Assembly (NCBI GenBank): GCA_963666285.1
Contig: OY762711.1
Direction: 5' to 3' (one strand)
Length of the DNA stretch: 64,000 nucleotides
Source: Sedimentisphaerales bacterium
GTDB lineage: Bacteria; Planctomycetota; Phycisphaerae; Sedimentisphaerales; SM23-30
Positions 1 to 64,000 of this stretch are shown in pieces. Both the position numbers and the translations under genes were made by a program. Each line of letters begins with the position of its first letter. Position 1 is the first letter of the stretch. A model generated the notes under the pieces. It had not been told where the DNA came from. It saw only the letters and a program-made list of their open reading frames with translations, and made no database searches.

Positions 1-136
1 CAGGAGGATTGCCATCAGCTGACAGAGCATTAAAATCAATGCCGCGCCAGGTCGGCCAGTTATCAGCAGAAAAAGCATAAGCAGAAAGGACAAAAGATAT
101 TACCAAGATGCTAAAAACAGAAAAACTTTTTTTCAT
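1..136 (-). CDS. 5' part of a secreted PQQ-like beta-propeller repeat protein (runs off window start)
   Basis: Manual translation MKKSFSVFSILVISFVLSAYAFSADNWPTWRGIDFNALSADGNPP: signal peptide plus the planctomycete 'WPxWRG' start motif; GGAGAAG RBS upstream. Not in ORF track. Confidence 0.75.
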   Translation of the reverse strand, partial: MKKSFSVFSILVISFVLSAYAFSADNWPTWRGIDFNALSADGNPP

Positions 137-545
137 AATACTTCTCCGATAGGTTATTCATATAATGATTTCTTTTAGTAGTATAAAGCCTGAAGGCCAC
201 ATATCAAACAAAACTTTCACATATTGTGCAGATAGTTATAATACCGGTACCGAGATACATACCGATACATACCAAAATTTAAGGCAGAACGAACAAAACA
301 ACGATTTATTGCATCAAAACACGAATTTCTTTGCCATAAAACACGCAAGATTGAGTCCCATAAATTGAGTAATTAAGAAAAAAAACAGCCTTCTTCAAAA
401 AGACATATTCTATAACGACTTAGAACTAATAGTCTTATATCCCAAGTCAAAATTAATTAGTAAGCCAATGTCAAGTCCGATGCAGAGAAAATCGATAAAA
501 CAGGCGGTTATATACACTTAAATGAATGTATAGAGGTAAAATAAA

Positions 546-2312
546 ATGAGTTTGAAATCGAAGTTTATCTTCCCGACGATATTGATTATCCTGATATGTT
601 TCAGTGCGATAACTTTATTTGCAAATTACATGATAACCAAGAATGCAGTAAGCATTGCAGAGAAGAATGTTATGAACCTGTCGTCCACATTGGGCAAGGC
701 ACTGGATGCATATTTCATGGAGAACATCCATGCCGCCGAGGCACTGGCAAATACCAGCATAACCAACCGCGTACTGAAAGAGACCAAGGGCAAAGACATG
801 TCTGACAAATCATATATCGAAGAGCTAACAGCTAACAGCGATATAATCGAGATATGCAACCAGTTCAGCAGTTTCCGCGAGCAATACAAGATGAATGCGA
901 TATACCTGATGAACTCCGACGGTAAAGTAGTAGGCGGCCAATCGATAAGCAAACTTGGTTTAGACCTGAGCGGCAGAGCATATTTCAAAGAAATATCTTC
1001 GACCCAAAAGCCTGCCTTTTCAGAAGCTATCTTGTCCAAAACCACCGGAAAACCTACAATTGTATTTGGGACACCAATCCTGGAAAACGGTAGTAATTTA
1101 CTAGGTGTGTTAATAGTATCAATTGATTACCAGCCGTTCTTTGAAAGCAATATAGGAAACATAACAATCGGCAACGATCAGAATGCGTATGCAATCTCGA
1201 CAGCGCAAAAAGTAGTAGCCCATATTAATAAAGAATTTGTAAACATTAAAGAGAACTCAACCTGGGAACACGTGCCAGCAATATGCGAGTCAAACGGCGG
1301 TATCGTAACCTATACAGATCACAACGGTTCAGCGATAATAAGCGGCGTGTACCCGATGCAATCAGTAAACTGGTATATGGTAGTACCAGTAAAAAGTCAG
1401 GAAGTAATCACCGTAGCCAAACATGTATCATTTTACCTGGTAATAGCGGCAGTAATCTCTATCCTGGCATTGACAGGTCAGGTAATATTCAGCCTGCAAA
1501 GTTACATTTTTAAGCCATTATCGGCGATAGTAAACAGTCTAAACAGCTTGAATGCTACAGTAAATGAAGCAGCGGCCCAGGCAAAATCAGCATCACAATC
1601 ACTGGCAAACGGAGCAAGCTCCCAGGCAGGCAGCCTGGAAGAAACCGTCAGTTCGGTAGAAGAGATATCATCTCAGACAAAAAATAATGCATCAAATGCG
1701 AAGCGAGCAAACGAGCTGTCAAGTCAAACATCTGAGGCGGCAATACAGGGAGCTGCGGCAATGGAGCAGATGAAAACAGCCATTTTAGCGATAAAAGAGT
1801 CCGCGGAAGAAACCAGCAATATAATAAGCACGATCAATGATATCGCGTTTCAGACTAATCTGCTGGCCCTGAATGCGGCGGTAGAAGCAGCACGAGCCGG
1901 TGAGTCAGGCAAAGGCTTTGCAGTGGTAGCCGAAGAAGTGCGCAACCTGGCAATGCGATCAGCGGAAGCGGTGAAGAACACCTCAGGCATAATTGAAAAA
2001 TCAGTGTCAAGTGCCGGCAGCGGCAACGAGATAACGCAACAAGTTGCCGAGGTACTAGACGGCATCGTACAGACGGCAAACGAGGCCAATACCCTGCTAG
2101 GGCAAATAGCTTTAGCGAGCAAAGAGCAGTCAATCGGAATCAGTCACATCAATACAACAATAGCTGAAATAGACAAGGTAACACAGATTAATGCCGCGGA
2201 AGCGGAAGAGTCGGTAACTTCTGCTGAATCATTGGAAAAACAGGCCAAAGAAATGAACGATGTAGTGTTGAAAATGGTCGAATTAATCGGAAAGGGAAAT
2301 AATGCACAGTGA
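546..2312 (+). CDS. Methyl-accepting chemotaxis protein with periplasmic dCache-type sensor
   Basis: Two TM segments; Cache-like 'DLSGRAYF...[17 protein letters not shown]'; MCP hairpin [37 protein letters not shown]. Confidence 0.95.
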
Positions 2313-2332
2313 AAAGTGTGCATAAATTAAAG

Positions 2333-2364
2333 AGCCGGAAACATGGTCATTTCCGGCTTTTTTT
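2333..2364 (+). terminator. Intrinsic terminator after MCP gene
   Basis: AGCCGGAA-loop-TTCCGGCT followed by a T-run. Confidence 0.85.
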
Positions 2365-2812
2365 ACGCGCAAAGTTAAGTGCTAAACGAATGCGTAAGTA
2401 AAATAAACTTAACATTTCATGAGTTTTTCTAAGGGTAATCACTGATGAATTACAGATAAAAATCCTGAAAAACAATAACCAGGCTCAAACAGCTAAAATA
2501 ACAGCGGAAATAGACGGAGCCGCAAGGAACAGCAGCAGAGAGCTTACGGCGAGCGGCGGCGGCTAAGCGATGAGTTAACGGCGTGTGTGCCATGGCAAAC
2601 GAACAGCAAACCACTGCGGAGACGAACGGCGGCTCAGCGGCTGGCAGTAACAACCTCTAGCCGCTTACGGCGGGTGTGCGGCGGTAATACGGCGGCGAAC
2701 GGGATAGACGACCGGTAAAACAGTGAAATTCGAGTTAAATACGGCGAGCTATATATCTTCAGTGATGGCTTTATGCCGGGATGGGTGAAGTAAATAACTC
2801 TAATAATTAAGC

Positions 2813-4000
2813 TTACGGTTTCAGCAGTTTTTTGAATATGCCGGGGAGCTGATGAGACGGTTTGATTTTGTCGCAGATCTGCGTGGAAATTTCCGGCGGC
2901 AGCGGAAGTGGGCAGTCCAGATGTCGAGCTATATCGGAGCATATTTCTTTCATTAGACAGCCGCAGCGCGGGTGGTGAAAATAGCGGTCCATTTGCTGCC
3001 AGATCAGGTCTAGCGGTGTTTCGAGAACATTGCCGAACGAGAGCGGAGTAAGGTCACATGGGCACACGCTGCCAAGAGCGTCGATGTAAAGATGATGGTA
3101 ACCGGCACCGCACCCGAAAAGTTCGTCGGATTCGAGGTAAGAGAACCCTGAAATTGCGGGGCCCGCGTTTTGCCGGTTCCAATTAACGTGTAAATCGTAT
3201 AGACGCTGCGAATGAGATTGATTGAGTATCTGTTCGGGGTGGCCGGATATGCTGCCGGTTGGTATTGGCTCCAGTATGCGGAACTCGTGTACGCCGAGGT
3301 CGGCGGCCATAAGAGTCATGCGTTCGATGATCCCGTTTTCGATTTTGGCGGCGGTGGCAACGGTTGAGATAGCGGTATATAGCCCGGCCTGCAGCGAGGT
3401 GTTGATAGCAGCGAGCCCGGCATCGAATGAACCGCACACACCGCGGGTACTGTCGTGTTCGCGGCGGTTGTCGGACTCGAGCCCGATCATCAGGCAGCCA
3501 AGGTTGGCGTCGGCGAGCTTTCGGGCGAGTAAGTCGGTCAGGTTATAGCCGGTAGTGAATATGATAGTGGCACAATCGCCGGCTGCTTTGACGAGAGTAG
3601 CGATATCGTCACGGAGCAGCGGTTCGCCGCCGGTGAAGCCAAGGGTAATAGTACCGATGGACCCGATCTGGTCGATGACCTTAACAGCGTTTTCGGTGTC
3701 GAGTCTGCCGGGTGTATGTTTGCCGTAGCTACAGTGAGGGCAACTATATGGGCACTGGTCGGTGACGGCAAAATAGCAAGAGTAAGGAACGCGGGCGCGT
3801 TTGATGGCACTGGCGAGGAACCGGTCGAATGCCGGGGATGGGTACGGCGGGAAGAAGGTATTGATCCGCAGTTGGCCGTTATGTCGGTGCGGGTTTTCGT
3901 TACGCAGTTTCGCGACCATATTGAACAGGTGTGCAAGCGGCAGTCTGCCAAGTGATCGCAGAAATAGCGGGGTTAATTGTAACCAATGGCACATTTTCAT
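2813..4000 (-). CDS. Radical SAM protein with SPASM/Twitch-like C-terminal domain
   Basis: CPYSCPHC (CxxxCxxC), FTGGEPLLR, C-terminal CGAG...IDALGSVCPC. Confidence 0.9.
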   Translation of the reverse strand: MKMCHWLQLTPLFLRSLGRLPLAHLFNMVAKLRNENPHRHNGQLRINTFFPPYPSPAFDRFLASAIKRARVPYSCYFAVTDQCPYSCPHCSYGKHTPGRLDTENAVKVIDQIGSIGTITLGFTGGEPLLRDDIATLVKAAGDCATIIFTTGYNLTDLLARKLADANLGCLMIGLESDNRREHDSTRGVCGSFDAGLAAINTSLQAGLYTAISTVATAAKIENGIIERMTLMAADLGVHEFRILEPIPTGSISGHPEQILNQSHSQRLYDLHVNWNRQNAGPAISGFSYLESDELFGCGAGYHHLYIDALGSVCPCDLTPLSFGNVLETPLDLIWQQMDRYFHHPRCGCLMKEICSDIARHLDCPLPLPPEISTQICDKIKPSHQLPGIFKKLLKP

Positions 4001-4390
4001 GATACCGTATATTATACTTTATATTGGCAAGAACTACAACCTAATGAGTGAAGAACGAAGAGTTATGTATGCCTGGCATGTCGCACGCGGGTTAATGTGT
4101 TCGCTTTCTCTCATAGCTGGTTTTAATCGGCTAACGCCGAGGAAAATGCTTTACCACCGATGGACACCGATTTTATTACTGAGGAGGCGGCTTTCCGAGG
4201 TATATTATTTATTGCTCACCGGGGGAGGCTGGAAACGCAGGGTTAGTTCAAAACTCAAGAATATAAAAGAGCTAAACGAAAATTCACGAAAGAACACGAA
4301 AAAATTGTTTGGGGCTGGGTTGGTTGTGTGGTAGAATTGGGAATTGAGAAGATCACTTTTTAAAGTATCAAGTGTAAATTCAAAGTGTAA

Positions 4391-4645
4391 AAGTGCGGTT
4401 TCGCACATTTGACTGTTCAACATTACACGCAAAGGCCAGAACAGGGCCTTGTGAATGAAAAACTCTATATTTAAATGTATTTCCGAGCTATTTCTCGAAA
4501 GTATATTTAATTCAAAGCGTTGCAAAAAGGCCCTTTTAGGCGATTTTTGCACCTTAAAAACTGCGAAAGTAAACTAAAAAGATAGTGTACTAATCTACAC
4601 AGGGAACTTATTTTTAATCGCCTGCGGCGGAAAATGCTTAACCAC
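4391..4645 (+). repeat. Dispersed structured repeat family A, copy 1
   Basis: TTGACTGTTCAACATTACACGCAAAGGCC...GGCCTTGTGAATGAAAAAC...AAAACTGCGAAAGTAAAC; near-identical segments at 22417, 41983, 54259, 61029. Confidence 0.9.
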
Positions 4646-4768
4646 AGATGACGCGAATCCGCCTGAGGCGGATTTCATTCAGCTCGGCGTTGGCAGTAAT
4701 TAAGAATCGCTTCAAGGTTCGCTAAAGCTAGGCTCGACAAAGAAAGCACATGATTAATATTTTTTTGA

Positions 4769-4825
4769 ACCGCGGATGAACGCGGATGAACACCGATGAA
4801 GAAAAGAGTAAGGTGTAAAATCAAA
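4769..4825 (+). repeat. 57-bp direct repeat (left of ankyrin gene) with 9-10-nt tandem units
   Basis: ACCGCGGATGAACGCGGATGAACACCGATGAAGAAAAGAGTAAGGTGTAAAATCAAA; copy at 7281-7337 with one mismatch. Confidence 0.9.
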
Positions 4826-4904
4826 TGAGTAAACAATGTGTTACTGCACCGTACGGTACAGGACCTTGTTTTAAAGCTGACGCGGGAGTGAAGTTTAATA
4901 GAAA

Positions 4905-6848
4905 TTATTTCAAATAACTTTCAATCAAATCAGCAATATCATCGTTTCCGTTTTCCCGGGCATAATCAATCAGTATTTTTGATCCGTTATTTTCAGAATA
5001 GACAAAATCAGGAATTGCGCCAGAATCAAGGATGAACTTAACTATTTCAATGTTTTTTATATGGATTGCCGCCCTGATAATATACCTTTTAGAATAATCT
5101 ATTGGCGGGAGCTGAATTCGAACAGCATTTGGATCTTTGTCATGTATATCATCATATTTAGTGAGATATTCCTCATAAGGTCTTGGCGCAAAATTGATAT
5201 CAGCTCCATAAGTCAGCAACAACTTCAGAAGATCAAAGTTGTCATTCATTACCGCATAAAATAACGGATAATCAGCGTTGATATTTTTAATATTCACCTC
5301 TGCGCCAGCAGCCAGAAGGGTTTTGGCAACTTCAAAATGATTATTTTTACATGCCAGCAGTAAAGCAGAATCACCAGTAGAATTCCGAGGAATATCGTCA
5401 GAGATTTCAGTTTGATCTTCGTACGATATATCTGAAGTAATATACGCAAAATCGAAAATATTTTCATTAAGATCGACTCTTGAATTTATATCAACACCCT
5501 TGGAAATCAGATGCTCAACGATTGCAAGGTCGCCTGCCTGGGCAGCATTAAATAACTCATAAACCAAATAGTCCATGCCTGGTTTTTGACGGGATGAACG
5601 GCTAGCGGGTGCAACCTCATTTATAAATTCCGGCTGGTCTAATTGTTCCTGTTCTGCATTTTCATTGTCGGTCTCTGAATTATCAGCCGGAGTAAACTGG
5701 TTATCCTTATAATACTTCTCTCTATATTGTTTTGAATATTCAAGCAGTTCAAGAACCTCGGCAGGAGGGTTTTCTTTTGCATAGACCAGCAGTTCAAGAA
5801 TCATACTGTCAACATCATATTTCCGGGCAATATCAATTGGAGTTTCATCCTTATTGTTTTCTGTAAATGGTCTGACACCACAATCTAATAAATATTCAAC
5901 TACCTCTATATTGTTTTGTTTAACAGCCCGATGCAAGGCAGAATTGCCGTAGTTATTAACTTCTGATAGCGAATAGCCATTTTCATAAAGCAATTTAAGA
6001 CATTCAAGATTGCCGTTAGCCGCTGCTGTTACAACCGGCGAAAAGGAACTGCCATAAGGATTTGAACAATAAACAGGAATAGACTTAAGAAGTAATGCCA
6101 GAATTTCCGCATTACCATTTTGAGATGCAAGCTGAATCGATAGTGGATGATTTCGTTGAAATTTTCCCATAGGACAACTTTCGACTTTTGCTCCCTTGGC
6201 TAATAGCAGCTTAACAAAATCTACATTATTCAGATAAACGGCGTAACAAAGTGATACATCAAATTCAGGAATTCCACTGATCATCCAATAATGTATTTTT
6301 TCAGGTTCATGATTATTGATATGAGAATTCCAGAATGCACTGCTCGCATAACCACTATATAAATCAAAGGCAAGCTTTTCGACTTTATCATTATACTCAT
6401 TAGAACTTGTTTTTTGATCGCCCAATGAAATGTAAAACATTTTCGACTTCAACCGCATAGCCAGCTGAAGGTCAAAGTCATTAAATAGAGTGAGGTTATT
6501 ACTGACTTGAAATTTTGGTTTTTTCCAGGCGTTTCCGTTTAATTCCTGAACTAACACAGACTGAGACTGAGTATGGTCATATTGCTCATAAATGTATGAT
6601 TTTGAACTGATCCCAAAACAGAGATAACCAGTAACAAAATCATTTCCTGCCGTTGACTTATTCAGTTCGTATGAACTGTAATTATTACTTTTGAAAGATC
6701 TATTTACGGAATCAAGTAACCCTTTCGAGATGACTACTTTTCTGCCAATATTCTCGAATAACATGTCAGGTTCAGTAATCTCAACAATATCATTAGCAGA
6801 GACAACACCCACAAGAAATAACATAACTACCAGTAATATTTTATTCAT
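4905..6848 (-). CDS. Secreted ankyrin-repeat protein
   Basis: Signal peptide; multiple ankyrin repeats (GNSALHRAVKQNNIEVVEYLLDCG, GDSALLLACKNNHFEVAKTLLAAGAEVN); AT-rich. Confidence 0.9.
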   Translation of the reverse strand: MNKILLVVMLFLVGVVSANDIVEITEPDMLFENIGRKVVISKGLLDSVNRSFKSNNYSSYELNKSTAGNDFVTGYLCFGISSKSYIYEQYDHTQSQSVLVQELNGNAWKKPKFQVSNNLTLFNDFDLQLAMRLKSKMFYISLGDQKTSSNEYNDKVEKLAFDLYSGYASSAFWNSHINNHEPEKIHYWMISGIPEFDVSLCYAVYLNNVDFVKLLLAKGAKVESCPMGKFQRNHPLSIQLASQNGNAEILALLLKSIPVYCSNPYGSSFSPVVTAAANGNLECLKLLYENGYSLSEVNNYGNSALHRAVKQNNIEVVEYLLDCGVRPFTENNKDETPIDIARKYDVDSMILELLVYAKENPPAEVLELLEYSKQYREKYYKDNQFTPADNSETDNENAEQEQLDQPEFINEVAPASRSSRQKPGMDYLVYELFNAAQAGDLAIVEHLISKGVDINSRVDLNENIFDFAYITSDISYEDQTEISDDIPRNSTGDSALLLACKNNHFEVAKTLLAAGAEVNIKNINADYPLFYAVMNDNFDLLKLLLTYGADINFAPRPYEEYLTKYDDIHDKDPNAVRIQLPPIDYSKRYIIRAAIHIKNIEIVKFILDSGAIPDFVYSENNGSKILIDYARENGNDDIADLIESYLK

Positions 6849-7280
6849 AAATGAATCCTCATTAATAAGTGTAAGGGTACAATTATTATTATCACATGAA
6901 GATTAAATATTACAAGAATATTATTATGCATTTGGGGACATTCTGATATATAAGATTGAGGTGGTCGGTGCGTTGCGGTTATTATAATCACGCGGGAGGC
7001 AGAAAATGCTCTACTATGATTTACACCGATAAGAAAATGTTTATAAATTAACCCACCCTACATGTCATGGGCAGCTCTGATAGTCTAATGCGATGTCGGG
7101 TTGGTTGAAAAGTTTCGGGCAGCGATGAGAATAATTTTTGCTCGCAGAGTCCGCAGAGATCGCAAAGGAAATTAACTGACTATGAAGAGAGTGAAGAAAG
7201 TTTAAAGTTTAAAATATAAAGTGTAAAGAAAGTATCGCTGACGCGACCTATTTTAAATCGCCTGCGGCGGAAAATGCTTT

Positions 7281-7337
7281 ACCGCGGATGAACGCTGATG
7301 AACACCGATGAAGAAAAGAGTAAGGTGTAAAATCAAA
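7281..7337 (+). repeat. 57-bp direct repeat (right of ankyrin gene)
   Basis: Matches 4769-4825; preceded by AATCGCCTGCGGCGGAAAATGCTT, also found at about 4616-4639. Confidence 0.9.
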
Positions 7338-7690
7338 ATTGTAGAGAAGGTGTCGCAGCACGGGCAACAAAAATTTCAATTCAATTCCAAGTTGTTATGG
7401 CAAGTCATTAATCATATAACTTCAATTCAGCAAACAGTTTTCGTGTATTTCTCCATAAAACGAAATATCAGTTACGGGAAGTTTTATTCTTCTAACGATC
7501 AGCTATCTGAGCAGCAGTAACCTGCGATATAATAATCAAAAGATATAACGCATTAAGAATAAGGTGTTTATGCCGTATTTAGAATATGTGTTTTTATTCG
7601 GGCAGTTTTGGCACACCTATTGTTATTTATTATGCCAAGAGAAAATTGAATAATACCCGCCAACAATTATATGTATAGAGAGAATATATG

Positions 7691-7752
7691 CTGCCGCCCT
7701 GGATTTATACCCCCCCGTCTGCTTTAAGCTTTGTAATCATCCAGGGCGGTAG
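7691..7752 (+). promoter_or_regulatory. 14-bp stem hairpin with a C7 tract in the loop, in the 5' region of the GLUG gene
   Basis: CTGCCGCCCTGGAT / ATCCAGGGCGGTAG (one G-U pair on + strand); no U-tract. Confidence 0.45.
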
Positions 7753-7830
7753 AGTGAGCAACCTAAGTAAGGTGCCAGGTAAGGAATGCCGCAGAGCGGC
7801 AACTAATTTTAATTTTTAAAAGGATTTAAG

Positions 7831-9855
7831 ATGAAGAAAGAATGGTTGAAATGTGTTGTATTGGTATTTATAGCTGTATTATTTGACTCATTATACGGCG
7901 GCACGTATTCCGGCGGTACAGGCATCGCGGCTGACCCGTTTCATATCAGCAAGCCTGAAGACTGGAGTGAGCTATGCCAGAGCGTGCAGGACTGGTCGGC
8001 GTGTTTTGTAATGGATAATAGTATAGATCTGGGTGAAATTGCCGGGCTTATGCCGGTGGGTAATAGCGAAGATCATTTTGACGGCCAGTTAACCGGTTTC
8101 GGATATGAAATTACAAACATTTCAATCGAAATGCCCGAAACTGATAATGTGGGACTGTTCGGCTGGGTCGGAGCAGAGTCTAACATAACGGGGATAAAGG
8201 TTTATAGCGGAGCGGTCAGCGGCAACAGGAATGTCGGCGGAATAGCCGGTATATGCTTTGGCACAATATCAAACTGCATTTCAGACTGTACAATAACGGC
8301 AGCGGACGATAACGCGGGCGGGATAGCGGGCAAGACCTCGGAAGGAGTAGTCATTTATTGCAGTTCCAGCGGAACCGTAACCGGCGATTACTATGTCGGC
8401 GGCCTGGTTGGCTACTGCTATGATGAGAGCATAGTTGAATGCTGCAAGTCAGATTCAGAGGTAAGCGGAAACTATTATGCGGGCGGCCTAATCGGATATA
8501 CATATTTCGGTTCGGAAATAGAGAAGTCATTTTCTAGCGGAAGAGTAGAAGGCAGCTATTATATCGGCGGGCTGGTTGGCGAGCATTATTCAGCGAGTAA
8601 GATAAGAGATTGCTACTCTATCTCACCGGTGACCGGCGATCAATTTGTCGGCGGGCTGGTCGGCAGGAGCAATAACGGTCATATATACAGCAGCTATTCA
8701 TCCGGCCATGTAGAAGCAACCTACAGTACGGTCGCGGGCGGTCTGACAGGCGGTAAGATAAACGGCAGTATTAATGATTCGTTCTGCAATAGCGAGACCT
8801 GCGGGATAAGAGACAGTTACGGTGGGATGAACCGGACCACATCGCAGATGAGCGATATTAATACATTTGTAAATTACGGATGGCAATTTGTCGAGCTGGC
8901 TAAGGATCCGGTATGGTTTATGCCGGTAGAAGGCAGCCCGCGTTTATATGCGATGCGTCATATAGATTATGCCGGACCGTCAGCATCAGTTATCCGTCAG
9001 AGTGAAATGGCAACGACCAGCTTTATATTGAATGCGAAGTCAGACGAACCGGTCAGCTGGGAGCTGGCCACAGGCCAGGGTAGCCCGTGGCTTGAGCTGC
9101 TGAGTGTGTCGTCGGGCACATTTGAGAATATAACAGACCAGGCAACAATCGAAATATCAATAACAGCGCCAATATTGCCGGGCGAATATGATGGTATAGT
9201 TATTGTTACTACTGACAATGGCGAAAGACATAATATACATATTCCATTTACAGTTTACAACCTGGTAGATATAGAGGAGTTTGGGATATTAGCACAATAC
9301 TGGGGGTGTGAAGACTGTGTCGGCGGTAGTCCGTGTGATGCCGCGGACTATTATGATGATGGCAAGATAGACACCCTGGATCTGATGCAATATGCCATGA
9401 GCTGGCTATCAACAGAGATTATCTATGGTGAAGACCGGATAACGGATAATTTTGAATCGGGCGATTTCAGTAAGCTTGGCTGGCAATTGAGCGGTGATGA
9501 GAACTGGACAATTGATGATGAAGTGTATTATGAAGGCAGTTACAGTATAAAATCCGGTGATATAGGTCATTCAGATGAGTCGGTAATAGCCCTTGAAACA
9601 GATACAGGCGAATACGATACAATCAGTTTTGCATGTATGATATCAAGTGAACTGGATTGGGACACTCTGTGTTTTTATATTGACGGCATAAAGAAAATGG
9701 AGATCTCGGGCGAAAACAGCTGGAAAAGCAAAACGTTTACCTTTACGCCCGGTGAGCATACGTTCAAATGGGAATACAGCAAAGACAGTTCCTGGTCTGC
9801 CGGGGATGACTGCTGCCGGCTTGACGATATAAAGATATTCAAGCAATCGAACTAG
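7831..9855 (+). CDS. Secreted GLUG-repeat surface protein with dockerin-like EF-hand motif and C-terminal beta-sandwich
   Basis: YSGGTGIAADPFHI start; repeated VGGLVG/AGGIAG GLUG motifs; DYYDDGKIDTLDL...WL; C-terminal HTFKWEYSKD. Confidence 0.8.
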   Translation: MKKEWLKCVVLVFIAVLFDSLYGGTYSGGTGIAADPFHISKPEDWSELCQSVQDWSACFVMDNSIDLGEIAGLMPVGNSEDHFDGQLTGFGYEITNISIEMPETDNVGLFGWVGAESNITGIKVYSGAVSGNRNVGGIAGICFGTISNCISDCTITAADDNAGGIAGKTSEGVVIYCSSSGTVTGDYYVGGLVGYCYDESIVECCKSDSEVSGNYYAGGLIGYTYFGSEIEKSFSSGRVEGSYYIGGLVGEHYSASKIRDCYSISPVTGDQFVGGLVGRSNNGHIYSSYSSGHVEATYSTVAGGLTGGKINGSINDSFCNSETCGIRDSYGGMNRTTSQMSDINTFVNYGWQFVELAKDPVWFMPVEGSPRLYAMRHIDYAGPSASVIRQSEMATTSFILNAKSDEPVSWELATGQGSPWLELLSVSSGTFENITDQATIEISITAPILPGEYDGIVIVTTDNGERHNIHIPFTVYNLVDIEEFGILAQYWGCEDCVGGSPCDAADYYDDGKIDTLDLMQYAMSWLSTEIIYGEDRITDNFESGDFSKLGWQLSGDENWTIDDEVYYEGSYSIKSGDIGHSDESVIALETDTGEYDTISFACMISSELDWDTLCFYIDGIKKMEISGENSWKSKTFTFTPGEHTFKWEYSKDSSWSAGDDCCRLDDIKIFKQSN

Positions 9856-9900
9856 CAGAATGTAATAATGCGAAGCTTGAGCTAAATGAGACCAGGTCAC

Positions 9901-10018
9901 AGTGCAGCTTAGGCTTCGCATCATATACATGACGTACTTTTGAGTGTTCGGTTATCCTTCGACTAGCTCAGGGCAGACCGACTCGCATTTTGGCTAAAAC
10001 ATAAGTGTTGCAGGAAGT
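9901..10018 (+). repeat. Diverged, partial family A copy with an embedded CTTCGACTAGCTCAGG REP-like unit
   Basis: AGTGCAGCTTAGGCTTCGCATCATATACATGACGTACTTTTGA resembles 22418-22460; TAAAACATAAGTGTTGCAGGAAG resembles 54383-54405. Confidence 0.7.
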
Positions 10019-10029
10019 CACTTTGAGTA

Positions 10030-10824
10030 TTATTTCAGTTCGGCTTTTATCTCGGCGACTTTGGCGGCGAGCAGATCGGCAACATCAGGTGAGTCGAGAT
10101 TATCTTCGATAACCTTTTCGAAGGCGCTGCCGATGACTATGCCGTCGGCGACGTCGCGCAGGTCGCGGGCATCGTCAGCAGTAGAGATACCAAAGCCGAG
10201 AGCGATCGGGGTATCGGTTTGCTTGCGGACACGGGCGACATTGGATTTGATAGCGTCGGCATCAAGCCCGCCGACGCCGGTAACGCCGGTGCGGGTGATC
10301 ATATAGATGAAGCCGCCCGCGGTTTTGGCAATATTTGGCAGGCGTCCATCATCGGTAGTCGGCGCGATAAGATGGATAAGCGGGAAGTCGGCCTCGATAA
10401 GAGTTGTGAACTCGGCGGACTCTTCCGGCGGCAGATCGACGATAAGGGCACCGTCGGCCCCGGCAGCGATAGCGTCTTTGCCGAACTGTTCGATGCCGTA
10501 GCTGAAAATCGGGTTATAATAGCTAAATAGAATGATGGGGACCTCGACACCGGCGGCGCGAAGGTCTTTGACCAGCTGGATAACCTTTTTCAGGTTCATG
10601 CCGTTGGCGATTGAACGGCCTGCGGCTCGCTGGATGACCGGGCCATCACTGGTAGGGTCAGAGAACGGCACACCCAGCTCAAGTATGTCGATGCCCGCCC
10701 GGCAGGCTTTGACGATGATCTCTTTTGATGTTTCTATATTCGGGTCGCCGGCGGTAATATAACCGACAAGTGCTTTGGCACCGGCGTCTTTAAGTTCGTT
10801 AAATTTCTGAGTTATTCGATTCAT
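10030..10824 (-). CDS. trpA: Tryptophan synthase alpha subunit
   Basis: YITAGDP, LELGVPFSDPTSDGPVIQ, GFGIS, DGIVIGSA. Confidence 0.98.
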   Translation of the reverse strand: MNRITQKFNELKDAGAKALVGYITAGDPNIETSKEIIVKACRAGIDILELGVPFSDPTSDGPVIQRAAGRSIANGMNLKKVIQLVKDLRAAGVEVPIILFSYYNPIFSYGIEQFGKDAIAAGADGALIVDLPPEESAEFTTLIEADFPLIHLIAPTTDDGRLPNIAKTAGGFIYMITRTGVTGVGGLDADAIKSNVARVRKQTDTPIALGFGISTADDARDLRDVADGIVIGSAFEKVIEDNLDSPDVADLLAAKVAEIKAELK

Positions 10825-10926
10825 TTTTATAATCTCTACTTTATATAGTTATTTTATATAACAGGCATAAGGGATACGGGATAAGGCATAAGGAGAGGAA
10901 TCGCCTGCGGTGAAGCGGTCCAGAAC

Positions 10927-12135
10927 CTATTTCATGCCCAGTACTCCCAATACATGTTCGAGGTCTTTGTCGCCGCGACCGGAAAGGTTGACAACAATGA
11001 CTTTGTCCTTGCCGTATTTCGGCGCGGTACGTATAACTTCTGCGATAGCATGTGAGCTTTCGAGGGCGGGGATGATCCCTTCGAGCTTACATAGCAGCTT
11101 GAAGGCGTCGAGTGCCTCGGTATCGGTAACGGACGAATATCTGGCGCGACCGAAATCCTTGAACGCGGCGTGTTCGGGACCGACGCCGGGATAGTCCAGC
11201 CCAGCCGAAATTGAATATGCTTCCTGAATCTGGCCGTTGTCATCCTGTAGGACGTAGCTTTTGGTACCGTGCAGCACGCCGACCCGGCCATGGCCGAGGG
11301 TTGCGGCATGTTCGGGGGTATCAACGCCCTTGCCGGCCGCTTCGACACCCATGATTTCGACCGATTCATCAGCCAGGAACGGATAGAACATTCCCATCGC
11401 GTTACTACCGCCGCCGACACAGGCGATCAGCAGGTCGGGCAGCCGCCCTTCCTGGGTGAGTATCTGCTCGCGAGTCTCGTCGCCGATAACCCGCTGGAAG
11501 TCGCGGACCAGTGCCGGGTACGGATGCGGCCCGGCAACCGTGCCGATCACATAGAAAGTATCTTCGACGGCCCCGGCCCAATATCGGATCGCAGCGTTCA
11601 TCGCGTCTTTGAGAGTTGCGGTACCATCATTGATCGGCACAACCTCTGCGCCGACAAGTTTCATACGCTGCACGTTGGGCTGCTGACGTCTGACATCTTC
11701 GGCCCCCATAAAGACCTTGCATTCCATGTCCATGAGAGCTGCGGTGATAGCGGTAGCTACGCCATGCTGGCCGGCACCGGTTTCGGCGATAACCTTGCGT
11801 TTGCCCATGCGTTGTGCGAGCAGCACCTGTCCGATAGTATTGTTGATCTTGTGGGCGCCGGTATGGTTAAGGTCTTCCCGTTTGAGGTATATCTTTGCAC
11901 CGCCGAGCGCATCTGTCAGTCGTTTGGCAAAGTATAAAGGAGAAGGCCTGCCGACATATTGCTTGAGCAGGTATTTATATTCGGCGATAAAGTCATCGTC
12001 GGCCATGTATTTCTTCCAGGCGAGTTCCAGTTCGTTAACCGCCGGAATAAGAGTTTCACCGACATATTTTCCACCGTATGGCCCGAAATGCCCCTTTTCA
12101 TCGGGCATCGTCATTAGTTGTTCTATTTTTGACAT
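10927..12135 (-). CDS. trpB: Tryptophan synthase beta subunit
   Basis: [16 protein letters not shown] (PLP Lys), [31 protein letters not shown]. Confidence 0.99.
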
Positions 12136-12223
12136 ATATCTTCCTCATTGATTTTCATCATACTCTAATTGCACCGGGAGCGAGACCAAAGTGTGACGAA
12201 CTGTGGCAGCTTAGATATATTTC

Positions 12224-12271
12224 TCCCACGAGTTGAAACCCTTGGCTACAACTTATCGTCCCTACGGGACT
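12224..12271 (+). repeat. REP-like palindromic unit between trpF and trpB
   Basis: CCCACGAGTTGAAACCCTTGGCTA...GTCCCTACGGGAC, resembling REP sequences associated with IS200-like (RAYT) transposases. Confidence 0.6.
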
Positions 12272-12312
12272 TATTTTGTGTTTCGGCTTCGCCTAAACTA
12301 TTTATATTTCTA

Positions 12313-12972
12313 TTAGAAGCAGTCTTCGATTCGTCGTGTGTATTCGACCGCCCTGGCATTTTCGATGAAAGCTTTGACCTTTTCGATATCTTTTATGCCT
12401 GGCTCTTTTTCCACGCCGCTGCTGACATCAACCGCATCTGGATATGCCTGCTGAATCGCATCAGCAACATTGTCCGGGTCGAGTCCGCCGGCAAGCACGA
12501 AAGGACAAACACCGGCCAGTTCTTTGGCAATCTCCCAGTTCCAGCTGATGCCGTTACCGCCTGGCAGCCTACCTTTTTTGCCTTCTACCAGCACAGCGGA
12601 ATTGAACCGGGCCGCTTCACGAACAATATCTATAACATTTATATCGATATATTTAATAACATCAACACCGAACTGGTCCCTGACATTATTGAGTATCTCA
12701 TATGACTCGCTGCCATGAAGCTGGACAGTGTCAACTTTGCAATGCTTGATAATCTCGCCGATCTCAAGAACCGGCATATTAACAACCACCGCTACCTTTG
12801 CAACATGGTCCGGGACCGCCTGGCAGACCCTCTGGGCCTGCTTGATAGTAAGGTTCCGCGGACTCTTACTGTAGAATACCAGCCCAATCGCATCAGCTCC
12901 TGCCTTAACAATATCTTCTGCCTGTTTTGCATTTGTAATACCACATACTTTCACCTGCACTTTATTTGCCAT
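12313..12972 (-). CDS. trpF: Phosphoribosylanthranilate isomerase
   Basis: VKVCGIT, GLVFYSKSPR, VQLHGSE, LAGGLDPDNV, VDVSSGVE. Confidence 0.97.
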   Translation of the reverse strand: MANKVQVKVCGITNAKQAEDIVKAGADAIGLVFYSKSPRNLTIKQAQRVCQAVPDHVAKVAVVVNMPVLEIGEIIKHCKVDTVQLHGSESYEILNNVRDQFGVDVIKYIDINVIDIVREAARFNSAVLVEGKKGRLPGGNGISWNWEIAKELAGVCPFVLAGGLDPDNVADAIQQAYPDAVDVSSGVEKEPGIKDIEKVKAFIENARAVEYTRRIEDCF

Positions 12973-13753
12973 CAATTACTCCGTTAATTAGTTTTAAATA
13001 TCCAGTTGGGTTGTCGCTTCTCATAAGAGTTTCGCCGATAAGATAATTATTCAATCCATCAGCATAGGCCTGTCGTACATCATCGCAGCTGCTGACACCG
13101 CTGGCAGCGACAACGATACAATCCCAGTCAATCTGACGAGACAGCCGTACGGCATTGTCGCTATCAACTTCGAAAGTTACCAGGTCGCGATTGTTTATGC
13201 CAATCAGGTCGGCACCGGCTTTTTTGGCACGGGCCAGGTCTTGTTCGTCGAAGATTTCGACGAGCGGGTCCATGCCGCAATCTCGAGTGAGCCTGATGAA
13301 GTCTATCATCTGCTCATCGGAAAGAATGCGGGTAATCAGCAGTACCGCGTCACAACCGGCAGCAGCCGATTCGAGGATCTGGAACCCGTCGATTGTAAAG
13401 TCTTTTCGCAGTACCGGGATACTAACTGCCTGGCGGGCGGCAGTCATATCAGCGAGGCATCCTTTGAAATAGTCGGCCTCGGTAAGCACCGACATTGCCG
13501 CGGCGCCACCGGCCTGGTAGGCACGAGCCTGTTCAGCCGGTTCGATATCGAGCCGGATATCGCCTTTGCTGGGCGAAGCTTTCTTATATTCAGCGATCAC
13601 GTTAATCTTGTTTTTATCTGACAGAGCTGCCCGGAACCCGCGTCCTGTATTACTCAGGGCCTGTTCCTTCACCATAAGCATGTTGACATTTTCTTTGGCA
13701 GCGTCAATTTCAGCTCGCTTGCAAGCGAGAATTTTATCTAAAAAATCGTTCAT
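12962..13753 (-). CDS. trpC: Indole-3-glycerol phosphate synthase
   Basis: IAEYKKASPSKG, SVLTE, LRKDF, GINNRDL; ATG at 13753 preferred to the TTG that lies inside the repeat module. Confidence 0.97.
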   Translation of the reverse strand: MNDFLDKILACKRAEIDAAKENVNMLMVKEQALSNTGRGFRAALSDKNKINVIAEYKKASPSKGDIRLDIEPAEQARAYQAGGAAAMSVLTEADYFKGCLADMTAARQAVSIPVLRKDFTIDGFQILESAAAGCDAVLLITRILSDEQMIDFIRLTRDCGMDPLVEIFDEQDLARAKKAGADLIGINNRDLVTFEVDSDNAVRLSRQIDWDCIVVAASGVSSCDDVRQAYADGLNNYLIGETLMRSDNPTGYLKLINGVIDGK

Positions 13754-13908
13754 ATTTTTAATTTCTAAAGGGATAAGCAATCAGGATAAGGCATCAGGAA
13801 AGGCTGTTGCTAACGCGACCTTGTTTTAAAGCTGACGCAAATTGTAATATCCTTTTATAAACTTATCATTTATTGTTTTGTTATTTTGTTTTTAATATCA
13901 AATATATA

Positions 13909-14913
13909 TTACGCGTAGGTTACCAGCTGGCGGAGTTTTTCTTTGGCCTTACCGCTATCGATTGCTTCCTGGGCGATAGTAATACCCTGCCTGAGATCGA
14001 CAGCGAGGTCGGCTGCAACTATGGCAGCAGCTGAATTCAAAACTACGATATCGCGGCATGCGCCGGTCTTGCCATCGAGAATATCAGTGACGATACCGGC
14101 GTTGACTTCCGGTCCGCCGCCGACCAGTTCCCCCGGCTCGTAAACTTCGCCGAGATACTGCTCCGGGTAGAGGTCGTAAGTTTTGACAGAACCGCCGTTG
14201 AGTTCGCTGATACGGGTCGGGCCGCAGACACTGATTTCATCGAGCCCATCGTGACCGTGCACAATGAACGCTCTTTTGGCACCGAGCAGATTGAGAGCCT
14301 CGGCGAACATTTCGGTAAGTTCAGCCTTGAACACGCCGAGTACCTGGCGGTCGGCACCGGCCGGGTTTGTCAGCGGGCCGAGCATATTGAAGATAGAACG
14401 CAGGCCGATCTCTTTACGAGGCGGCCCGGCATGTCTCATAGCCTTGTGATAGTTAGGAGCGAACATAAAACCGATACCAATTTCGTTAACGGACATCTCG
14501 ACAGTTTCCACATCAATCGCGAGGTTCAGGCCGAGCTGCTCGAGTACGTCGGCACTGCCGCATTTGCTGGATACACTGCGGTTGCCATGTTTGGCGATCT
14601 TTACCCCGGCACCGGCTGCAACAATGGCAGAAGCAGTTGAAACATTGAAAGTATCAGAGCCGTCACCACCGGTACCACAGGTATCGACAATGGGAGCGAC
14701 CAGCGGCTGGATACGCATCGCCTTGCTACGCATACATTCGGCGGCACCGGCAAGCTCTTCGAAGGTTTCACCTTTGCAAGCCATCGCGGTCATAAACCCG
14801 CCGATCTGGGTGCTGGTAAGTTCACCATCGAGCACCAGGTTCATCAGATCGTACATTTCCGACTTAGTCAGGTTTGTCTGCGAAATTATTTTGGTCATCA
14901 GTGTTTTATACAT
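13909..14913 (-). CDS. trpD: Anthranilate phosphoribosyltransferase
   Basis: DTCGTGGDG, KHGNRSVSSKCGSADVLE, FNMLGPLTNPA. Confidence 0.98.
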   Translation of the reverse strand: MYKTLMTKIISQTNLTKSEMYDLMNLVLDGELTSTQIGGFMTAMACKGETFEELAGAAECMRSKAMRIQPLVAPIVDTCGTGGDGSDTFNVSTASAIVAAGAGVKIAKHGNRSVSSKCGSADVLEQLGLNLAIDVETVEMSVNEIGIGFMFAPNYHKAMRHAGPPRKEIGLRSIFNMLGPLTNPAGADRQVLGVFKAELTEMFAEALNLLGAKRAFIVHGHDGLDEISVCGPTRISELNGGSVKTYDLYPEQYLGEVYEPGELVGGGPEVNAGIVTDILDGKTGACRDIVVLNSAAAIVAADLAVDLRQGITIAQEAIDSGKAKEKLRQLVTYA

Positions 14914-14935
14914 GGCCAGTTCCTTTCAATAATCA

Positions 14936-15502
14936 TCAGCCACAGATATTGATAAAGTTTCTCATCATTTTTTTGCCCATAGGTGTCATGATAGATTCCG
15001 GGTGGAACTGGACACCTTCGACCTTGTATTCCTTATGACGCAGTCCCATAATCTCTCCGTCTTCGGTGGTGGCGGTAATCTCAAGAACGTCGGGGATAAG
15101 GTTCGGGTCGGCGGCCAGCGAATGATAACGCATAACCTGGACATCGTTTTTCAGTCCTTCGAAAACACCTTTGCCATCATGTTTGACATTAGATGTTTTG
15201 CCGTGCATAATATTTTTGGCATGGATGATCTTGCCGCCGAAAGCTTCGGCAATAGTCTGATGGCCGAGACATACTCCCAGGATAGGCAGCTTGCCGGAGA
15301 AATACTTAACAAGCTCCAGCGAAATACCGGCCTCTGACGGGCGGCCCGGACCGGGCGAGATAACAATACCATCGGGCGAAAGTTTTTCGACCTCTTCAAC
15401 AGTGATCTTATCATTCCGATAAACAACAACCTCGGTCTGCTGGGCAAAGTCCTGCACCAGGTTGTAGGTAAACGAATCATAATTATCTAACATGAATATC
15501 AT
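14936..15502 (-). CDS. trpG: Anthranilate synthase component II (glutamine amidotransferase)
   Basis: DNYDSFTYNL, SPGPG, GVCLGHQ, GVQFHPES. Confidence 0.97.
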   Translation of the reverse strand: MIFMLDNYDSFTYNLVQDFAQQTEVVVYRNDKITVEEVEKLSPDGIVISPGPGRPSEAGISLELVKYFSGKLPILGVCLGHQTIAEAFGGKIIHAKNIMHGKTSNVKHDGKGVFEGLKNDVQVMRYHSLAADPNLIPDVLEITATTEDGEIMGLRHKEYKVEGVQFHPESIMTPMGKKMMRNFINICG

Positions 15503-15623
15503 TTTTTATCTCCGTATATCACAGGTATCAGGGAAGGTAACCGCCTTTGGCGGAAAATATTTTAAGCTTCGCATTATTTTACCTTTAATCCACTTACCTG
15601 ATTTATTGCATAATTTTATCTTT

Positions 15624-17102
15624 TCAGTTTTTAGCTTTTTTAGCGAATTCGATGGCACGATGAATGGCCATTGCCTTATTAACAGTTTCAACTCTTTCAA
15701 ATTCCGGGTCGGAATCGGCTACTATGCCGGCACCGGCCTGAACAGTGAGTCTGCCGTCTTCGATAACAGCGGTCCGGATAGTAATAGCCATATCCATATT
15801 GCCGTTGAACCCGATATAGCCGACCGCCCCGCCGTAACAGCCGCGCGGCGAGTTTTCCTGCTCGGCGATGATCTCCATGGCCCTGACCTTCGGTGCACCG
15901 GATAGAGTACCGGCCGGGAAAGTTGCCTTGAACAGATCGAACGCGTCCATACTGTCATCAACCTGGCAGACGACATTACTGACAAGGTGCATAACATGTG
16001 AATAACGTTCGACGATCATCAGGTCGGTAACCTGGACGGTGCCGGTTTTGCCGACGCGTCCGAGATCGTTGCGGCCAAGGTCGACCAGCATAAGATGCTC
16101 GGCACGCTCCTTCTGGTCTTTGAGCAGCTCGTCAGCAAGGGCACGATCTTCCTGCTCGGTTTTGCCGCGTTTGCGGGTACCGGCAATCGGCCTGACACAA
16201 GCGGTGCGATTATCGAGCCGTACCATAGTCTCCGGTGAGGCACCGATGATAATACGATCATCAATTGCCATATAATAGAGATAAGGAGACGGGTTGATAA
16301 ACCGCAGCGAACGATATAAGGAAATGGAATCTTTTGGTGCCGGGCAACTGAACTGCTGAGAGATAACGGCCTGGATAATATCACCTTCGAAGATATGGTC
16401 CTTTACCTTGAGTACTTTATCGCGAAATTCCTGTTCGCCGTTGTCGCTGGTGAAGGTGTCATCGATTTCAAATTTAACATCTTCATCTCCATCGGTAGAG
16501 CTGTTGACAATGCCGGTGAGCTTTGCGAGCCTGTCGGTTACCTGCTGGTAGCATTTTTCAGGAGCAGAGCCGTTAATGAATGCCAGTACGATACAGCTGA
16601 CACAATGGCGGACATTATCAAAAACAATAATCTCATCGGGAACAACGAAGCTGGCAATCGGCTTGGCCGGATCACATTTAATGGGTATATCTTCGATGAA
16701 GCTGACAGATTCGTAATTGAACACTCCCACCAGTCCGCCAACAAATCTTGGCAGATCGGCCAGTGACGCTTCCCTGTATCGACCGCTGAACTGGCGGAGG
16801 ACCGGGAACGGGTCGCCATCGTGCGGGATAGTTTCGGTATTACCATCTTCGATAATCTCAACCCTATCGGTATAAACCCGCACACGTATACGAGCAGAAA
16901 CCCCGAGAAAACTATACCGTCCCCAGTTTTCACCGCCCACTACACTTTCGAGCAGGAAGATATCCTTCCGATCAGAAAACTTTTTCAGCAGTGAAACCGG
17001 TGTCTGTGTATCGGCGAGCAGCTCGGTACAGACCGGGACAACGTTGTAATCTTTCGCTAAGGAAAGAAAAGCTTCTTTTTCCGGCAACGATCTTATATAC
17101 AC
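15624..17102 (-). CDS. trpE: Anthranilate synthase component I
   Basis: LLES, NPSPY, PIAGTR, EHLMLVDLGRND, PAGTLSGAPK; GTG start with AGGAG RBS. Confidence 0.97.
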   Translation of the reverse strand: MYIRSLPEKEAFLSLAKDYNVVPVCTELLADTQTPVSLLKKFSDRKDIFLLESVVGGENWGRYSFLGVSARIRVRVYTDRVEIIEDGNTETIPHDGDPFPVLRQFSGRYREASLADLPRFVGGLVGVFNYESVSFIEDIPIKCDPAKPIASFVVPDEIIVFDNVRHCVSCIVLAFINGSAPEKCYQQVTDRLAKLTGIVNSSTDGDEDVKFEIDDTFTSDNGEQEFRDKVLKVKDHIFEGDIIQAVISQQFSCPAPKDSISLYRSLRFINPSPYLYYMAIDDRIIIGASPETMVRLDNRTACVRPIAGTRKRGKTEQEDRALADELLKDQKERAEHLMLVDLGRNDLGRVGKTGTVQVTDLMIVERYSHVMHLVSNVVCQVDDSMDAFDLFKATFPAGTLSGAPKVRAMEIIAEQENSPRGCYGGAVGYIGFNGNMDMAITIRTAVIEDGRLTVQAGAGIVADSDPEFERVETVNKAMAIHRAIEFAKKAKN

Positions 17103-17142
17103 TGTAATTAACTCCTAAAATCTAAAACTGTTATTTTACCAT

Positions 17143-17181
17143 AAAAAAAATCGTGAGTAACGAATAACTTTACTCACGATT
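17143..17181 (-). terminator. trp attenuator terminator
   Basis: mRNA AAUCGUGAGUAA-loop-UUACUCACGAUU with a U-run, about 40 nt upstream of trpE. Confidence 0.9.
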
Positions 17182-17243
17182 GATATTGTTTATCAAATAT
17201 ATAAATTTTTAGGCAGGAAAACCCTGAAATTGAACGTGAGCAA

Positions 17244-17312
17244 TCATAAACTTGCTGTGTAAGCCAGCCAGCTACGCCAAGGACGCCAGATTGTGTTAAG
17301 TTCAAGTTTCAT
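17244..17312 (-). CDS. trpL: trp leader peptide MKLELNTIWRPWRSWLAYTASL
   Basis: Manual translation: 22 codons with three TGG codons, immediately upstream of the antiterminator and terminator. Confidence 0.88.
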   Translation of the reverse strand: MKLELNTIWRPWRSWLAYTASL

Positions 17313-17367
17313 AGTTTTATGTTTTCTAATATAACAAATAATTTCTACTATTGCTATGTTTCTACAA

Positions 17368-17396
17368 ATAGTAACATTTTTATCGGTGCAATTCAA
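17368..17396 (-). promoter_or_regulatory. Putative sigma70 promoter of trp leader
   Basis: TTGAAT-17 bp-TACTAT with extended -10 TG. Confidence 0.6.
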
Positions 17397-17621
17397 GTAA
17401 ATATTCAGTAAGTTTTATAATTTTATAATCCCAAAGACAATCATGCACATAAGGAATTGTAAAACATACACTTATGAATAGCACGCCTTGTGTCGAAAAT
17501 CGTTATAATCCTGGCAGAACGCATTTGGAAGGAAAATGCCGGGGGAAACACAAAAACCAGCTTAAATACTTATATGCAAACGGTTTACAATCATTATAAA
17601 ATTTTTATCAAAATTTGCATA

Positions 17622-18380
17622 TTACCAGGAACTGTAGTACATTCGGACACTCTCATTCTGTTCAAACCAGCTTAGCTCATCCCATTTAACCCATTTTGTG
17701 GAAGTATCGAGCAATCCAATAGCGAGTCCTTGAATTTCGGGTAGTTCTTCTGTTTCAGGGGGCAGGTACCGGGCCGAGCCACTCTGGAGATGGGGAATTT
17801 TGGCGCCCCATGATCCGCCGGTACTGATGGTGTCCCAATGATAGCATGCCAGAAGGGTAGGAGACGAAATTTTTGAGTTGCCATCAGATGTTTTGCTGAT
17901 AGATCGGTATGTTTTGCCGTTTTGCATGACAGGGCTGAAGGTTGTGCCGGGCCGGTCATAGCGTCTGCCATAATAAATAAATCCGATTGAGGTGCCTCCC
18001 AGGTAGAAACCATCATCGGTTTTGGGCGGCTCGTAAAAGAATTCATCGATTTTCTTCATCCAGTCGCCGCAAATGGCATGGTTCTGGTCGATATCATAAT
18101 CTTCACAAATTGACAGGCAACTGGCGAAATTAGTCTCATTCCAGTACTCCGGTGTATCTTCGTCCGGATGAATATTGCCCTGCGGAACCCAATCGAGATT
18201 GTCATTGGCGTACATATGGCAAACCATGGCACATTGCCGCTGATTCGAATAGCACAATGTGCGCTGGGCCTGTTTGCGGGCATGGCTCAAGGCCGGCATA
18301 AGGATACTTACCAATAACGCGATAATGGAGATAACTACCAGTAATTCAATAAGAGTGAAAGCATTTTTATTTTTAACCAT
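17622..18380 (-). CDS. Prepilin-type N-terminal cleavage/methylation protein (DUF1559-like)
   Basis: AFTLIELLVVISIIALLVSILMPALSHAR...CYSNQRQ. Confidence 0.9.
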   Translation of the reverse strand: MVKNKNAFTLIELLVVISIIALLVSILMPALSHARKQAQRTLCYSNQRQCAMVCHMYANDNLDWVPQGNIHPDEDTPEYWNETNFASCLSICEDYDIDQNHAICGDWMKKIDEFFYEPPKTDDGFYLGGTSIGFIYYGRRYDRPGTTFSPVMQNGKTYRSISKTSDGNSKISSPTLLACYHWDTISTGGSWGAKIPHLQSGSARYLPPETEELPEIQGLAIGLLDTSTKWVKWDELSWFEQNESVRMYYSSW

Positions 18381-18401
18381 AATATCTCTTCCTGCTAAAA
18401 A

Positions 18402-19208
18402 TCAATTATCCGCTGACGGCATTGATAATGATTTGACAATATTTTCAACAAGTTGCGGGACATGTTTCTGCTCATAATCAAAAACGTACATATTATATGT
18501 ACCGGAATGATTATAAAAAAAGATCTTCATCTGAACAGGCAGCAAAGACCACCGTCCTACCGTTATATTAATCCCCCTGATATCCTTCATATTTTGAGGC
18601 TCGCCAAATCTATAGACCATAAAATCCTCACTTATATCAACGGCCCCGGTATCACCAATTTCATTATCAGTATAAGCAAATACTCCCTGAGTAAGCACCT
18701 TAAACAAATTTTGCCGTTCTTTAACCGTACTGAGACCGGCAAACCATGAATCCCTGACATCAAGTATATTACCACTACTATCATACCTGGTATGACTTAC
18801 GCCGTTATCGACACAGTAATTTCCATTATCGAGCAAATCGACAAGAATTCCATCAACATACCAGGATTCCTGGCTGGACTTCAGGCTGCCGTTATCAAAC
18901 TCGAAACAATAGAAATGAACCTGTTGGATAGACCTGGAATGGGTGACAACTTTGGCCCAGGCGACATTGCCGCTATTGAAGTTATCAAGGGCAAGCATAC
19001 CGATGAAAAAGCCAATAATAAAAAGAGCCGCGGCAGTATACCGCCAGGCCCATGGCGAACCCTGGGGATGGGTGCTAAGATATAACGGGCCGATTGAATC
19101 GGTTTCCTTTAGCTTGTCCAGGTCGTTTTGCAATTTATCCCTTAGCTGCGGCGAAGGTTCAGCCGAGGGAGCATTATTTAATATATTTTCGATATCATGT
19201 ATATCCAT
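18402..19208 (-). CDS. Putative membrane-anchored anti-sigma factor
   Basis: Single TM after a short cytoplasmic N-terminus, 'VAWAKV' motif, directly downstream of an ECF sigma gene. Confidence 0.6.
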   Translation of the reverse strand: MDIHDIENILNNAPSAEPSPQLRDKLQNDLDKLKETDSIGPLYLSTHPQGSPWAWRYTAAALFIIGFFIGMLALDNFNSGNVAWAKVVTHSRSIQQVHFYCFEFDNGSLKSSQESWYVDGILVDLLDNGNYCVDNGVSHTRYDSSGNILDVRDSWFAGLSTVKERQNLFKVLTQGVFAYTDNEIGDTGAVDISEDFMVYRFGEPQNMKDIRGINITVGRWSLLPVQMKIFFYNHSGTYNMYVFDYEQKHVPQLVENIVKSLSMPSADN

Positions 19209-19277
19209 TTTAATTCTCCGTAAAAAATCTCAACGAGCAAGCCAAAGAAGATGTCAGTACCGGTTCGTGAGATAAAC

Positions 19278-19808
19278 TTAACTGTCTGAGTCAACCTGAT
19301 ACTTTAACTTGTCAAGTGTCTTGCGTAGCCTGTACTTGAGCGTGCTAAGCGGTATATTTAATATCGAAGCAGTTTCAGCGAGGCTGAGTTTTTCATAATA
19401 ATGAAGGTGGATCAATTGTCGGCTGTCATCGTCGAGCTGTTCGATAAGCCGGTAAATCCTGGCTGACTCCTGGGAATCGGCAACACTGTCAACCGGCCCG
19501 GAAGTCTCGTCGGCAATATCCCACCATTGTACCTGGCTGACAACCGGTAATTTACCTTTACGCTGCGAGTCAACATACCGGTTATAAGCAATTCGGTACA
19601 GCCAGGTAGAAACCGAGCAGCGCTGCTGAAAGCCGTCAAGGTTCTGCCAGGCCTTCATAAAAGTCTCCTGGGTAAGATCTTCGGCCAGTTCGCGACAGGC
19701 GCACAATCGGAACAGGTAGCTGTATATCTGCTGATAATATGACAGAATCAGCGATTCAGCGGCTAAATTGTCTGCCCGGCTGTCCCGGCGAGACGGCGCC
19801 TTTGCCAT
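19278..19808 (-). CDS. ECF sigma-70 factor
   Basis: AEDLTQETFMKAW, TWLYRIAYN, region 4 LSLAETASILNIPLSTLKYRL. Confidence 0.93.
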   Translation of the reverse strand: MAKAPSRRDSRADNLAAESLILSYYQQIYSYLFRLCACRELAEDLTQETFMKAWQNLDGFQQRCSVSTWLYRIAYNRYVDSQRKGKLPVVSQVQWWDIADETSGPVDSVADSQESARIYRLIEQLDDDSRQLIHLHYYEKLSLAETASILNIPLSTLKYRLRKTLDKLKYQVDSDS

Positions 19809-19850
19809 TATTTAAGCTCCAGTACTGTTTTTAAAACTTCGCGATAGTTA

Positions 19851-20026
19851 GAGCAATTTAATTTTTATGCTTCGCATCACTTTGTGGCGTGTTCGCTTTT
19901 TGCCTGTTGCGGTTTTGGCTGACTACATCAGAAATACTCGCAATATATGAATAATACTGTGTTTTCTTCTTTGTCAGCCTCATCCTCACAGAGGCATAAA
20001 TCGGAACAGAAAATATTAAAGTGCTC
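19851..20026. mobile_element. 176-bp MITE, copy 1
   Basis: TA|GAGCAATTTAAT...ATTAAAGTGCTC|TA; imperfect TIRs; inverted copy at 38580-38755. Confidence 0.85.
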
Positions 20027-20299
20027 TAATTTGATAATCTATTATTCATACGAATGCCGGTGTCCGGTCATATATATAGACGAAAAAAGCCGGAAACTGG
20101 CCAACTGTTTTTTAGAATAAACGAAAAAAAGATGAAAATCGACCATAGAATTAAAAAAAGAACAATCAATAAGCCAGATGCAAAACCAATGGCAAATATA
20201 AAGACGAGTAAAGAGATGACGTCCTGTACCTTAATTTTTATATTATAGTGGTACAGAACTTCTCTTATAGATTACCTACTATCAACAGACACCAAATAT

Positions 20300-21052
20300 T
20301 TATCGTCTGTGAGAAAGTGCACCGACAATCGGGGTGATAAAGTTCGGAATGATTTTATCGCTCATTAGATCTTCGATACATTCTTTGACCTCGGTGTAAG
20401 CCTCCTGGCTATCGAACTTAGAAGCCGGGTCCGGGTAGTGTCTGACGATCAAGTAAACGCTAAGCGGGCCAGACTCGGAATATTTACCGGTACGGGCCTG
20501 ATAAGCGCCAGTGCGAGACTCAAAGGTGAGCTTGGCCTGGAGCCGGCAGTCCTTGGTCATACCAATCAGTATTTCAGGATCGAAACCAAGCGGGCGATAA
20601 TTTTCGTTATCGAGCAGGTTCATAAAAGGTGTGTCCCTGAAAAGAGCTTCGGCGAAAATCTCGTCATGGTTACCATCATAATCGAAATCCATGCCGAACA
20701 TAAGTTCCAGGTTATTGATATCGAGATGAGTAACGCCGAGGGTATAAGGTATCTGATCAAGGATAAAACGGTTCTGTTCATCAACGATATCCAGAGATGT
20801 CGGATTGTACAGTCCGCTGAAAACATGGTCCTGACCGACAACGATACGACGATAGCTGCCAGCCTCTGCATCTTCGCTTAAGCAGAACTCACCTTCATCC
20901 CTTTGGTAAAAGGTATTCATAGATGGGTATTGCTTCTGAACACGATCGAAGAAATGGAGGATGGTGTCGCGGTCACTGGGCAGTTCCAGCTCAGTATTAA
21001 CCCGCATATTGACATAAAAATCGTCACACAATGTGCCGTAAGAGGTTGTCAT
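20300..21052 (-). CDS. Hypothetical protein, apparently of a planctomycete-conserved type
   Basis: 250-aa ORF with GGAAGG RBS; motifs DDFYVNM..TEL.LP and FDYxGNHDE recalled from planctomycete hypotheticals (not verified). Confidence 0.75.
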   Translation of the reverse strand: MTTSYGTLCDDFYVNMRVNTELELPSDRDTILHFFDRVQKQYPSMNTFYQRDEGEFCLSEDAEAGSYRRIVVGQDHVFSGLYNPTSLDIVDEQNRFILDQIPYTLGVTHLDINNLELMFGMDFDYDGNHDEIFAEALFRDTPFMNLLDNENYRPLGFDPEILIGMTKDCRLQAKLTFESRTGAYQARTGKYSESGPLSVYLIVRHYPDPASKFDSQEAYTEVKECIEDLMSDKIIPNFITPIVGALSHRR

Positions 21053-21392
21053 AGCCTTCCCTTATACTTTCCTTAAAACATTCGGAACTTAACAGTTTCC
21101 GATATACATAAAAAGCTATCTATCTGAACGATAATACTTTTTGTTATACTTGTCAATATAGAAAATTAATATTTTCCATACTTGTATAATAATTGCCCGA
21201 TCGCTCAAAATGATAATATGAATTGTAACAATAATTTCACGCTTAAAATACCGAATCCGGCAATTATAAGCTACAGTATTTATATGTTCCAGGGACAGCC
21301 GCGTTATGCCGCCGTCCCCGAAACTGAGTTCACAAATATAACTGCAACTATTATATTATAGCTGATAAAAAAGCAAATATCATAAAAATTGC

Positions 21393-22382
21393 TTAACTTT
21401 TATAACCGTCCGGATGAGATTGATGCCATTTCCAGGCATCGGCGATAATATCCTTAATATCGGTATACTTCGGTTCCCAGCCTAACTGCTTGCGCAGCTT
21501 ATCAGCACCGGCCACCAGTCTGGAAGTATCACCACTGCGTCGGGGCAGGAATTTAGTCGCAATTTCTTTACCGACAACTTCTTCGGCCGCTTTTATAACT
21601 TCCAGAACAGAGTTGCCGTTACCGGTTCCAATGTTAAAGTAGTCAGCTTTTCCGGGTTCTACGGCCTCGACGGCACGTACATGAGCATCGGCCAGATCTT
21701 CGACATGGATATAGTCACGAATACAGGTACCATCCGGGGTAGGATAGTCATCGCCGAACACACCGATAAATTCACGCTGGCCCAGCGGAACCTGGAGGAC
21801 AAGCGGGATAAGGTGAGTTTCCGGATCGTGAGCTTCGCCGAAATTGCCATCTATATCGGCACCACAAGCATTGAAATAACGCAGGATAGTGAAACCGAGA
21901 CCATAAGCATCTTTATAATGATCAATAATCCGTTCAAGGGCATACTTACTGAAAGCATACGGACTGACAGGCAGTTTCGGAGATTCTTCTGTCAGGCAAT
22001 CGTCGCCATCGCCCAGCGGAGCAAATACCGCAGCGGTACTGCTGAAGAGCATCTTTTTTACACCGCAGTCGGTCATGGCATTCAGCAATGTTAATGATGC
22101 CGAGATATTGTTATCATAATATTCGCGTGGTTTCTCGCATGATTCGCCCACAGCGATATAAGAAGCGAAATGCATAACCGCATCGATCTGTTTTTCCTTG
22201 AATACACTGACAAGTTTATCGTAGTCGTTAATATCGCCAACGATCAGCCTGTCTTGAGGGACAGACTCTTTGAAACCCTTGCAAAGATTGTCATAGGCCC
22301 AAACTTCATGACCGCGTTTGAGCAGGGTTCTTACTACTGTGCTGCCGACATAGCCGGCCCCGCCAGTTGCCAAAATTTTCAT
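21393..22382 (-). CDS. galE: UDP-glucose 4-epimerase
   Basis: TGGAGYVGS, FSSTAA, YAFSK, LRYFNACGA, DGTCIRDYIHV. Confidence 0.95.
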   Translation of the reverse strand: MKILATGGAGYVGSTVVRTLLKRGHEVWAYDNLCKGFKESVPQDRLIVGDINDYDKLVSVFKEKQIDAVMHFASYIAVGESCEKPREYYDNNISASLTLLNAMTDCGVKKMLFSSTAAVFAPLGDGDDCLTEESPKLPVSPYAFSKYALERIIDHYKDAYGLGFTILRYFNACGADIDGNFGEAHDPETHLIPLVLQVPLGQREFIGVFGDDYPTPDGTCIRDYIHVEDLADAHVRAVEAVEPGKADYFNIGTGNGNSVLEVIKAAEEVVGKEIATKFLPRRSGDTSRLVAGADKLRKQLGWEPKYTDIKDIIADAWKWHQSHPDGYKS

Positions 22383-22416
22383 TACTTTCTTACTCCTATA
22401 AAAAAAGTTTTTCAAC

Positions 22417-22640
22417 TAGTGCAGTTTATGCTTCGTATCATATGTATGACGCACTTTTGACTGTTCAACATTACACGCAAAGGCCGAAACAGGGCCTTGT
22501 GAATGAAAAACTTTATATTTAATTGTATTTCCGAGCTAATTCTCGAAAGTACATTTAATTCAAAGCGTTGCAGGAAGGCCCTTTCAGGCGATTTACCAGA
22601 GGCACTTCGTTATTGCAACTTAAAAGCCGCTAAAGTAAAC
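22417..22640 (+). repeat. Repeat family A, copy 2 (most complete 5' end)
   Basis: TAGTGCAGTTTATGCTTCGTATCA...GACTGTTCAACATTACACGCAAAGGCC...AAAGTAAAC. Confidence 0.9.
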
Positions 22641-22647
22641 AACTATA

Positions 22648-24258
22648 CTATCTGATAAATCTCATTCTGCCGACGTCAGGCACCAGGTTCAAATTGCCAA
22701 ACGGTAATTTATGCCCCGCCGGCCAATAAACAAAGAATGCCTTGCCAATCAGGTATTCTTCCGGAACAGTTCCAGTGGTATAGACCGGCTGACGCTGCCT
22801 GTCATAGCCCATGCCGCCCCAGAATCTTGAATCACTACTGGCAGCGCTGTTGTCACCCAGAACAAAATATTCCTCATCGCCTAAAGTTATCGGGTGCCCT
22901 TCGGTGGCAAGACCTGGGCTGCCGAAACCGCCCGGTGTGACAGTATAGTGAGTATCACGGAAAAGTTTAATATTTTCCAGCTCAAATTTGCCGCCACTAC
23001 CGGCAAGAGAAACCGTTGGATAACTGTTTTGATCCTGACCGCGATAGCCCCAGTCAGCGGCATCGTTTGGCCCGTCGTAAACGATAAGGTCTCGTTCTGG
23101 GCCTTCACCAACCTGCAGGATAAACTGATGGTTGACTATGGCAAAAGACACCATTCTCTGCTGACCGGCCTTTAAAGGTTTGATATCCTGAGAACAGATT
23201 ACTTTATCGTTATACTCGTCAAATATTTCACATTTACCGGAGAAGTCGATAGACGCTCTATAAGTGCGACCGTATTTACTCATATAGAAATAGAGCTTAC
23301 CCTGATCTTCTGTCGGCTGACATGATGCCGAGATTTTCAGATCACTGGTAATATCCTGAGTTCTTCGATTAAAACTCTGCCAGCCGTTATAGGAGATAAA
23401 GTTTGAAACGAGTACTTTTAATCTCCCCTGCTGGAAAGTCATAATATCGGTAGAATCAGAGCCGTCAAAATAATACCGCTTGGTAATATCATCCTCTCGC
23501 CAGGCGGTATTTTCTTCCTGGGCCGGCAGAAAAGGTTTGTCCCAGCCGTTGACTGACCTCTCGGCAGGAGGCTGGTAGTTCTGGTCAAAAATCGGTATCC
23601 ACATAACATCCTGAACATTTTCCGGACGCGGCTGAATCACGTTATTGATATATACATCACCATCAATAATTTCGACAGTCTCTCCCGGTCTACCGATCAT
23701 TCTCTTGATATAGTTATCCTGTATAAGCGGATCAACACCGTTCTGACCATCGGGAGCAGGGTTTTTGAATACCACTACATCCCAGATATCCGGCTGTTTG
23801 AACTGATAGATATATTTCAGAACAAGTATCCTGTCGCCATTGCAGACATTTCTCTGGATACTATTGTCAATCAACGAACCGCAGTATGGACACAGTACAT
23901 CTATGTGCCTGACCCTGGACTGAACGACATTGATAGGGTTGCCAGGTAACTTATTAGTTTTATATCCATAATGACCGGGTACATAGCCATAATTATACTG
24001 ATGACCGCAATTTTGACAGACAAGCCTGAAATGGGCACCGCGAAGGGTATCGGCCATACTGCCGGTTGGAATAACAAAAGCTTCGATAACAAAGGCTCTA
24101 AAGACAAAAGCCAGTACAAAAGCGATTACCAGAGACTCAATTGTATCTTTCAGGCTATGGGCCGCACTGGCCTGACCCTGGACAAATTTTACCCGGCCGC
24201 CTGCAATATCCGAATTACCGTTTTTTGTATCAGTCACTATCTTCTTTCCAAACAACAA
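22648..24258 (-). CDS. lepB: Signal peptidase I, long planctomycete type with Cys-rich insertion
   Basis: EAFVIPTGSMADTL (catalytic Ser), NYIKRMIG (Lys), GDNSAASSDSR, GKAFFVYWP; CxxC pairs. Confidence 0.92.
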   Translation of the reverse strand: MLFGKKIVTDTKNGNSDIAGGRVKFVQGQASAAHSLKDTIESLVIAFVLAFVFRAFVIEAFVIPTGSMADTLRGAHFRLVCQNCGHQYNYGYVPGHYGYKTNKLPGNPINVVQSRVRHIDVLCPYCGSLIDNSIQRNVCNGDRILVLKYIYQFKQPDIWDVVVFKNPAPDGQNGVDPLIQDNYIKRMIGRPGETVEIIDGDVYINNVIQPRPENVQDVMWIPIFDQNYQPPAERSVNGWDKPFLPAQEENTAWREDDITKRYYFDGSDSTDIMTFQQGRLKVLVSNFISYNGWQSFNRRTQDITSDLKISASCQPTEDQGKLYFYMSKYGRTYRASIDFSGKCEIFDEYNDKVICSQDIKPLKAGQQRMVSFAIVNHQFILQVGEGPERDLIVYDGPNDAADWGYRGQDQNSYPTVSLAGSGGKFELENIKLFRDTHYTVTPGGFGSPGLATEGHPITLGDEEYFVLGDNSAASSDSRFWGGMGYDRQRQPVYTTGTVPEEYLIGKAFFVYWPAGHKLPFGNLNLVPDVGRMRFIR

Positions 24259-24692
24259 GTTATGAAACTTCCACTACCAAAAACATGCTCCTTTATAATA
24301 AGTTATAAAACATGCCGTAAATAAAAGTTACAATTTTTAATTATTTTTGCGTCAGATATTGTAACCGTAATATTTTTATAAATCTAGGCAAAACTGAAGC
24401 TAATGAAACGCGGCCAATACATGGCATTAAGCGATCATGTTAACTGAACAAGAGAAATCGAGGTTGAAAAAAACTGATTTTTCTTACAAATCCCGAAAGA
24501 TATCAAAACATTTCACGATATACATATATGGCGCATGACCTTGTCCGGCAGCTCTGAGGATAAACATCTATAATACAACTAGTTACATCACGACCGAACG
24601 GGTATTTTAGCTATTGCCGGTATAAATAAGCAAACAGCTTGCACAGCTAAACATTGCCAGATTGTTTTCAGAAATATATACGCCATAACCGG

Positions 24693-26213
24693 CTATTCTA
24701 TTGCCGACAGCTCTGCTTCATACTCTTTTGTCAAATCGACGACAGCATCCTGATAATCGATACATTTGTCCTCAAGTATTTCCAGATCTGCCCCAAAATA
24801 ATGATTGAAAATATGTCGATATGTATTGACCAGAGATAAATCATCAGGCAACTTATCATAATCATATCCAGGCAAGTATAAAGCGTTTAAATTGCCATAT
24901 TTTCTGAGTACCGAGACATCCTGGTTTTCATCCAGCATTCGCCATCGTAAACCATGATCGCCCTGGATAATAATAACAGGCGGCACTTTGGAATCAGCCT
25001 GAATATCACGGATAAGCTGCAATATAAGCTTATTTAGACCCAACAGGTGATTTTTGTAGCAAACTATCTGCTCTTCCCGAGACAAATCGATGGAACGCCC
25101 CCCTGATTGGATAGATGCGCCGTCGGCGTCTAAACACACCGGGTCGTGAGGAGACAATATATGGGAATACACAACTGCCGGACAAATATTTTCGTCTTTG
25201 ACAACATCACGAACAATTTTCCTGGTATCCATAATGGAATTGAACACCAGCAGGCTGTCAACATGATGCCGGAAAACCCGGAAAGGGGTATTGCCGATCA
25301 ACTCCATATGATAAGTGCTCCTGTACCCGGCGGAATACTGAATATCAGCTTTCCAGACTTTTCCCTGAGTAGCAACAGTCGGAGTAGTAACGGTAGTATA
25401 ACCGCATTTTTTCAAGAATGCGAACATCCTGTTATTATCCAGCAGGTTCTGCAAAACATACCGGGTCTTGAATTTTGTATATGATTCCAATTCCATATCT
25501 GTCAAATATCGATAGTTCAGCAGCGATGATGTTGACTGGGTTGTCATTGAATAATTGGAATGTGTCTTTGGCGGCACATAAAAGCCAAGACTTTTCAGTT
25601 CGTTAATAAAATCGCTGTTATCGATTCCCAATTCGGCTTTAAGCGAATCAGCGATCGGGTATTCATCCAAAATAAAATGATAAATATTGGGACAATTATC
25701 CGGTACTTTACCAGGTGCGACAACTTCTTTCGCCTGAACCGGGAACTGTTTAATAAAGTTGCTTTCCCGAATTTTAGCAGAAGCAAAATTCATAATACAA
25801 ACCAATATCATTACCATAGAAACAACATTAAACAAAACAGTAATTTTAGCTGATACTTTTTTTATTCTGCATAGCAATATGAAGACAGCCAAAAACAAAC
25901 CAGTAACCAGTAACAGTTCAGGATAGGTTCCAATATTTTTAATAATTCCGATTTTTCCTGCAAATGAACCTGCCTTGCCGTATGTAACAAGATATACAAC
26001 TAAAAACGCAGTTAAAAAAGCACACTTGTGAATATCTTTTGAAATTATTCCGCAGGCAAGCCAGAAAACAGAAGTTAACAGAACAGAAATAAACAGTGGG
26101 TAATAAGTATGACTTAAAGGGTGAATATACACATATTTCGTATATATAACGCAAACAAAGTTAATTGCCAGCAAAAAAGGATAGACAGGTATTTCACTTA
26201 ATTTATTTTTCAC
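24693..26213 (-). CDS. Membrane protein with alkaline phosphatase/sulfatase-like (LTA synthase-type) domain
   Basis: About five N-terminal TMs; PNIYHFILDEY, HILSPHDP, IIIQGDHG. Confidence 0.8.
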   Translation of the reverse strand: MKNKLSEIPVYPFLLAINFVCVIYTKYVYIHPLSHTYYPLFISVLLTSVFWLACGIISKDIHKCAFLTAFLVVYLVTYGKAGSFAGKIGIIKNIGTYPELLLVTGLFLAVFILLCRIKKVSAKITVLFNVVSMVMILVCIMNFASAKIRESNFIKQFPVQAKEVVAPGKVPDNCPNIYHFILDEYPIADSLKAELGIDNSDFINELKSLGFYVPPKTHSNYSMTTQSTSSLLNYRYLTDMELESYTKFKTRYVLQNLLDNNRMFAFLKKCGYTTVTTPTVATQGKVWKADIQYSAGYRSTYHMELIGNTPFRVFRHHVDSLLVFNSIMDTRKIVRDVVKDENICPAVVYSHILSPHDPVCLDADGASIQSGGRSIDLSREEQIVCYKNHLLGLNKLILQLIRDIQADSKVPPVIIIQGDHGLRWRMLDENQDVSVLRKYGNLNALYLPGYDYDKLPDDLSLVNTYRHIFNHYFGADLEILEDKCIDYQDAVVDLTKEYEAELSAIE

Positions 26214-27600
26214 TCTTATTCCTCATTAAATAAAGAATTCTTTCAGAACCAGGTATAGACTCCACATTAACGATATCAAAAAGGGTATTAAAAGCCTTTT
26301 CAAAACCTTCCCGTGTATAATGAGGGAATATATCATCCCTGGTTGCCAGCAGTTTTTTAACCTGCGAATCCTCTTTCGGTACAAACTCAATTATCAGGTT
26401 CCGCCCCACACCGGCAAAAAATTCTGCCAGTTTCTCTAATGGCACATTATTGCTTATTGCCAGATGGTGAATGAGAGCCAGGGCCATCACCAGATCAACC
26501 GGACCTCGCTGCACAAAGCTCATTCTTTCGGAATTGTTCCAGCCTATGGCACTGCTGGGATTTGTCAGGTCCAGCTGCAGCGGCAGTATAGTCTCACCTG
26601 TTTTGCGGGCGACAAGATAATTCTTCTCGACAGCAACAGGATCGATATCAAAAGCTACGGTATCAGCTCCAAGTTCCATCGCCAGCCTGCTGAATACCCC
26701 GGTATTGGCCCCCAGGTCCCAAACTGTTTTGGGTGATATATCTTTGATATAATTACTGATAATAGATTTCTTTGCATCTATCGAGTCATCAGAATAATTC
26801 GTATTGTTATAGTAATCACCCCATTCAGTATCAACTTCTTTCCATTTAAGCTTTCGCACCGCTTTTTCAAGGCTTTCAAGTATCCCGATATAACCAAATT
26901 TGCTCATTTTTCTGCCTGATGTGACAGATTTAGCATTAGTATCAGCAGCATATTTCGCCTGGGCCTTTGACAGCATATGGATATGCATTAAAATTCCAAC
27001 AGAAAACTTACTTCTGCCAGGTAAAAGTTTTGAAGCCAAATCGAGAGGGACACCATCGATAAATAACTCGCCAAGTTTACCAAGTCGAATATCACAATAG
27101 CTCATTAGAGCCAAAGGTGCGAGAAAATGCTGGCAAAACTGTTTATAGGCTTCCCACGGACTTCCTTCCTGATAAACTGCAAAACTAAGAGTGTCAATAA
27201 AAAATGGCCTGCTCTTAATGAATTGAATATTATAGGCACTGGCATCTTTTAAGGTCATCCCACATTCAAAAGCAAGTTTCTGAATTGCCAGAGTTGCCAG
27301 GGCGGCATCTTTCAGCTGGCTAAAACTCCATTCATATGGATAACTGATAAATGGAACCTGCTCAGGACAGATTACTTTATAAGCGGCGCCGGTTTCAGTT
27401 GAGGTAATATCATCAACTTCCACATGAGAAACCAGTAACCCTTCCCTGGCAAGCTTAGCATAAAGACCACATTCGAGAAAGAATTCGAAATCATTTCTGC
27501 CGGATTCATTTATTTGCCGATATATTTTTCCTTCCGGGCCTTTGAAGACAAATCCTGCCGGATCACGAAAGGAACAATCAGACAAATCTCCTTTGCTCAT
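26203..27600 (-). CDS. SAM-dependent methyltransferase, NoeA-like
   Basis: SFRDPAG, ISYPYEWSFSQLKDAA, LKDASAYNIQF, VWDLGANTG, LALIHHL. Confidence 0.85.
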   Translation of the reverse strand: MSKGDLSDCSFRDPAGFVFKGPEGKIYRQINESGRNDFEFFLECGLYAKLAREGLLVSHVEVDDITSTETGAAYKVICPEQVPFISYPYEWSFSQLKDAALATLAIQKLAFECGMTLKDASAYNIQFIKSRPFFIDTLSFAVYQEGSPWEAYKQFCQHFLAPLALMSYCDIRLGKLGELFIDGVPLDLASKLLPGRSKFSVGILMHIHMLSKAQAKYAADTNAKSVTSGRKMSKFGYIGILESLEKAVRKLKWKEVDTEWGDYYNNTNYSDDSIDAKKSIISNYIKDISPKTVWDLGANTGVFSRLAMELGADTVAFDIDPVAVEKNYLVARKTGETILPLQLDLTNPSSAIGWNNSERMSFVQRGPVDLVMALALIHHLAISNNVPLEKLAEFFAGVGRNLIIEFVPKEDSQVKKLLATRDDIFPHYTREGFEKAFNTLFDIVNVESIPGSERILYLMRNKSEK

Positions 27601-27857
27601 TCTTTTTCTCCCGCTGCAATACTATCAGATTCTTCGGTTTGGTCGTCATTTTTATCGGAAGAAAAAAATGACAGAATATTTCTCCAAAACAACTTAATTG
27701 CTACCCCGGCACCAACAACCGAAGCAATAATCATTTGAAATATCATCGCCCCGGAACCAGGGTCCAGATAACCTAAAATTCGCGTATCTGAAGCAGAACA
27801 CATCGAAGAAAATGATATGATAATCAACAGAAAAAACATAGACCTTGTAAGAATCAT
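27597..27857 (-). CDS. Small membrane protein (YLDPGSG motif)
   Basis: Signal-like N-terminus, YLDPGSGAMIFQ plus TM; ATGA overlap with methyltransferase. Confidence 0.75.
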   Translation of the reverse strand: MILTRSMFFLLIIISFSSMCSASDTRILGYLDPGSGAMIFQMIIASVVGAGVAIKLFWRNILSFFSSDKNDDQTEESDSIAAGEKE

Positions 27858-27994
27858 ACTCTACAACTCCAACTATTTTAATAACTTACATGTAATAATT
27901 ACTATTAAAATCCTAATTAAAAAATTATCATACTGTTAATATAATTTTATTATACAAAATATGATTAGATATCCCAACCCTTAATAAAGGATAT

Positions 27995-28045
27995 AAAAAA
28001 AAGCATTTCAGCTTCCAGGAAAAACCGGAAACCAAAATGCTTTTA
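27995..28045 (-). terminator. Probable terminator after oxidoreductase fusion
   Basis: AAAGCATTT...AAATGCTTT stem with inner TTCC/GGAA; A-run on + strand. Confidence 0.55.
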
Positions 28046-28109
28046 TTTGATATATATTTCAGCTGTAAGCGAATTTCAAAGATTTGTTTCGCCGCAGCTA
28101 AAACGAAAT

Positions 28110-30599
28110 TTACTTAGTTATAGAAATCGCGTCCAGGTTAGGACCGTTTTCTATCGCAACCAGCTTAACGAAGTTGCCCCCGCCTTTATGGAATTTGGCT
28201 TTAATCTTTTCAATCTTCCAATTAGTCCAGCTGCCGGTTTGTTTGAACTTAACAACGCCAACCTTCTCATTGTTGACAAAGAGGTCACATGGCCTGTCAC
28301 TACCTTCAGCGGCATAACGGAAATTGAGTGTATACTGACCAGCTTCACCGGCCAGGATATTATCCCATTCAACAGAAGAACCGGAACCGGCAAAGTCGGC
28401 AAAACCGACACCCTGGAAACCTTTATTGTTGCTGGCAACAGCAGTACCGCCGCCCAGCTTGGCTTTTTCTGCTTCATAAGCATCACCGTCCATCTTGGAC
28501 TCTACCGCCTTGGCTTTAGCAGCTTCGCGGTGTGGGTAGAAGATATCGCCGCCAACACCAAGATCCTTGATACGCAGGTTACGGAACTTGTATTCGAGGC
28601 CTTTTTCACCATGATGCTGGATACCGATAAAACCTTTAAGGTCCATGCCGTCATAGATATCTGTAGTCTTAACATCGTTAACAAAAATCTGAATATGCTG
28701 ACCGATACATACGATGCGATATTTATTCCACTCGCCCTGCTTATAGCATTCACCGGCACGCTCGCGGAATTCGGCAATTGATTTATCAGCCGCTTCTTTG
28801 CTGTCAGCCTTATCGCGATTTGGCGAGACAAACCACATTCTACGACCTTCATCATAAAGTCCGCCGGACCATTTACGATCAGCAGTATCAACCTCAGCCT
28901 GATACCCCCAGGCCCTGTTCTTACTATACTGACAACGGAACATAAATCCAGAATTACCATTCTTAACCGGCATCTTGATCTCAGCTTCAAAGACGAAGTT
29001 CGCATATTCCTTTTTGGTCAGCAGGAACCACTTATCTTTTTCTGTGGTCAGAGTAACTTCACCATTTTCAACCTTGGACTGTCCCCAGCCATAAGGGTTA
29101 AACCACTTGCTCATAGAACTGTCAACCAGGTCTTCCCAGCGAGCTTTCTTTTCGGACAGAATACGTGAGCTCTTGGAAGTAACCAGAGCAAAATTATCAT
29201 AAGCATTCCAGTCTTCACGAACTTCCGGACCTTTGAGTGCCTTGTTAGCTTCGGCATGGTTTGTAATACGCATATTCGCGGCATCGTATTTGAGAGTACC
29301 GCCAAATCTCTGGCCGATACAGCCGAGAGCCAGCATTTCGCTAAGCGGAGCACCAACCTCGAATGGAGAATTTGCAGGCTCAATGCCCTGACAAGCGTTC
29401 AGGAAGTTCTTCATATGGTTAGGAAGCGGACCCTTAACAGCTCCGATTTCACCTGATTTACGTTTTGCTTCCAGACCGTCGTTATTGATAAACTGATAAT
29501 CAGCTCCATGGCTGCGTCCCAGAACAATATCTTTTCCGGCATATGTAATAGAACCAACATTACCCATATCTTCTTTCTTGAAGCAGCTTGGCGGAGTTGG
29601 ATGATGATCCTTACCATCCCACCAGTTTAGTTCAAGAGCAGGCATATCGCCGCGAGCTTTAAACTTGAATGTGATGACAGAACCCTGAGGGAAGTACAGA
29701 TCGCTAGGACCATATGTCTTTGTACTGATTTCGTACGGGCTGCCCAGTTTGAGGTAACGATGGAACGCATCCAGAACGTGTGCTCCCCAGTCACCCATAC
29801 AGCCATCACCAAACTCATACCAGCATCTCCAGTTACCGCCTACCATCTTGTCACTGTATGGACGGAACTGACGACGACCCAGCCACAGGTCCCAGTCAAA
29901 ACCGGCCGGTGGTGTGTCCTGCGGATAATCGGTGTCTGTCCAGCCATGCCAACGACGACTGTTTGTCATCCAGGCATCAATCCTGGTAATATCTTTGATA
30001 ACGCCCTCTTCAACCAGTTTGGCAAACTGTTTGGTGCCATGTTCAGAGTGCCCCTGGTTACCAAGCTGTGTTACGACACCTTTACATGCCTTAGCAGCTT
30101 TTTCCAGCAGACGACATTCGTAAACATTCTGAGCAAGCGGTTTTTCAACATATACATGCTTACCCAGCAGCATAGAGTGAAGAACCGGAGGGAAATGAGT
30201 ATGGTCAGGAGTAGCAATAACTACCGCATCGATTTTATCATGCATCTTTTCGAACATTTCGCGATAGTCAACAAAACATGGGACATCCGGGTATTTCTTG
30301 TGATGACTGCCATGCTCAGTAAAAAGCAAATCAGAGAAAGCAACCAGTTCAACCTGGTCTTTGTTAGACATCATCCAATCAAGAACCTGTCCGCCTCGGT
30401 TATATACACCGATCTGAGCAACTCTTATCTTTTTGCCCTTTGGAACAAATTTCGGTGTGTAAATTGGTGCAATCTCATCTTTCCCAAACAAGCTGTTATC
30501 GCCAAACATTAATACTGGCGGAGTATATAACATAGCTTTCAAAATATCACGTCTGGAAACACCCTTAATACCTTTAAATTCTGGATTTAATTCTGTCAT
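28110..30599 (-). CDS. Gfo/Idh/MocA oxidoreductase - DUF1080 (3-keto-glycoside hydrolase-like) - CBM35/CBM6-like fusion
   Basis: Tat-like SRRDILK; IATPDHTH, HVYVEKPL, GDWGAH; DUF1080 motifs NSGFMFR, GYQAEV, WNKYRI, GFIGIQHH; C-terminal YEAEKA...FRYA...WTNW...NLDAI. Confidence 0.85.
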   Translation of the reverse strand: MTELNPEFKGIKGVSRRDILKAMLYTPPVLMFGDNSLFGKDEIAPIYTPKFVPKGKKIRVAQIGVYNRGGQVLDWMMSNKDQVELVAFSDLLFTEHGSHHKKYPDVPCFVDYREMFEKMHDKIDAVVIATPDHTHFPPVLHSMLLGKHVYVEKPLAQNVYECRLLEKAAKACKGVVTQLGNQGHSEHGTKQFAKLVEEGVIKDITRIDAWMTNSRRWHGWTDTDYPQDTPPAGFDWDLWLGRRQFRPYSDKMVGGNWRCWYEFGDGCMGDWGAHVLDAFHRYLKLGSPYEISTKTYGPSDLYFPQGSVITFKFKARGDMPALELNWWDGKDHHPTPPSCFKKEDMGNVGSITYAGKDIVLGRSHGADYQFINNDGLEAKRKSGEIGAVKGPLPNHMKNFLNACQGIEPANSPFEVGAPLSEMLALGCIGQRFGGTLKYDAANMRITNHAEANKALKGPEVREDWNAYDNFALVTSKSSRILSEKKARWEDLVDSSMSKWFNPYGWGQSKVENGEVTLTTEKDKWFLLTKKEYANFVFEAEIKMPVKNGNSGFMFRCQYSKNRAWGYQAEVDTADRKWSGGLYDEGRRMWFVSPNRDKADSKEAADKSIAEFRERAGECYKQGEWNKYRIVCIGQHIQIFVNDVKTTDIYDGMDLKGFIGIQHHGEKGLEYKFRNLRIKDLGVGGDIFYPHREAAKAKAVESKMDGDAYEAEKAKLGGGTAVASNNKGFQGVGFADFAGSGSSVEWDNILAGEAGQYTLNFRYAAEGSDRPCDLFVNNEKVGVVKFKQTGSWTNWKIEKIKAKFHKGGGNFVKLVAIENGPNLDAISITK

Positions 30600-30866
30600 T
30601 ATGATCTCCAATATTGCGGGTTATTATTTTGCGCGGTTGATATTCAACGATATATCAATATAAGTAGGAATTTCAATTATATTCTTTGACATTAATCGAT
30701 TCAAGCATTATTGACAGTTAGATACAATCATTCGCATATAGTGCAAGAAAATATGAATATTGCACTATAATACAGTTAATATTAAGATTCTCAAAGCAAA
30801 TACAAAATTTATTGTACAATAATCTAATAGCAACTAATGCCTGATTCGCATTTAAACCACTTGAGT

Positions 30867-33101
30867 TTACTTAACCTCTTTTAACAGCTCTTGATACAAA
30901 CCGGTATCCACTCCCCAGCTCATATTGGGTTTTTGCCCCATTACAAGCTTAAGGTGGCCGCCATTAACCAGGTCACTGTGAGTAAACCATGGGCCGACCA
31001 GTTCCTTGCCATTTAGATAGGCTTTCTGGATATACTTATTAGTTTCAGAGCATCCAGGAGCAGAAATAGTAAACTGCTTGCCGTTCGGCAGGTCAATTGT
31101 GATTTTCTCAAATACCGGGCTGCCGATGGTATAGATTGGCAAACCAGGAGTTACCGGATAGAAGCCCATACAGGAAAAGACTACAAATGCAGTCATACCA
31201 CCACCGTCTTCATCGCCGGGGATACCAAATATATTGTCCGGGAACCAGGCATTCAACAGCATGCGAATCTTCTTTTGAGTTTTCCATGGTGAATCAGTGA
31301 AATTATATAAATACGGGATGTGGAAACTTGGCTCATTACCCATGGAAAACTGACCGACTATGCCGGTGAAGTCAGGGAACTTGGCCCAGGTTTCATACTT
31401 ACTGCGAGGCAGCCCCTGTCGGAACAACTGGTCAAGACGGCCTTCAAACCTGTCTTTACCACCCATCAGACCGATCAAACCGGCAACATCATGCTGGACC
31501 TGCCAAAGGTATGTCCAGCCGTTATTCTCATCGTAGTAATCTCTGCCACCCATACCGCCGTCAAAGGATGGATCAATGTTAATCCACTCGCCTTTGTCGT
31601 TTTTCGGCATGAAGAAACCTTTTTTGTCCCAATAGAGATTCTTATAGTTATTAGCACGTTCGGCAAACAGCTCGGCATCTTCTTTGTAGCCTAGCTCGTC
31701 AGCAAACTCTGACAGCGCCCAATCGTCATAACTATGGCCAAGAGTAATAGCTACTGACTGACGTTTTTCCCAGCCGTGAACTTCTTTTACAGTTTCTTTT
31801 TCGCCTGGTGCCAGTGCCGGATAATATCCCTTTTCGGCATAGAATCGGTCCAGCGAACAGGCCGGTCCATTTTTCCAAGGCAGCATAGTAGCTTCCAGGG
31901 CATTTTTCTTCATCGCTTCGTAGGCAAGATCTTTATCGATCCCCTTGACACCCTTACGGTAACCATCAAGGATCATAATAGTAGAATGAAAACCGTTCAT
32001 ACAAGGGTTATCCTTGGTCAGAATCGGGAATTGCGGCAGCCAGCCGCATTGCTGATACATATGCAGGTAGGAGTCGATCATATCTGACTCTACCTCAGGC
32101 TGCAGTACGACACGCAGCGGATGGTGGGCCAGGTAGGTGTCCCATACCCAGTCATCAACATAAAACGGACGATCCGCCTTATGTACCTTTCCATCATAAT
32201 TACTGTAATATCGATCGCCTTCGGTAATATCAATCATTCGCTCATAGCAGCGATACAAAGCGGTATAAAAAGTACGACGTCTAGCCTCTGTACCACCTTC
32301 AACCTGGATCTGGTCAATTACTTTTGACCATGCTTTCCGGGCGTCATTCTTTACCTGTTCAAACGATTTGCCGGCAATTTCAGTATCGAAGTTTGCCTTT
32401 GCCTGTTCCGGGCTGATAAAAGAAATGGCATATCTGAATTCAATGACATCACCAACATTTTTATCAAACTCAGCGGCAACTAATTCCCTGTTGCTGTCGC
32501 CTGACAGCTTTTTAAGCTGAAAGAATTTATTGAACCGGCCGTACATATAGGCTTTCATACCATCGAATTCTTCAACTCCGGTAACAGTATCCTCATTTAC
32601 CTGCTGGAAACTGCCGCTGCCCTGATGGATCATCAGCTGGACTCTCTTTTCAGAACCCTCATGGAATGTCATCCTGAAAATAGCAGTATTAGCACCGGGA
32701 GCAAACTCCGAGGTAACATTATAATCTACCAGCCAGACTGAATAATAATACGGCGTAGAAATTTCGTTTTCAGCATCCCAGGCCGAAATTCCGCGATGAT
32801 GCTGATCGCCAACACCAGGCATAATGCCAAAGAGCATACCATGGCGATGAGATTTGAGTGTTAAAGAAAAAGATCGAATCTGGTCATCCAGATAATCCCT
32901 TCGATCAGGGTACATCCTGATCATCTTATTAGGAAGCTGAACAGTCGGTCTGGTCGGCTGTAGAATATGGCCGACACCACCAATACTGGGATCAACATAA
33001 GGCAGATTGTCTGCCGCCTGAGCCGAAAGAGATAACGTAAACAATAGTGCCGCCAACACCAAAAACTGCCTGAAAAGGCTGCGCATAATAAATTTATCCA
33101 T
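30867..33101 (-). CDS. GH92 alpha-mannosidase
   Basis: YVDPSIG, FYTALYR, WDTY, ENNGWTY, MGNEPSFHIPYLY, PGDEDGGGMTAF. Confidence 0.93.
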   Translation of the reverse strand: MDKFIMRSLFRQFLVLAALLFTLSLSAQAADNLPYVDPSIGGVGHILQPTRPTVQLPNKMIRMYPDRRDYLDDQIRSFSLTLKSHRHGMLFGIMPGVGDQHHRGISAWDAENEISTPYYYSVWLVDYNVTSEFAPGANTAIFRMTFHEGSEKRVQLMIHQGSGSFQQVNEDTVTGVEEFDGMKAYMYGRFNKFFQLKKLSGDSNRELVAAEFDKNVGDVIEFRYAISFISPEQAKANFDTEIAGKSFEQVKNDARKAWSKVIDQIQVEGGTEARRRTFYTALYRCYERMIDITEGDRYYSNYDGKVHKADRPFYVDDWVWDTYLAHHPLRVVLQPEVESDMIDSYLHMYQQCGWLPQFPILTKDNPCMNGFHSTIMILDGYRKGVKGIDKDLAYEAMKKNALEATMLPWKNGPACSLDRFYAEKGYYPALAPGEKETVKEVHGWEKRQSVAITLGHSYDDWALSEFADELGYKEDAELFAERANNYKNLYWDKKGFFMPKNDKGEWINIDPSFDGGMGGRDYYDENNGWTYLWQVQHDVAGLIGLMGGKDRFEGRLDQLFRQGLPRSKYETWAKFPDFTGIVGQFSMGNEPSFHIPYLYNFTDSPWKTQKKIRMLLNAWFPDNIFGIPGDEDGGGMTAFVVFSCMGFYPVTPGLPIYTIGSPVFEKITIDLPNGKQFTISAPGCSETNKYIQKAYLNGKELVGPWFTHSDLVNGGHLKLVMGQKPNMSWGVDTGLYQELLKEVK

Positions 33102-33540
33102 TACTAAACCTTTACGATAAATAAACTTAACTACATTTGGACAAATTGTTCTTACAATTGCTTTTTTGTCCGGTTATTACATTAACTTTGCATTTTAATT
33201 CTTTATAAAAGATAGATTCTAATTAATTAGCGTAAAACATTCAAGTTTTATCCTCTTACACATAACTGCCAAATTATTTTACTATTATAACTATGCCATA
33301 TTTACAAAGTGCCAATGAAAGTTATATATCTACTCTGCAATGAGATACACTCTGATAAAACAGGTGAACAGTCAGCCGCCTGAACTAAACCATTCCTTCG
33401 GCACACCAAACTGTAAAACCTTATTGTCAAACAACTTAAAAACAAAGACGTTATTGATCAAATATTAATCTAAATATATGTCATTTTTTTTCAAAAAAAC
33501 TGGTACCTTCTGAGATATGTATATGGAATAATTAAAACTT

Positions 33541-34059
33541 ATGGATAGTCAGGAAGATAAAAATCAGCACTTCATGCAGCTTTTTTTAACGAGCCAGCGT
33601 CGATTGTATAGTTATGTTATGACAATGGTCGCCAGTCCGACCGATGCTGACGATATTGTACAGGATGTGGCTTCGGTTATGTGGAAAAAGTTCGATGAAT
33701 ATGAACCCGGTACCGATTTCACTGCCTGGGCAATCAAAATCGCCAAGTACAAACTCTATAACTATTACAGAGACAAGGCTACGCATAACAAGAAGTTCAG
33801 CCAGAAAGGAATTGAAATTATTGAGAAAATAGAGTCCCGCCAGGCCGGCAAAGAGGATGCGAGGATTGAGGCACTAAAAAACTGCCTCAACAAGCTTAAA
33901 CAGACTGACCGTGAAATACTATCACTGCGATATGAAGAAGGTCAGACATTAAAAAAACTCTCCGGCAGGCTCGATCTCAATATCAATACCCTTTACAGTA
34001 AAATATCCAAACTTCATAACATGCTTTTGAATTGTGTTAAAAAGTCGATGCACGAATAA
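33541..34059 (+). CDS. ECF sigma-70 factor (planctomycete/verrucomicrobial type)
   Basis: DADDIVQD...WKKFDEYEPGTDFTAWA, LKNCLNKL, LRYEEG. Confidence 0.93.
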   Translation: MDSQEDKNQHFMQLFLTSQRRLYSYVMTMVASPTDADDIVQDVASVMWKKFDEYEPGTDFTAWAIKIAKYKLYNYYRDKATHNKKFSQKGIEIIEKIESRQAGKEDARIEALKNCLNKLKQTDREILSLRYEEGQTLKKLSGRLDLNINTLYSKISKLHNMLLNCVKKSMHE

Positions 34060-34061
34060 AT

Positions 34062-35762
34062 ATGGATGCAAACTCTAAAAAACGTTTATATATTTTGCTC
34101 AACGCGTTACGTGAAGATGTAATCACCAAGGAGCAATTTGCCGAACTTGACAATATCGTTTGCCAGGACGAACAGGCTGCCCTGGAATACGTGCGTTATG
34201 TCCAGTTGTGGACTGATATGCACTTTTTCCGCGCTGCTACAAACAATACCAGTTTAGGTGAGCTGTATACAGCAAGCGAAGAATGCCTCGAAAAAGACAA
34301 AGACCTTCAGTATTTGAAGTACCTGATAGATATGGAAAACAATGCACCGGCGTTGGAAACTCCAAAAGCAATCCCAGAACCCGAAGTCATTAAAGTAAGA
34401 CAAGAGCGTCCGATCGTAAAAAAAATCTCTCTGATATACAATACACTGATATATTCAGCTGCCATGCTATTGATTTCCCTATTAATTTTCGGTCACTATT
34501 CGGCAAAAAAATATGGTGTTCCTGCCGCACGGCTGACAGACATGATTAATACAAAATGGGGAAAGGGTACCAAATCATTTGCTATAAACGATCAATTATA
34601 TACCAACAAAAATCCTATGCGGCTGATTGACGGCATTGCAAAAATCGAATTTACCAGCGGTGTCAAGGTTGTAATTGAGGGCCCGGCAGTATTTGAAATC
34701 AACCGGGAAAGCATATTCCTGGAATATGGTCGACTTTATAGTAAGGTATCAGAAACGGGCCTGGGCTTCTCCGTTAAAACTTCTACCTCACAATTTGTTG
34801 ACCATGGTACAGAGTTCGGAATACTTGCCGAACAGAATGGCTCTTCTGAGCTTCATGTCATAAAAGGTAAAGTTCAGTTATTCGCCGGCACGGAAGGCAG
34901 CTCCAGGTACAGCCAGATGATCAAAGAAGATCAGGCAATATGCTACGATGTCGAAAACAACATTATCAACTCTATCCAGATTCAGAAAAAAGCTTTTGTC
35001 AGAGAGATTTCTTCTCAGAACCATATGATCTGGAACGGACAAGACATCAACCTGGCCGACATTGTTGGCGGCGGTAATGGTTTCGGGACCGGGGAAATCG
35101 GAAAAGGTATTTCACTTACCAACGGCTCGAACATTTCCGACTTTAACTGGATTGAACGTCAAGGCAGTACAGAGTATCACAAGGTTAACAACTCTCCGTA
35201 TATTGACGGAGTAATTGTACCTGACTCAGAAGACGGTCTGCTGCAGGTATCTTCGGCAGGACATACATTTAAAGAATGTCCGAATACCAGCGGAATATAT
35301 TATGATGATGTTCGTAATGGCGGAATGATCCACATCTCGGAAGCAAGAGATGCAGCAAAAGCGATATACACCCAGGAAACATCTCCTATGATGTTCAACG
35401 GTCAACAATATGGAACACAGTACAACCCGCTGCTGTTTATACATTCTAATGCATGTATTACCTTTGACCTGAACGCAATCCGCAGTTCTATGCCCGACTA
35501 TAACCTTACATCATTTAAAGCCGGCTGCGGGCTGCTGGAAAGACCTGAAATAGAAAGAATTGAAAAAGTCGACGTATTCGTTCTCGTTGACGGGAACGTT
35601 AAATTCGAGATCCTTGGCTTTGATCAAAACAACAAAGAGCTGCCGGTATATATCCCGCTGACAGAAAGCGACCAATATTTAACACTGGTAGTAACAGACG
35701 GCGGAGACGGTATCGCTATCGACTGGGTAGGCTTTATCGAACCGATACTGGAAGTAAACTAA
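34062..35762 (+). CDS. FecR-domain anti-sigma factor with C-terminal NPCBM/NEW2-like domain
   Basis: TM; GVKVVIEGPA, FVDHGTEFG, LHVIKGKV; C-terminal LTLVVTDGGDGIAIDW. Confidence 0.85.
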   Translation: MDANSKKRLYILLNALREDVITKEQFAELDNIVCQDEQAALEYVRYVQLWTDMHFFRAATNNTSLGELYTASEECLEKDKDLQYLKYLIDMENNAPALETPKAIPEPEVIKVRQERPIVKKISLIYNTLIYSAAMLLISLLIFGHYSAKKYGVPAARLTDMINTKWGKGTKSFAINDQLYTNKNPMRLIDGIAKIEFTSGVKVVIEGPAVFEINRESIFLEYGRLYSKVSETGLGFSVKTSTSQFVDHGTEFGILAEQNGSSELHVIKGKVQLFAGTEGSSRYSQMIKEDQAICYDVENNIINSIQIQKKAFVREISSQNHMIWNGQDINLADIVGGGNGFGTGEIGKGISLTNGSNISDFNWIERQGSTEYHKVNNSPYIDGVIVPDSEDGLLQVSSAGHTFKECPNTSGIYYDDVRNGGMIHISEARDAAKAIYTQETSPMMFNGQQYGTQYNPLLFIHSNACITFDLNAIRSSMPDYNLTSFKAGCGLLERPEIERIEKVDVFVLVDGNVKFEILGFDQNNKELPVYIPLTESDQYLTLVVTDGGDGIAIDWVGFIEPILEVN

Positions 35763-35881
35763 ATATTTTTCACACTAGTCAAAATTGTTTGACAGATAGT
35801 TAATGTGTAATTGTACAAAACATGGATGGATTTTTCCTTAAAGGATTTTGTTAACGTTTATTATTTTTGGAGGTTTAAGAG

Positions 35882-36448
35882 ATGAACAAGTATGTAAGTT
35901 TTTTGCTGGTAGTTTTATCAATGGCTTCTTCTGTCCAGGCAAACGTCATTTCAAACGGCAGTTTTGAAACCGGTGACACTGCAGACTGGTGGACCGAACA
36001 AACCGGTACTGCATCAGTAAGTATCGACAACACTATCGCATCTGACGGCGACTACAGCCTGCTGGCAGTTTCAACGGGAGACAACTGGACAGAAGAAGCC
36101 AGGTTCGGTCAGTATTTTGATTTCGCAGCAAGTGCAGAAGGCAACGAACTCATCGTTTCTTTTGACTATTATGCCGCCAGCGGAGGATTGATTGGCATTA
36201 ACCTTGATTATTACACCGATGGGAAACACTGGCTCGGATGGTCAGAAATCACACCGACTACAGATGAGTGGGTTAATGCTGAAATTACTTACGCTCTACC
36301 GACAGGAACAACTGCCATTGATTTGAAATTCATTGTTACCGGCGATTCAGCAATAAACTTCGATAATTTCAGTGCAACTGTACCGGAACCGGCATCTATG
36401 ATGCTTTTAGGGATTGGTGCTTTGGCTGCACTGAGAAAAAGGAAATAA
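35882..36448 (+). CDS. PEP-CTERM protein with carbohydrate-binding-like (CBM4/9-type) domain
   Basis: Signal peptide; NGSFETGD; C-terminal VPEPASMMLLGIGALAALRKRK. Confidence 0.9.
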   Translation: MNKYVSFLLVVLSMASSVQANVISNGSFETGDTADWWTEQTGTASVSIDNTIASDGDYSLLAVSTGDNWTEEARFGQYFDFAASAEGNELIVSFDYYAASGGLIGINLDYYTDGKHWLGWSEITPTTDEWVNAEITYALPTGTTAIDLKFIVTGDSAINFDNFSATVPEPASMMLLGIGALAALRKRK

Positions 36449-36479
36449 AATCGGAGATCTAATTTGTAAGTTTTAACCA

Positions 36480-36515
36480 GATTCTGCTGAGAACATTCAG
36501 GTTATCAGCAGAATC
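36480..36515 (+). other. Intergenic hairpin (mRNA stabiliser or partial terminator)
   Basis: GATTCTGCTGA...TCAGCAGAATC. Confidence 0.6.
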
Positions 36516-36631
36516 ATCTTTAAAAAACGATAAAGACTGGAAGATAATCAGTTATTTATGTTCACACAATTATGTAACAACACAGGAAGATGTTGTTATG
36601 ATCTAAATAATTTAAATTGGAGGTAACGGTT

Positions 36632-38506
36632 ATGAAAAAGTTCTTTTTGATGTTATTGGTATTTGCGATACCCGCTTTGGTACAGGCCGAGAACGTAATC
36701 ATCAATGGCAGCTTTGAAACTGGAGATGCTTCGGACTGGTGGACCGAGCAAACCGGCACGGCTGCTGTAAGCATTAGTGACAGCATGGCATCCAGCGGCA
36801 CTTATAGTCTTCTGGCTACTTCGGCAGGAACCAACTGGACAGAAGAAGCTCGATTCGGCAATTCCATTGAGTTCGAAGCCAGTGTCGAAGGAGATGAAAT
36901 CACTATTTATTTTGACTATTACGCTGTCAGCGGCGGACTCATTGGCATCAACATTGATTATTACACCGATGCCAAACACTGGCTCGGCTGGTCAGAAATT
37001 ACCCCTACTACAGGCGAGTGGGTTAACGCTGAAATCACTTACACACTCCCGACAGGAACATATGCCCTCGATGTAAAATTTATCGTTACCGGCGAATCCG
37101 AAATATACTTTGACAACTTTACAACAGACCCGTCTCCGATATCTCTTACCAGCCCGCCGGACGGAGATGAAATCGGTACAGACGTAACTCTGGAATGGAG
37201 CTACCTGGAAAATGTCGACACTATCGATCTGTATCTGGGTACCGAAGATGATCCCAACCTGACAGACGCTGCTTACCTGGTATTGAGCAACGAGCCTAGT
37301 ACAACATCTTCATACAGCACTACACTCGCTCCTGCAACCTATTACTGGAAAGTAGTAGGCTATATGGCAGACGGACAAGGCGGCACAATTTCTAAAGACA
37401 GCGCAGTATGGAGTTTCACTATCGTTGAAGCACCTGAGATTGTTACCATGACACCATACGGACAATCGGTGCCCGGTGATGGGAGTACCGATGCTACAAT
37501 CGCCGCTGCCGGATATAATCTCGATACCGCTTCAGCCATATGGAGTAAAAACGGTATCGAACTGAGCACCTCTGACCTGAATTACAGCGGAGCAGACTCT
37601 ACTACCCTGACCATCCACGATGTCACACTCGAAGATGAGGGTATTTACTCATGCCGGGTATATAACACCGAAGGAGAAGATACAGCTAACGCCGTTGTTG
37701 TTACCGAACGTTTAATAAGCTGGTGGAAACTGGACGGCAACCTGGATGATTCAGTTCAGGAAGCAGTGCCGGGAGCACAGGTATTCAACGGCACAGTTGA
37801 CCCGCAAACAGTATTCACTGCCGATGGCAGCGGACTAGACGGCGGCGATTCAGTAATTCTCGGCATTGACGATCCAAACTGCCCGTTCCTACAGATCGAT
37901 GGCACCGAGGAAATGTTCAATTTCTATGAAGATTCTTTAACAGTAAATGCCTGGATTCGAACATCATATGTCAGCAGTAGTGCATGGCCGGCGGTTATGT
38001 CGAAATCAAACGGCTCGAAGGGATACTTTGCCGCTTTGGATGGTGAAAGCCAGGCTCTGTCAGAAGTTGACGGCAACCGGGTTTACTCCAATATCCCGGA
38101 CCTCGCTGACGATCAGTGGCATATGGTAACAGTTACTTATGACGGTTCCATTCAAAAAGTATATGTTGACGGTAACCTGCGAGCTACCGGCTCTGCCGGA
38201 TTGGCTAACGCTTCCGGCAATGCTGCTCCAATAATAATCGGAGCATGGAACAGCACATCAGCAGACGCTGATTTTGACGGCAATATAGATAATGTCATGA
38301 TTTACAGTAAGGTTTTGACCGGCACAGAGATCGGCGAATTCTATGTCGCTAATCACCCTGGTGTTGATTCCATATGTAATTATGAATTGCCGGGACTGGA
38401 TTTTGACACTAACGGAAACTGCAGAATAGATATTGCTGATTTCGCAAACTTTGCCGCTACCTGGCTGAACTGCAACCTTATACCTGCATCAGCCTGTGAT
38501 AATTAA
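36632..38506 (+). CDS. Secreted CBM-like + Ig + LamG protein with C-terminal dockerin-like motif
   Basis: N-domain nearly duplicates the PEP-CTERM protein; Ig motif EDEGIYSC; LamG WHMVTVTYDG...VYVDG; DTNGNCRIDIADFANFAATWL. Confidence 0.85.
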   Translation: MKKFFLMLLVFAIPALVQAENVIINGSFETGDASDWWTEQTGTAAVSISDSMASSGTYSLLATSAGTNWTEEARFGNSIEFEASVEGDEITIYFDYYAVSGGLIGINIDYYTDAKHWLGWSEITPTTGEWVNAEITYTLPTGTYALDVKFIVTGESEIYFDNFTTDPSPISLTSPPDGDEIGTDVTLEWSYLENVDTIDLYLGTEDDPNLTDAAYLVLSNEPSTTSSYSTTLAPATYYWKVVGYMADGQGGTISKDSAVWSFTIVEAPEIVTMTPYGQSVPGDGSTDATIAAAGYNLDTASAIWSKNGIELSTSDLNYSGADSTTLTIHDVTLEDEGIYSCRVYNTEGEDTANAVVVTERLISWWKLDGNLDDSVQEAVPGAQVFNGTVDPQTVFTADGSGLDGGDSVILGIDDPNCPFLQIDGTEEMFNFYEDSLTVNAWIRTSYVSSSAWPAVMSKSNGSKGYFAALDGESQALSEVDGNRVYSNIPDLADDQWHMVTVTYDGSIQKVYVDGNLRATGSAGLANASGNAAPIIIGAWNSTSADADFDGNIDNVMIYSKVLTGTEIGEFYVANHPGVDSICNYELPGLDFDTNGNCRIDIADFANFAATWLNCNLIPASACDN

Positions 38507-38539
38507 AATGCAATCGAAAAATACATGAATAGGAGATTG

Positions 38540-38575
38540 CAGGGGATTCCCGGTTAAATGGGAATCCCTGTTTTT
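38540..38575 (+). terminator. Intrinsic terminator
   Basis: CAGGGGATTCCC...GGGAATCCCTG followed by T5. Confidence 0.8.
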
Positions 38576-38579
38576 ATTA

Positions 38580-38755
38580 GAGCACTTTAATATTTTCTGT
38601 TCCGATTTATGCCTCTGTGAGGACGAGGCTGATGAAGAAGAAAACACAGGAATATTGATATATTACGAGTATTTCTGATGAAGTCAGCCAAAGCCGCAAC
38701 AGGCAAAAAGCGAACACGCCACAAAGTGATGCGAAGCATAAAAATTAAATTGCTC
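38580..38755. mobile_element. 176-bp MITE, copy 2 (inverted relative to copy 1)
   Basis: TA|GAGCACTTTAAT...ATTAAATTGCTC|TA; reverse complement aligns with 19851-20026. Confidence 0.85.
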
Positions 38756-40185
38756 TAATCCGTAGAACTTATTTGCCATTCTTTCGGGATTGTATAATCA
38801 CCTTTGCCCGCATCATATGGGGGAATATTGTTTTTCGGTTGCAACTTGCGAAATTCCGTAAAATCAGCTATCAGTTTATTGACAGTATCCGGATATTCTT
38901 TTGATACATCTTTTTCCTCATTCGGATCGCTTGCTATTTTATATAGTTTGACATCATGAGCATCTTTACGGCCATTAATAAGACTAGGGCCGTGAACAAC
39001 AAGTTTCCACTGACCGGAAATAAATCCGACCCATTCATCATGCTCGCCAGACTGGCCATGATAGAAATATAAATTCCGGGCTGACAGATTATTTTCCTTG
39101 CCTGTTAGCAGCGGCACCAGGTCAACACCATCCAGCTTCTTGCACCCAACCTCATCCGAGGACAGCCCGGCAAGGTCCATCACGGTCGGCAGTATATCTA
39201 TAAAAGCAGTCGGAACAGTAACCTTTCGCCCGCCCGGGAAAAAATCAGGATATTTTACACAGGAAACCGTACGCACTCCGCCTTCAAAAGATGTCAGTTT
39301 CGAGCCATGCAGCGGTTTATTATTATCCCTGATATTGCCAACCCCGCCATTATCACTAAAGAACCAGACCAGGGTATTGTCCGCCTGGCCGGTAGCTTCC
39401 ACGGCATCGAGTATGCGGCCGACCTCATCATCCATTGCCGTTATCATGGCAAAATATATCTGCCTGTTCTTTCCTTTTATGTGCGAATATCTATCTATAT
39501 ATTCCTGGGGAGCCTGAAACGGCGAATGAGGAGCATTAAAAGGCACATAGCAGAAATACGGCTTACCTGACCTGACAGAGCGGCTGATAAAATCCGCGGC
39601 GGCTTTGCCGATAAGGTTTGTGGTATAACCCTGCTCATAATTTGACTGTTCATTATGATGCCAGTCAAGCTCACCTTCACGCTGATGGGTAAAGTAATCG
39701 ATCGCCCCGTTATAGCAGCCTAGAAACTCGGTAAACCCGCGGCTGCACGGATGCCATTTAACCTGCTGATGGCCGAGATGCCATTTACCGAATATGCCGC
39801 GGTTAACATAACCGGCCCTGGCCAGGGCCTCTGCGATAGTAACCTCTTCGGTATCCAGCCCAAAATTACGCCATGGCGGCACAACAGCACGTGCCATGCC
39901 GAACCGGATCGGATATCGACCGGTCATAAGCCCGGCACGAGTCGGCGAACACATCGGGGAAACATAAAAATTATCCAGCTCGATCCCGGCCTTACACAAC
40001 TTATCAATATTAGGTGTCTTAACTTCCGGGTTATGATAGCCTACCGCATTCCAGCCGAGATCATCGGCCAGGATAATAACAATATTTGGTTTGGCCGCAC
40101 CTCCGCCAGCAGCAATAACACTACTAACACCAAAACACAAAATTAACAGCAAAACAGCAAAACAATTTCTTTTTTTCATTTTCAA
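38755..40185 (-). CDS. Arylsulfatase (family S1, Cys-type)
   Basis: PNIVIILADDLGW, CSPTRAGLMTGR, GKWHLG, FNAPHSP, SDNGG. Confidence 0.95.
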   Translation of the reverse strand: MKMKKRNCFAVLLLILCFGVSSVIAAGGGAAKPNIVIILADDLGWNAVGYHNPEVKTPNIDKLCKAGIELDNFYVSPMCSPTRAGLMTGRYPIRFGMARAVVPPWRNFGLDTEEVTIAEALARAGYVNRGIFGKWHLGHQQVKWHPCSRGFTEFLGCYNGAIDYFTHQREGELDWHHNEQSNYEQGYTTNLIGKAAADFISRSVRSGKPYFCYVPFNAPHSPFQAPQEYIDRYSHIKGKNRQIYFAMITAMDDEVGRILDAVEATGQADNTLVWFFSDNGGVGNIRDNNKPLHGSKLTSFEGGVRTVSCVKYPDFFPGGRKVTVPTAFIDILPTVMDLAGLSSDEVGCKKLDGVDLVPLLTGKENNLSARNLYFYHGQSGEHDEWVGFISGQWKLVVHGPSLINGRKDAHDVKLYKIASDPNEEKDVSKEYPDTVNKLIADFTEFRKLQPKNNIPPYDAGKGDYTIPKEWQISSTD

Positions 40186-40326
40186 TACTCCTGGGTGACA
40201 AAAAACAATACCTTTTGTATTATTCTATACGAAACGGGAAAATGGGACAAAAAAATTATGTTTCTCATTAGATATCATCATAAAATCAGTATATTTGCTT
40301 TTTCATTACTAATGTTTTGGTTTATA

Positions 40327-41663
40327 ACTGAACTTTTGCAAAATTAGGGTAAAGCTAATTGTACTTTAATACGTTTAAAACTTGTTCCGTTGGATTCGAT
40401 TTGATCAACCACCCAAGCGATTGTATTGCTGAGAGTTTCTCGCATAACTGCCATACAAGATTGTCCTATGGTCGTCAGGCGTTCTCGTGCCCATTCACAC
40501 ACACGGTTCTGCTGCATTTGAGTCAAAAGTACGCTATACGCCAGAAACACCATGTACATGTGTCTTGTCTGACCCAGGCCGCTTCTAAGCTGACAGTCGC
40601 CCATGCCCAAATACTGCTTGCCGTCTCGATGAAAGCACTCTGTGCCTTGCCAGCGGCAGCGATAGACCTTCAGGATACGAATCGCTTCCCAGTTGCATCG
40701 ATTGCAAACCAGAATCTTTTTAGGTTCAATATCATTCTTTTTATGCCAGATAATCAGGATACGTACTTTGTGGTCTACACCAGGAATCCTGATACTTTTA
40801 GTAAAGTAATATTGGCGATGCTTGCCAATAGTTATGAGTTTTTTGATTTCAGGGTCAATAGATTTGGCTACTTCTTCAGCCTTTATTACTTTGCCCTGAA
40901 ATATAGTCTTACGATTTGTTTTCAAATCACCAACATAATTACGTTCATACTGGTTTATATGGTTAAGGTTGTCGCTATGGGTAAACCAGCTATCGAAGGT
41001 AAAGTCACCGGGAATATCGTTAGCTACAGTCCAGTCAACCAGATTGCGGAAAAGGATATTATGATCCTGAAATTCAATGCCCCGTTCCAGACAATCTTCT
41101 TTTTTGACAAATCTGTAAAACTCCAAAGGATAATGTTTCCCGGAATTACAGACATAATTGGCTATCAGGTAATCATGGGCTATTTTATTACGTTGATCTG
41201 CATGATCCCAGAAATATCCTACATCCTCAATATGTTTACCACTATGGTCTATCAGAACATTATCAAGGGCAATAACCCCAGAATCGCTATATCTGGTTTT
41301 AGGGTCTTTCTGCAGCCACTCCAGTCTGGCAGTGTTAAGCGATTCTTCGTCCCATTCAACATCGGTGAGAAACCGGTTGAGACAGGATTGATCAGAGGCA
41401 AATGCAAATTCCCTGTTGATGGCAGAGACGTTTTTCTTGCGGGCAATGATAAGACCGGTGATATACTCAGCAAAATGACGACGTTCAGGCTCATTTTGAA
41501 AATGATCGCCAAATTCATCGACAGCTTGCTGGACTACTGTAGGGTATTGTACTATAGCTGGCATACCAAAATCCTTTCTGGGTTTTCGGAGTGCTCTGCT
41601 ATCAAATTTTATCGGTCTATACCACATTTTAACGTTAATTTTTTAATTTTGCAAAAGTTCAGT
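40327..41663 (-). mobile_element. IS701-family insertion sequence
   Basis: Perfect inverted repeats ACTGAACTTTTGCAAAATTA / TAATTTTGCAAAAGTTCAGT, flanked on both sides by TATA (likely target duplication); single DDE transposase. Confidence 0.9.
40344..41564 (-). CDS. IS701-family DDE transposase
   Basis: YITGLI..RKKNVSAI, LNRFLTDVEWD, ALDNV, FDSWF, YRCRWQGTECFHRDGKQYLG; stop codon lies inside the IR. Confidence 0.9.
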   Translation of the reverse strand: MPAIVQYPTVVQQAVDEFGDHFQNEPERRHFAEYITGLIIARKKNVSAINREFAFASDQSCLNRFLTDVEWDEESLNTARLEWLQKDPKTRYSDSGVIALDNVLIDHSGKHIEDVGYFWDHADQRNKIAHDYLIANYVCNSGKHYPLEFYRFVKKEDCLERGIEFQDHNILFRNLVDWTVANDIPGDFTFDSWFTHSDNLNHINQYERNYVGDLKTNRKTIFQGKVIKAEEVAKSIDPEIKKLITIGKHRQYYFTKSIRIPGVDHKVRILIIWHKKNDIEPKKILVCNRCNWEAIRILKVYRCRWQGTECFHRDGKQYLGMGDCQLRSGLGQTRHMYMVFLAYSVLLTQMQQNRVCEWARERLTTIGQSCMAVMRETLSNTIAWVVDQIESNGTSFKRIKVQLALP

Positions 41664-41700
41664 TATAATTTATCGAAAATATGACATTTTAGTATTGTTT

Positions 41701-41982
41701 GTCGAGTAGGCATAATATGGTTCCTATCATATAGTTATATATAAGGAACTTCAATACCCCTCACAGAACCGGACTTGTGGCTTTCCCACATCCGGCTCTT
41801 CGGTTTAACTCACCTTACATGTGACATTCGTAAAAACTATGTACTATCCGCGGTTTCGGCAACGGATAATGATTCAGGTACTCTGTAAACTTAGCCCAGT
41901 TCATCTTACGCTTCTGACTACGCCTGTTCAGCCATTTCTTTACCATCCTAAGTGTTAGTTTGTAAAACTTTATTATTCCTAT
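41701..41982 (-). mobile_element. Truncated group II intron: maturase C-terminus, domain V, domain VI and 3' splice end
   Basis: Minus strand encodes ...KKWLNRRSQKRKMNWAKFTEYLNHYPLPKPRIVH...stop (41815-41982), then GAGCCGGATGTGGGAAAGCCACAAGTCCGGTTCTGTGAGGGG and a CTACTCGAC end. Confidence 0.92.
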
Positions 41983-42184
41983 GGGCCTTGTGAATGAAAA
42001 ACTTTATATTTAAATGTATTTCCGAGCTATTTCTAGAAAGTATATTTAATTCAAAGCGTTGCAGGAAGGCCCTTTTAGACGGTTTTTACAACTTAAAAAC
42101 TGCGAAAGTAAACTAAAAAGATAGTGTACTAATCTACACAGGGAACTTATTTTTAATCGACTGCGGCGGAAAATGCTTAACCAC
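41983..42184 (+). repeat. Repeat family A, copy 3 (5'-truncated)
   Basis: Aligns with 4444-4645, including the TAGTGTACTAATCTACAC...GCGGCGGAAAATGCTTAACCAC tail. Confidence 0.9.
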
Positions 42185-42212
42185 TGGACACGGATAAAAA
42201 TGCGGCATTATA

Positions 42213-43406
42213 TTATTCTGTTTCTAGTGATGGTGCAGGTTCGGCTTTACGTTCATCTTCCGGTTTGATGAAGAAAGTGGTGATAAGTCCGATGATTGAG
42301 CCGACTAATATGCCGAAGAGTAAGCCAGGCAGGATGCCCTCCAGGAAGGATTCGCCGGTAAGTGTAACAATAATTCCGTGGATAAGGCCGGAGCTGACGG
42401 CACCGCAAAGAGAAGCGGGCAGAACGGTCCAGAGTACTAAAACCGGGCTGTTTTTGATTTTGCCGGGGATATTAGAGATGACGGCATAATACCAGATAGC
42501 AAGCAGTATGCCGGAGGAGAGGCCAAGTAAGCTGCCCAAACCACTTTCATGGAATGACATATGAACCAAATAAGAAATACTGCCAAGGCCCCAGCCTAGA
42601 AAAGAAACAAATATCGTAAAGGCGATAAGTTTACCGATTTTGGGCCTGGGTATGGGTAATCTCCATACCGATAAAAGGACGAAGGCAGCAAGTGAAGCGA
42701 TAATAATCCAGACCTGCTGATAGGCATTGGTCAGGGCCTGGTTGGCCTGATCGATTTTGGGCTGGATGATATGTGAGTAATCGGTGTTTGCGGTGTCCCA
42801 GCAAAGTGAAGCAAGCTTGTCCAACTTGACAGGCATAACGCGAGTATCACAGAATAATATGGGATAGTAATGGCAGCCGGGTTTGATGGTAAGCAGTTCG
42901 GGACCGCCGGAGATATTCCAGCGATCTTTATAGACCTTTGTACCTTTAAGATGATTGAAATAGCCATTTTCATCAGTCTGCATGAATCCTCTTTGCTCGA
43001 TGGGATAGTCCCTGCTTTGGCCGTCAGTATCAAGATCGGCATCGAAAGCCATTACCAATTCCGCAGGAGAAGCATCATTAATCTCGGTGCTATTCAATAC
43101 GAAAGTAGTTTCTCCGTCAATATAATCGCTATTGTAAGTTTTAAAGCATTGCGGGGTAACGTCTGAATATTGGATAAGCAGGTCGCACCATTTGTCTTTG
43201 GCCGGGGTAGAACCTTTATTTACGTTCATGTACATACTCATAGCATTACCAACGCCATACAGGCCTGGTGTGCCAACATAGCCCAATACCGCTTCTGCTC
43301 CCCTGCTGACGAGATATAAGCCAGAAATGATTAGCAGCAGTATGCAAATTATAAATGTTGATATGAATGTTGAGCCAGTTTTCCAATTGTTGTTTGTATT
43401 TGTCAT
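42213..43406 (-). CDS. Hypothetical multi-pass membrane protein with a periplasmic domain
   Basis: N-terminal TM; periplasmic region (WCDLL, LFCDTRV) reminiscent of pilin-like H-x9-DG domains; about five C-terminal TMs. Confidence 0.7.
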   Translation of the reverse strand: MTNTNNNWKTGSTFISTFIICILLLIISGLYLVSRGAEAVLGYVGTPGLYGVGNAMSMYMNVNKGSTPAKDKWCDLLIQYSDVTPQCFKTYNSDYIDGETTFVLNSTEINDASPAELVMAFDADLDTDGQSRDYPIEQRGFMQTDENGYFNHLKGTKVYKDRWNISGGPELLTIKPGCHYYPILFCDTRVMPVKLDKLASLCWDTANTDYSHIIQPKIDQANQALTNAYQQVWIIIASLAAFVLLSVWRLPIPRPKIGKLIAFTIFVSFLGWGLGSISYLVHMSFHESGLGSLLGLSSGILLAIWYYAVISNIPGKIKNSPVLVLWTVLPASLCGAVSSGLIHGIIVTLTGESFLEGILPGLLFGILVGSIIGLITTFFIKPEDERKAEPAPSLETE

Positions 43407-43532
43407 AATATAGATTAGTTAGCGGTGAATTAATTATAAATACTGAACTAATTCTCAAAGACTTTAACCACAGACACGAATCCGCCTCAGGCGGATTTCA
43501 TTCCGCTCGTGTTTTATTAATAATATTTTATA

Positions 43533-43646
43533 TTATAGAACGATTCTTTCCCATTGTAATTTTGGATATTTTAAATTAAGGATTAGGCCTACACGTAAAC
43601 CTGATATTCTGAGGTAAATTATTATTTGACCTTTTTCGTTGCGGAT
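43533..43646 (-). pseudogene. GxxExxY (PD-(D/E)XK-like) protein C-terminal remnant
   Basis: Manual translation IRNEKGQIIIYLRISGLRVGLILNLKYPKLQWERIVL*, matching the family tail Q..NYL...G...GL..NF...L...R; no start or N-terminus. Confidence 0.8.
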
Positions 43647-43992
43647 AAGTTTGCCAGCTAAAATATATAAGAGGTGAACCACGGATTCACACCGATGGAC
43701 ACTGGTTTTATTACTGAGGAGGCGAGCTACGCTAAATGAAAAATGAAAGGTGAAAAATGAAAAATTGAGGTGTCCTGATGTACGTTGACATCAGGAATAA
43801 TTCGCATTCGCGGACGACGTATTTTAAATCGCGCGGGTGGGCTAAGAGCTAAACCACGAATGGACACGAATTCACACCAATAATATATAAGGTGACTCGC
43901 TACCGCTCGTGTTTTATTATATATTTTTAGCTTACACAAGTGGACACAAATAAGAATGTGACTTTTCTTGCAGATATTACTGGAAAGATGAC

Positions 43993-44406
43993 TTATTGTC
44001 CCTTTATATAACTTGTAACTCTTCGCAAATATCTGGAGAATTCGTAGACATCCTTAAATTTATTATCTTTGACATATTTAATGTAAAGAGGCAAACTGGA
44101 ACCATCTTCCAGATATACCATTAGAGTTATTTCTTCAGGATCTTTTGGAGGTAACTTAAGGTCTTTAAAATCACTAAAATTCAAGAAAAAATATTCACCA
44201 TCCTCATAGATTATATGCAAACCTTTATCGGTAGTTACTATACAATCGTTAAGTTTATATGGAGCATTATAATAGACGCCATACAACTGTTCACCTTGCT
44301 GCAATTTAATCACAGAAAGCAATTGATCTTGCAGAGAATCGTTAGCCTCTTTGTAATTTTTCAAGCTGCGTAAGATTCTACCGGTAATGCTTTTTACCAT
44401 GTTCAT
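43993..44406 (-). CDS. AT-rich hypothetical protein (137 aa, MNMVKSITGR...)
   Basis: Plausible portion of the 43993-44880 ORF; begins just after the phosphoesterase stop codon. Confidence 0.65.
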   Translation of the reverse strand: MNMVKSITGRILRSLKNYKEANDSLQDQLLSVIKLQQGEQLYGVYYNAPYKLNDCIVTTDKGLHIIYEDGEYFFLNFSDFKDLKLPPKDPEEITLMVYLEDGSSLPLYIKYVKDNKFKDVYEFSRYLRRVTSYIKGQ

Positions 44407-44435
44407 ATGTATATTCCCAAAATTGAACAAATAAT

Positions 44436-45476
44436 TTATTTGAGGTCGGGATATGAGATTCGTTTGCTGCCTTCGACGGTGTGCCAGGTTTTGAATTCGT
44501 CGCAGCCTTCGGTGAGTTCGATAATGCGGCCCCCTTTGGCGAATCCGTCCTGGCTGTATGACCTGAAGCCGGTTTTGCGGCCGTAGCATAGTTTTATGCC
44601 GGCGAAGGAAGACTGGAAGTCGTTGACATGATCGTGGCCGACGAACATAGCCTTTACATTGCCCTTTTCGAGAGCGGCGGCGAAGAACCCTGAATTGAGT
44701 TCCGGGCAGCAGACGTCCTCGTTGAACTCGCCGATGTACTTTTTCTTTTTGACAACGTCGGCGTATTCGGGGATGGGTATATGGAAGAAAGCGAGGGCCG
44801 GGAGCGGTTTGCCGGTTTGCGGGTTGATATGTTTGCCGGACTGGTTTCTGAACCATTCGATCTGGTCGGGCATGATCCAACCGTAGCCGTCGAACTCTTT
44901 AATATTGGAATAGCCGTTGGAGTCGATCATGAAAAGGGTATATGCCGGGCTGTCGTTGTCGGCGGAAAGGATATCGAGGATATAGTTTGACATGCCGGAG
45001 ATGGCCGGTACGTTTTTGGGGCAGCAGGTGTAAGGTGTGTCAGTTGTGATCTGCCAAAGCTGCTGACGGGAACAGCTGCCTTCATCGTCATGGTTGCCGA
45101 AGACCATCGCCCACGGGACCTTGTGTGAGGCGATTGCGGTTAGTATGCCGCGCTGGGCATGGTCGGAGTCGGCATCTTCGCCGCTGATAACATCGCCGGT
45201 TAAAACTATGAGGTCCGGCTTTTCGAAATTGACGATCTCGTGGATGAGGTTCGCGGTTTTGATATCGTCTTCTGTGCCGTCGAGCCAGTGGGTATCGGTA
45301 AACTGCAGGATCTTGAACTTACGGTCTTTATTGAACCGGAGGGTCGGAGCGGCGGACGCTGGGCCGGGAGCGGCGGTTGCCTGGCCGGTGCCGCAACCGG
45401 AGACTAATAGAGCGCCGGTGGAAGCAGATGCAAGTTTGAGGAAATTACGGCGGTGGATATTGTTCTTCTCGTTCAT
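44436..45476 (-). CDS. Tat-exported calcineurin-like metallophosphoesterase (Dcr2-like)
   Basis: RRNFLK signal; FTDTH, TGD, GNHD, FFHIP, GHDHVND. Confidence 0.92.
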   Translation of the reverse strand: MNEKNNIHRRNFLKLASASTGALLVSGCGTGQATAAPGPASAAPTLRFNKDRKFKILQFTDTHWLDGTEDDIKTANLIHEIVNFEKPDLIVLTGDVISGEDADSDHAQRGILTAIASHKVPWAMVFGNHDDEGSCSRQQLWQITTDTPYTCCPKNVPAISGMSNYILDILSADNDSPAYTLFMIDSNGYSNIKEFDGYGWIMPDQIEWFRNQSGKHINPQTGKPLPALAFFHIPIPEYADVVKKKKYIGEFNEDVCCPELNSGFFAAALEKGNVKAMFVGHDHVNDFQSSFAGIKLCYGRKTGFRSYSQDGFAKGGRIIELTEGCDEFKTWHTVEGSKRISYPDLK

Positions 45477-45599
45477 TTTTAACCTTGCTTTGTTTGTTCA
45501 AACTGATTGATGGCAGTTTGAAGGATGTCGGGAAATTTATTTATAAAAATACTAACAGATATTTTACCTATGAGAGAGGAATAGTAAATATAAAAGTTA

Positions 45600-45665
45600 G
45601 AAGAAAGGAGCGAGAAGAGAGGAGTTCTGGTGGTGTCGCTGCGCGACCTTAGTTTAAAGCCGGCG
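45600..45665 (+). repeat. 66-bp direct repeat (left of second ankyrin gene)
   Basis: GAAGAAAGGAGCGAGAAGAGAGGAGTTCTGGTGGTGTCGCTGCGCGACCTTAGTTTAAAGCCGGCG; one mismatch to 46755-46820. Confidence 0.93.
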
Positions 45666-45853
45666 AGGAATATAACGTTCGGTCACCCTCGCGGCTCTGA
45701 TATTTTAATGTAAAATAAAGTTAATTAGAAACTGGTTATATTCTGGGAAAAGAATATGCATTTTGATTGCGGGAAGAATAATGATAGCATACAAAATCAC
45801 ATTTAGTTATTTAAAAAATTCAAAAAACTATGTAATAAAACTTTAGCGATCTT

Positions 45854-46642
45854 TTAATTGGCTTTATTTTCAAGATATTCTTCGAGCAGTTTGATAAGCT
45901 GTTCATTATCGTTGTCAATAGCCAAGCTGAGCGGCGAGCGAATACCTTCGAATTTCTCCCGCCAGGACACTTCCGGGTCGGCGTCTGCTTCGAGCAATAA
46001 TTTCACTATTTCGAAGCTGTCATTTTTAATTGCTGCCATAATAGGATAAAGACTAGTAAATCCAACTTGCGGCAATTGAATCCTAATTGAGCCGTCACTA
46101 CTACTTCCAAAGTTTTCATATGGAAATTGCGAATAATCAGGTTCGGCACCACAATCCAGCAAAAGCCTAACAAGATCAGCGTTACCATTAACTGCAGCAT
46201 AATATAATGGAGAGCATCCATAATCATTTGAAACGTTAGTATAAGCGCCAGCATATAAAAGTTCTTCAGCTACTTCATAATTATTATTCTTACATGCAAT
46301 ATTTAATGCAGTATCAGTACATATGCCAGATACTTCCTTTTTGAAATCTGCTTTGTAAACATCATTAGAGTCCTGTTCGATATCGAATGAAATATAAGAA
46401 AAATCAAACATACTGTCTGGTATTTTGCAGTTTATGTCTATACCCTGGTTAATAAGATTTTTGACTGTTCCGAGATCTCCATTTTTTGCCGCCAGAGCTA
46501 AAGTTATTTCAGGAGTGCTATTATCGCTTGAAACTGAAAGATCAATTGACTGCCCAGAACTATCAGCTGATTGTAATGGATTTGTATTTAATACAACTAC
46601 AAGATATGTGTATAAGACTATAGTAAAAACATTTGTTCGCAT
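45854..46642 (-). CDS. Secreted ankyrin-repeat protein
   Basis: Signal-like N-terminus; TALNIACKNNNYEVAEELLYAGA, GCSPLYYAAVNGNADLVRLLLDCGA. Confidence 0.9.
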   Translation of the reverse strand: MRTNVFTIVLYTYLVVVLNTNPLQSADSSGQSIDLSVSSDNSTPEITLALAAKNGDLGTVKNLINQGIDINCKIPDSMFDFSYISFDIEQDSNDVYKADFKKEVSGICTDTALNIACKNNNYEVAEELLYAGAYTNVSNDYGCSPLYYAAVNGNADLVRLLLDCGAEPDYSQFPYENFGSSSDGSIRIQLPQVGFTSLYPIMAAIKNDSFEIVKLLLEADADPEVSWREKFEGIRSPLSLAIDNDNEQLIKLLEEYLENKAN

Positions 46643-46754
46643 AGTTTATCTCTATTAACAATGGATATCAATTTATTACAACAATGATAACATGAGAATA
46701 AATATCCGTCAATAATTTTCCAGCAGGGAAAGATGAGGAAATGGAAGAGAGAGC

Positions 46755-46820
46755 GAAGAAAGGAGCGAGAAGAGAGGAGTTCTGGTGGTGTCGTTGCGCG
46801 ACCTTAGTTTAAAGCCGGCG
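46755..46820 (+). repeat. 66-bp direct repeat (right of second ankyrin gene)
   Basis: Matches 45600-45665. Confidence 0.93.
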
Positions 46821-47035
46821 TGGAAGTAAGTTTTCGAGAGATTGTTAAAATAGAGCGAGAAGATAGGGAATTATGAAAAGTTGTAAGCAGCCGTATCATT
46901 AAAGAATCTAAAATTCTTGACCGGTGGATGATGTTTCTGTTAGAATTGCTAATAGCCGGTGCCTGGAGACGGGTATCATATATGGATCAAATACGGATGA
47001 GCAAAATAATGGCGAATCAGGAACAGGATATTAAT

Positions 47036-47917
47036 ATGAAAATAATCGATAGCGTGAAATTGGCGGCGGTATTATTGGCGATGATTTTTCTGGCGGGCGA
47101 GGTGTATGCCGAGGAATCTAATGGTAAGCCGGAGAATGAGCATGCGGTAGTGAAGCTGTGGCCGGGTGAGGTGCCGGGAAAGGTGACCGAGAATGGCGAG
47201 CATGCGATGCCGGACCGGGGTGATGGTGTGACGCGGTTGACGGATGTGAGCTGTCCGACGATGACGCTGTATCTGCTGGATAAGAAGTCGCCGGCGGTGC
47301 TGGTGTGTCCGGGCGGCGGGTATAGTATCCTGGCGATTAATAAGGAAGGGTACGAGATAGCGGAATGGCTGAACTCGGTCGGGTTTAATGCGATAGTATT
47401 GAAGTATCGCGTGCCGGGGAATCGGGCAGGTGCGTTTCAGGATGTTCAGCGTGCGATGGGGCTGATACGGCAGAACGCGGAGCAGTGGAAAATAGACGCC
47501 GAGAAGGTCGGGGTGATGGGTTTCTCGGCGGGCGGTCATCTGTCGGCTAGGTTGAGTACAAATTATGCGGTGCGGAGCTATGAGCCTGTCGATAAGGCAG
47601 ACGAGCTGAGCTGCAGGCCGGACTTTACGATATTGGTGTATCCGGCGTATCTGTCGAAAGAGAATTATGGGCTGGCTGATGAGATAAAGGTTGATGATCA
47701 TACGCCGCCTGCGTTTTTGATACAGGCTCAGAATGACAGATCTTATGTTGACAGCAGTATCGCGTATTACCTGGCGTTGAAAGAGGCCGGGGTGCATGGC
47801 GAGCTGCATCTGTTTCCGAGCGGCGGGCATGGATTCGGGCTGCGCGGGCCGAACCCGACGGCAGTTGCGTGGCCGAAACTATGCGAAGCATGGCTAAATA
47901 AAATAAGTGAAGAGTGA
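47036..47917 (+). CDS. Secreted alpha/beta hydrolase (acetyl esterase/xylan esterase-like)
   Basis: CPGGGY, GFSAGGHL, RPDF, GGHGFG. Confidence 0.9.
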   Translation: MKIIDSVKLAAVLLAMIFLAGEVYAEESNGKPENEHAVVKLWPGEVPGKVTENGEHAMPDRGDGVTRLTDVSCPTMTLYLLDKKSPAVLVCPGGGYSILAINKEGYEIAEWLNSVGFNAIVLKYRVPGNRAGAFQDVQRAMGLIRQNAEQWKIDAEKVGVMGFSAGGHLSARLSTNYAVRSYEPVDKADELSCRPDFTILVYPAYLSKENYGLADEIKVDDHTPPAFLIQAQNDRSYVDSSIAYYLALKEAGVHGELHLFPSGGHGFGLRGPNPTAVAWPKLCEAWLNKISEE

Positions 47918-48189
47918 AGAATTAAGAGTGAAGAGTTGCGGTGTCCCGATGTGCATCGGGACCTTGTTTTAAATGGCTGACGCCGAATGTGCCGTCTGGT
48001 TACTCTTGCGGAGAGGAATTGAAATTGGAAATATTAATGACCGTTCATTCTGAACGGGACGGGCGGTAACAGAAAGTGTTGTCGCCGTGGAGCGACAAGT
48101 GAAATGAAAAACTAATGAAATATAGACATGACCTGACAACACCCAATCCGACATATAAAGCTATTATATCAGCACAAAGGAAATCAAAA

Positions 48190-49575
48190 TTGAAAAAGAC
48201 ATTTATTATAATAATTCTTTGTACAACTTTCTTTACAACTCTCTCATGTAAAAATGAAAATTCCAGCATAAATATTCCTATCGAAGAAACAGCTAAAAAT
48301 GACATTGAAATAAATAATGAAAATAGCAACTCACAAATACATAATTATTACTCAAAAGGTTTAGAATTTTCGGAGAAAGGTGCCTATAAAGAAGCTTTAC
48401 AATATTTCTTAAAATCTGCAGAATTGGGTCATACAGAATCTCAATTTTATCTTGGAGCATATTATTTCGGTGGTCTCGGCGTATCAGAAGATTGCAAAGA
48501 GGCCATTAAATGGTTCACATCAGCTGCAAGTAAAGATCATGTAAAAGCCCAGTTTTTTCTTGGCCTTTGTTATTATGAAGGGCCAGATGAATATAGGAAT
48601 TATAACGAAGCATTTAAATGGTTTAGCCGAGCAGCAGAGAATAATCATGCTGAAGCTCAAAACTATCTAGGAGCCTGCTATGAACTAGGTAGAGGCTCAT
48701 TGCAGAATTATGAAAAAGCATTCAAATGGTATACAAAATCTGCAGAGCAAGGTCGTGGTGATGCTCAATACAATCTTGGCTTGTGTTATGATCAAGAACG
48801 CGGCACAATTCGTGACTATAGCGAAGCAGTAAAATGGTATACTAAATCAGCAGAACAGGGTTACGCAAAAGCCCGTCTGAACCTAGGAGTATACTATTTT
48901 GAAGGTCGGGGCGTAAAACAGGACCTAACCAAAGCTGTTAAGTTATTTGAACAATCCGCCGAGCAAGGTATTGCAAACGCACAATGCTACCTAGGATATT
49001 GTTATGCTAATGGTATCAGTGTATCTCAAAACGATCAAATAGCGGTACAATGGTATCTTAAATCTTCAATGCAAGATTATCCGCCTGCCCAACATAATCT
49101 TGGCAATTGTTATTATAAAGGTCTTGGAGTTAAACAAGATTATAACGAAGCAGTGAAGTGGTACACGAAAGCCGCTGAGCATAATTTTGTAGAGGCTCAA
49201 TTCAACCTTGGCATTTGTTACGGACAGGGCCAAGGCGTACAACTTGACTATAAAGAAGCCTTTAAATGGTATTTCAAAGCAGCCCAACAGGGGTATACTG
49301 ACGCTCAATACAATCTAGGAAATTATTATGCAAAAGGTAATGGAGTACAACAGAGCGACAATGAAGCAGTGAAGTGGTATACTAAAGCTGCTGAGCAAGG
49401 TCATGCCGGAGCACAATATAATCTAGGCATATTTTATACTGAAGGATACGGAGTGCCACAAAACTATATTGAAGCTGCCAAATGGTTTGAAAAAGCCGCT
49501 CAACAAGGTGATATAGATGCCCAAGAGATGCTAAAAAAGATAGCCTCTAAAAATGCTTACACAGAAGAATTTTAG
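48190..49575 (+). CDS. Sel1-like repeat lipoprotein
   Basis: About eleven SLR units (AQYNLG..Y..G.GV.QDY.EA.KWY.KAAEQG); TTG start at 48190 gives a signal peptide ending in lipobox TLSC. Confidence 0.92.
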   Translation: MKKTFIIIILCTTFFTTLSCKNENSSINIPIEETAKNDIEINNENSNSQIHNYYSKGLEFSEKGAYKEALQYFLKSAELGHTESQFYLGAYYFGGLGVSEDCKEAIKWFTSAASKDHVKAQFFLGLCYYEGPDEYRNYNEAFKWFSRAAENNHAEAQNYLGACYELGRGSLQNYEKAFKWYTKSAEQGRGDAQYNLGLCYDQERGTIRDYSEAVKWYTKSAEQGYAKARLNLGVYYFEGRGVKQDLTKAVKLFEQSAEQGIANAQCYLGYCYANGISVSQNDQIAVQWYLKSSMQDYPPAQHNLGNCYYKGLGVKQDYNEAVKWYTKAAEHNFVEAQFNLGICYGQGQGVQLDYKEAFKWYFKAAQQGYTDAQYNLGNYYAKGNGVQQSDNEAVKWYTKAAEQGHAGAQYNLGIFYTEGYGVPQNYIEAAKWFEKAAQQGDIDAQEMLKKIASKNAYTEEF

Positions 49576-49680
49576 CGATTAATAGTTTTATTAACTTTCC
49601 TAAACTGACCAATGCTCGGTTTGAAATGTTTTATCGCAAAAAAAGTGTAAAATCGTTCACTATGAAAATATTATATACTA

Positions 49681-50856
49681 TCATGGTAACGGGGTGTTGG
49701 GTTTAACGGCGTTGGCGGGGTATGGGTTGTCGGGCCCGAAGACGAGCATCGCGGCACGATCTTCGACAGTAACAAACGATTCGTCGATAGTGCCGTTAGC
49801 GTTTTGGACAGCGGCGAGGTCCAGGTTGAGATACCGTGCGAGGAATGGATAGGCGGCCATGCGTTTGGATATGCCATAGTCGTGTTTTTCGTCGGGGAAA
49901 TGGGCGTTTTGGACTTTATCGGCAGCTTTATATAATTGATAAACGCTTTTGACGTAAGGGTATTCTACCTGAGGGGTGTTTTTGGTCCAGTCGGAACCGT
50001 TGGAGATGAGCAGCTGCGGGCGCGGCGCGGCGAGAGCTGCGATCTCTGCGTTGTTGGTTTTGTGGAACGTGTTCTGGTGGATGGGCATGCCGCTTTCGCA
50101 GGAGCAGCCGCCGAAGAAATGAGCGGAGACCTGGCAGACCGGGACACTAACAGCGATGCGGTCGTCGATAGCGGTGAGGATGAATGTCTGGGTACTGCCG
50201 CCGGAACAGCCGGTCATGCCGATACGGTCGGGGTCTATATCTGGCAATGACAGTATATAGTCGAGAGCTCGGATACTGTTCCAAGTTTGGAGTCTGAGTA
50301 CTTCAGGTACCTCATTGTGCGACCAGCCAGCCTCTTTCCAATCGCCGTAGCCGACCATATCATAAAGGAAGACAGCGGCGCCCATGCGGGCGAGAACGGC
50401 GCAGCGTTTCTGTCTATTGGGATGAAAACGGCCGCCGTGGCCATGCGGGCATAGTATGCCGGCGAGTGATGGATATTGTTTGGTTGGCAGATAGAGTGAG
50501 CCGGTGACGTAGAAGCCGGGCGAGCTCTGGAAAACGACACTCTGGACAGAGTAGCCGTCGTAGATACGCTTGTTATAATACTGAGGTTTGAGAGGAGTCT
50601 TTTTGGGAGGGTCCGCCAGGCGTGCGCCTTGGATGATGCCGGAGCGGATGGCAGCTTTTCGTTCTTTCCAGCCGGCGAGGTCTGAATATGATGCTTTGAA
50701 CTGCAGCAGCTCGGCGGCAGCTTCTTCGGGGGTCTGGGCCTGGCCCTGCCGGAGAGCAGGCACATATAAAGCTGCTTTATCGGGCGGAGTAGTTTTTTGC
50801 TGCTGACAGCCGGAGAGGAGAATGAATGAAACCGCAATTAAAATATAAGCTCTCAT
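49681..50856 (-). CDS. Lipoprotein alpha/beta hydrolase (acetylxylan esterase-like)
   Basis: LSGC lipobox; [26 protein letters not shown]. Confidence 0.85.
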
Positions 50857-50946
50857 AGAATCACCTTTCTTTTGATCGATAATATGCTAAAGGATGAACT
50901 TAAACAGCATAATCACAATCGTTGCGACATGCCAGAAAATTACAGG

Positions 50947-52560
50947 CTACTTTTCATCTATTGGATAGCCATGATAGAGGTACATTGCGCCGTAGGTCCA
51001 GTTTGGCCCCTGCATACCGGGGAAGTTTAGCCGGTCCATCATGAGAGCGATATAGGGAGCGGGGTATCCATCGGGCAGAGGAACGACGTTGGGCCAGATG
51101 CGGGTACCGGTTTTGTCGTCCCAGGGCGGCAGGTGCATATTGAGCGAGCCGACCGGATCGAGGTTTGGGTAGGAATAGATATGAACTTTGCGGTCAGCGC
51201 TGCCGAAGAGTGCATATCTTTTTTCGCCGATGGTCTGGAGCTGGGTGCCGGTACTGTCAACAGAAACAGGTCCTGCGATGAGTTTGTATGGTCCGTCCCA
51301 TTGGTCAGATTCGCGGATAACAGCCTTGTACCCTTTATGATTTTCGCAGAGGAGCATGCGCCATTTGCCAGCTTCGGTATCGTATATACATTGGGGATCT
51401 TCGTAGTCGCCGATGAGGCCGGTGGGTTTGGCGGACATAATTGACAAGCCGATAAGAGGAGACTTTGAACTTGTAACGGCCCAGAGCTCTTTCTTTTCTT
51501 TGCGGGTATGGTCGGCGAAAGCGGAGAAGCCGGTAGTGAAGCCCTGCCACTGGTTTTCGGTTCGGTTGTAGAATAAGTTTGACGCGATATCGTTACGGAG
51601 CAGGCCGTCGCCACGGTCGAAGACAATGATACCTTCGAATTTGATATCGAATACGGACGGGTCGAGACTGAAGACGCCCTGCAGATGATGGGGCAGAGCA
51701 CGGCCGCGGAGACTGGCGGTGTACCAGAGCCGATTATCTTTGAAATATGGAGTGCCATCCTCATATGTTATGAAACGGAGGTCGGCCTGGCCGAGCCCGG
51801 GCGAGAGAGATGAGGATGCAGATGATATATCTATAGATGAATTTTCGCTGAGCGAGTTATAGAGCAGAAAGTCGTAACGCTGCATGAGTTTTTTCTGGCG
51901 GAGGTCCAGATGGCGAACGAAGTCAACCTGGCCGATGAGTGTTATCCTATCGTTGTTTTCGATGAGGATGTTGGCACCGCCAGCGAAGACCTGAACGAAG
52001 AGTGATACATGCATGCCGGCTGGGATAGCGGTCGGCAAGTTGAATTCTTTGCGGTCAGCTTGTTTGTTATCTTTTGTAAGGGAATATGTAACTGATTTAT
52101 ATTTGTTGTCGGCAGCGTTGAGGGTGACAGTGATATTGTCTGATGTTGCGGTGTCCTGGAAGATTAGTCCGGTATGGGCCGAGCCCGAAAGGTTGTTGAT
52201 ATTTACCACATAGGCGGCAAAAGGGCTGAAGGAGCCGACCCACCTGATAGAGACTGAAGGCTGGGCAGATGAAATATGAAGCCGACCCTTTGAGATTGAT
52301 AGTTCCGGCGAACCTGACTGAGTGCCGACCGGCGGGTGCATGACATCGAGTCCGACGATGCGGGATGGGTTCAGTTCGGAGAGCGGGATATTTTGGGCCT
52401 GATCAAGAATTATTCGTTTGACTGCCTGGCGGCGGAACTGCAGCCGGTCGGGTGAAAGCCGGTCAGCACATTCTGCGTAAGATAAAAAGAATAGTATAAG
52501 AATAAGAGTAAGCGGCAGATTAGAAAATATTGTCTTTATCTTTCCTTTTTTTACAGGCAT
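50947..52560 (-). CDS. Secreted hypothetical protein with a probable five-bladed beta-propeller (glycoside hydrolase-like) C-terminus
   Basis: QADLRFITYEDG, GDYEDP, WDGPY motifs; family not assignable. Confidence 0.55.
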   Translation of the reverse strand: MPVKKGKIKTIFSNLPLTLILILFFLSYAECADRLSPDRLQFRRQAVKRIILDQAQNIPLSELNPSRIVGLDVMHPPVGTQSGSPELSISKGRLHISSAQPSVSIRWVGSFSPFAAYVVNINNLSGSAHTGLIFQDTATSDNITVTLNAADNKYKSVTYSLTKDNKQADRKEFNLPTAIPAGMHVSLFVQVFAGGANILIENNDRITLIGQVDFVRHLDLRQKKLMQRYDFLLYNSLSENSSIDISSASSSLSPGLGQADLRFITYEDGTPYFKDNRLWYTASLRGRALPHHLQGVFSLDPSVFDIKFEGIIVFDRGDGLLRNDIASNLFYNRTENQWQGFTTGFSAFADHTRKEKKELWAVTSSKSPLIGLSIMSAKPTGLIGDYEDPQCIYDTEAGKWRMLLCENHKGYKAVIRESDQWDGPYKLIAGPVSVDSTGTQLQTIGEKRYALFGSADRKVHIYSYPNLDPVGSLNMHLPPWDDKTGTRIWPNVVPLPDGYPAPYIALMMDRLNFPGMQGPNWTYGAMYLYHGYPIDEK

Positions 52561-52833
52561 AATAATTTGTCCTTTATTTTCAATACGAATTGCAAGTTTA
52601 TACACATTGGGTAAGCAATGATACTTTTTATGCCACGCTCAAACGGGCATTATCAACAGTTATGGGTATATAATTGAGAGACATTTATGATTTTAAGGAC
52701 AGGAGATGATATGTAAAGACAAAAAAAACAGAATTGCAGCCAGAATGTGCATGGACCAAACGCTGTGAAACAAGCTCTTATAGAGATTATTTGAAATTGA
52801 AAAAATAACGACCGATTATTCTGAACCGTTATA

Positions 52834-53139
52834 TTATGATTCACATTCTTCAGTTTTATCTTTTTTATAGATCAGCATCAAGTTGCGAACATAAACAATA
52901 TTATTAAAAAGATGGCCCAGAATAAAAATCGGATCTTTTCTACCGGCAGAATAAATCAGCAGGCCGGTACTGCCAATAACACTAAGATACCAAAATGAAA
53001 CAGGTACAATACTTTTTTTATGCTTTTCGGAAACCAGCCATTGAACCAAGAATCTAGCAAAGAAACAGGTTTGTGCAAATGCCCCCAAAACAATCCATCC
53101 GTCAAGTTTAGCTACTAACTCGTTGAAATACTGTTCCAT
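52834..53139 (-). CDS. Lipid A biosynthesis N-terminal domain (LAB_N) membrane protein
   Basis: QTCFFARFLVQWLVSE...SIVPVSFWYLS...KDPIFILG...YVRNL; true start MEQYF at 53139. Confidence 0.9.
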   Translation of the reverse strand: MEQYFNELVAKLDGWIVLGAFAQTCFFARFLVQWLVSEKHKKSIVPVSFWYLSVIGSTGLLIYSAGRKDPIFILGHLFNNIVYVRNLMLIYKKDKTEECES

Positions 53140-53143
53140 ATAA

Positions 53144-53887
53144 TTAATCTCGCTCAATTTCTCTGGTTTGGTAGATGAAGTTTCGCGATTGCATCCATCG
53201 TATAGCGAAGCAATCGACGAACGCCTTGAAGATCCTGTTCCAAACGCCGTACTTGGCGACACCGGCGGTGCGAGGCCGATGGTTGACAGGAATTTCCTTA
53301 ACTTTATAACCCTGCATTTTAATGAGGGTCGGCAGGAACCGGTGCATGCCGGTGAAAAGCTTGATATTAGCGACACATTCTCGCTTATAGACTTTCAGTC
53401 CGCAAGCGGAATCGTGTATCGACTCGTTAGTAAGCCAGTTTCTGACCCCGTTGGCAATTTTGGTAGATGCAAGCCTAATCCAAGGATCGTTGCGTTCCTT
53501 GCGCCAGCCGTTGACCATATCACATTCGCCGTCGAGGATGAGTTTCAGCATTCGGGGCAGCTCGGCCGGGTCGTTCTGGAGGTCAGCGTCGAGCATGCCA
53601 ATGTGCTCGCCTCGAGAATTGCGGATAGCCGCATCAACCGCGGCGGTCTGTCCGGTACGTTTGCTAAGAGAGATAACCCTGAGTTGAGGGTATTCTGCCA
53701 TGAGCTGCTTGAGTACAGATTCGGTATTGTCCTGACTACAGTCATTGGCGATAACAATTTCCCACTTGCCGGTCAAATCGGTCATGGCAGCAGATATCTG
53801 TTCGACAAGAGGCCGGACGTTGTCCTCTTCGTTAAAAGCCGGAGCTACTACAGATAGTAGTATGTCATTTTTATTATTGTCGGTCAT
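53144..53887 (-). CDS. GT2 polyprenyl-phosphate glycosyltransferase (ArnC/DPM1-like)
   Basis: VVAPAFNEE, NDCSQD, LDADLQNDP, DSACGLK, MHRFLP, VNHRPR. Confidence 0.92.
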   Translation of the reverse strand: MTDNNKNDILLSVVAPAFNEEDNVRPLVEQISAAMTDLTGKWEIVIANDCSQDNTESVLKQLMAEYPQLRVISLSKRTGQTAAVDAAIRNSRGEHIGMLDADLQNDPAELPRMLKLILDGECDMVNGWRKERNDPWIRLASTKIANGVRNWLTNESIHDSACGLKVYKRECVANIKLFTGMHRFLPTLIKMQGYKVKEIPVNHRPRTAGVAKYGVWNRIFKAFVDCFAIRWMQSRNFIYQTREIERD

Positions 53888-54258
53888 TTATTACTATGCA
53901 AACCTTACTATTTTATTAACAGGAACTTACAAAATAGTAAAAACTATAATACTATTTGAATTGCGGAGAAATCATAGCTTATAACAAACTATATTATGAT
54001 TTGATAAAATGCCGCAAAAAGCAGTTCCTGTTATGGTACATCTGTTCAAATGTCATGTTCAATCCAGACCTTGTTATTGTAGGTCGAATACTAAACATAA
54101 TACAGATCCATTATTTTAATAATACCGATTATTTTAGCAAATTAAAATTGAATAAAATACCAGCATGTATTCAGGGTATATGCAGTTAATGGCCGATAAA
54201 CGAATAAAGTTAAGTTACGGTACCGCAAAAAGCGGATATATTAGAAAGCTGACACGAT

Positions 54259-54450
54259 AAGTGCGGTATCGCACTTTTGACTGTTCAACATTACACGCAA
54301 AGGCCAGAACAGAGCCAATTAAGTGAAAAATGAATAATGAAGTGAAAAATTAAGGTATTCGACTATCGTCTCACGTTTTGTTTAAAACATAAGCGTTGCA
54401 GGAAGGCCCTTTTAGGCGAGTTTTGCAACTTAAAAACTGCGAAAGTAAAC
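54259..54450 (+). repeat. Repeat family A, copy 4, with its centre replaced by a heptamer module
   Basis: 5' part matches 4391-4447 and 3' part matches about 4515-4574; the middle is AAGTGAAAAATGAATAATGAAGTGAAAAATT... Confidence 0.85.
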
Positions 54451-54552
54451 GATAATAGTCGCTATAAAAATGCTCTGTGTTATTGATAGCAGTGAGAATG
54501 CGGAAAAACATACGTAACAAGTTTTAATAAAACGACTTATAGCTAAAAGAAT

Positions 54553-55548
54553 TTGAAAAGAATAAAAATAAAACTGAAAAAATCCAGTATAGTACTTATG
54601 CTGCTGGCAGTACTGACTGCGGCGATGGTAGTACCAGTTTGGGGAGAGTGCCGATATCTACGGGCGATAGACGACCCGCTGGGCCAGGCTCGGAGCAGAG
54701 TATATGAAGTATACGGCGAATACACGGTACGCGGAGCGAAAATCCATATGCCTAGCGTACGAAAGATTTTGAATACCGGTATCAAGCAAATAGCGTGTAT
54801 GGATGATTCGGCTGAGGCCTGGAAGAGTTACCTGCACGAGGAAGATATAATCGCGATAAAATTTTGCGAGGTAGGCGGCCGCCAGCTGGCGACAAACAAG
54901 GAATTTTGCTCTATCCTGCTGCAGATCCTGTATAAAATCGGCTTCAAGCCGGAACAGTTTATGATAATCGGGCTCTATGACCTGCCGGAAGAAGCGGCGG
55001 GGACGATCCCGTGGGAATATGGCTGGCAGGAAGAAAAAGTTGATTTCGGCAGCGATTATGACTACCTGGCAAGCTGGCTGGATAAGGTAACGGCAATAAT
55101 CCATGTGCCATCAGCGATGGATGACAATATAACAGGAATCCGAGGAGCCATAGCGGATATGGCCTGGTCGGTGGTGAAACATCCGGGTAAATACTACGCT
55201 TCTAACGGTGACCCTTTTGTGGCCGAGATATATAATCTGCCGCAGGTACGCGGTAAAATACGTCTGACAATCGTAAATAACCTGCGGTCACTGTTTTACG
55301 GCGGCCCAAATGTTAAGCAGATATTTGTAAGTGAAAACGGCAGTATGCTGTTTAGCAATGACCCGGTCGCACTTGACAGGATAACCATGGAGCTGCTGGC
55401 GAAGCAGCGAGAAGAGAATGACCTGCCGAGCGGAACCAAGCTGTTTCTATCGGCCCCCCACCTGATAACAGCCGAGGCTTTAGGTATTGGCTATCAAGAC
55501 CTGAATATGATACAATATCAATATGTGAAGCATGATAAAAATGAATAA
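54553..55548 (+). CDS. DUF362-family protein with N-terminal signal/TM
   Basis: IIAIK, TAIIHVP, LFYGGP, FSNDPVALD, AEALGIG; appears degenerate. Confidence 0.7.
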   Translation: MKRIKIKLKKSSIVLMLLAVLTAAMVVPVWGECRYLRAIDDPLGQARSRVYEVYGEYTVRGAKIHMPSVRKILNTGIKQIACMDDSAEAWKSYLHEEDIIAIKFCEVGGRQLATNKEFCSILLQILYKIGFKPEQFMIIGLYDLPEEAAGTIPWEYGWQEEKVDFGSDYDYLASWLDKVTAIIHVPSAMDDNITGIRGAIADMAWSVVKHPGKYYASNGDPFVAEIYNLPQVRGKIRLTIVNNLRSLFYGGPNVKQIFVSENGSMLFSNDPVALDRITMELLAKQREENDLPSGTKLFLSAPHLITAEALGIGYQDLNMIQYQYVKHDKNE

Positions 55549-55683
55549 GACGAAATATATTTATCCTATTCATTTTTATAGTAAGAAGATAGAAGCGAGA
55601 AGTTAGAAGATTTTGCTATTGCCAATCTCGCACAAAATAACATTTTGCAATATATACAACCAGATATAAGCAGAAAATAATAA

Positions 55684-58600
55684 ATGAAGGCTGAATTTCC
55701 CTGTACTGAGATAATGAAAATAGTAAGCGGGGAAAGTGCGTTTTCATTGCGTGATGTAATATCAGAGCTATCAGGTAAAGAGAGCGGGAAATCACTTGAG
55801 ATTCACGGCAGCTGGGGCAGTTTCGGCAGACTGGCAGCAGCAGCCCTGGAACATTCAACAGCACGCCCGGTGCTGTATATCACCAGCCATATAGACGAAG
55901 CCGATAAGAGCCAGGACGACCTGGAGACCTTTAGCGGTAAGGAAGTTGAGATTATGCCGGCAGCGGAATCAGCAGCCGGGCCAATCAACCCGGTAGGCGA
56001 GATCGCCGGCGAAAGGCTGAAGCTGCTGCGTAAACTACTGGGGTATCGGGGAAATACAAGCTGGATAATTACCAGTTCGATAGCGGCTATGATGCAGCCG
56101 GTGCCGATGCCAAAAGAGTTAATGCGGAACGGGATGAAGGTATCGATGGATCAGCCGGAATCGGTATCATTTGAAGATATGTTGAGCTGGCTGGCCGATA
56201 GCGGCTACGAGCGTGTGGAAGATATCGAAACGCTAGGCGATTTTGCCTGTCGAGGTGGTATTATCGATGTTTTTGCCCCAGGTAACGATCAGCCGATTCG
56301 AATAGAATATTTCGGCGACGAGATAGATTCGATCAGATTTTTTGACATAGATACCCGCCGTTCAATCAAGAAGATAGACGAAGTAATACTGCCGAACTGC
56401 AAAACAGAGGACCGAATCGAAGCACAGTCGACCCTGCTGGATTATCTGCCGGGAAATACTATCCTGGTGATAGAAGAAGGTTCGGAAGTAATCGAGTTCG
56501 GCAGGATATTTCGCGAACGGGCATGGCAGCCGGAATCATTATGGGAAGTGGAAGATATATTCAAGGCAGCGTCAAATTTTGACTGTGTATATATTAATAA
56601 GTATGAGTCGGACATCCATGACAAAAGCTATGCGGTACACGTGCAATCGATACTGGATTACTGGGGTCGCGGGCTGGAGGCCCTGGAGGAGCTGACAGAT
56701 TGTGCCAGGCTGGAGAATAAGAAAGTATACCTGATATGCGATAACCCGGCCCAACAGCATCGAACGGCAGAGAATATCGAAAACGACCGGATAGTAACCG
56801 ATCCGCTGAGCGGTAAGAAGCGGAACTATGAGGGGATGACTGTGCCGGCAAATATGACGCTGGCAATCGGTACACTGAGCCAGGGCTTTTGTCTGCCGGA
56901 CTGTGATATAATCCTGGCAGGTCATCATGAACTGTTTGGAGTAAGGCAGGTCCGGCGCAAGCTCAAGGCGGTCCGGCATACCGAATCGATCGAATCATTT
57001 AACGATCTGCATGAAGGTGATCTGGTAGTACATTTCGCCCATGGAATCGGCAGGTATAGAGGGTTGAAGCTGCTGACCAAGAACAACCGTCAGGAGGAAT
57101 TCCTGGCAATTGAGTTTGCAGATAAAGCGATAATACACGTACCGGCCGGTAAAATCGACCTGATACATAAATATGTCGGGAGCGGTGCCAAGGAAGCGAA
57201 ACTGTCGAAGATCGGCGGCAGGAGCTGGCAGAGGCAGAAGGAGAAAGTAGCCGAGGCGGTTGAAGATATGGCCTCGGAACTGATCGAGATGCAGGCATAC
57301 CGCAATGTTATGCCTGGTATAAAATACCCGGCAGACGATCAGTGGCAAAAGGAATTTGAAGAGGCTTTTCCCTACCAGGCAACAGACGATCAGCTAAAGA
57401 TAACCAAAGAGATAAAAACCGACATGCAGAAGACCCGCCCTATGGACCGACTGCTATGCGGAGATGTAGGTTACGGAAAAACCGAGCTGGCGATACGGGC
57501 AGCATTCAAGGCAGCGACATTCGGCAAACAGGTAGCGGTACTGGTACCAACAACGATACTGGCAGCCCAGCATTTCAGATCATTCAGGGAGAGGATGGGC
57601 GATTTCCCGGTGACGATAGATTGCATCAGCAGATTTCGCAAGGCCAGCGATGTTAAGCGAATAGTGGAAGCGGCAAAAGCGGGAAGACTGGATATTTTGA
57701 TCGGGACACATAGATTATTGAGCGATGATGTTTCGTTTAAGGACCTGGGCCTGATAATAATAGATGAAGAGCAGCGGTTCGGAGTAGCACATAAAGAGAA
57801 GCTCAAGCAGGTACGCAAGACAGTTGATATCCTGACGATGACGGCAACCCCGCTGCCGAGAACGATGCATTCGACACTGCTGGGTATACGCGACATATCA
57901 TCGCTTACGACACCACCGCTGGACAGGCGAAGTATCTCAACGGTGGTAATACCGCCGAGCGACAAGCTGATACAGCAGGCGATAAAACGAGAGATGAGCC
58001 GGGAGGGCCAGGTATTTTTCCTGCATAACCGGGTACAGTCGATATCGACCTTTGCCAACTCGGTCAAGAAGCTTGTGCCGGAAGCGAGGATAATATACGC
58101 ACACGGTCAAATGGCGAAACGTGAGCTGGAGAAGAAGATATCAGACTTTATCGACTATAAAGCGGATGTGCTGGTGAGTACCACGATCATCGAATCCGGA
58201 ATTGATATACCGCGAGCCAATACAATAATAATAGACGAAGCGGACAGGTTCGGTCTGGCAGAACTGCATCAGCTGCGCGGGCGGGTAGGCAGATACAGGC
58301 ACAAGGCCTATGCTTATATGCTGCTGCCAAGGAATCGGAAGCTAAACCCGATAGCCAAGAAGCGACTGAAGGCGATTGAGGAATATTCGTCGCTGGGCAG
58401 CGGGTTCCGGATAGCAATGCGAGACCTGGAGATACGCGGAGCGGGCAACATCCTGGGCTTTGAACAGAGCGGGCATATTGACAGTGTAGGATACGAGTTG
58501 TATTGCAGGCTACTGGCAGCGGCGATCCGCAAGCTGAAAGGTGAGCCGGAACCGGTAACGGCAAGTACACTACTGGAGCTGAACATAAGCAATAATATCC

Positions 58601-58980
58601 CGCGCGGCTACATCCAGAGTGAAAATCACAGGATGGAGATATACAGGCGGATGGTGACGTGTACGAGCCTGGCGGATATCGATCTATTGAGAAATGATAT
58701 AAAAGATCAGTTTGGCAATCTGCCGGAACAGGTGGAATATCTGCTGCAGCTGGCAGAGATCCGGATAAAGGCCTCTGAGAAACACGTCGAAGCGATAATC
58801 CAGAAAGAGCCGGACCTGATATTCAAACTTAAGCCGGAAGCCCACGTGGCAAGCATGTTCGAAAAGGCAGTGGGCAGTGTGCGAATACCGGATACCTCAA
58901 CGGTACATTTGAGGCTGGGCGCCAGGTATTTTGAACATCCGGGGACACTACTGTCAACATTGAGAAGACTGCTGTTTTGA
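55684..58980 (+). CDS. mfd: Transcription-repair coupling factor
   Basis: RGGIIDVF, VHFAHGIGRY, MDRLLCGDVGYGKTE, DEEQRFGV, QLRGRVGR, DLEIRGAGNILG. Confidence 0.98.
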   Translation: MKAEFPCTEIMKIVSGESAFSLRDVISELSGKESGKSLEIHGSWGSFGRLAAAALEHSTARPVLYITSHIDEADKSQDDLETFSGKEVEIMPAAESAAGPINPVGEIAGERLKLLRKLLGYRGNTSWIITSSIAAMMQPVPMPKELMRNGMKVSMDQPESVSFEDMLSWLADSGYERVEDIETLGDFACRGGIIDVFAPGNDQPIRIEYFGDEIDSIRFFDIDTRRSIKKIDEVILPNCKTEDRIEAQSTLLDYLPGNTILVIEEGSEVIEFGRIFRERAWQPESLWEVEDIFKAASNFDCVYINKYESDIHDKSYAVHVQSILDYWGRGLEALEELTDCARLENKKVYLICDNPAQQHRTAENIENDRIVTDPLSGKKRNYEGMTVPANMTLAIGTLSQGFCLPDCDIILAGHHELFGVRQVRRKLKAVRHTESIESFNDLHEGDLVVHFAHGIGRYRGLKLLTKNNRQEEFLAIEFADKAIIHVPAGKIDLIHKYVGSGAKEAKLSKIGGRSWQRQKEKVAEAVEDMASELIEMQAYRNVMPGIKYPADDQWQKEFEEAFPYQATDDQLKITKEIKTDMQKTRPMDRLLCGDVGYGKTELAIRAAFKAATFGKQVAVLVPTTILAAQHFRSFRERMGDFPVTIDCISRFRKASDVKRIVEAAKAGRLDILIGTHRLLSDDVSFKDLGLIIIDEEQRFGVAHKEKLKQVRKTVDILTMTATPLPRTMHSTLLGIRDISSLTTPPLDRRSISTVVIPPSDKLIQQAIKREMSREGQVFFLHNRVQSISTFANSVKKLVPEARIIYAHGQMAKRELEKKISDFIDYKADVLVSTTIIESGIDIPRANTIIIDEADRFGLAELHQLRGRVGRYRHKAYAYMLLPRNRKLNPIAKKRLKAIEEYSSLGSGFRIAMRDLEIRGAGNILGFEQSGHIDSVGYELYCRLLAAAIRKLKGEPEPVTASTLLELNISNNIPRGYIQSENHRMEIYRRMVTCTSLADIDLLRNDIKDQFGNLPEQVEYLLQLAEIRIKASEKHVEAIIQKEPDLIFKLKPEAHVASMFEKAVGSVRIPDTSTVHLRLGARYFEHPGTLLSTLRRLLF

Positions 58981-59031
58981 TAAGAGACAAGCACTGACCA
59001 GCCTGTAGTACCTGGTTACGATTTACCGTAT

Positions 59032-59065
59032 AAAAAAACGGCCCGGAAGCAGAGCCTCCGAGCCT
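59032..59065 (-). terminator. Terminator after fucosidase (between convergent genes)
   Basis: GGGCCCGGA...TCCGAGCC imperfect stem with an A7 run on + strand. Confidence 0.55.
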
Positions 59066-59088
59066 AAATTGAGCTTACCTCCCAATAT

Positions 59089-60879
59089 TCATTTTGCAGG
59101 TTCTATTGTAATAGACCTGATATTAATCGGAGCCCATTTATCTTTGTCGGGAACGATCTCTAAAGTATAATCACCCGGTGTGAGTAAGCTGGTTTGGCAC
59201 AACTGCTGAACCTTGAAACGCTCATATCCGCCGGTAGAATCGGCCCCGGCATCAAATGATTTTTTATTCAGCGAAACAGAGAATCGGCTATCTGAAATTG
59301 AAGCCATATCAGCTTTTATATTGAAACTGCCAGATGTCCGAATTTTGAATTGCCATGAGACCGTGTTTTTGTAATCAGTCCAGAACCCGATATTTTCGTG
59401 ACCATTTTTGGTCTCTACCCTAACATGTAAATTAGTATTTTTATCGTTATGAATTTTAGTTTCCGCTACAGATAATGAAACAACACCATTTTCATCCTGG
59501 GTTGGAAGAACTTTTTCAACTTTGAGCGGCTCGGAAATCTGCAGGATAATAACGGTATCAACTATATTTTTCGGCTCACCGGGGACATGGAGTGTAATAC
59601 CATTTTCGACAGTGTCAAATTTAATAGAAACATTGCCATCAAGCAGATGAGCAGAGTCGATTTTATTTTTTAAGCCAGGGACAAGCAATCTGTTATTGGC
59701 GGGCCAGTCGAAGACATGAAGGTATAAAAGAGTTTTACCGCCCTGCTGTTTTTTGGTACAGCGTCCCCATGGTAATCTTTCGAATGGACTGGCGGTAGTA
59801 CCGTAAATAGAATCGGAGTAGACATTCATCCATTTGCCAATCTGCTCGAGCCGGTCGATACTTTCCTGAGGGAAAGTACCGTCAGGTTTCGGGCCGATAT
59901 TGAGCAGGAAGTTTCCGCCCTTACTGGCGATATCGACAAGTTTACGAATAAGATCAGTTGACGATTTGAAATTTTTATCAGTTTTGTTCCAGCCCCAATA
60001 TCCGTTCATAGTCATGCAGCTTTCCCAGTCGACACCAGGTATGCCGGTAGCAGGTATTTCCTGTTCGGGAGTGCCGTAATCGCCTGCGAACTGCCCTTCC
60101 CTGGTCATGCCCTGCATCCCCTGACGTCCCTTATCAGCACGATTATTGATGATAATATCCGGCTTGAGCGAACGAACATAATTATAGAGATCGAGTCCGC
60201 GTTCATGGGTCCAGGTGTTTTCCCATTCACCATCAAACCACAAAATACCAGGATTGTAAGCGGTTATGATTTCTTTAAGCTGGGTTTTCATATATTTGAC
60301 ATATCTGTCAAAATCAGCACCCTGGGCGGACCAGTCCTCCCACCCCCTACGAGGCAGATAGTCGGGATGATGCCAGTCCATAATAGAATGGTACAGGCAC
60401 ATTTTTATGCCGTATTTTTCACAGGCATCGGTAAGTTCCCTGAGGATATCACGTTTGAACGGAGTACCGTCGACGATATCAAAATCGGTAACCTTGCTGT
60501 CCCAGAGGCAAAATCCGTCATGATGTTTACTGGTAATTACAATGTATTTCATCCCGGCATTTTTCGCCATTTTCACCCACTGCTCGGCATCGAATTTAAC
60601 GGGATTGAACTGATCGCGGAATTTGTCATATTCATCGCGTGGTATCTTGGCAGTTGTCCTGATCCATTCGGCATGTCCGGTACCGCCTTTCCATTCGCCG
60701 GCAGGCACAGAATAAAGTCCCCAATGGATAAACATACCAAAGCGGTCATTTCGCCACCATTGCATACGCTGATCGCGGTCCTGAGGAGACTCATTTAAGA
60801 ATGAATCATCAGCAAAAGCAGAAGATAAGAAAACCAGAACCAATACTAAAGAAACAGCAGATCTGATAATAGATTTCAT
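59089..60879 (-). CDS. GH29 alpha-L-fucosidase with C-terminal CBM-like domain
   Basis: RFGMFIHWGLYS, TSKHHDGF, LWFDGEW, WESCMTM, GGNFLLNIGP. Confidence 0.95.
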   Translation of the reverse strand: MKSIIRSAVSLVLVLVFLSSAFADDSFLNESPQDRDQRMQWWRNDRFGMFIHWGLYSVPAGEWKGGTGHAEWIRTTAKIPRDEYDKFRDQFNPVKFDAEQWVKMAKNAGMKYIVITSKHHDGFCLWDSKVTDFDIVDGTPFKRDILRELTDACEKYGIKMCLYHSIMDWHHPDYLPRRGWEDWSAQGADFDRYVKYMKTQLKEIITAYNPGILWFDGEWENTWTHERGLDLYNYVRSLKPDIIINNRADKGRQGMQGMTREGQFAGDYGTPEQEIPATGIPGVDWESCMTMNGYWGWNKTDKNFKSSTDLIRKLVDIASKGGNFLLNIGPKPDGTFPQESIDRLEQIGKWMNVYSDSIYGTTASPFERLPWGRCTKKQQGGKTLLYLHVFDWPANNRLLVPGLKNKIDSAHLLDGNVSIKFDTVENGITLHVPGEPKNIVDTVIILQISEPLKVEKVLPTQDENGVVSLSVAETKIHNDKNTNLHVRVETKNGHENIGFWTDYKNTVSWQFKIRTSGSFNIKADMASISDSRFSVSLNKKSFDAGADSTGGYERFKVQQLCQTSLLTPGDYTLEIVPDKDKWAPINIRSITIEPAK

Positions 60880-61028
60880 AGTAATTTTCCTTATTCAAAA
60901 AACTTTTACTTATTGCAGTATTTGTACTGACGCAGCAAGAGCATACAGCAGAAACATATTTTTTCGAGGACGGTAAAAAGCGAACATATAATCCAAGACC
61001 CAATTACGCTTCAGCCCTAATTCCCGAT

Positions 61029-61103
61029 AGTATATTTAATTCAAAATGCGGCAGGAAGGCCCTTCCAGGCGATTTTTGCATCTTAAAAACTACGGAAGTT
61101 AAC
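61029..61103 (+). repeat. Repeat family A, copy 5 (3' fragment)
   Basis: AGTATATTTAATTCAAA...GCAGGAAGGCCCTT..AGGCGATTTTTGCA..TTAAAAACTACGGAAGTTAAC. Confidence 0.8.
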
Positions 61104-61370
61104 AAATATAAAAGTACCAAATATGAAAATTTATACAATAGACAGTTGTAATATCATAATGGATATATGTAATTGCCCGCAAACTTTAAATTATTATCCA
61201 ACAAGATTTTGCGTCACTTATACTATGCAACTCATATACATATAACACATGCTCTTTCAGAAAAATTATCAAACGTAAAAAGAGATAAAGTTATGGAGAA
61301 TTATTGTATTTCAATAACAGCACCCAACAATTTCATCAATAAAATAAGTTATGGCAATTCATCGTTTTTT

Positions 61371-62948
61371 CTATTGTCTTTGGATGAGTATAAAATCTCT
61401 ATCTTCGCGATAATTAAATTCATCCAGGACATGCCAGGAGTCAAGCAGAGGAAGAGAGTCAAACTGCTCTTTCCTGATAAGAACACAATCGGCATCACTT
61501 GAAACAATATCTTCCGGTGATATATACAGATAATCGATTTTGAGATAATAAATAAATAGCTGATATTCAGGATTGCACAGATAAAGTACTTCATTTTCGG
61601 GGACAACAGACTCTATATGTACGGCAGTCTTTCGGCTGGTATTATCAGGAGGTAATATAAAACTACCAAAGGCATAATAAAGGTTAATCCCCATCGCGAT
61701 GACAATAGCAGTAAGCAAAGTAAGCTCAACTCGACAATTTATCAGTTTTTTTCCATAAAAGACAATACAAGTAACAAAGATAAAAGCCAGCGAGGTAGCA
61801 ACAGTAGTAAACGAAAACTCATAAGCAAATACTCCGACAATAGAGGCCAAAGTAATGATCGGGATAAAAATAAACAGTACCACTCTCCAGGTTTTGTCAG
61901 TGTGGTCAAGCGTTTTGTTATAATTAATTACCCAGGCAAACAGGAACAGGCCAAGCGGTACAACGGGCAGAGCATATCGGCCCAAAGTCCTGGGCATAAA
62001 AATAATAATAATAAAAGAGATAACAAAAGCCAGTCGAAGGGCAAAATAATAGCTTCGCTGCCGATCAGGAATATTATCCGTGAAACGTTTAATCCAGCAA
62101 ACCGGCATAATAATCAGCCAAGGCATAAGATTTAATACAGCAGATATACCCTCCTGAATAATTCTGTCGGGTTCGAACCGGAAAGAGCTGAATCGTTTAC
62201 CGACTTCTTTTTGCATGCGGGTATCCCGCAACTCGGCATACCCGGCAAGGTCAACAGCGTGATACCAGCAATAGAAAACAGCAAAGGCCATAAGAAGGCA
62301 GATAAAATGCTGGTAACAGAAGAGATCACGCCAGGAACGCGTTTTGGCAGATACACAAATAACCAGTACATAGAAAACCAGCAAAGCAATTGGCCCTTTG
62401 GTGAGTAAAGCGAATGCCAGAAACAGCATTGGGACAAAATACATTCTCCAGCGAGATGAATTGTCGAGCTTTCGATAGAACCACCAGAAGCAGGCGATAG
62501 CAGTCTGACTGACATAAACAGTGTCGATTTCGATAAGCCTGCCCTTGGTGGCAAGTCCGAGGCAGCCGAGAAATATCACGCATGCCAGGAACCGAAATTC
62601 AAGGGTGACCTGCCGGCAAGGCAGATAAAGAACAACCAGACAAAGGGTAAGTAGAGAAACGGGAGAGGGAAGCCGAACGACAAACTCCGAAGTGCTATTG
62701 AATATCTTAACCGAAGCGATAATAATCCAGTTGATCGTCGGCGGTTTATTGAAATACGGTTCTCCGCCGATATAAGGAATGAGATACTGACCGCTCTTGA
62801 TCATATCGAGTGCGGGCATTACCCTGCGGCCCTCTTCTCCTTTGAGTTCGAGGCTGCCAAGTCCGGGCAAAAATATTGCCGCCCATAATAACACAACTAA
62901 AATGAGGGCTATATAAGCAGCATTTTTACCAGATAACAATTTGTCCAT
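61371..62948 (-). CDS. ArnT/PMT-like (GT-C) membrane glycosyltransferase
   Basis: KGEEGRR, PYFNKPP, VRLPS, LTKGP; many TMs. Confidence 0.88.
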   Translation of the reverse strand: MDKLLSGKNAAYIALILVVLLWAAIFLPGLGSLELKGEEGRRVMPALDMIKSGQYLIPYIGGEPYFNKPPTINWIIIASVKIFNSTSEFVVRLPSPVSLLTLCLVVLYLPCRQVTLEFRFLACVIFLGCLGLATKGRLIEIDTVYVSQTAIACFWWFYRKLDNSSRWRMYFVPMLFLAFALLTKGPIALLVFYVLVICVSAKTRSWRDLFCYQHFICLLMAFAVFYCWYHAVDLAGYAELRDTRMQKEVGKRFSSFRFEPDRIIQEGISAVLNLMPWLIIMPVCWIKRFTDNIPDRQRSYYFALRLAFVISFIIIIFMPRTLGRYALPVVPLGLFLFAWVINYNKTLDHTDKTWRVVLFIFIPIITLASIVGVFAYEFSFTTVATSLAFIFVTCIVFYGKKLINCRVELTLLTAIVIAMGINLYYAFGSFILPPDNTSRKTAVHIESVVPENEVLYLCNPEYQLFIYYLKIDYLYISPEDIVSSDADCVLIRKEQFDSLPLLDSWHVLDEFNYREDRDFILIQRQ

Positions 62949-63167
62949 TTAATACAACCCAGTACACCAAGTACTATTAACAGATCGTCGTAAACAAGAT
63001 AAGTAACAAAAACAACAGGCTAAAAAACCGCGTCAGGCGGAAAAAACAATAATAAGCATAAGCGAGTACCCTTAACTTATTAGTTCTGCAATATCCTTCC
63101 GGACAGATAATACAGTTTTGAAAGTGCAATAACAATTACCTACAGAATCCGGCAGAATAGCCAAAGC

Positions 63168-63202
63168 AAAAAAAAGGCAGGAGAATCAAATGCCCCTGCC
63201 TT
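63168..63202 (-). terminator. Intrinsic terminator after OmpA-family gene
   Basis: AAGGCAGG...CCTGCCTT with an A8 run on + strand. Confidence 0.8.
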
Positions 63203-63257
63203 AGAGTGACTAGAATTATGTTCCCTTGAATAAAACAAAGGAACGATCAAACAAAAA

Positions 63258-64000
63258 TTATTCCTCTTCAGAAGAGACAGTCGGCATTCTGAAAATAGAA
63301 TTAGCCGGCAGGATATAAATTTCCACTCTTCGGTTTTTTTCGTTACCCTTATTGCCAGGGGCGTTTTCTGCGATTGGCCGCTGCTGACCGAAACCAACAA
63401 CAATCATACGCTGTTCGCTAACACCAACATCGGAAAGGATTTTTTCTACAGAAATAGCCCTGTGAGAAGAAAGATGCCAGTTAGTCGGATGTTTAACACG
63501 CGTATCAGGTTTTTTGATAGGCACATCATCAGTATGACCAACAATAGCAATATCAAATCCCTGAGCATCTTCGTTATTGATTATATTGCCAAACTCCCTG
63601 ATAGCAGCTTCTGCATCAGGCTGAACGGTGTCAGCTCCTTTATTGAAAAGCAGGTCGCTTTTGAGTTTAACCATACCGGTTTTTTCGTCGAAATCAATCA
63701 TTTCCGAAGCAGACGCCCAGGTAGCAATAGCGGTTGAAAGGCTAACCGGCAAAGCATTTTGTCCGACCATAGAAGCAAGATTCTTGATCGTTTCCTGCTG
63801 ATTTTCATTCTGAGCAGTCAGCAGGTCAACCTTTTTCTTTGAGGCATCCATCAGGGTTCTGAGGATTTCATTTTCAGCCTGGTATTTTTCAAACTTCTGA
63901 GCCCAGGTATTCTGTTCAGCTTCAAGATTATTGATCCGCTCTTTCAGCGTGTCATTTCTTCTGACACAGTTATCAAGTTCAGCATTACATCCGGCAAGAG
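63258..64000 (-). CDS. OmpA/MotB-family peptidoglycan-binding lipoprotein (5' end outside window)
   Basis: Frame stays open to the window end with an LAGC lipobox and coiled coil; GHTDDVP, NWHLSSHRA, NRRVEI. Confidence 0.9.
   Translation of the reverse strand, partial: LAGCNAELDNCVRRNDTLKERINNLEAEQNTWAQKFEKYQAENEILRTLMDASKKKVDLLTAQNENQQETIKNLASMVGQNALPVSLSTAIATWASASEMIDFDEKTGMVKLKSDLLFNKGADTVQPDAEAAIREFGNIINNEDAQGFDIAIVGHTDDVPIKKPDTRVKHPTNWHLSSHRAISVEKILSDVGVSEQRMIVVGFGQQRPIAENAPGNKGNEKNRRVEIYILPANSIFRMPTVSSEEE

Follow-up and report, generated by a model that had tools for sequence, protein, structure and literature searches.

One-armed heptamer modules follow replication-independent purine-skew domains that begin at GCGG-rich tracts, possible scars of error-prone repair synthesis

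The window, by which we mean the whole 64,000-nucleotide stretch analysed, contains a series of intergenic modules which, in their full form, comprise heptamer repeats, a hairpin and a T-tract (Table 1). An initial annotation of this DNA described about a dozen modules of one architecture, and each hairpin that it quoted lies where it was placed, on the + strand. Seven of these are full modules and two are weaker; the hairpin at 4393 lacks the T-tract and belongs to another family, and only repeats are present at 55584. The second family, which numbers approximately 128 copies and is headed by the GTGCG hairpin, has further window copies near 22455, 41985, 54280 and 61030, all on +, and a further module arm lies at 4601. 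At 38.6 kb, where there is almost no local skew, a copy of one other repeat family is reversed. All 13 profile matches within the window are on the + strand, bearing out the earlier claim of uniform orientation regardless of flanking genes. The window belongs to a block of 15 module loci (C1:4,652,902-4,841,515) and has an A+G excess on +, yet its leading strand is -, most of its genes are on -, and its module copies sit on the lagging strand.

Table 1. Modules and related features of the 64-kb window.
Position	Strand	Feature	Measure or basis
1..64000	+	Part of a purine-skew domain	14 of 16 four-kb bins positive, maximum +0.24, fourfold-degenerate sites
2510..2720	+	GCGG/ACGG-rich intergenic starter tract, one of 74 (C1:4,770,627)	14 net motifs in 150 nt
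4060..4140	+	Degenerate arm (copy at 4091), overlooked in the initial annotation	15.1 bits
4360..4580	+	Heptamer run and GTGCG hairpin (4393) heading the second oriented repeat family	
4805..4885	+	Full module: heptamers, hairpin (4844), T-tract, second mini-hairpin	
7180..7360	+	Two tandem arms: 7201-7269 full (hairpin 7235), 7320-7356 partial	profile
10868..10932	+	Weak arm, trpB-trpA spacer, pyrimidine side directly before trpA start	7.9 bits
13765..13840	+	Full module, trpD-trpC spacer (hairpin 13806)	profile
15505..15570	+	Weaker, degenerate module, trpE-trpG spacer (hairpin 15541)	8.4 bits
43735..43835	+	Full module with most frequent hairpin family (43774) and second hairpin	profile
45600..45670	+	Full module (hairpin 45634), near-duplicate of 46755-46825	profile
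46755..46825	+	Full module (hairpin 46789)	13.3 bits
47905..47990	+	Full module (hairpin 47943)	60 bits; z -3.7
54200..54390	+	Weaker module (hairpin 54223) and further arm 54323-54387	profile
55584..55612	+	Heptamer run without hairpin	

The genome-wide scan that the initial annotation had proposed revealed a large family. A structure scan returned 98 matches, compared with 0 and 1 in two shuffles, and recovered no window copy; a profile built from 90 of these (8 were removed by eye) found 371 copies at 14 bits or more, and 0 in the reversed genome. A perfect stem of at least 4 bp occupies the hairpin slot in 199 of 370 copies, versus 26 after shuffling, which leaves 171 copies with an imperfect stem or none. 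The claimed change of sequence under conserved pairing is, with 93 distinct hairpins, the most frequent in 32 copies, mostly exchange among a small palindrome library and not gradual compensatory change. Seventy-nine of the 199 stems have GNA/GNNA loops on the pyrimidine strand and none on the purine (module) strand, matching on one strand the GC-GNA-GC or GC-GNNA-GC pattern of DNA mini-hairpins given in an excerpt of PMC5009754. All spacers are similarly one-sided (203 vs 21), and genes are even (54 vs 52). This agrees with the earlier impression of a single-stranded-DNA feature; either strand could be the single-stranded one, with GNA loops retained on the pyrimidine strand or eliminated from the purine strand. 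A folding program did not separate the two strands of the hairpins, and complementarity of the T-tract, as a remnant of a missing arm, was not above shuffles (3.06 vs 3.09). Rfam, where a match would have made the module an already described motif, gave none for it: curated models matched only a group II intron end in the window and nothing at six loci at E up to 0.5.

The module is a single arm of the inverted-repeat heptamer element found on either side of four-helix-bundle genes, as the initial annotation had suggested in calling it a possible orphan end of such insertions. In support of this, the PF05635/TIGR02436 genes at C1:5096210 and C1:8296 are each immediately preceded by a full module, and heptamer runs occur at most of the other seven of the nine four-helix-bundle genes over cut-off in this genome. 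In the sister genome G001, 7 of 11 spacers are two-armed, with the purine arm first in all, and the module is the left arm of complete inverted pairs. Spacers are one-armed throughout in this genome (266/266) and in G003 (50/50). One back-to-back arm case, at C1:2,347,190, is split by a short called ORF. The modules share with the known elements the 7-mer arms, the position after stops and before starts and the adjoining gene; inverted arms surround many relatives, whereas here a single arm per spacer matches domain polarity, gene flanks are direct repeats, and every arm includes a T-tract together with an exchangeable palindrome. No such arm was found when the profile was run over 80 loci from other phyla, and the GxxExxY association proposed earlier was not borne out, no such gene being found in this 97%-complete genome. 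The trpD-trpC and trpE-trpG spacers of G003 contain no module. In G001/G003, neighbouring genes have stayed together at 3 of 28 spacers with a module or tract and at 137 of 436 plain spacers (p=0.019), in a small test of modules that favour lineage-specific regions. Taken alone, the module family would be a variant of a known element; it is the domain system that we regard as new.

Module orientation is not linked to replication, contrary to what had been supposed, since 147 loci are leading and 126 lagging (p=0.23). It is organised in 57 blocks along the chromosome: neighbouring loci within 50 kb agree in 199 of 229 cases, compared with 119 +/- 7.5 (never above 145) over 5000 permutations within strata of flanking genes and replichore, and multi-copy loci are co-oriented in 62 of 62. 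In co-directional spacers, modules prefer the mRNA strand (125 vs 48), but transcription is rejected as the cause because blocks continue across gene-strand switches (149/178). An integron attC array was likewise rejected, as flanking genes lie in both orientations, trp spacers included. The modules do resemble REP/BIME palindromes with a RAYT in being short, intergenic, mosaic, present in hundreds of copies and targeted by IS110, and the initial annotation had invoked such a family; here, however, inverted pairs and any replichore link are missing, and no RAYT passes the cut-off (best NF047646 score 56 bits against 80, without modules in its flanks; other PF01797 matches are IS200-type). Nor is an assembly artefact apparent, given an independent genome with the same domains, the agreement of parS, total skew and gene bias, and short-read contigs that match the window (four pieces over most of positions 1-19877, without differences, none spanning the whole). 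As an explanation of orientation, a REP/BIME family with a replication link is refuted, and we hold either this or an artefact to be highly improbable. The initial interpretation as a whole is partly supported.

The module strand carries an A+G excess at silent codon sites of ordinary genes at 254 of 273 loci, and of the 286 cases decided by a profile-free heptamer scan, 276 match the local skew (a further 33 were left undecided). The chromosome is divided into roughly 100-kb A+G-skew zones independent of replication and gene direction, a pattern that we are nearly certain is real, and it is because of these one-way zones that all modules in the window point one way. Gene-to-gene autocorrelation of skew (0.67, and 0.39 at lag 10) is better evidence for domains than the number of peaks, which at low prominence is below shuffles (23 vs 29) and at high prominence above them (16 vs 5.7). 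Sharp upward jumps, gradual decay and strand-specific substitution are shared with replication strand asymmetry, of which the eukaryotic skew N-domains are an example, but here some 23 jumps accompany one parS-marked origin, and the signature is A+G, not the G+T of replication, with A>T on the module strand versus T>A on the leading strand. Gene orientation ignores the domains (63% vs 63%, 62% vs 67%). A search of the jumps for parS, tRNA or palindromes found only the real origin, which is supported jointly by parS, total skew and gene bias. G003 has strong domains and a saw-tooth profile, and G001 has weak ones; MutS, RNase H, DinB, AddAB and Pol I with an exonuclease motif occur whether or not a genome has domains, so no gene difference among these explains the trait.

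Orthologous genes adopt each genome's own local polarity, so the excess is an ongoing substitution bias. This switch between genomes, the polarity of skew from tracts (below), a purine rather than keto signature, and a gene strand bias that tracks present replichores in both block types have already largely refuted the idea that blocks arose by inversion and still carry a former replication skew, the modules once having all been leading-strand. Heavily shuffled synteny with G003 (124 breakpoints in 368 orthologues) speaks for this idea, to which we give very little credence. In ordinary genes, position within a domain is enough to change synonymous codon use by a factor of nearly two: when tracts alone are used to predict polarity, Lys AAG is used at 0.435 vs 0.279 and Phe TTC at 0.253 vs 0.443. 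Selection for polarity, or biased gene conversion, with purine-rich words preferred on one strand of each domain by a directional DNA motor or through a bias in recombination, would accord with the GAG content of the most domain-biased 6-mers and with the rise of G near modules. It is very unlikely, since the shift extends to almost all synonymous classes, in sense as well as antisense genes, while amino acids change little, and the decay with distance is smooth.

Skew begins at 74 intergenic GCGG/ACGG-rich tracts, and is positive downstream of 69 of 74 and upstream of 34 of 74, the tracts being defined by their own strand bias and neighbouring ones not independent. Mean skew rises from -0.009 upstream to +0.096 downstream (downstream higher in 69/74), sets in 2-4 kb upstream of the tracts, and fades smoothly over about 40 kb, with a reach of 20-70 kb. 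A decay model from tracts only (40 kb) gives r=0.60 downstream versus 0.01 upstream, and the 37 leading and 37 lagging tracts behave alike. In an unbiased 5-mer scan, CGG words rank top for skew steps, weakly (r 0.14-0.18), and none of the motif counts tracked tract strength (|r| at most 0.18). G003 has strong domains, but its 760 kb show neither a dense tract nor a clear counterpart of the 32-copy starter. The 5' part of this starter was not found in 60 relatives searched, and its module part alone was matched, in 18. Stops and frame-breaking gaps rule out the starter as coding sequence. At its end, the starter carries a boxA-like word, on the pyrimidine strand and directed away from the skewed side; no consistent skew was seen at four other, unrelated sites of boxA-like sequence.

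One possibility is that a hairpin-reading nickase of the element, either a small GIY-YIG nuclease or a protein that partners the four-helix-bundle protein, nicks the GNA hairpins and starts strand-displacement synthesis, such that every module is a start site and the element spreads itself. The one-strandedness of the GNA loops fits, as do the nine four-helix-bundle genes, a G gain that is greatest within 1-2.5 kb on both sides of modules, and the same hairpins flanking tandem GIY-YIG genes in tRNA-like copies (in G001 and G003, the hairpin family at 47943 also occurs in tRNA-Asn-like copies next to small GIY-YIG genes). However, polarity is slight around modules distant from tracts (0.068 upstream, 0.085 downstream; 99/170) and strong at the tracts themselves, no nuclease was found to recur beside tracts, and G001 has modules and both gene types yet two-armed elements and weak domains. 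We consider a nickase quite unlikely. A scan of 42 proteins for a cognate enzyme between back-to-back tracts gave ordinary genes, with IS110 and IS3 downstream.

Alternatively, the tracts could be auxiliary one-way origins, at which a G-rich RNA primes, through a ColE1- or oriK-like R-loop, a low-fidelity fork over tens of kb, the opposite-strand GNA hairpins acting as single-strand priming signals. The 32-copy starter has a fixed 5' end and a very G-rich body, every variant in its stems is compatible with G-T pairing on the G-rich strand, skew jumps upward as at an origin at five back-to-back tract pairs, one starter lies 3.5 kb from parS, and the G003 saw-tooth is in keeping. Yet mutation bias would also give G-T variants, no conserved promoter was found (one copy scanned), read-through from the upstream gene has little effect on skew (0.101 vs 0.088), and RNase H is present. 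The signature is also unlike this genome's replication skew, and genes and replication-type skew do not follow the tracts, as they would a replication origin. We regard auxiliary origins as unlikely.

Polar, strand-specific re-synthesis of some kind is likely. It is somewhat probable that about 74 dedicated start sites in random orientation, as recombination hot-spot arrays or auxiliary origins, drive replication-independent one-way re-synthesis of one strand over tens of kb, set downstream codon usage, and orient nearly every non-coding repeat and the IS110 and IS3 insertions. Tentatively, we favour the explanation that the modules are surviving arms that match one-way domains, themselves scars of error-prone repair synthesis primed at Chi-like AddAB tracts; that Chi and AddAB in particular are the trigger is somewhat less likely than not. 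AddAB arriving from a break on the 3' side would stop at the array and leave the G-rich strand as a 3' tail, which would invade a homologue and be extended 5'->3' at low fidelity with long single-strand exposure. Such synthesis would yield C>T, A>G and pyrimidine-to-purine changes, fewer with growing distance. In the same events, the opposite arm of an inverted pair may be deleted or left uncopied, and repeats could spread in one orientation when the template is switched between copies of a tract.

Both AddA and AddB are encoded in this genome. The AddAB Chi word of B. subtilis is AGCGG (excerpt of PMC4824097), that of Caulobacter is GCGGTGGT, and an array of 15 slowed degradation within 2-5 kb (excerpt of PMC5443536), resembling the 2-4 kb onset at tracts. 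The tracts, candidate Chi by sequence, share with known sites the GCGG core, the polarity of a G-rich word and an effect that sets in a few kb from an array and reaches tens of kb, but known sites are scattered and replichore-skewed where tracts are dense intergenic arrays in random orientation, and the excerpts consulted describe no long-term compositional scar for known Chi. GCGG words showed no leading-strand excess beyond Markov expectation (log2 -0.09 to +0.03, nine CGG 5-mers). A model of simple protection from degradation predicts skew on the opposite side; the fit requires mutagenic early repair synthesis. Among private substitutions in repeat copies, five of six classes fit and C>G (4.6) is below G>C (12.3), in counts that are small and confounded by element orientation. 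Changes per site among 31 starter copies are A 0.85, T 0.73, G 1.08 and C 1.04, a spectrum of no clear asymmetry.

The openly licensed literature yielded no description of such domains or of the heptamer element. Bacterial strand asymmetry is usually read as a mark of replication or transcription; here there is a third, stronger asymmetry with start sites, direction and a decay length, and, if this is true, a second, hidden polarity map overlies the replichores. In such lineages, origins called from skew and conclusions drawn from codon bias can be misleading. The 150-nt tract offers a testable cis element for a long-range directional mutational process, one genus provides a natural experiment (strong and one-armed in this genome and G003, weak and two-armed in G001), and the one-arm pattern gives a rule for the decay of four-helix-bundle heptamer elements. 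Avd, of the diversity-generating retroelements, is a relative of four-helix-bundle proteins. These retroelements, described with Avd, a GC-rich stretch and a stem-loop in an excerpt of PMC12875486, have in common with our modules a stem-loop beside G/C-rich DNA; unlike them, the changes seen here are not adenine-specific and range over tens of kb, and the reverse transcriptase matches examined are of group II intron type. Group II introns, which are gene-targeted and hence uninformative as strand reporters, lie on the purine strand in 8 of 11 cases.

The repeats and hairpins described in the initial annotation are present at their positions, every one on the + strand. The observation is real, and the modules (heptamer repeats, GGT, a swappable hairpin, a T-tract and a second mini-hairpin) are a form of an already known element; the system of domains behind their orientation appears to be new. 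The source genome (G000) comprises 6.35 Mb, with the window at C1:4,768,001-4,832,000, and its gene content points to a planctomycete. The strand bias of genes, the total GC skew and a pair of parS palindromes (5,741,897 and 5,742,070) place a single origin at ~5.742 Mb and the terminus at ~2.698 Mb, and the modules of the window therefore lie on the lagging strand. A profile trained on 90 of 98 structure-scan matches recovered 371 copies genome-wide, each scoring at least 14 bits, against zero in the reversed sequence. Of the 370 on contig C1, 368 are intergenic according to gene calls from a purpose-made codon model (4448 genes), on which spacer counts rest. The hairpin slot holds a perfect stem in 199 of 370 copies (26 in a shuffled control), and its 93 distinct hairpins are drawn from few palindrome families. 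Since these families recur within tRNA-Asn-like copies adjoining small GIY-YIG genes, module hairpins are exchangeable inserts. Tandem arrays of such genes lie 3' of tRNA-Asn in two congeners (L282, G003:C1:1.828-1.830 Mb; L287, G001:C1:2.017-2.018 Mb) and in the source genome (L283, C1:2,936,076), each unit with a terminal tRNA-like copy whose anticodon-stem start is swapped for a module hairpin. A further relative carries a small GIY-YIG gene within 23S rRNA genes (L284, G025:C1:2,114,666 and 3,760,539).

One suggestion of the initial annotation, that the module is an orphan end of four-helix-bundle insertions, proved right. In the sister genome G001, the complete module, from heptamers and GGT through hairpin and T-tract to the second mini-hairpin, serves as the left arm of inverted pairs. 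Of 11 array-bearing spacers within 400 kb there, 7 have two arms, and in each of these the purine arm comes first. Spacers are one-armed in 266/266 cases in G000 and in 50/50 in G003 (760 kb), and the trp spacers of the window carry right arms ahead of start codons. No arms equivalent to those of the window were found in the G003 trp spacers. The four-helix-bundle genes at C1:5096210 and C1:8296 likewise have a full module immediately upstream, and, read by eye, inverted heptamer arms bracket such genes in many relatives and other phyla. GxxExxY genes, tallied in 25 of 31 genomes and flanked by similar 10-mers in several, were not found in G000. One four-helix-bundle gene (G000:C1:45,310-46,250) is present as 2.3 tandem copies of a 419 bp unit, and pure heptamer runs of at least 10 units occur on the purine strand at C1:4,067,689, 5,610,265 and 1,730,301.

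The proposal of a replication-linked orientation did not hold: 147 loci are leading and 126 lagging (p=0.23). This count, with no RAYT above the cut-off, rules out a REP/BIME identity. Instead, modules in G000 fall into 57 co-oriented blocks, and adjacent loci no more than 50 kb apart agree in 199 of 229 cases (119 +/- 7.5 in stratified permutations). Other non-coding repeats follow the same blocks; orientation is kept in 23,934 of 24,056 alignments among module-bearing spacers, and agreement with local skew reaches at least 0.8 for 148 of 196 repeat tiles. Tiles near 0.5 are mostly DDE-type IS, with 1 of 5 for the IS of the window. The group II intron end in the window is 99% like RT-bearing copies. 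In G003, 10 of 10 module matches agree with local skew by eye.

Features of the window that bear on orientation and domain starts
Feature	Window position (strand)	Rfam	Remarks
GCGG/ACGG tract	2510-2720		one of 74
Second oriented non-coding family	4391-4580, 22455-22640, 41985-42110, 54280-54450, 61030-61100		~128 copies; without polarity of its own
21-copy repeat, two oppositely oriented copies	19850-20020 (+), 38590-38750 (-)		skew near zero at reversed copy
DDE_5 IS adjoining group II intron end	40344-41627 (-)		five near-identical copies
Group II intron 3' end within oriented repeat	41690-41985 (-)	RF00029	

The blocks coincide with domains of A+G excess that extend to ordinary genes, at whose fourfold sites the module strand is richer in G and A and poorer in C and T. 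The module term in GC skew is 0.21 out to 10 kb, 0.08 between 10 and 25 kb and 0.05 farther away, surpassing the replichore term (0.075-0.15) close to modules. Replication skew is ruled out as the source, given that the A/T sign is the reverse of that of replication and gene orientation tracks replichores equally in both block types. Segmentation on skew alone gave 23 turns upward and as many downward, from which the orientation of modules was correctly predicted at 254 of 273 loci. Among 221 orthologue pairs, purine share followed the polarity of the genome in which the gene lies, regardless of that around its partner (0.33-0.35 vs 0.48-0.52 in G000; 0.28-0.29 vs 0.52-0.56 in G003). Because domains were themselves defined from skew, what this shows is that genes do not carry the bias as a property of their own. 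The autocorrelation at lag 5, sampled over 200-760 kb per relative, was 0.42-0.56 in three stretches of G000, 0.63 in G003, 0.22 in G001, 0.24 in G017, 0.04 in G047 and -0.08 in G025; three small contigs gave -0.16 to 0.05.

The A+G excess outlasts the final module of a block by 20-40 kb and is gone within 5-10 kb ahead of the first. A starter was reached through words overrepresented at the upward turns; it is a non-coding element of ~1.1 kb in 32 copies with a fixed 5' end and a variable, module-carrying 3' part; skew is 0.00-0.015 upstream of it and 0.08-0.095 downstream, compared with 0.04-0.08 upstream of 230 non-starter loci. Its copies lack adenine-specific mutagenesis, which rules out a DGR identity (for DGRs, PMC12875486). 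At the 5' end (e.g. L095), the pyrimidine strand carries a boxA-like word that resembles that of the leader at C1:6,033,476. What the starter shares with other domain starts is an intergenic tract dense in GCGG/ACGG; of 74 tracts, 31 are within the starter and 43 unrelated. Skew is positive downstream of 69/74 tracts and upstream of 34/74 (Wilcoxon p=1.5e-12, the tracts being partly non-independent). It begins to rise 2-4 kb ahead of the tract centre, is maximal at 3-20 kb downstream and is halved by 20-40 kb, with no difference between the 37 tracts on the leading and the 37 on the lagging strand. Tracts of the same sense feed 142 of 170 distant modules, and a tract-only decay model reached r=0.60, as against a maximum of 0.42 over 200 sign shuffles (null sd 0.05). 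Codon use follows tract-predicted polarity for Lys (AAG 0.435 vs 0.279) and Phe (TTC 0.253 vs 0.443), with no shift for Gln. Between five back-to-back tract pairs we found nothing but ordinary genes, and the IS110 and IS3 copies immediately downstream of tracts are passengers. An IS110-family element in nine copies has a fixed insertion site just behind starter modules (L127:7880-9400, G000:C1:4,653,138), a candidate bridge-RNA target.

How tracts would act is less certain. Codon shifts imply A>G, C>T, T>A/G and C>A/G changes on the module strand, which fit either misinsertion by an uncorrected polymerase on a new strand or damage to a long-exposed single strand. Private changes in repeat copies, per 10,000, were C>T 47 vs G>A 19, T>G 10 vs A>C 3, A>G 33 vs T>C 25, but C>G 5 vs G>C 12, against the expected direction. 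We tentatively prefer, at somewhat less than even odds, a Chi-like array that acts with AddAB to trigger repair synthesis. The GCGG core matches AddAB Chi words in the available portions of PMC5443536 and PMC4824097, AddAB is encoded in G000, and the onset and range of the effect match. Repair synthesis primed at the arrays would generate the purine domains; two-ended breaks would take no account of replichores; and oriented repeat mosaics, like shuffled synteny, would be explained if copies of the tract invaded one another ectopically. Against this reading, GCGG has no leading-strand excess, the tract effect shows no dose dependence on the motif, no repair gene tells domain-positive from domain-negative genomes, and no clear starter family was found in G003. 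A main rival, that tracts are one-way origins primed by R-loops, is unlikely, though not negligible. Still less probable is the other, a hairpin nickase that starts domain synthesis. GNA/GNNA loops, which form very stable DNA hairpins according to the accessible part of PMC5009754, are seen in 79 of the 199 module stems when the pyrimidine strand is read and in none on the purine strand; all intergenic mini-hairpins gave 203 vs 21, and a genic control 54 vs 52.

The initial annotation had also allowed for a described Rfam motif; no Rfam family was found to match the module in the window and module loci. Nor did we find the element, or domains of this kind, described in the open-licence literature, and the accessible parts of 10.1101/2021.01.26.428298 and PMC5524665 have no bearing on either. 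The addA and addB genes (G000:C1:845,330 and 2,627,549) are widely separated in each of the genus's three complete genomes (G000, G001 and G003) and adjacent in most other listed relatives. An evenly spaced direct repeat at G000:C1:6,069,500-6,069,900 is CRISPR-array-like in appearance. In the window, two ORF pairs nearly abut (44436-45476 with 43993-44406; 53144-53887 with 52834-53139), one of which may be a split gene.
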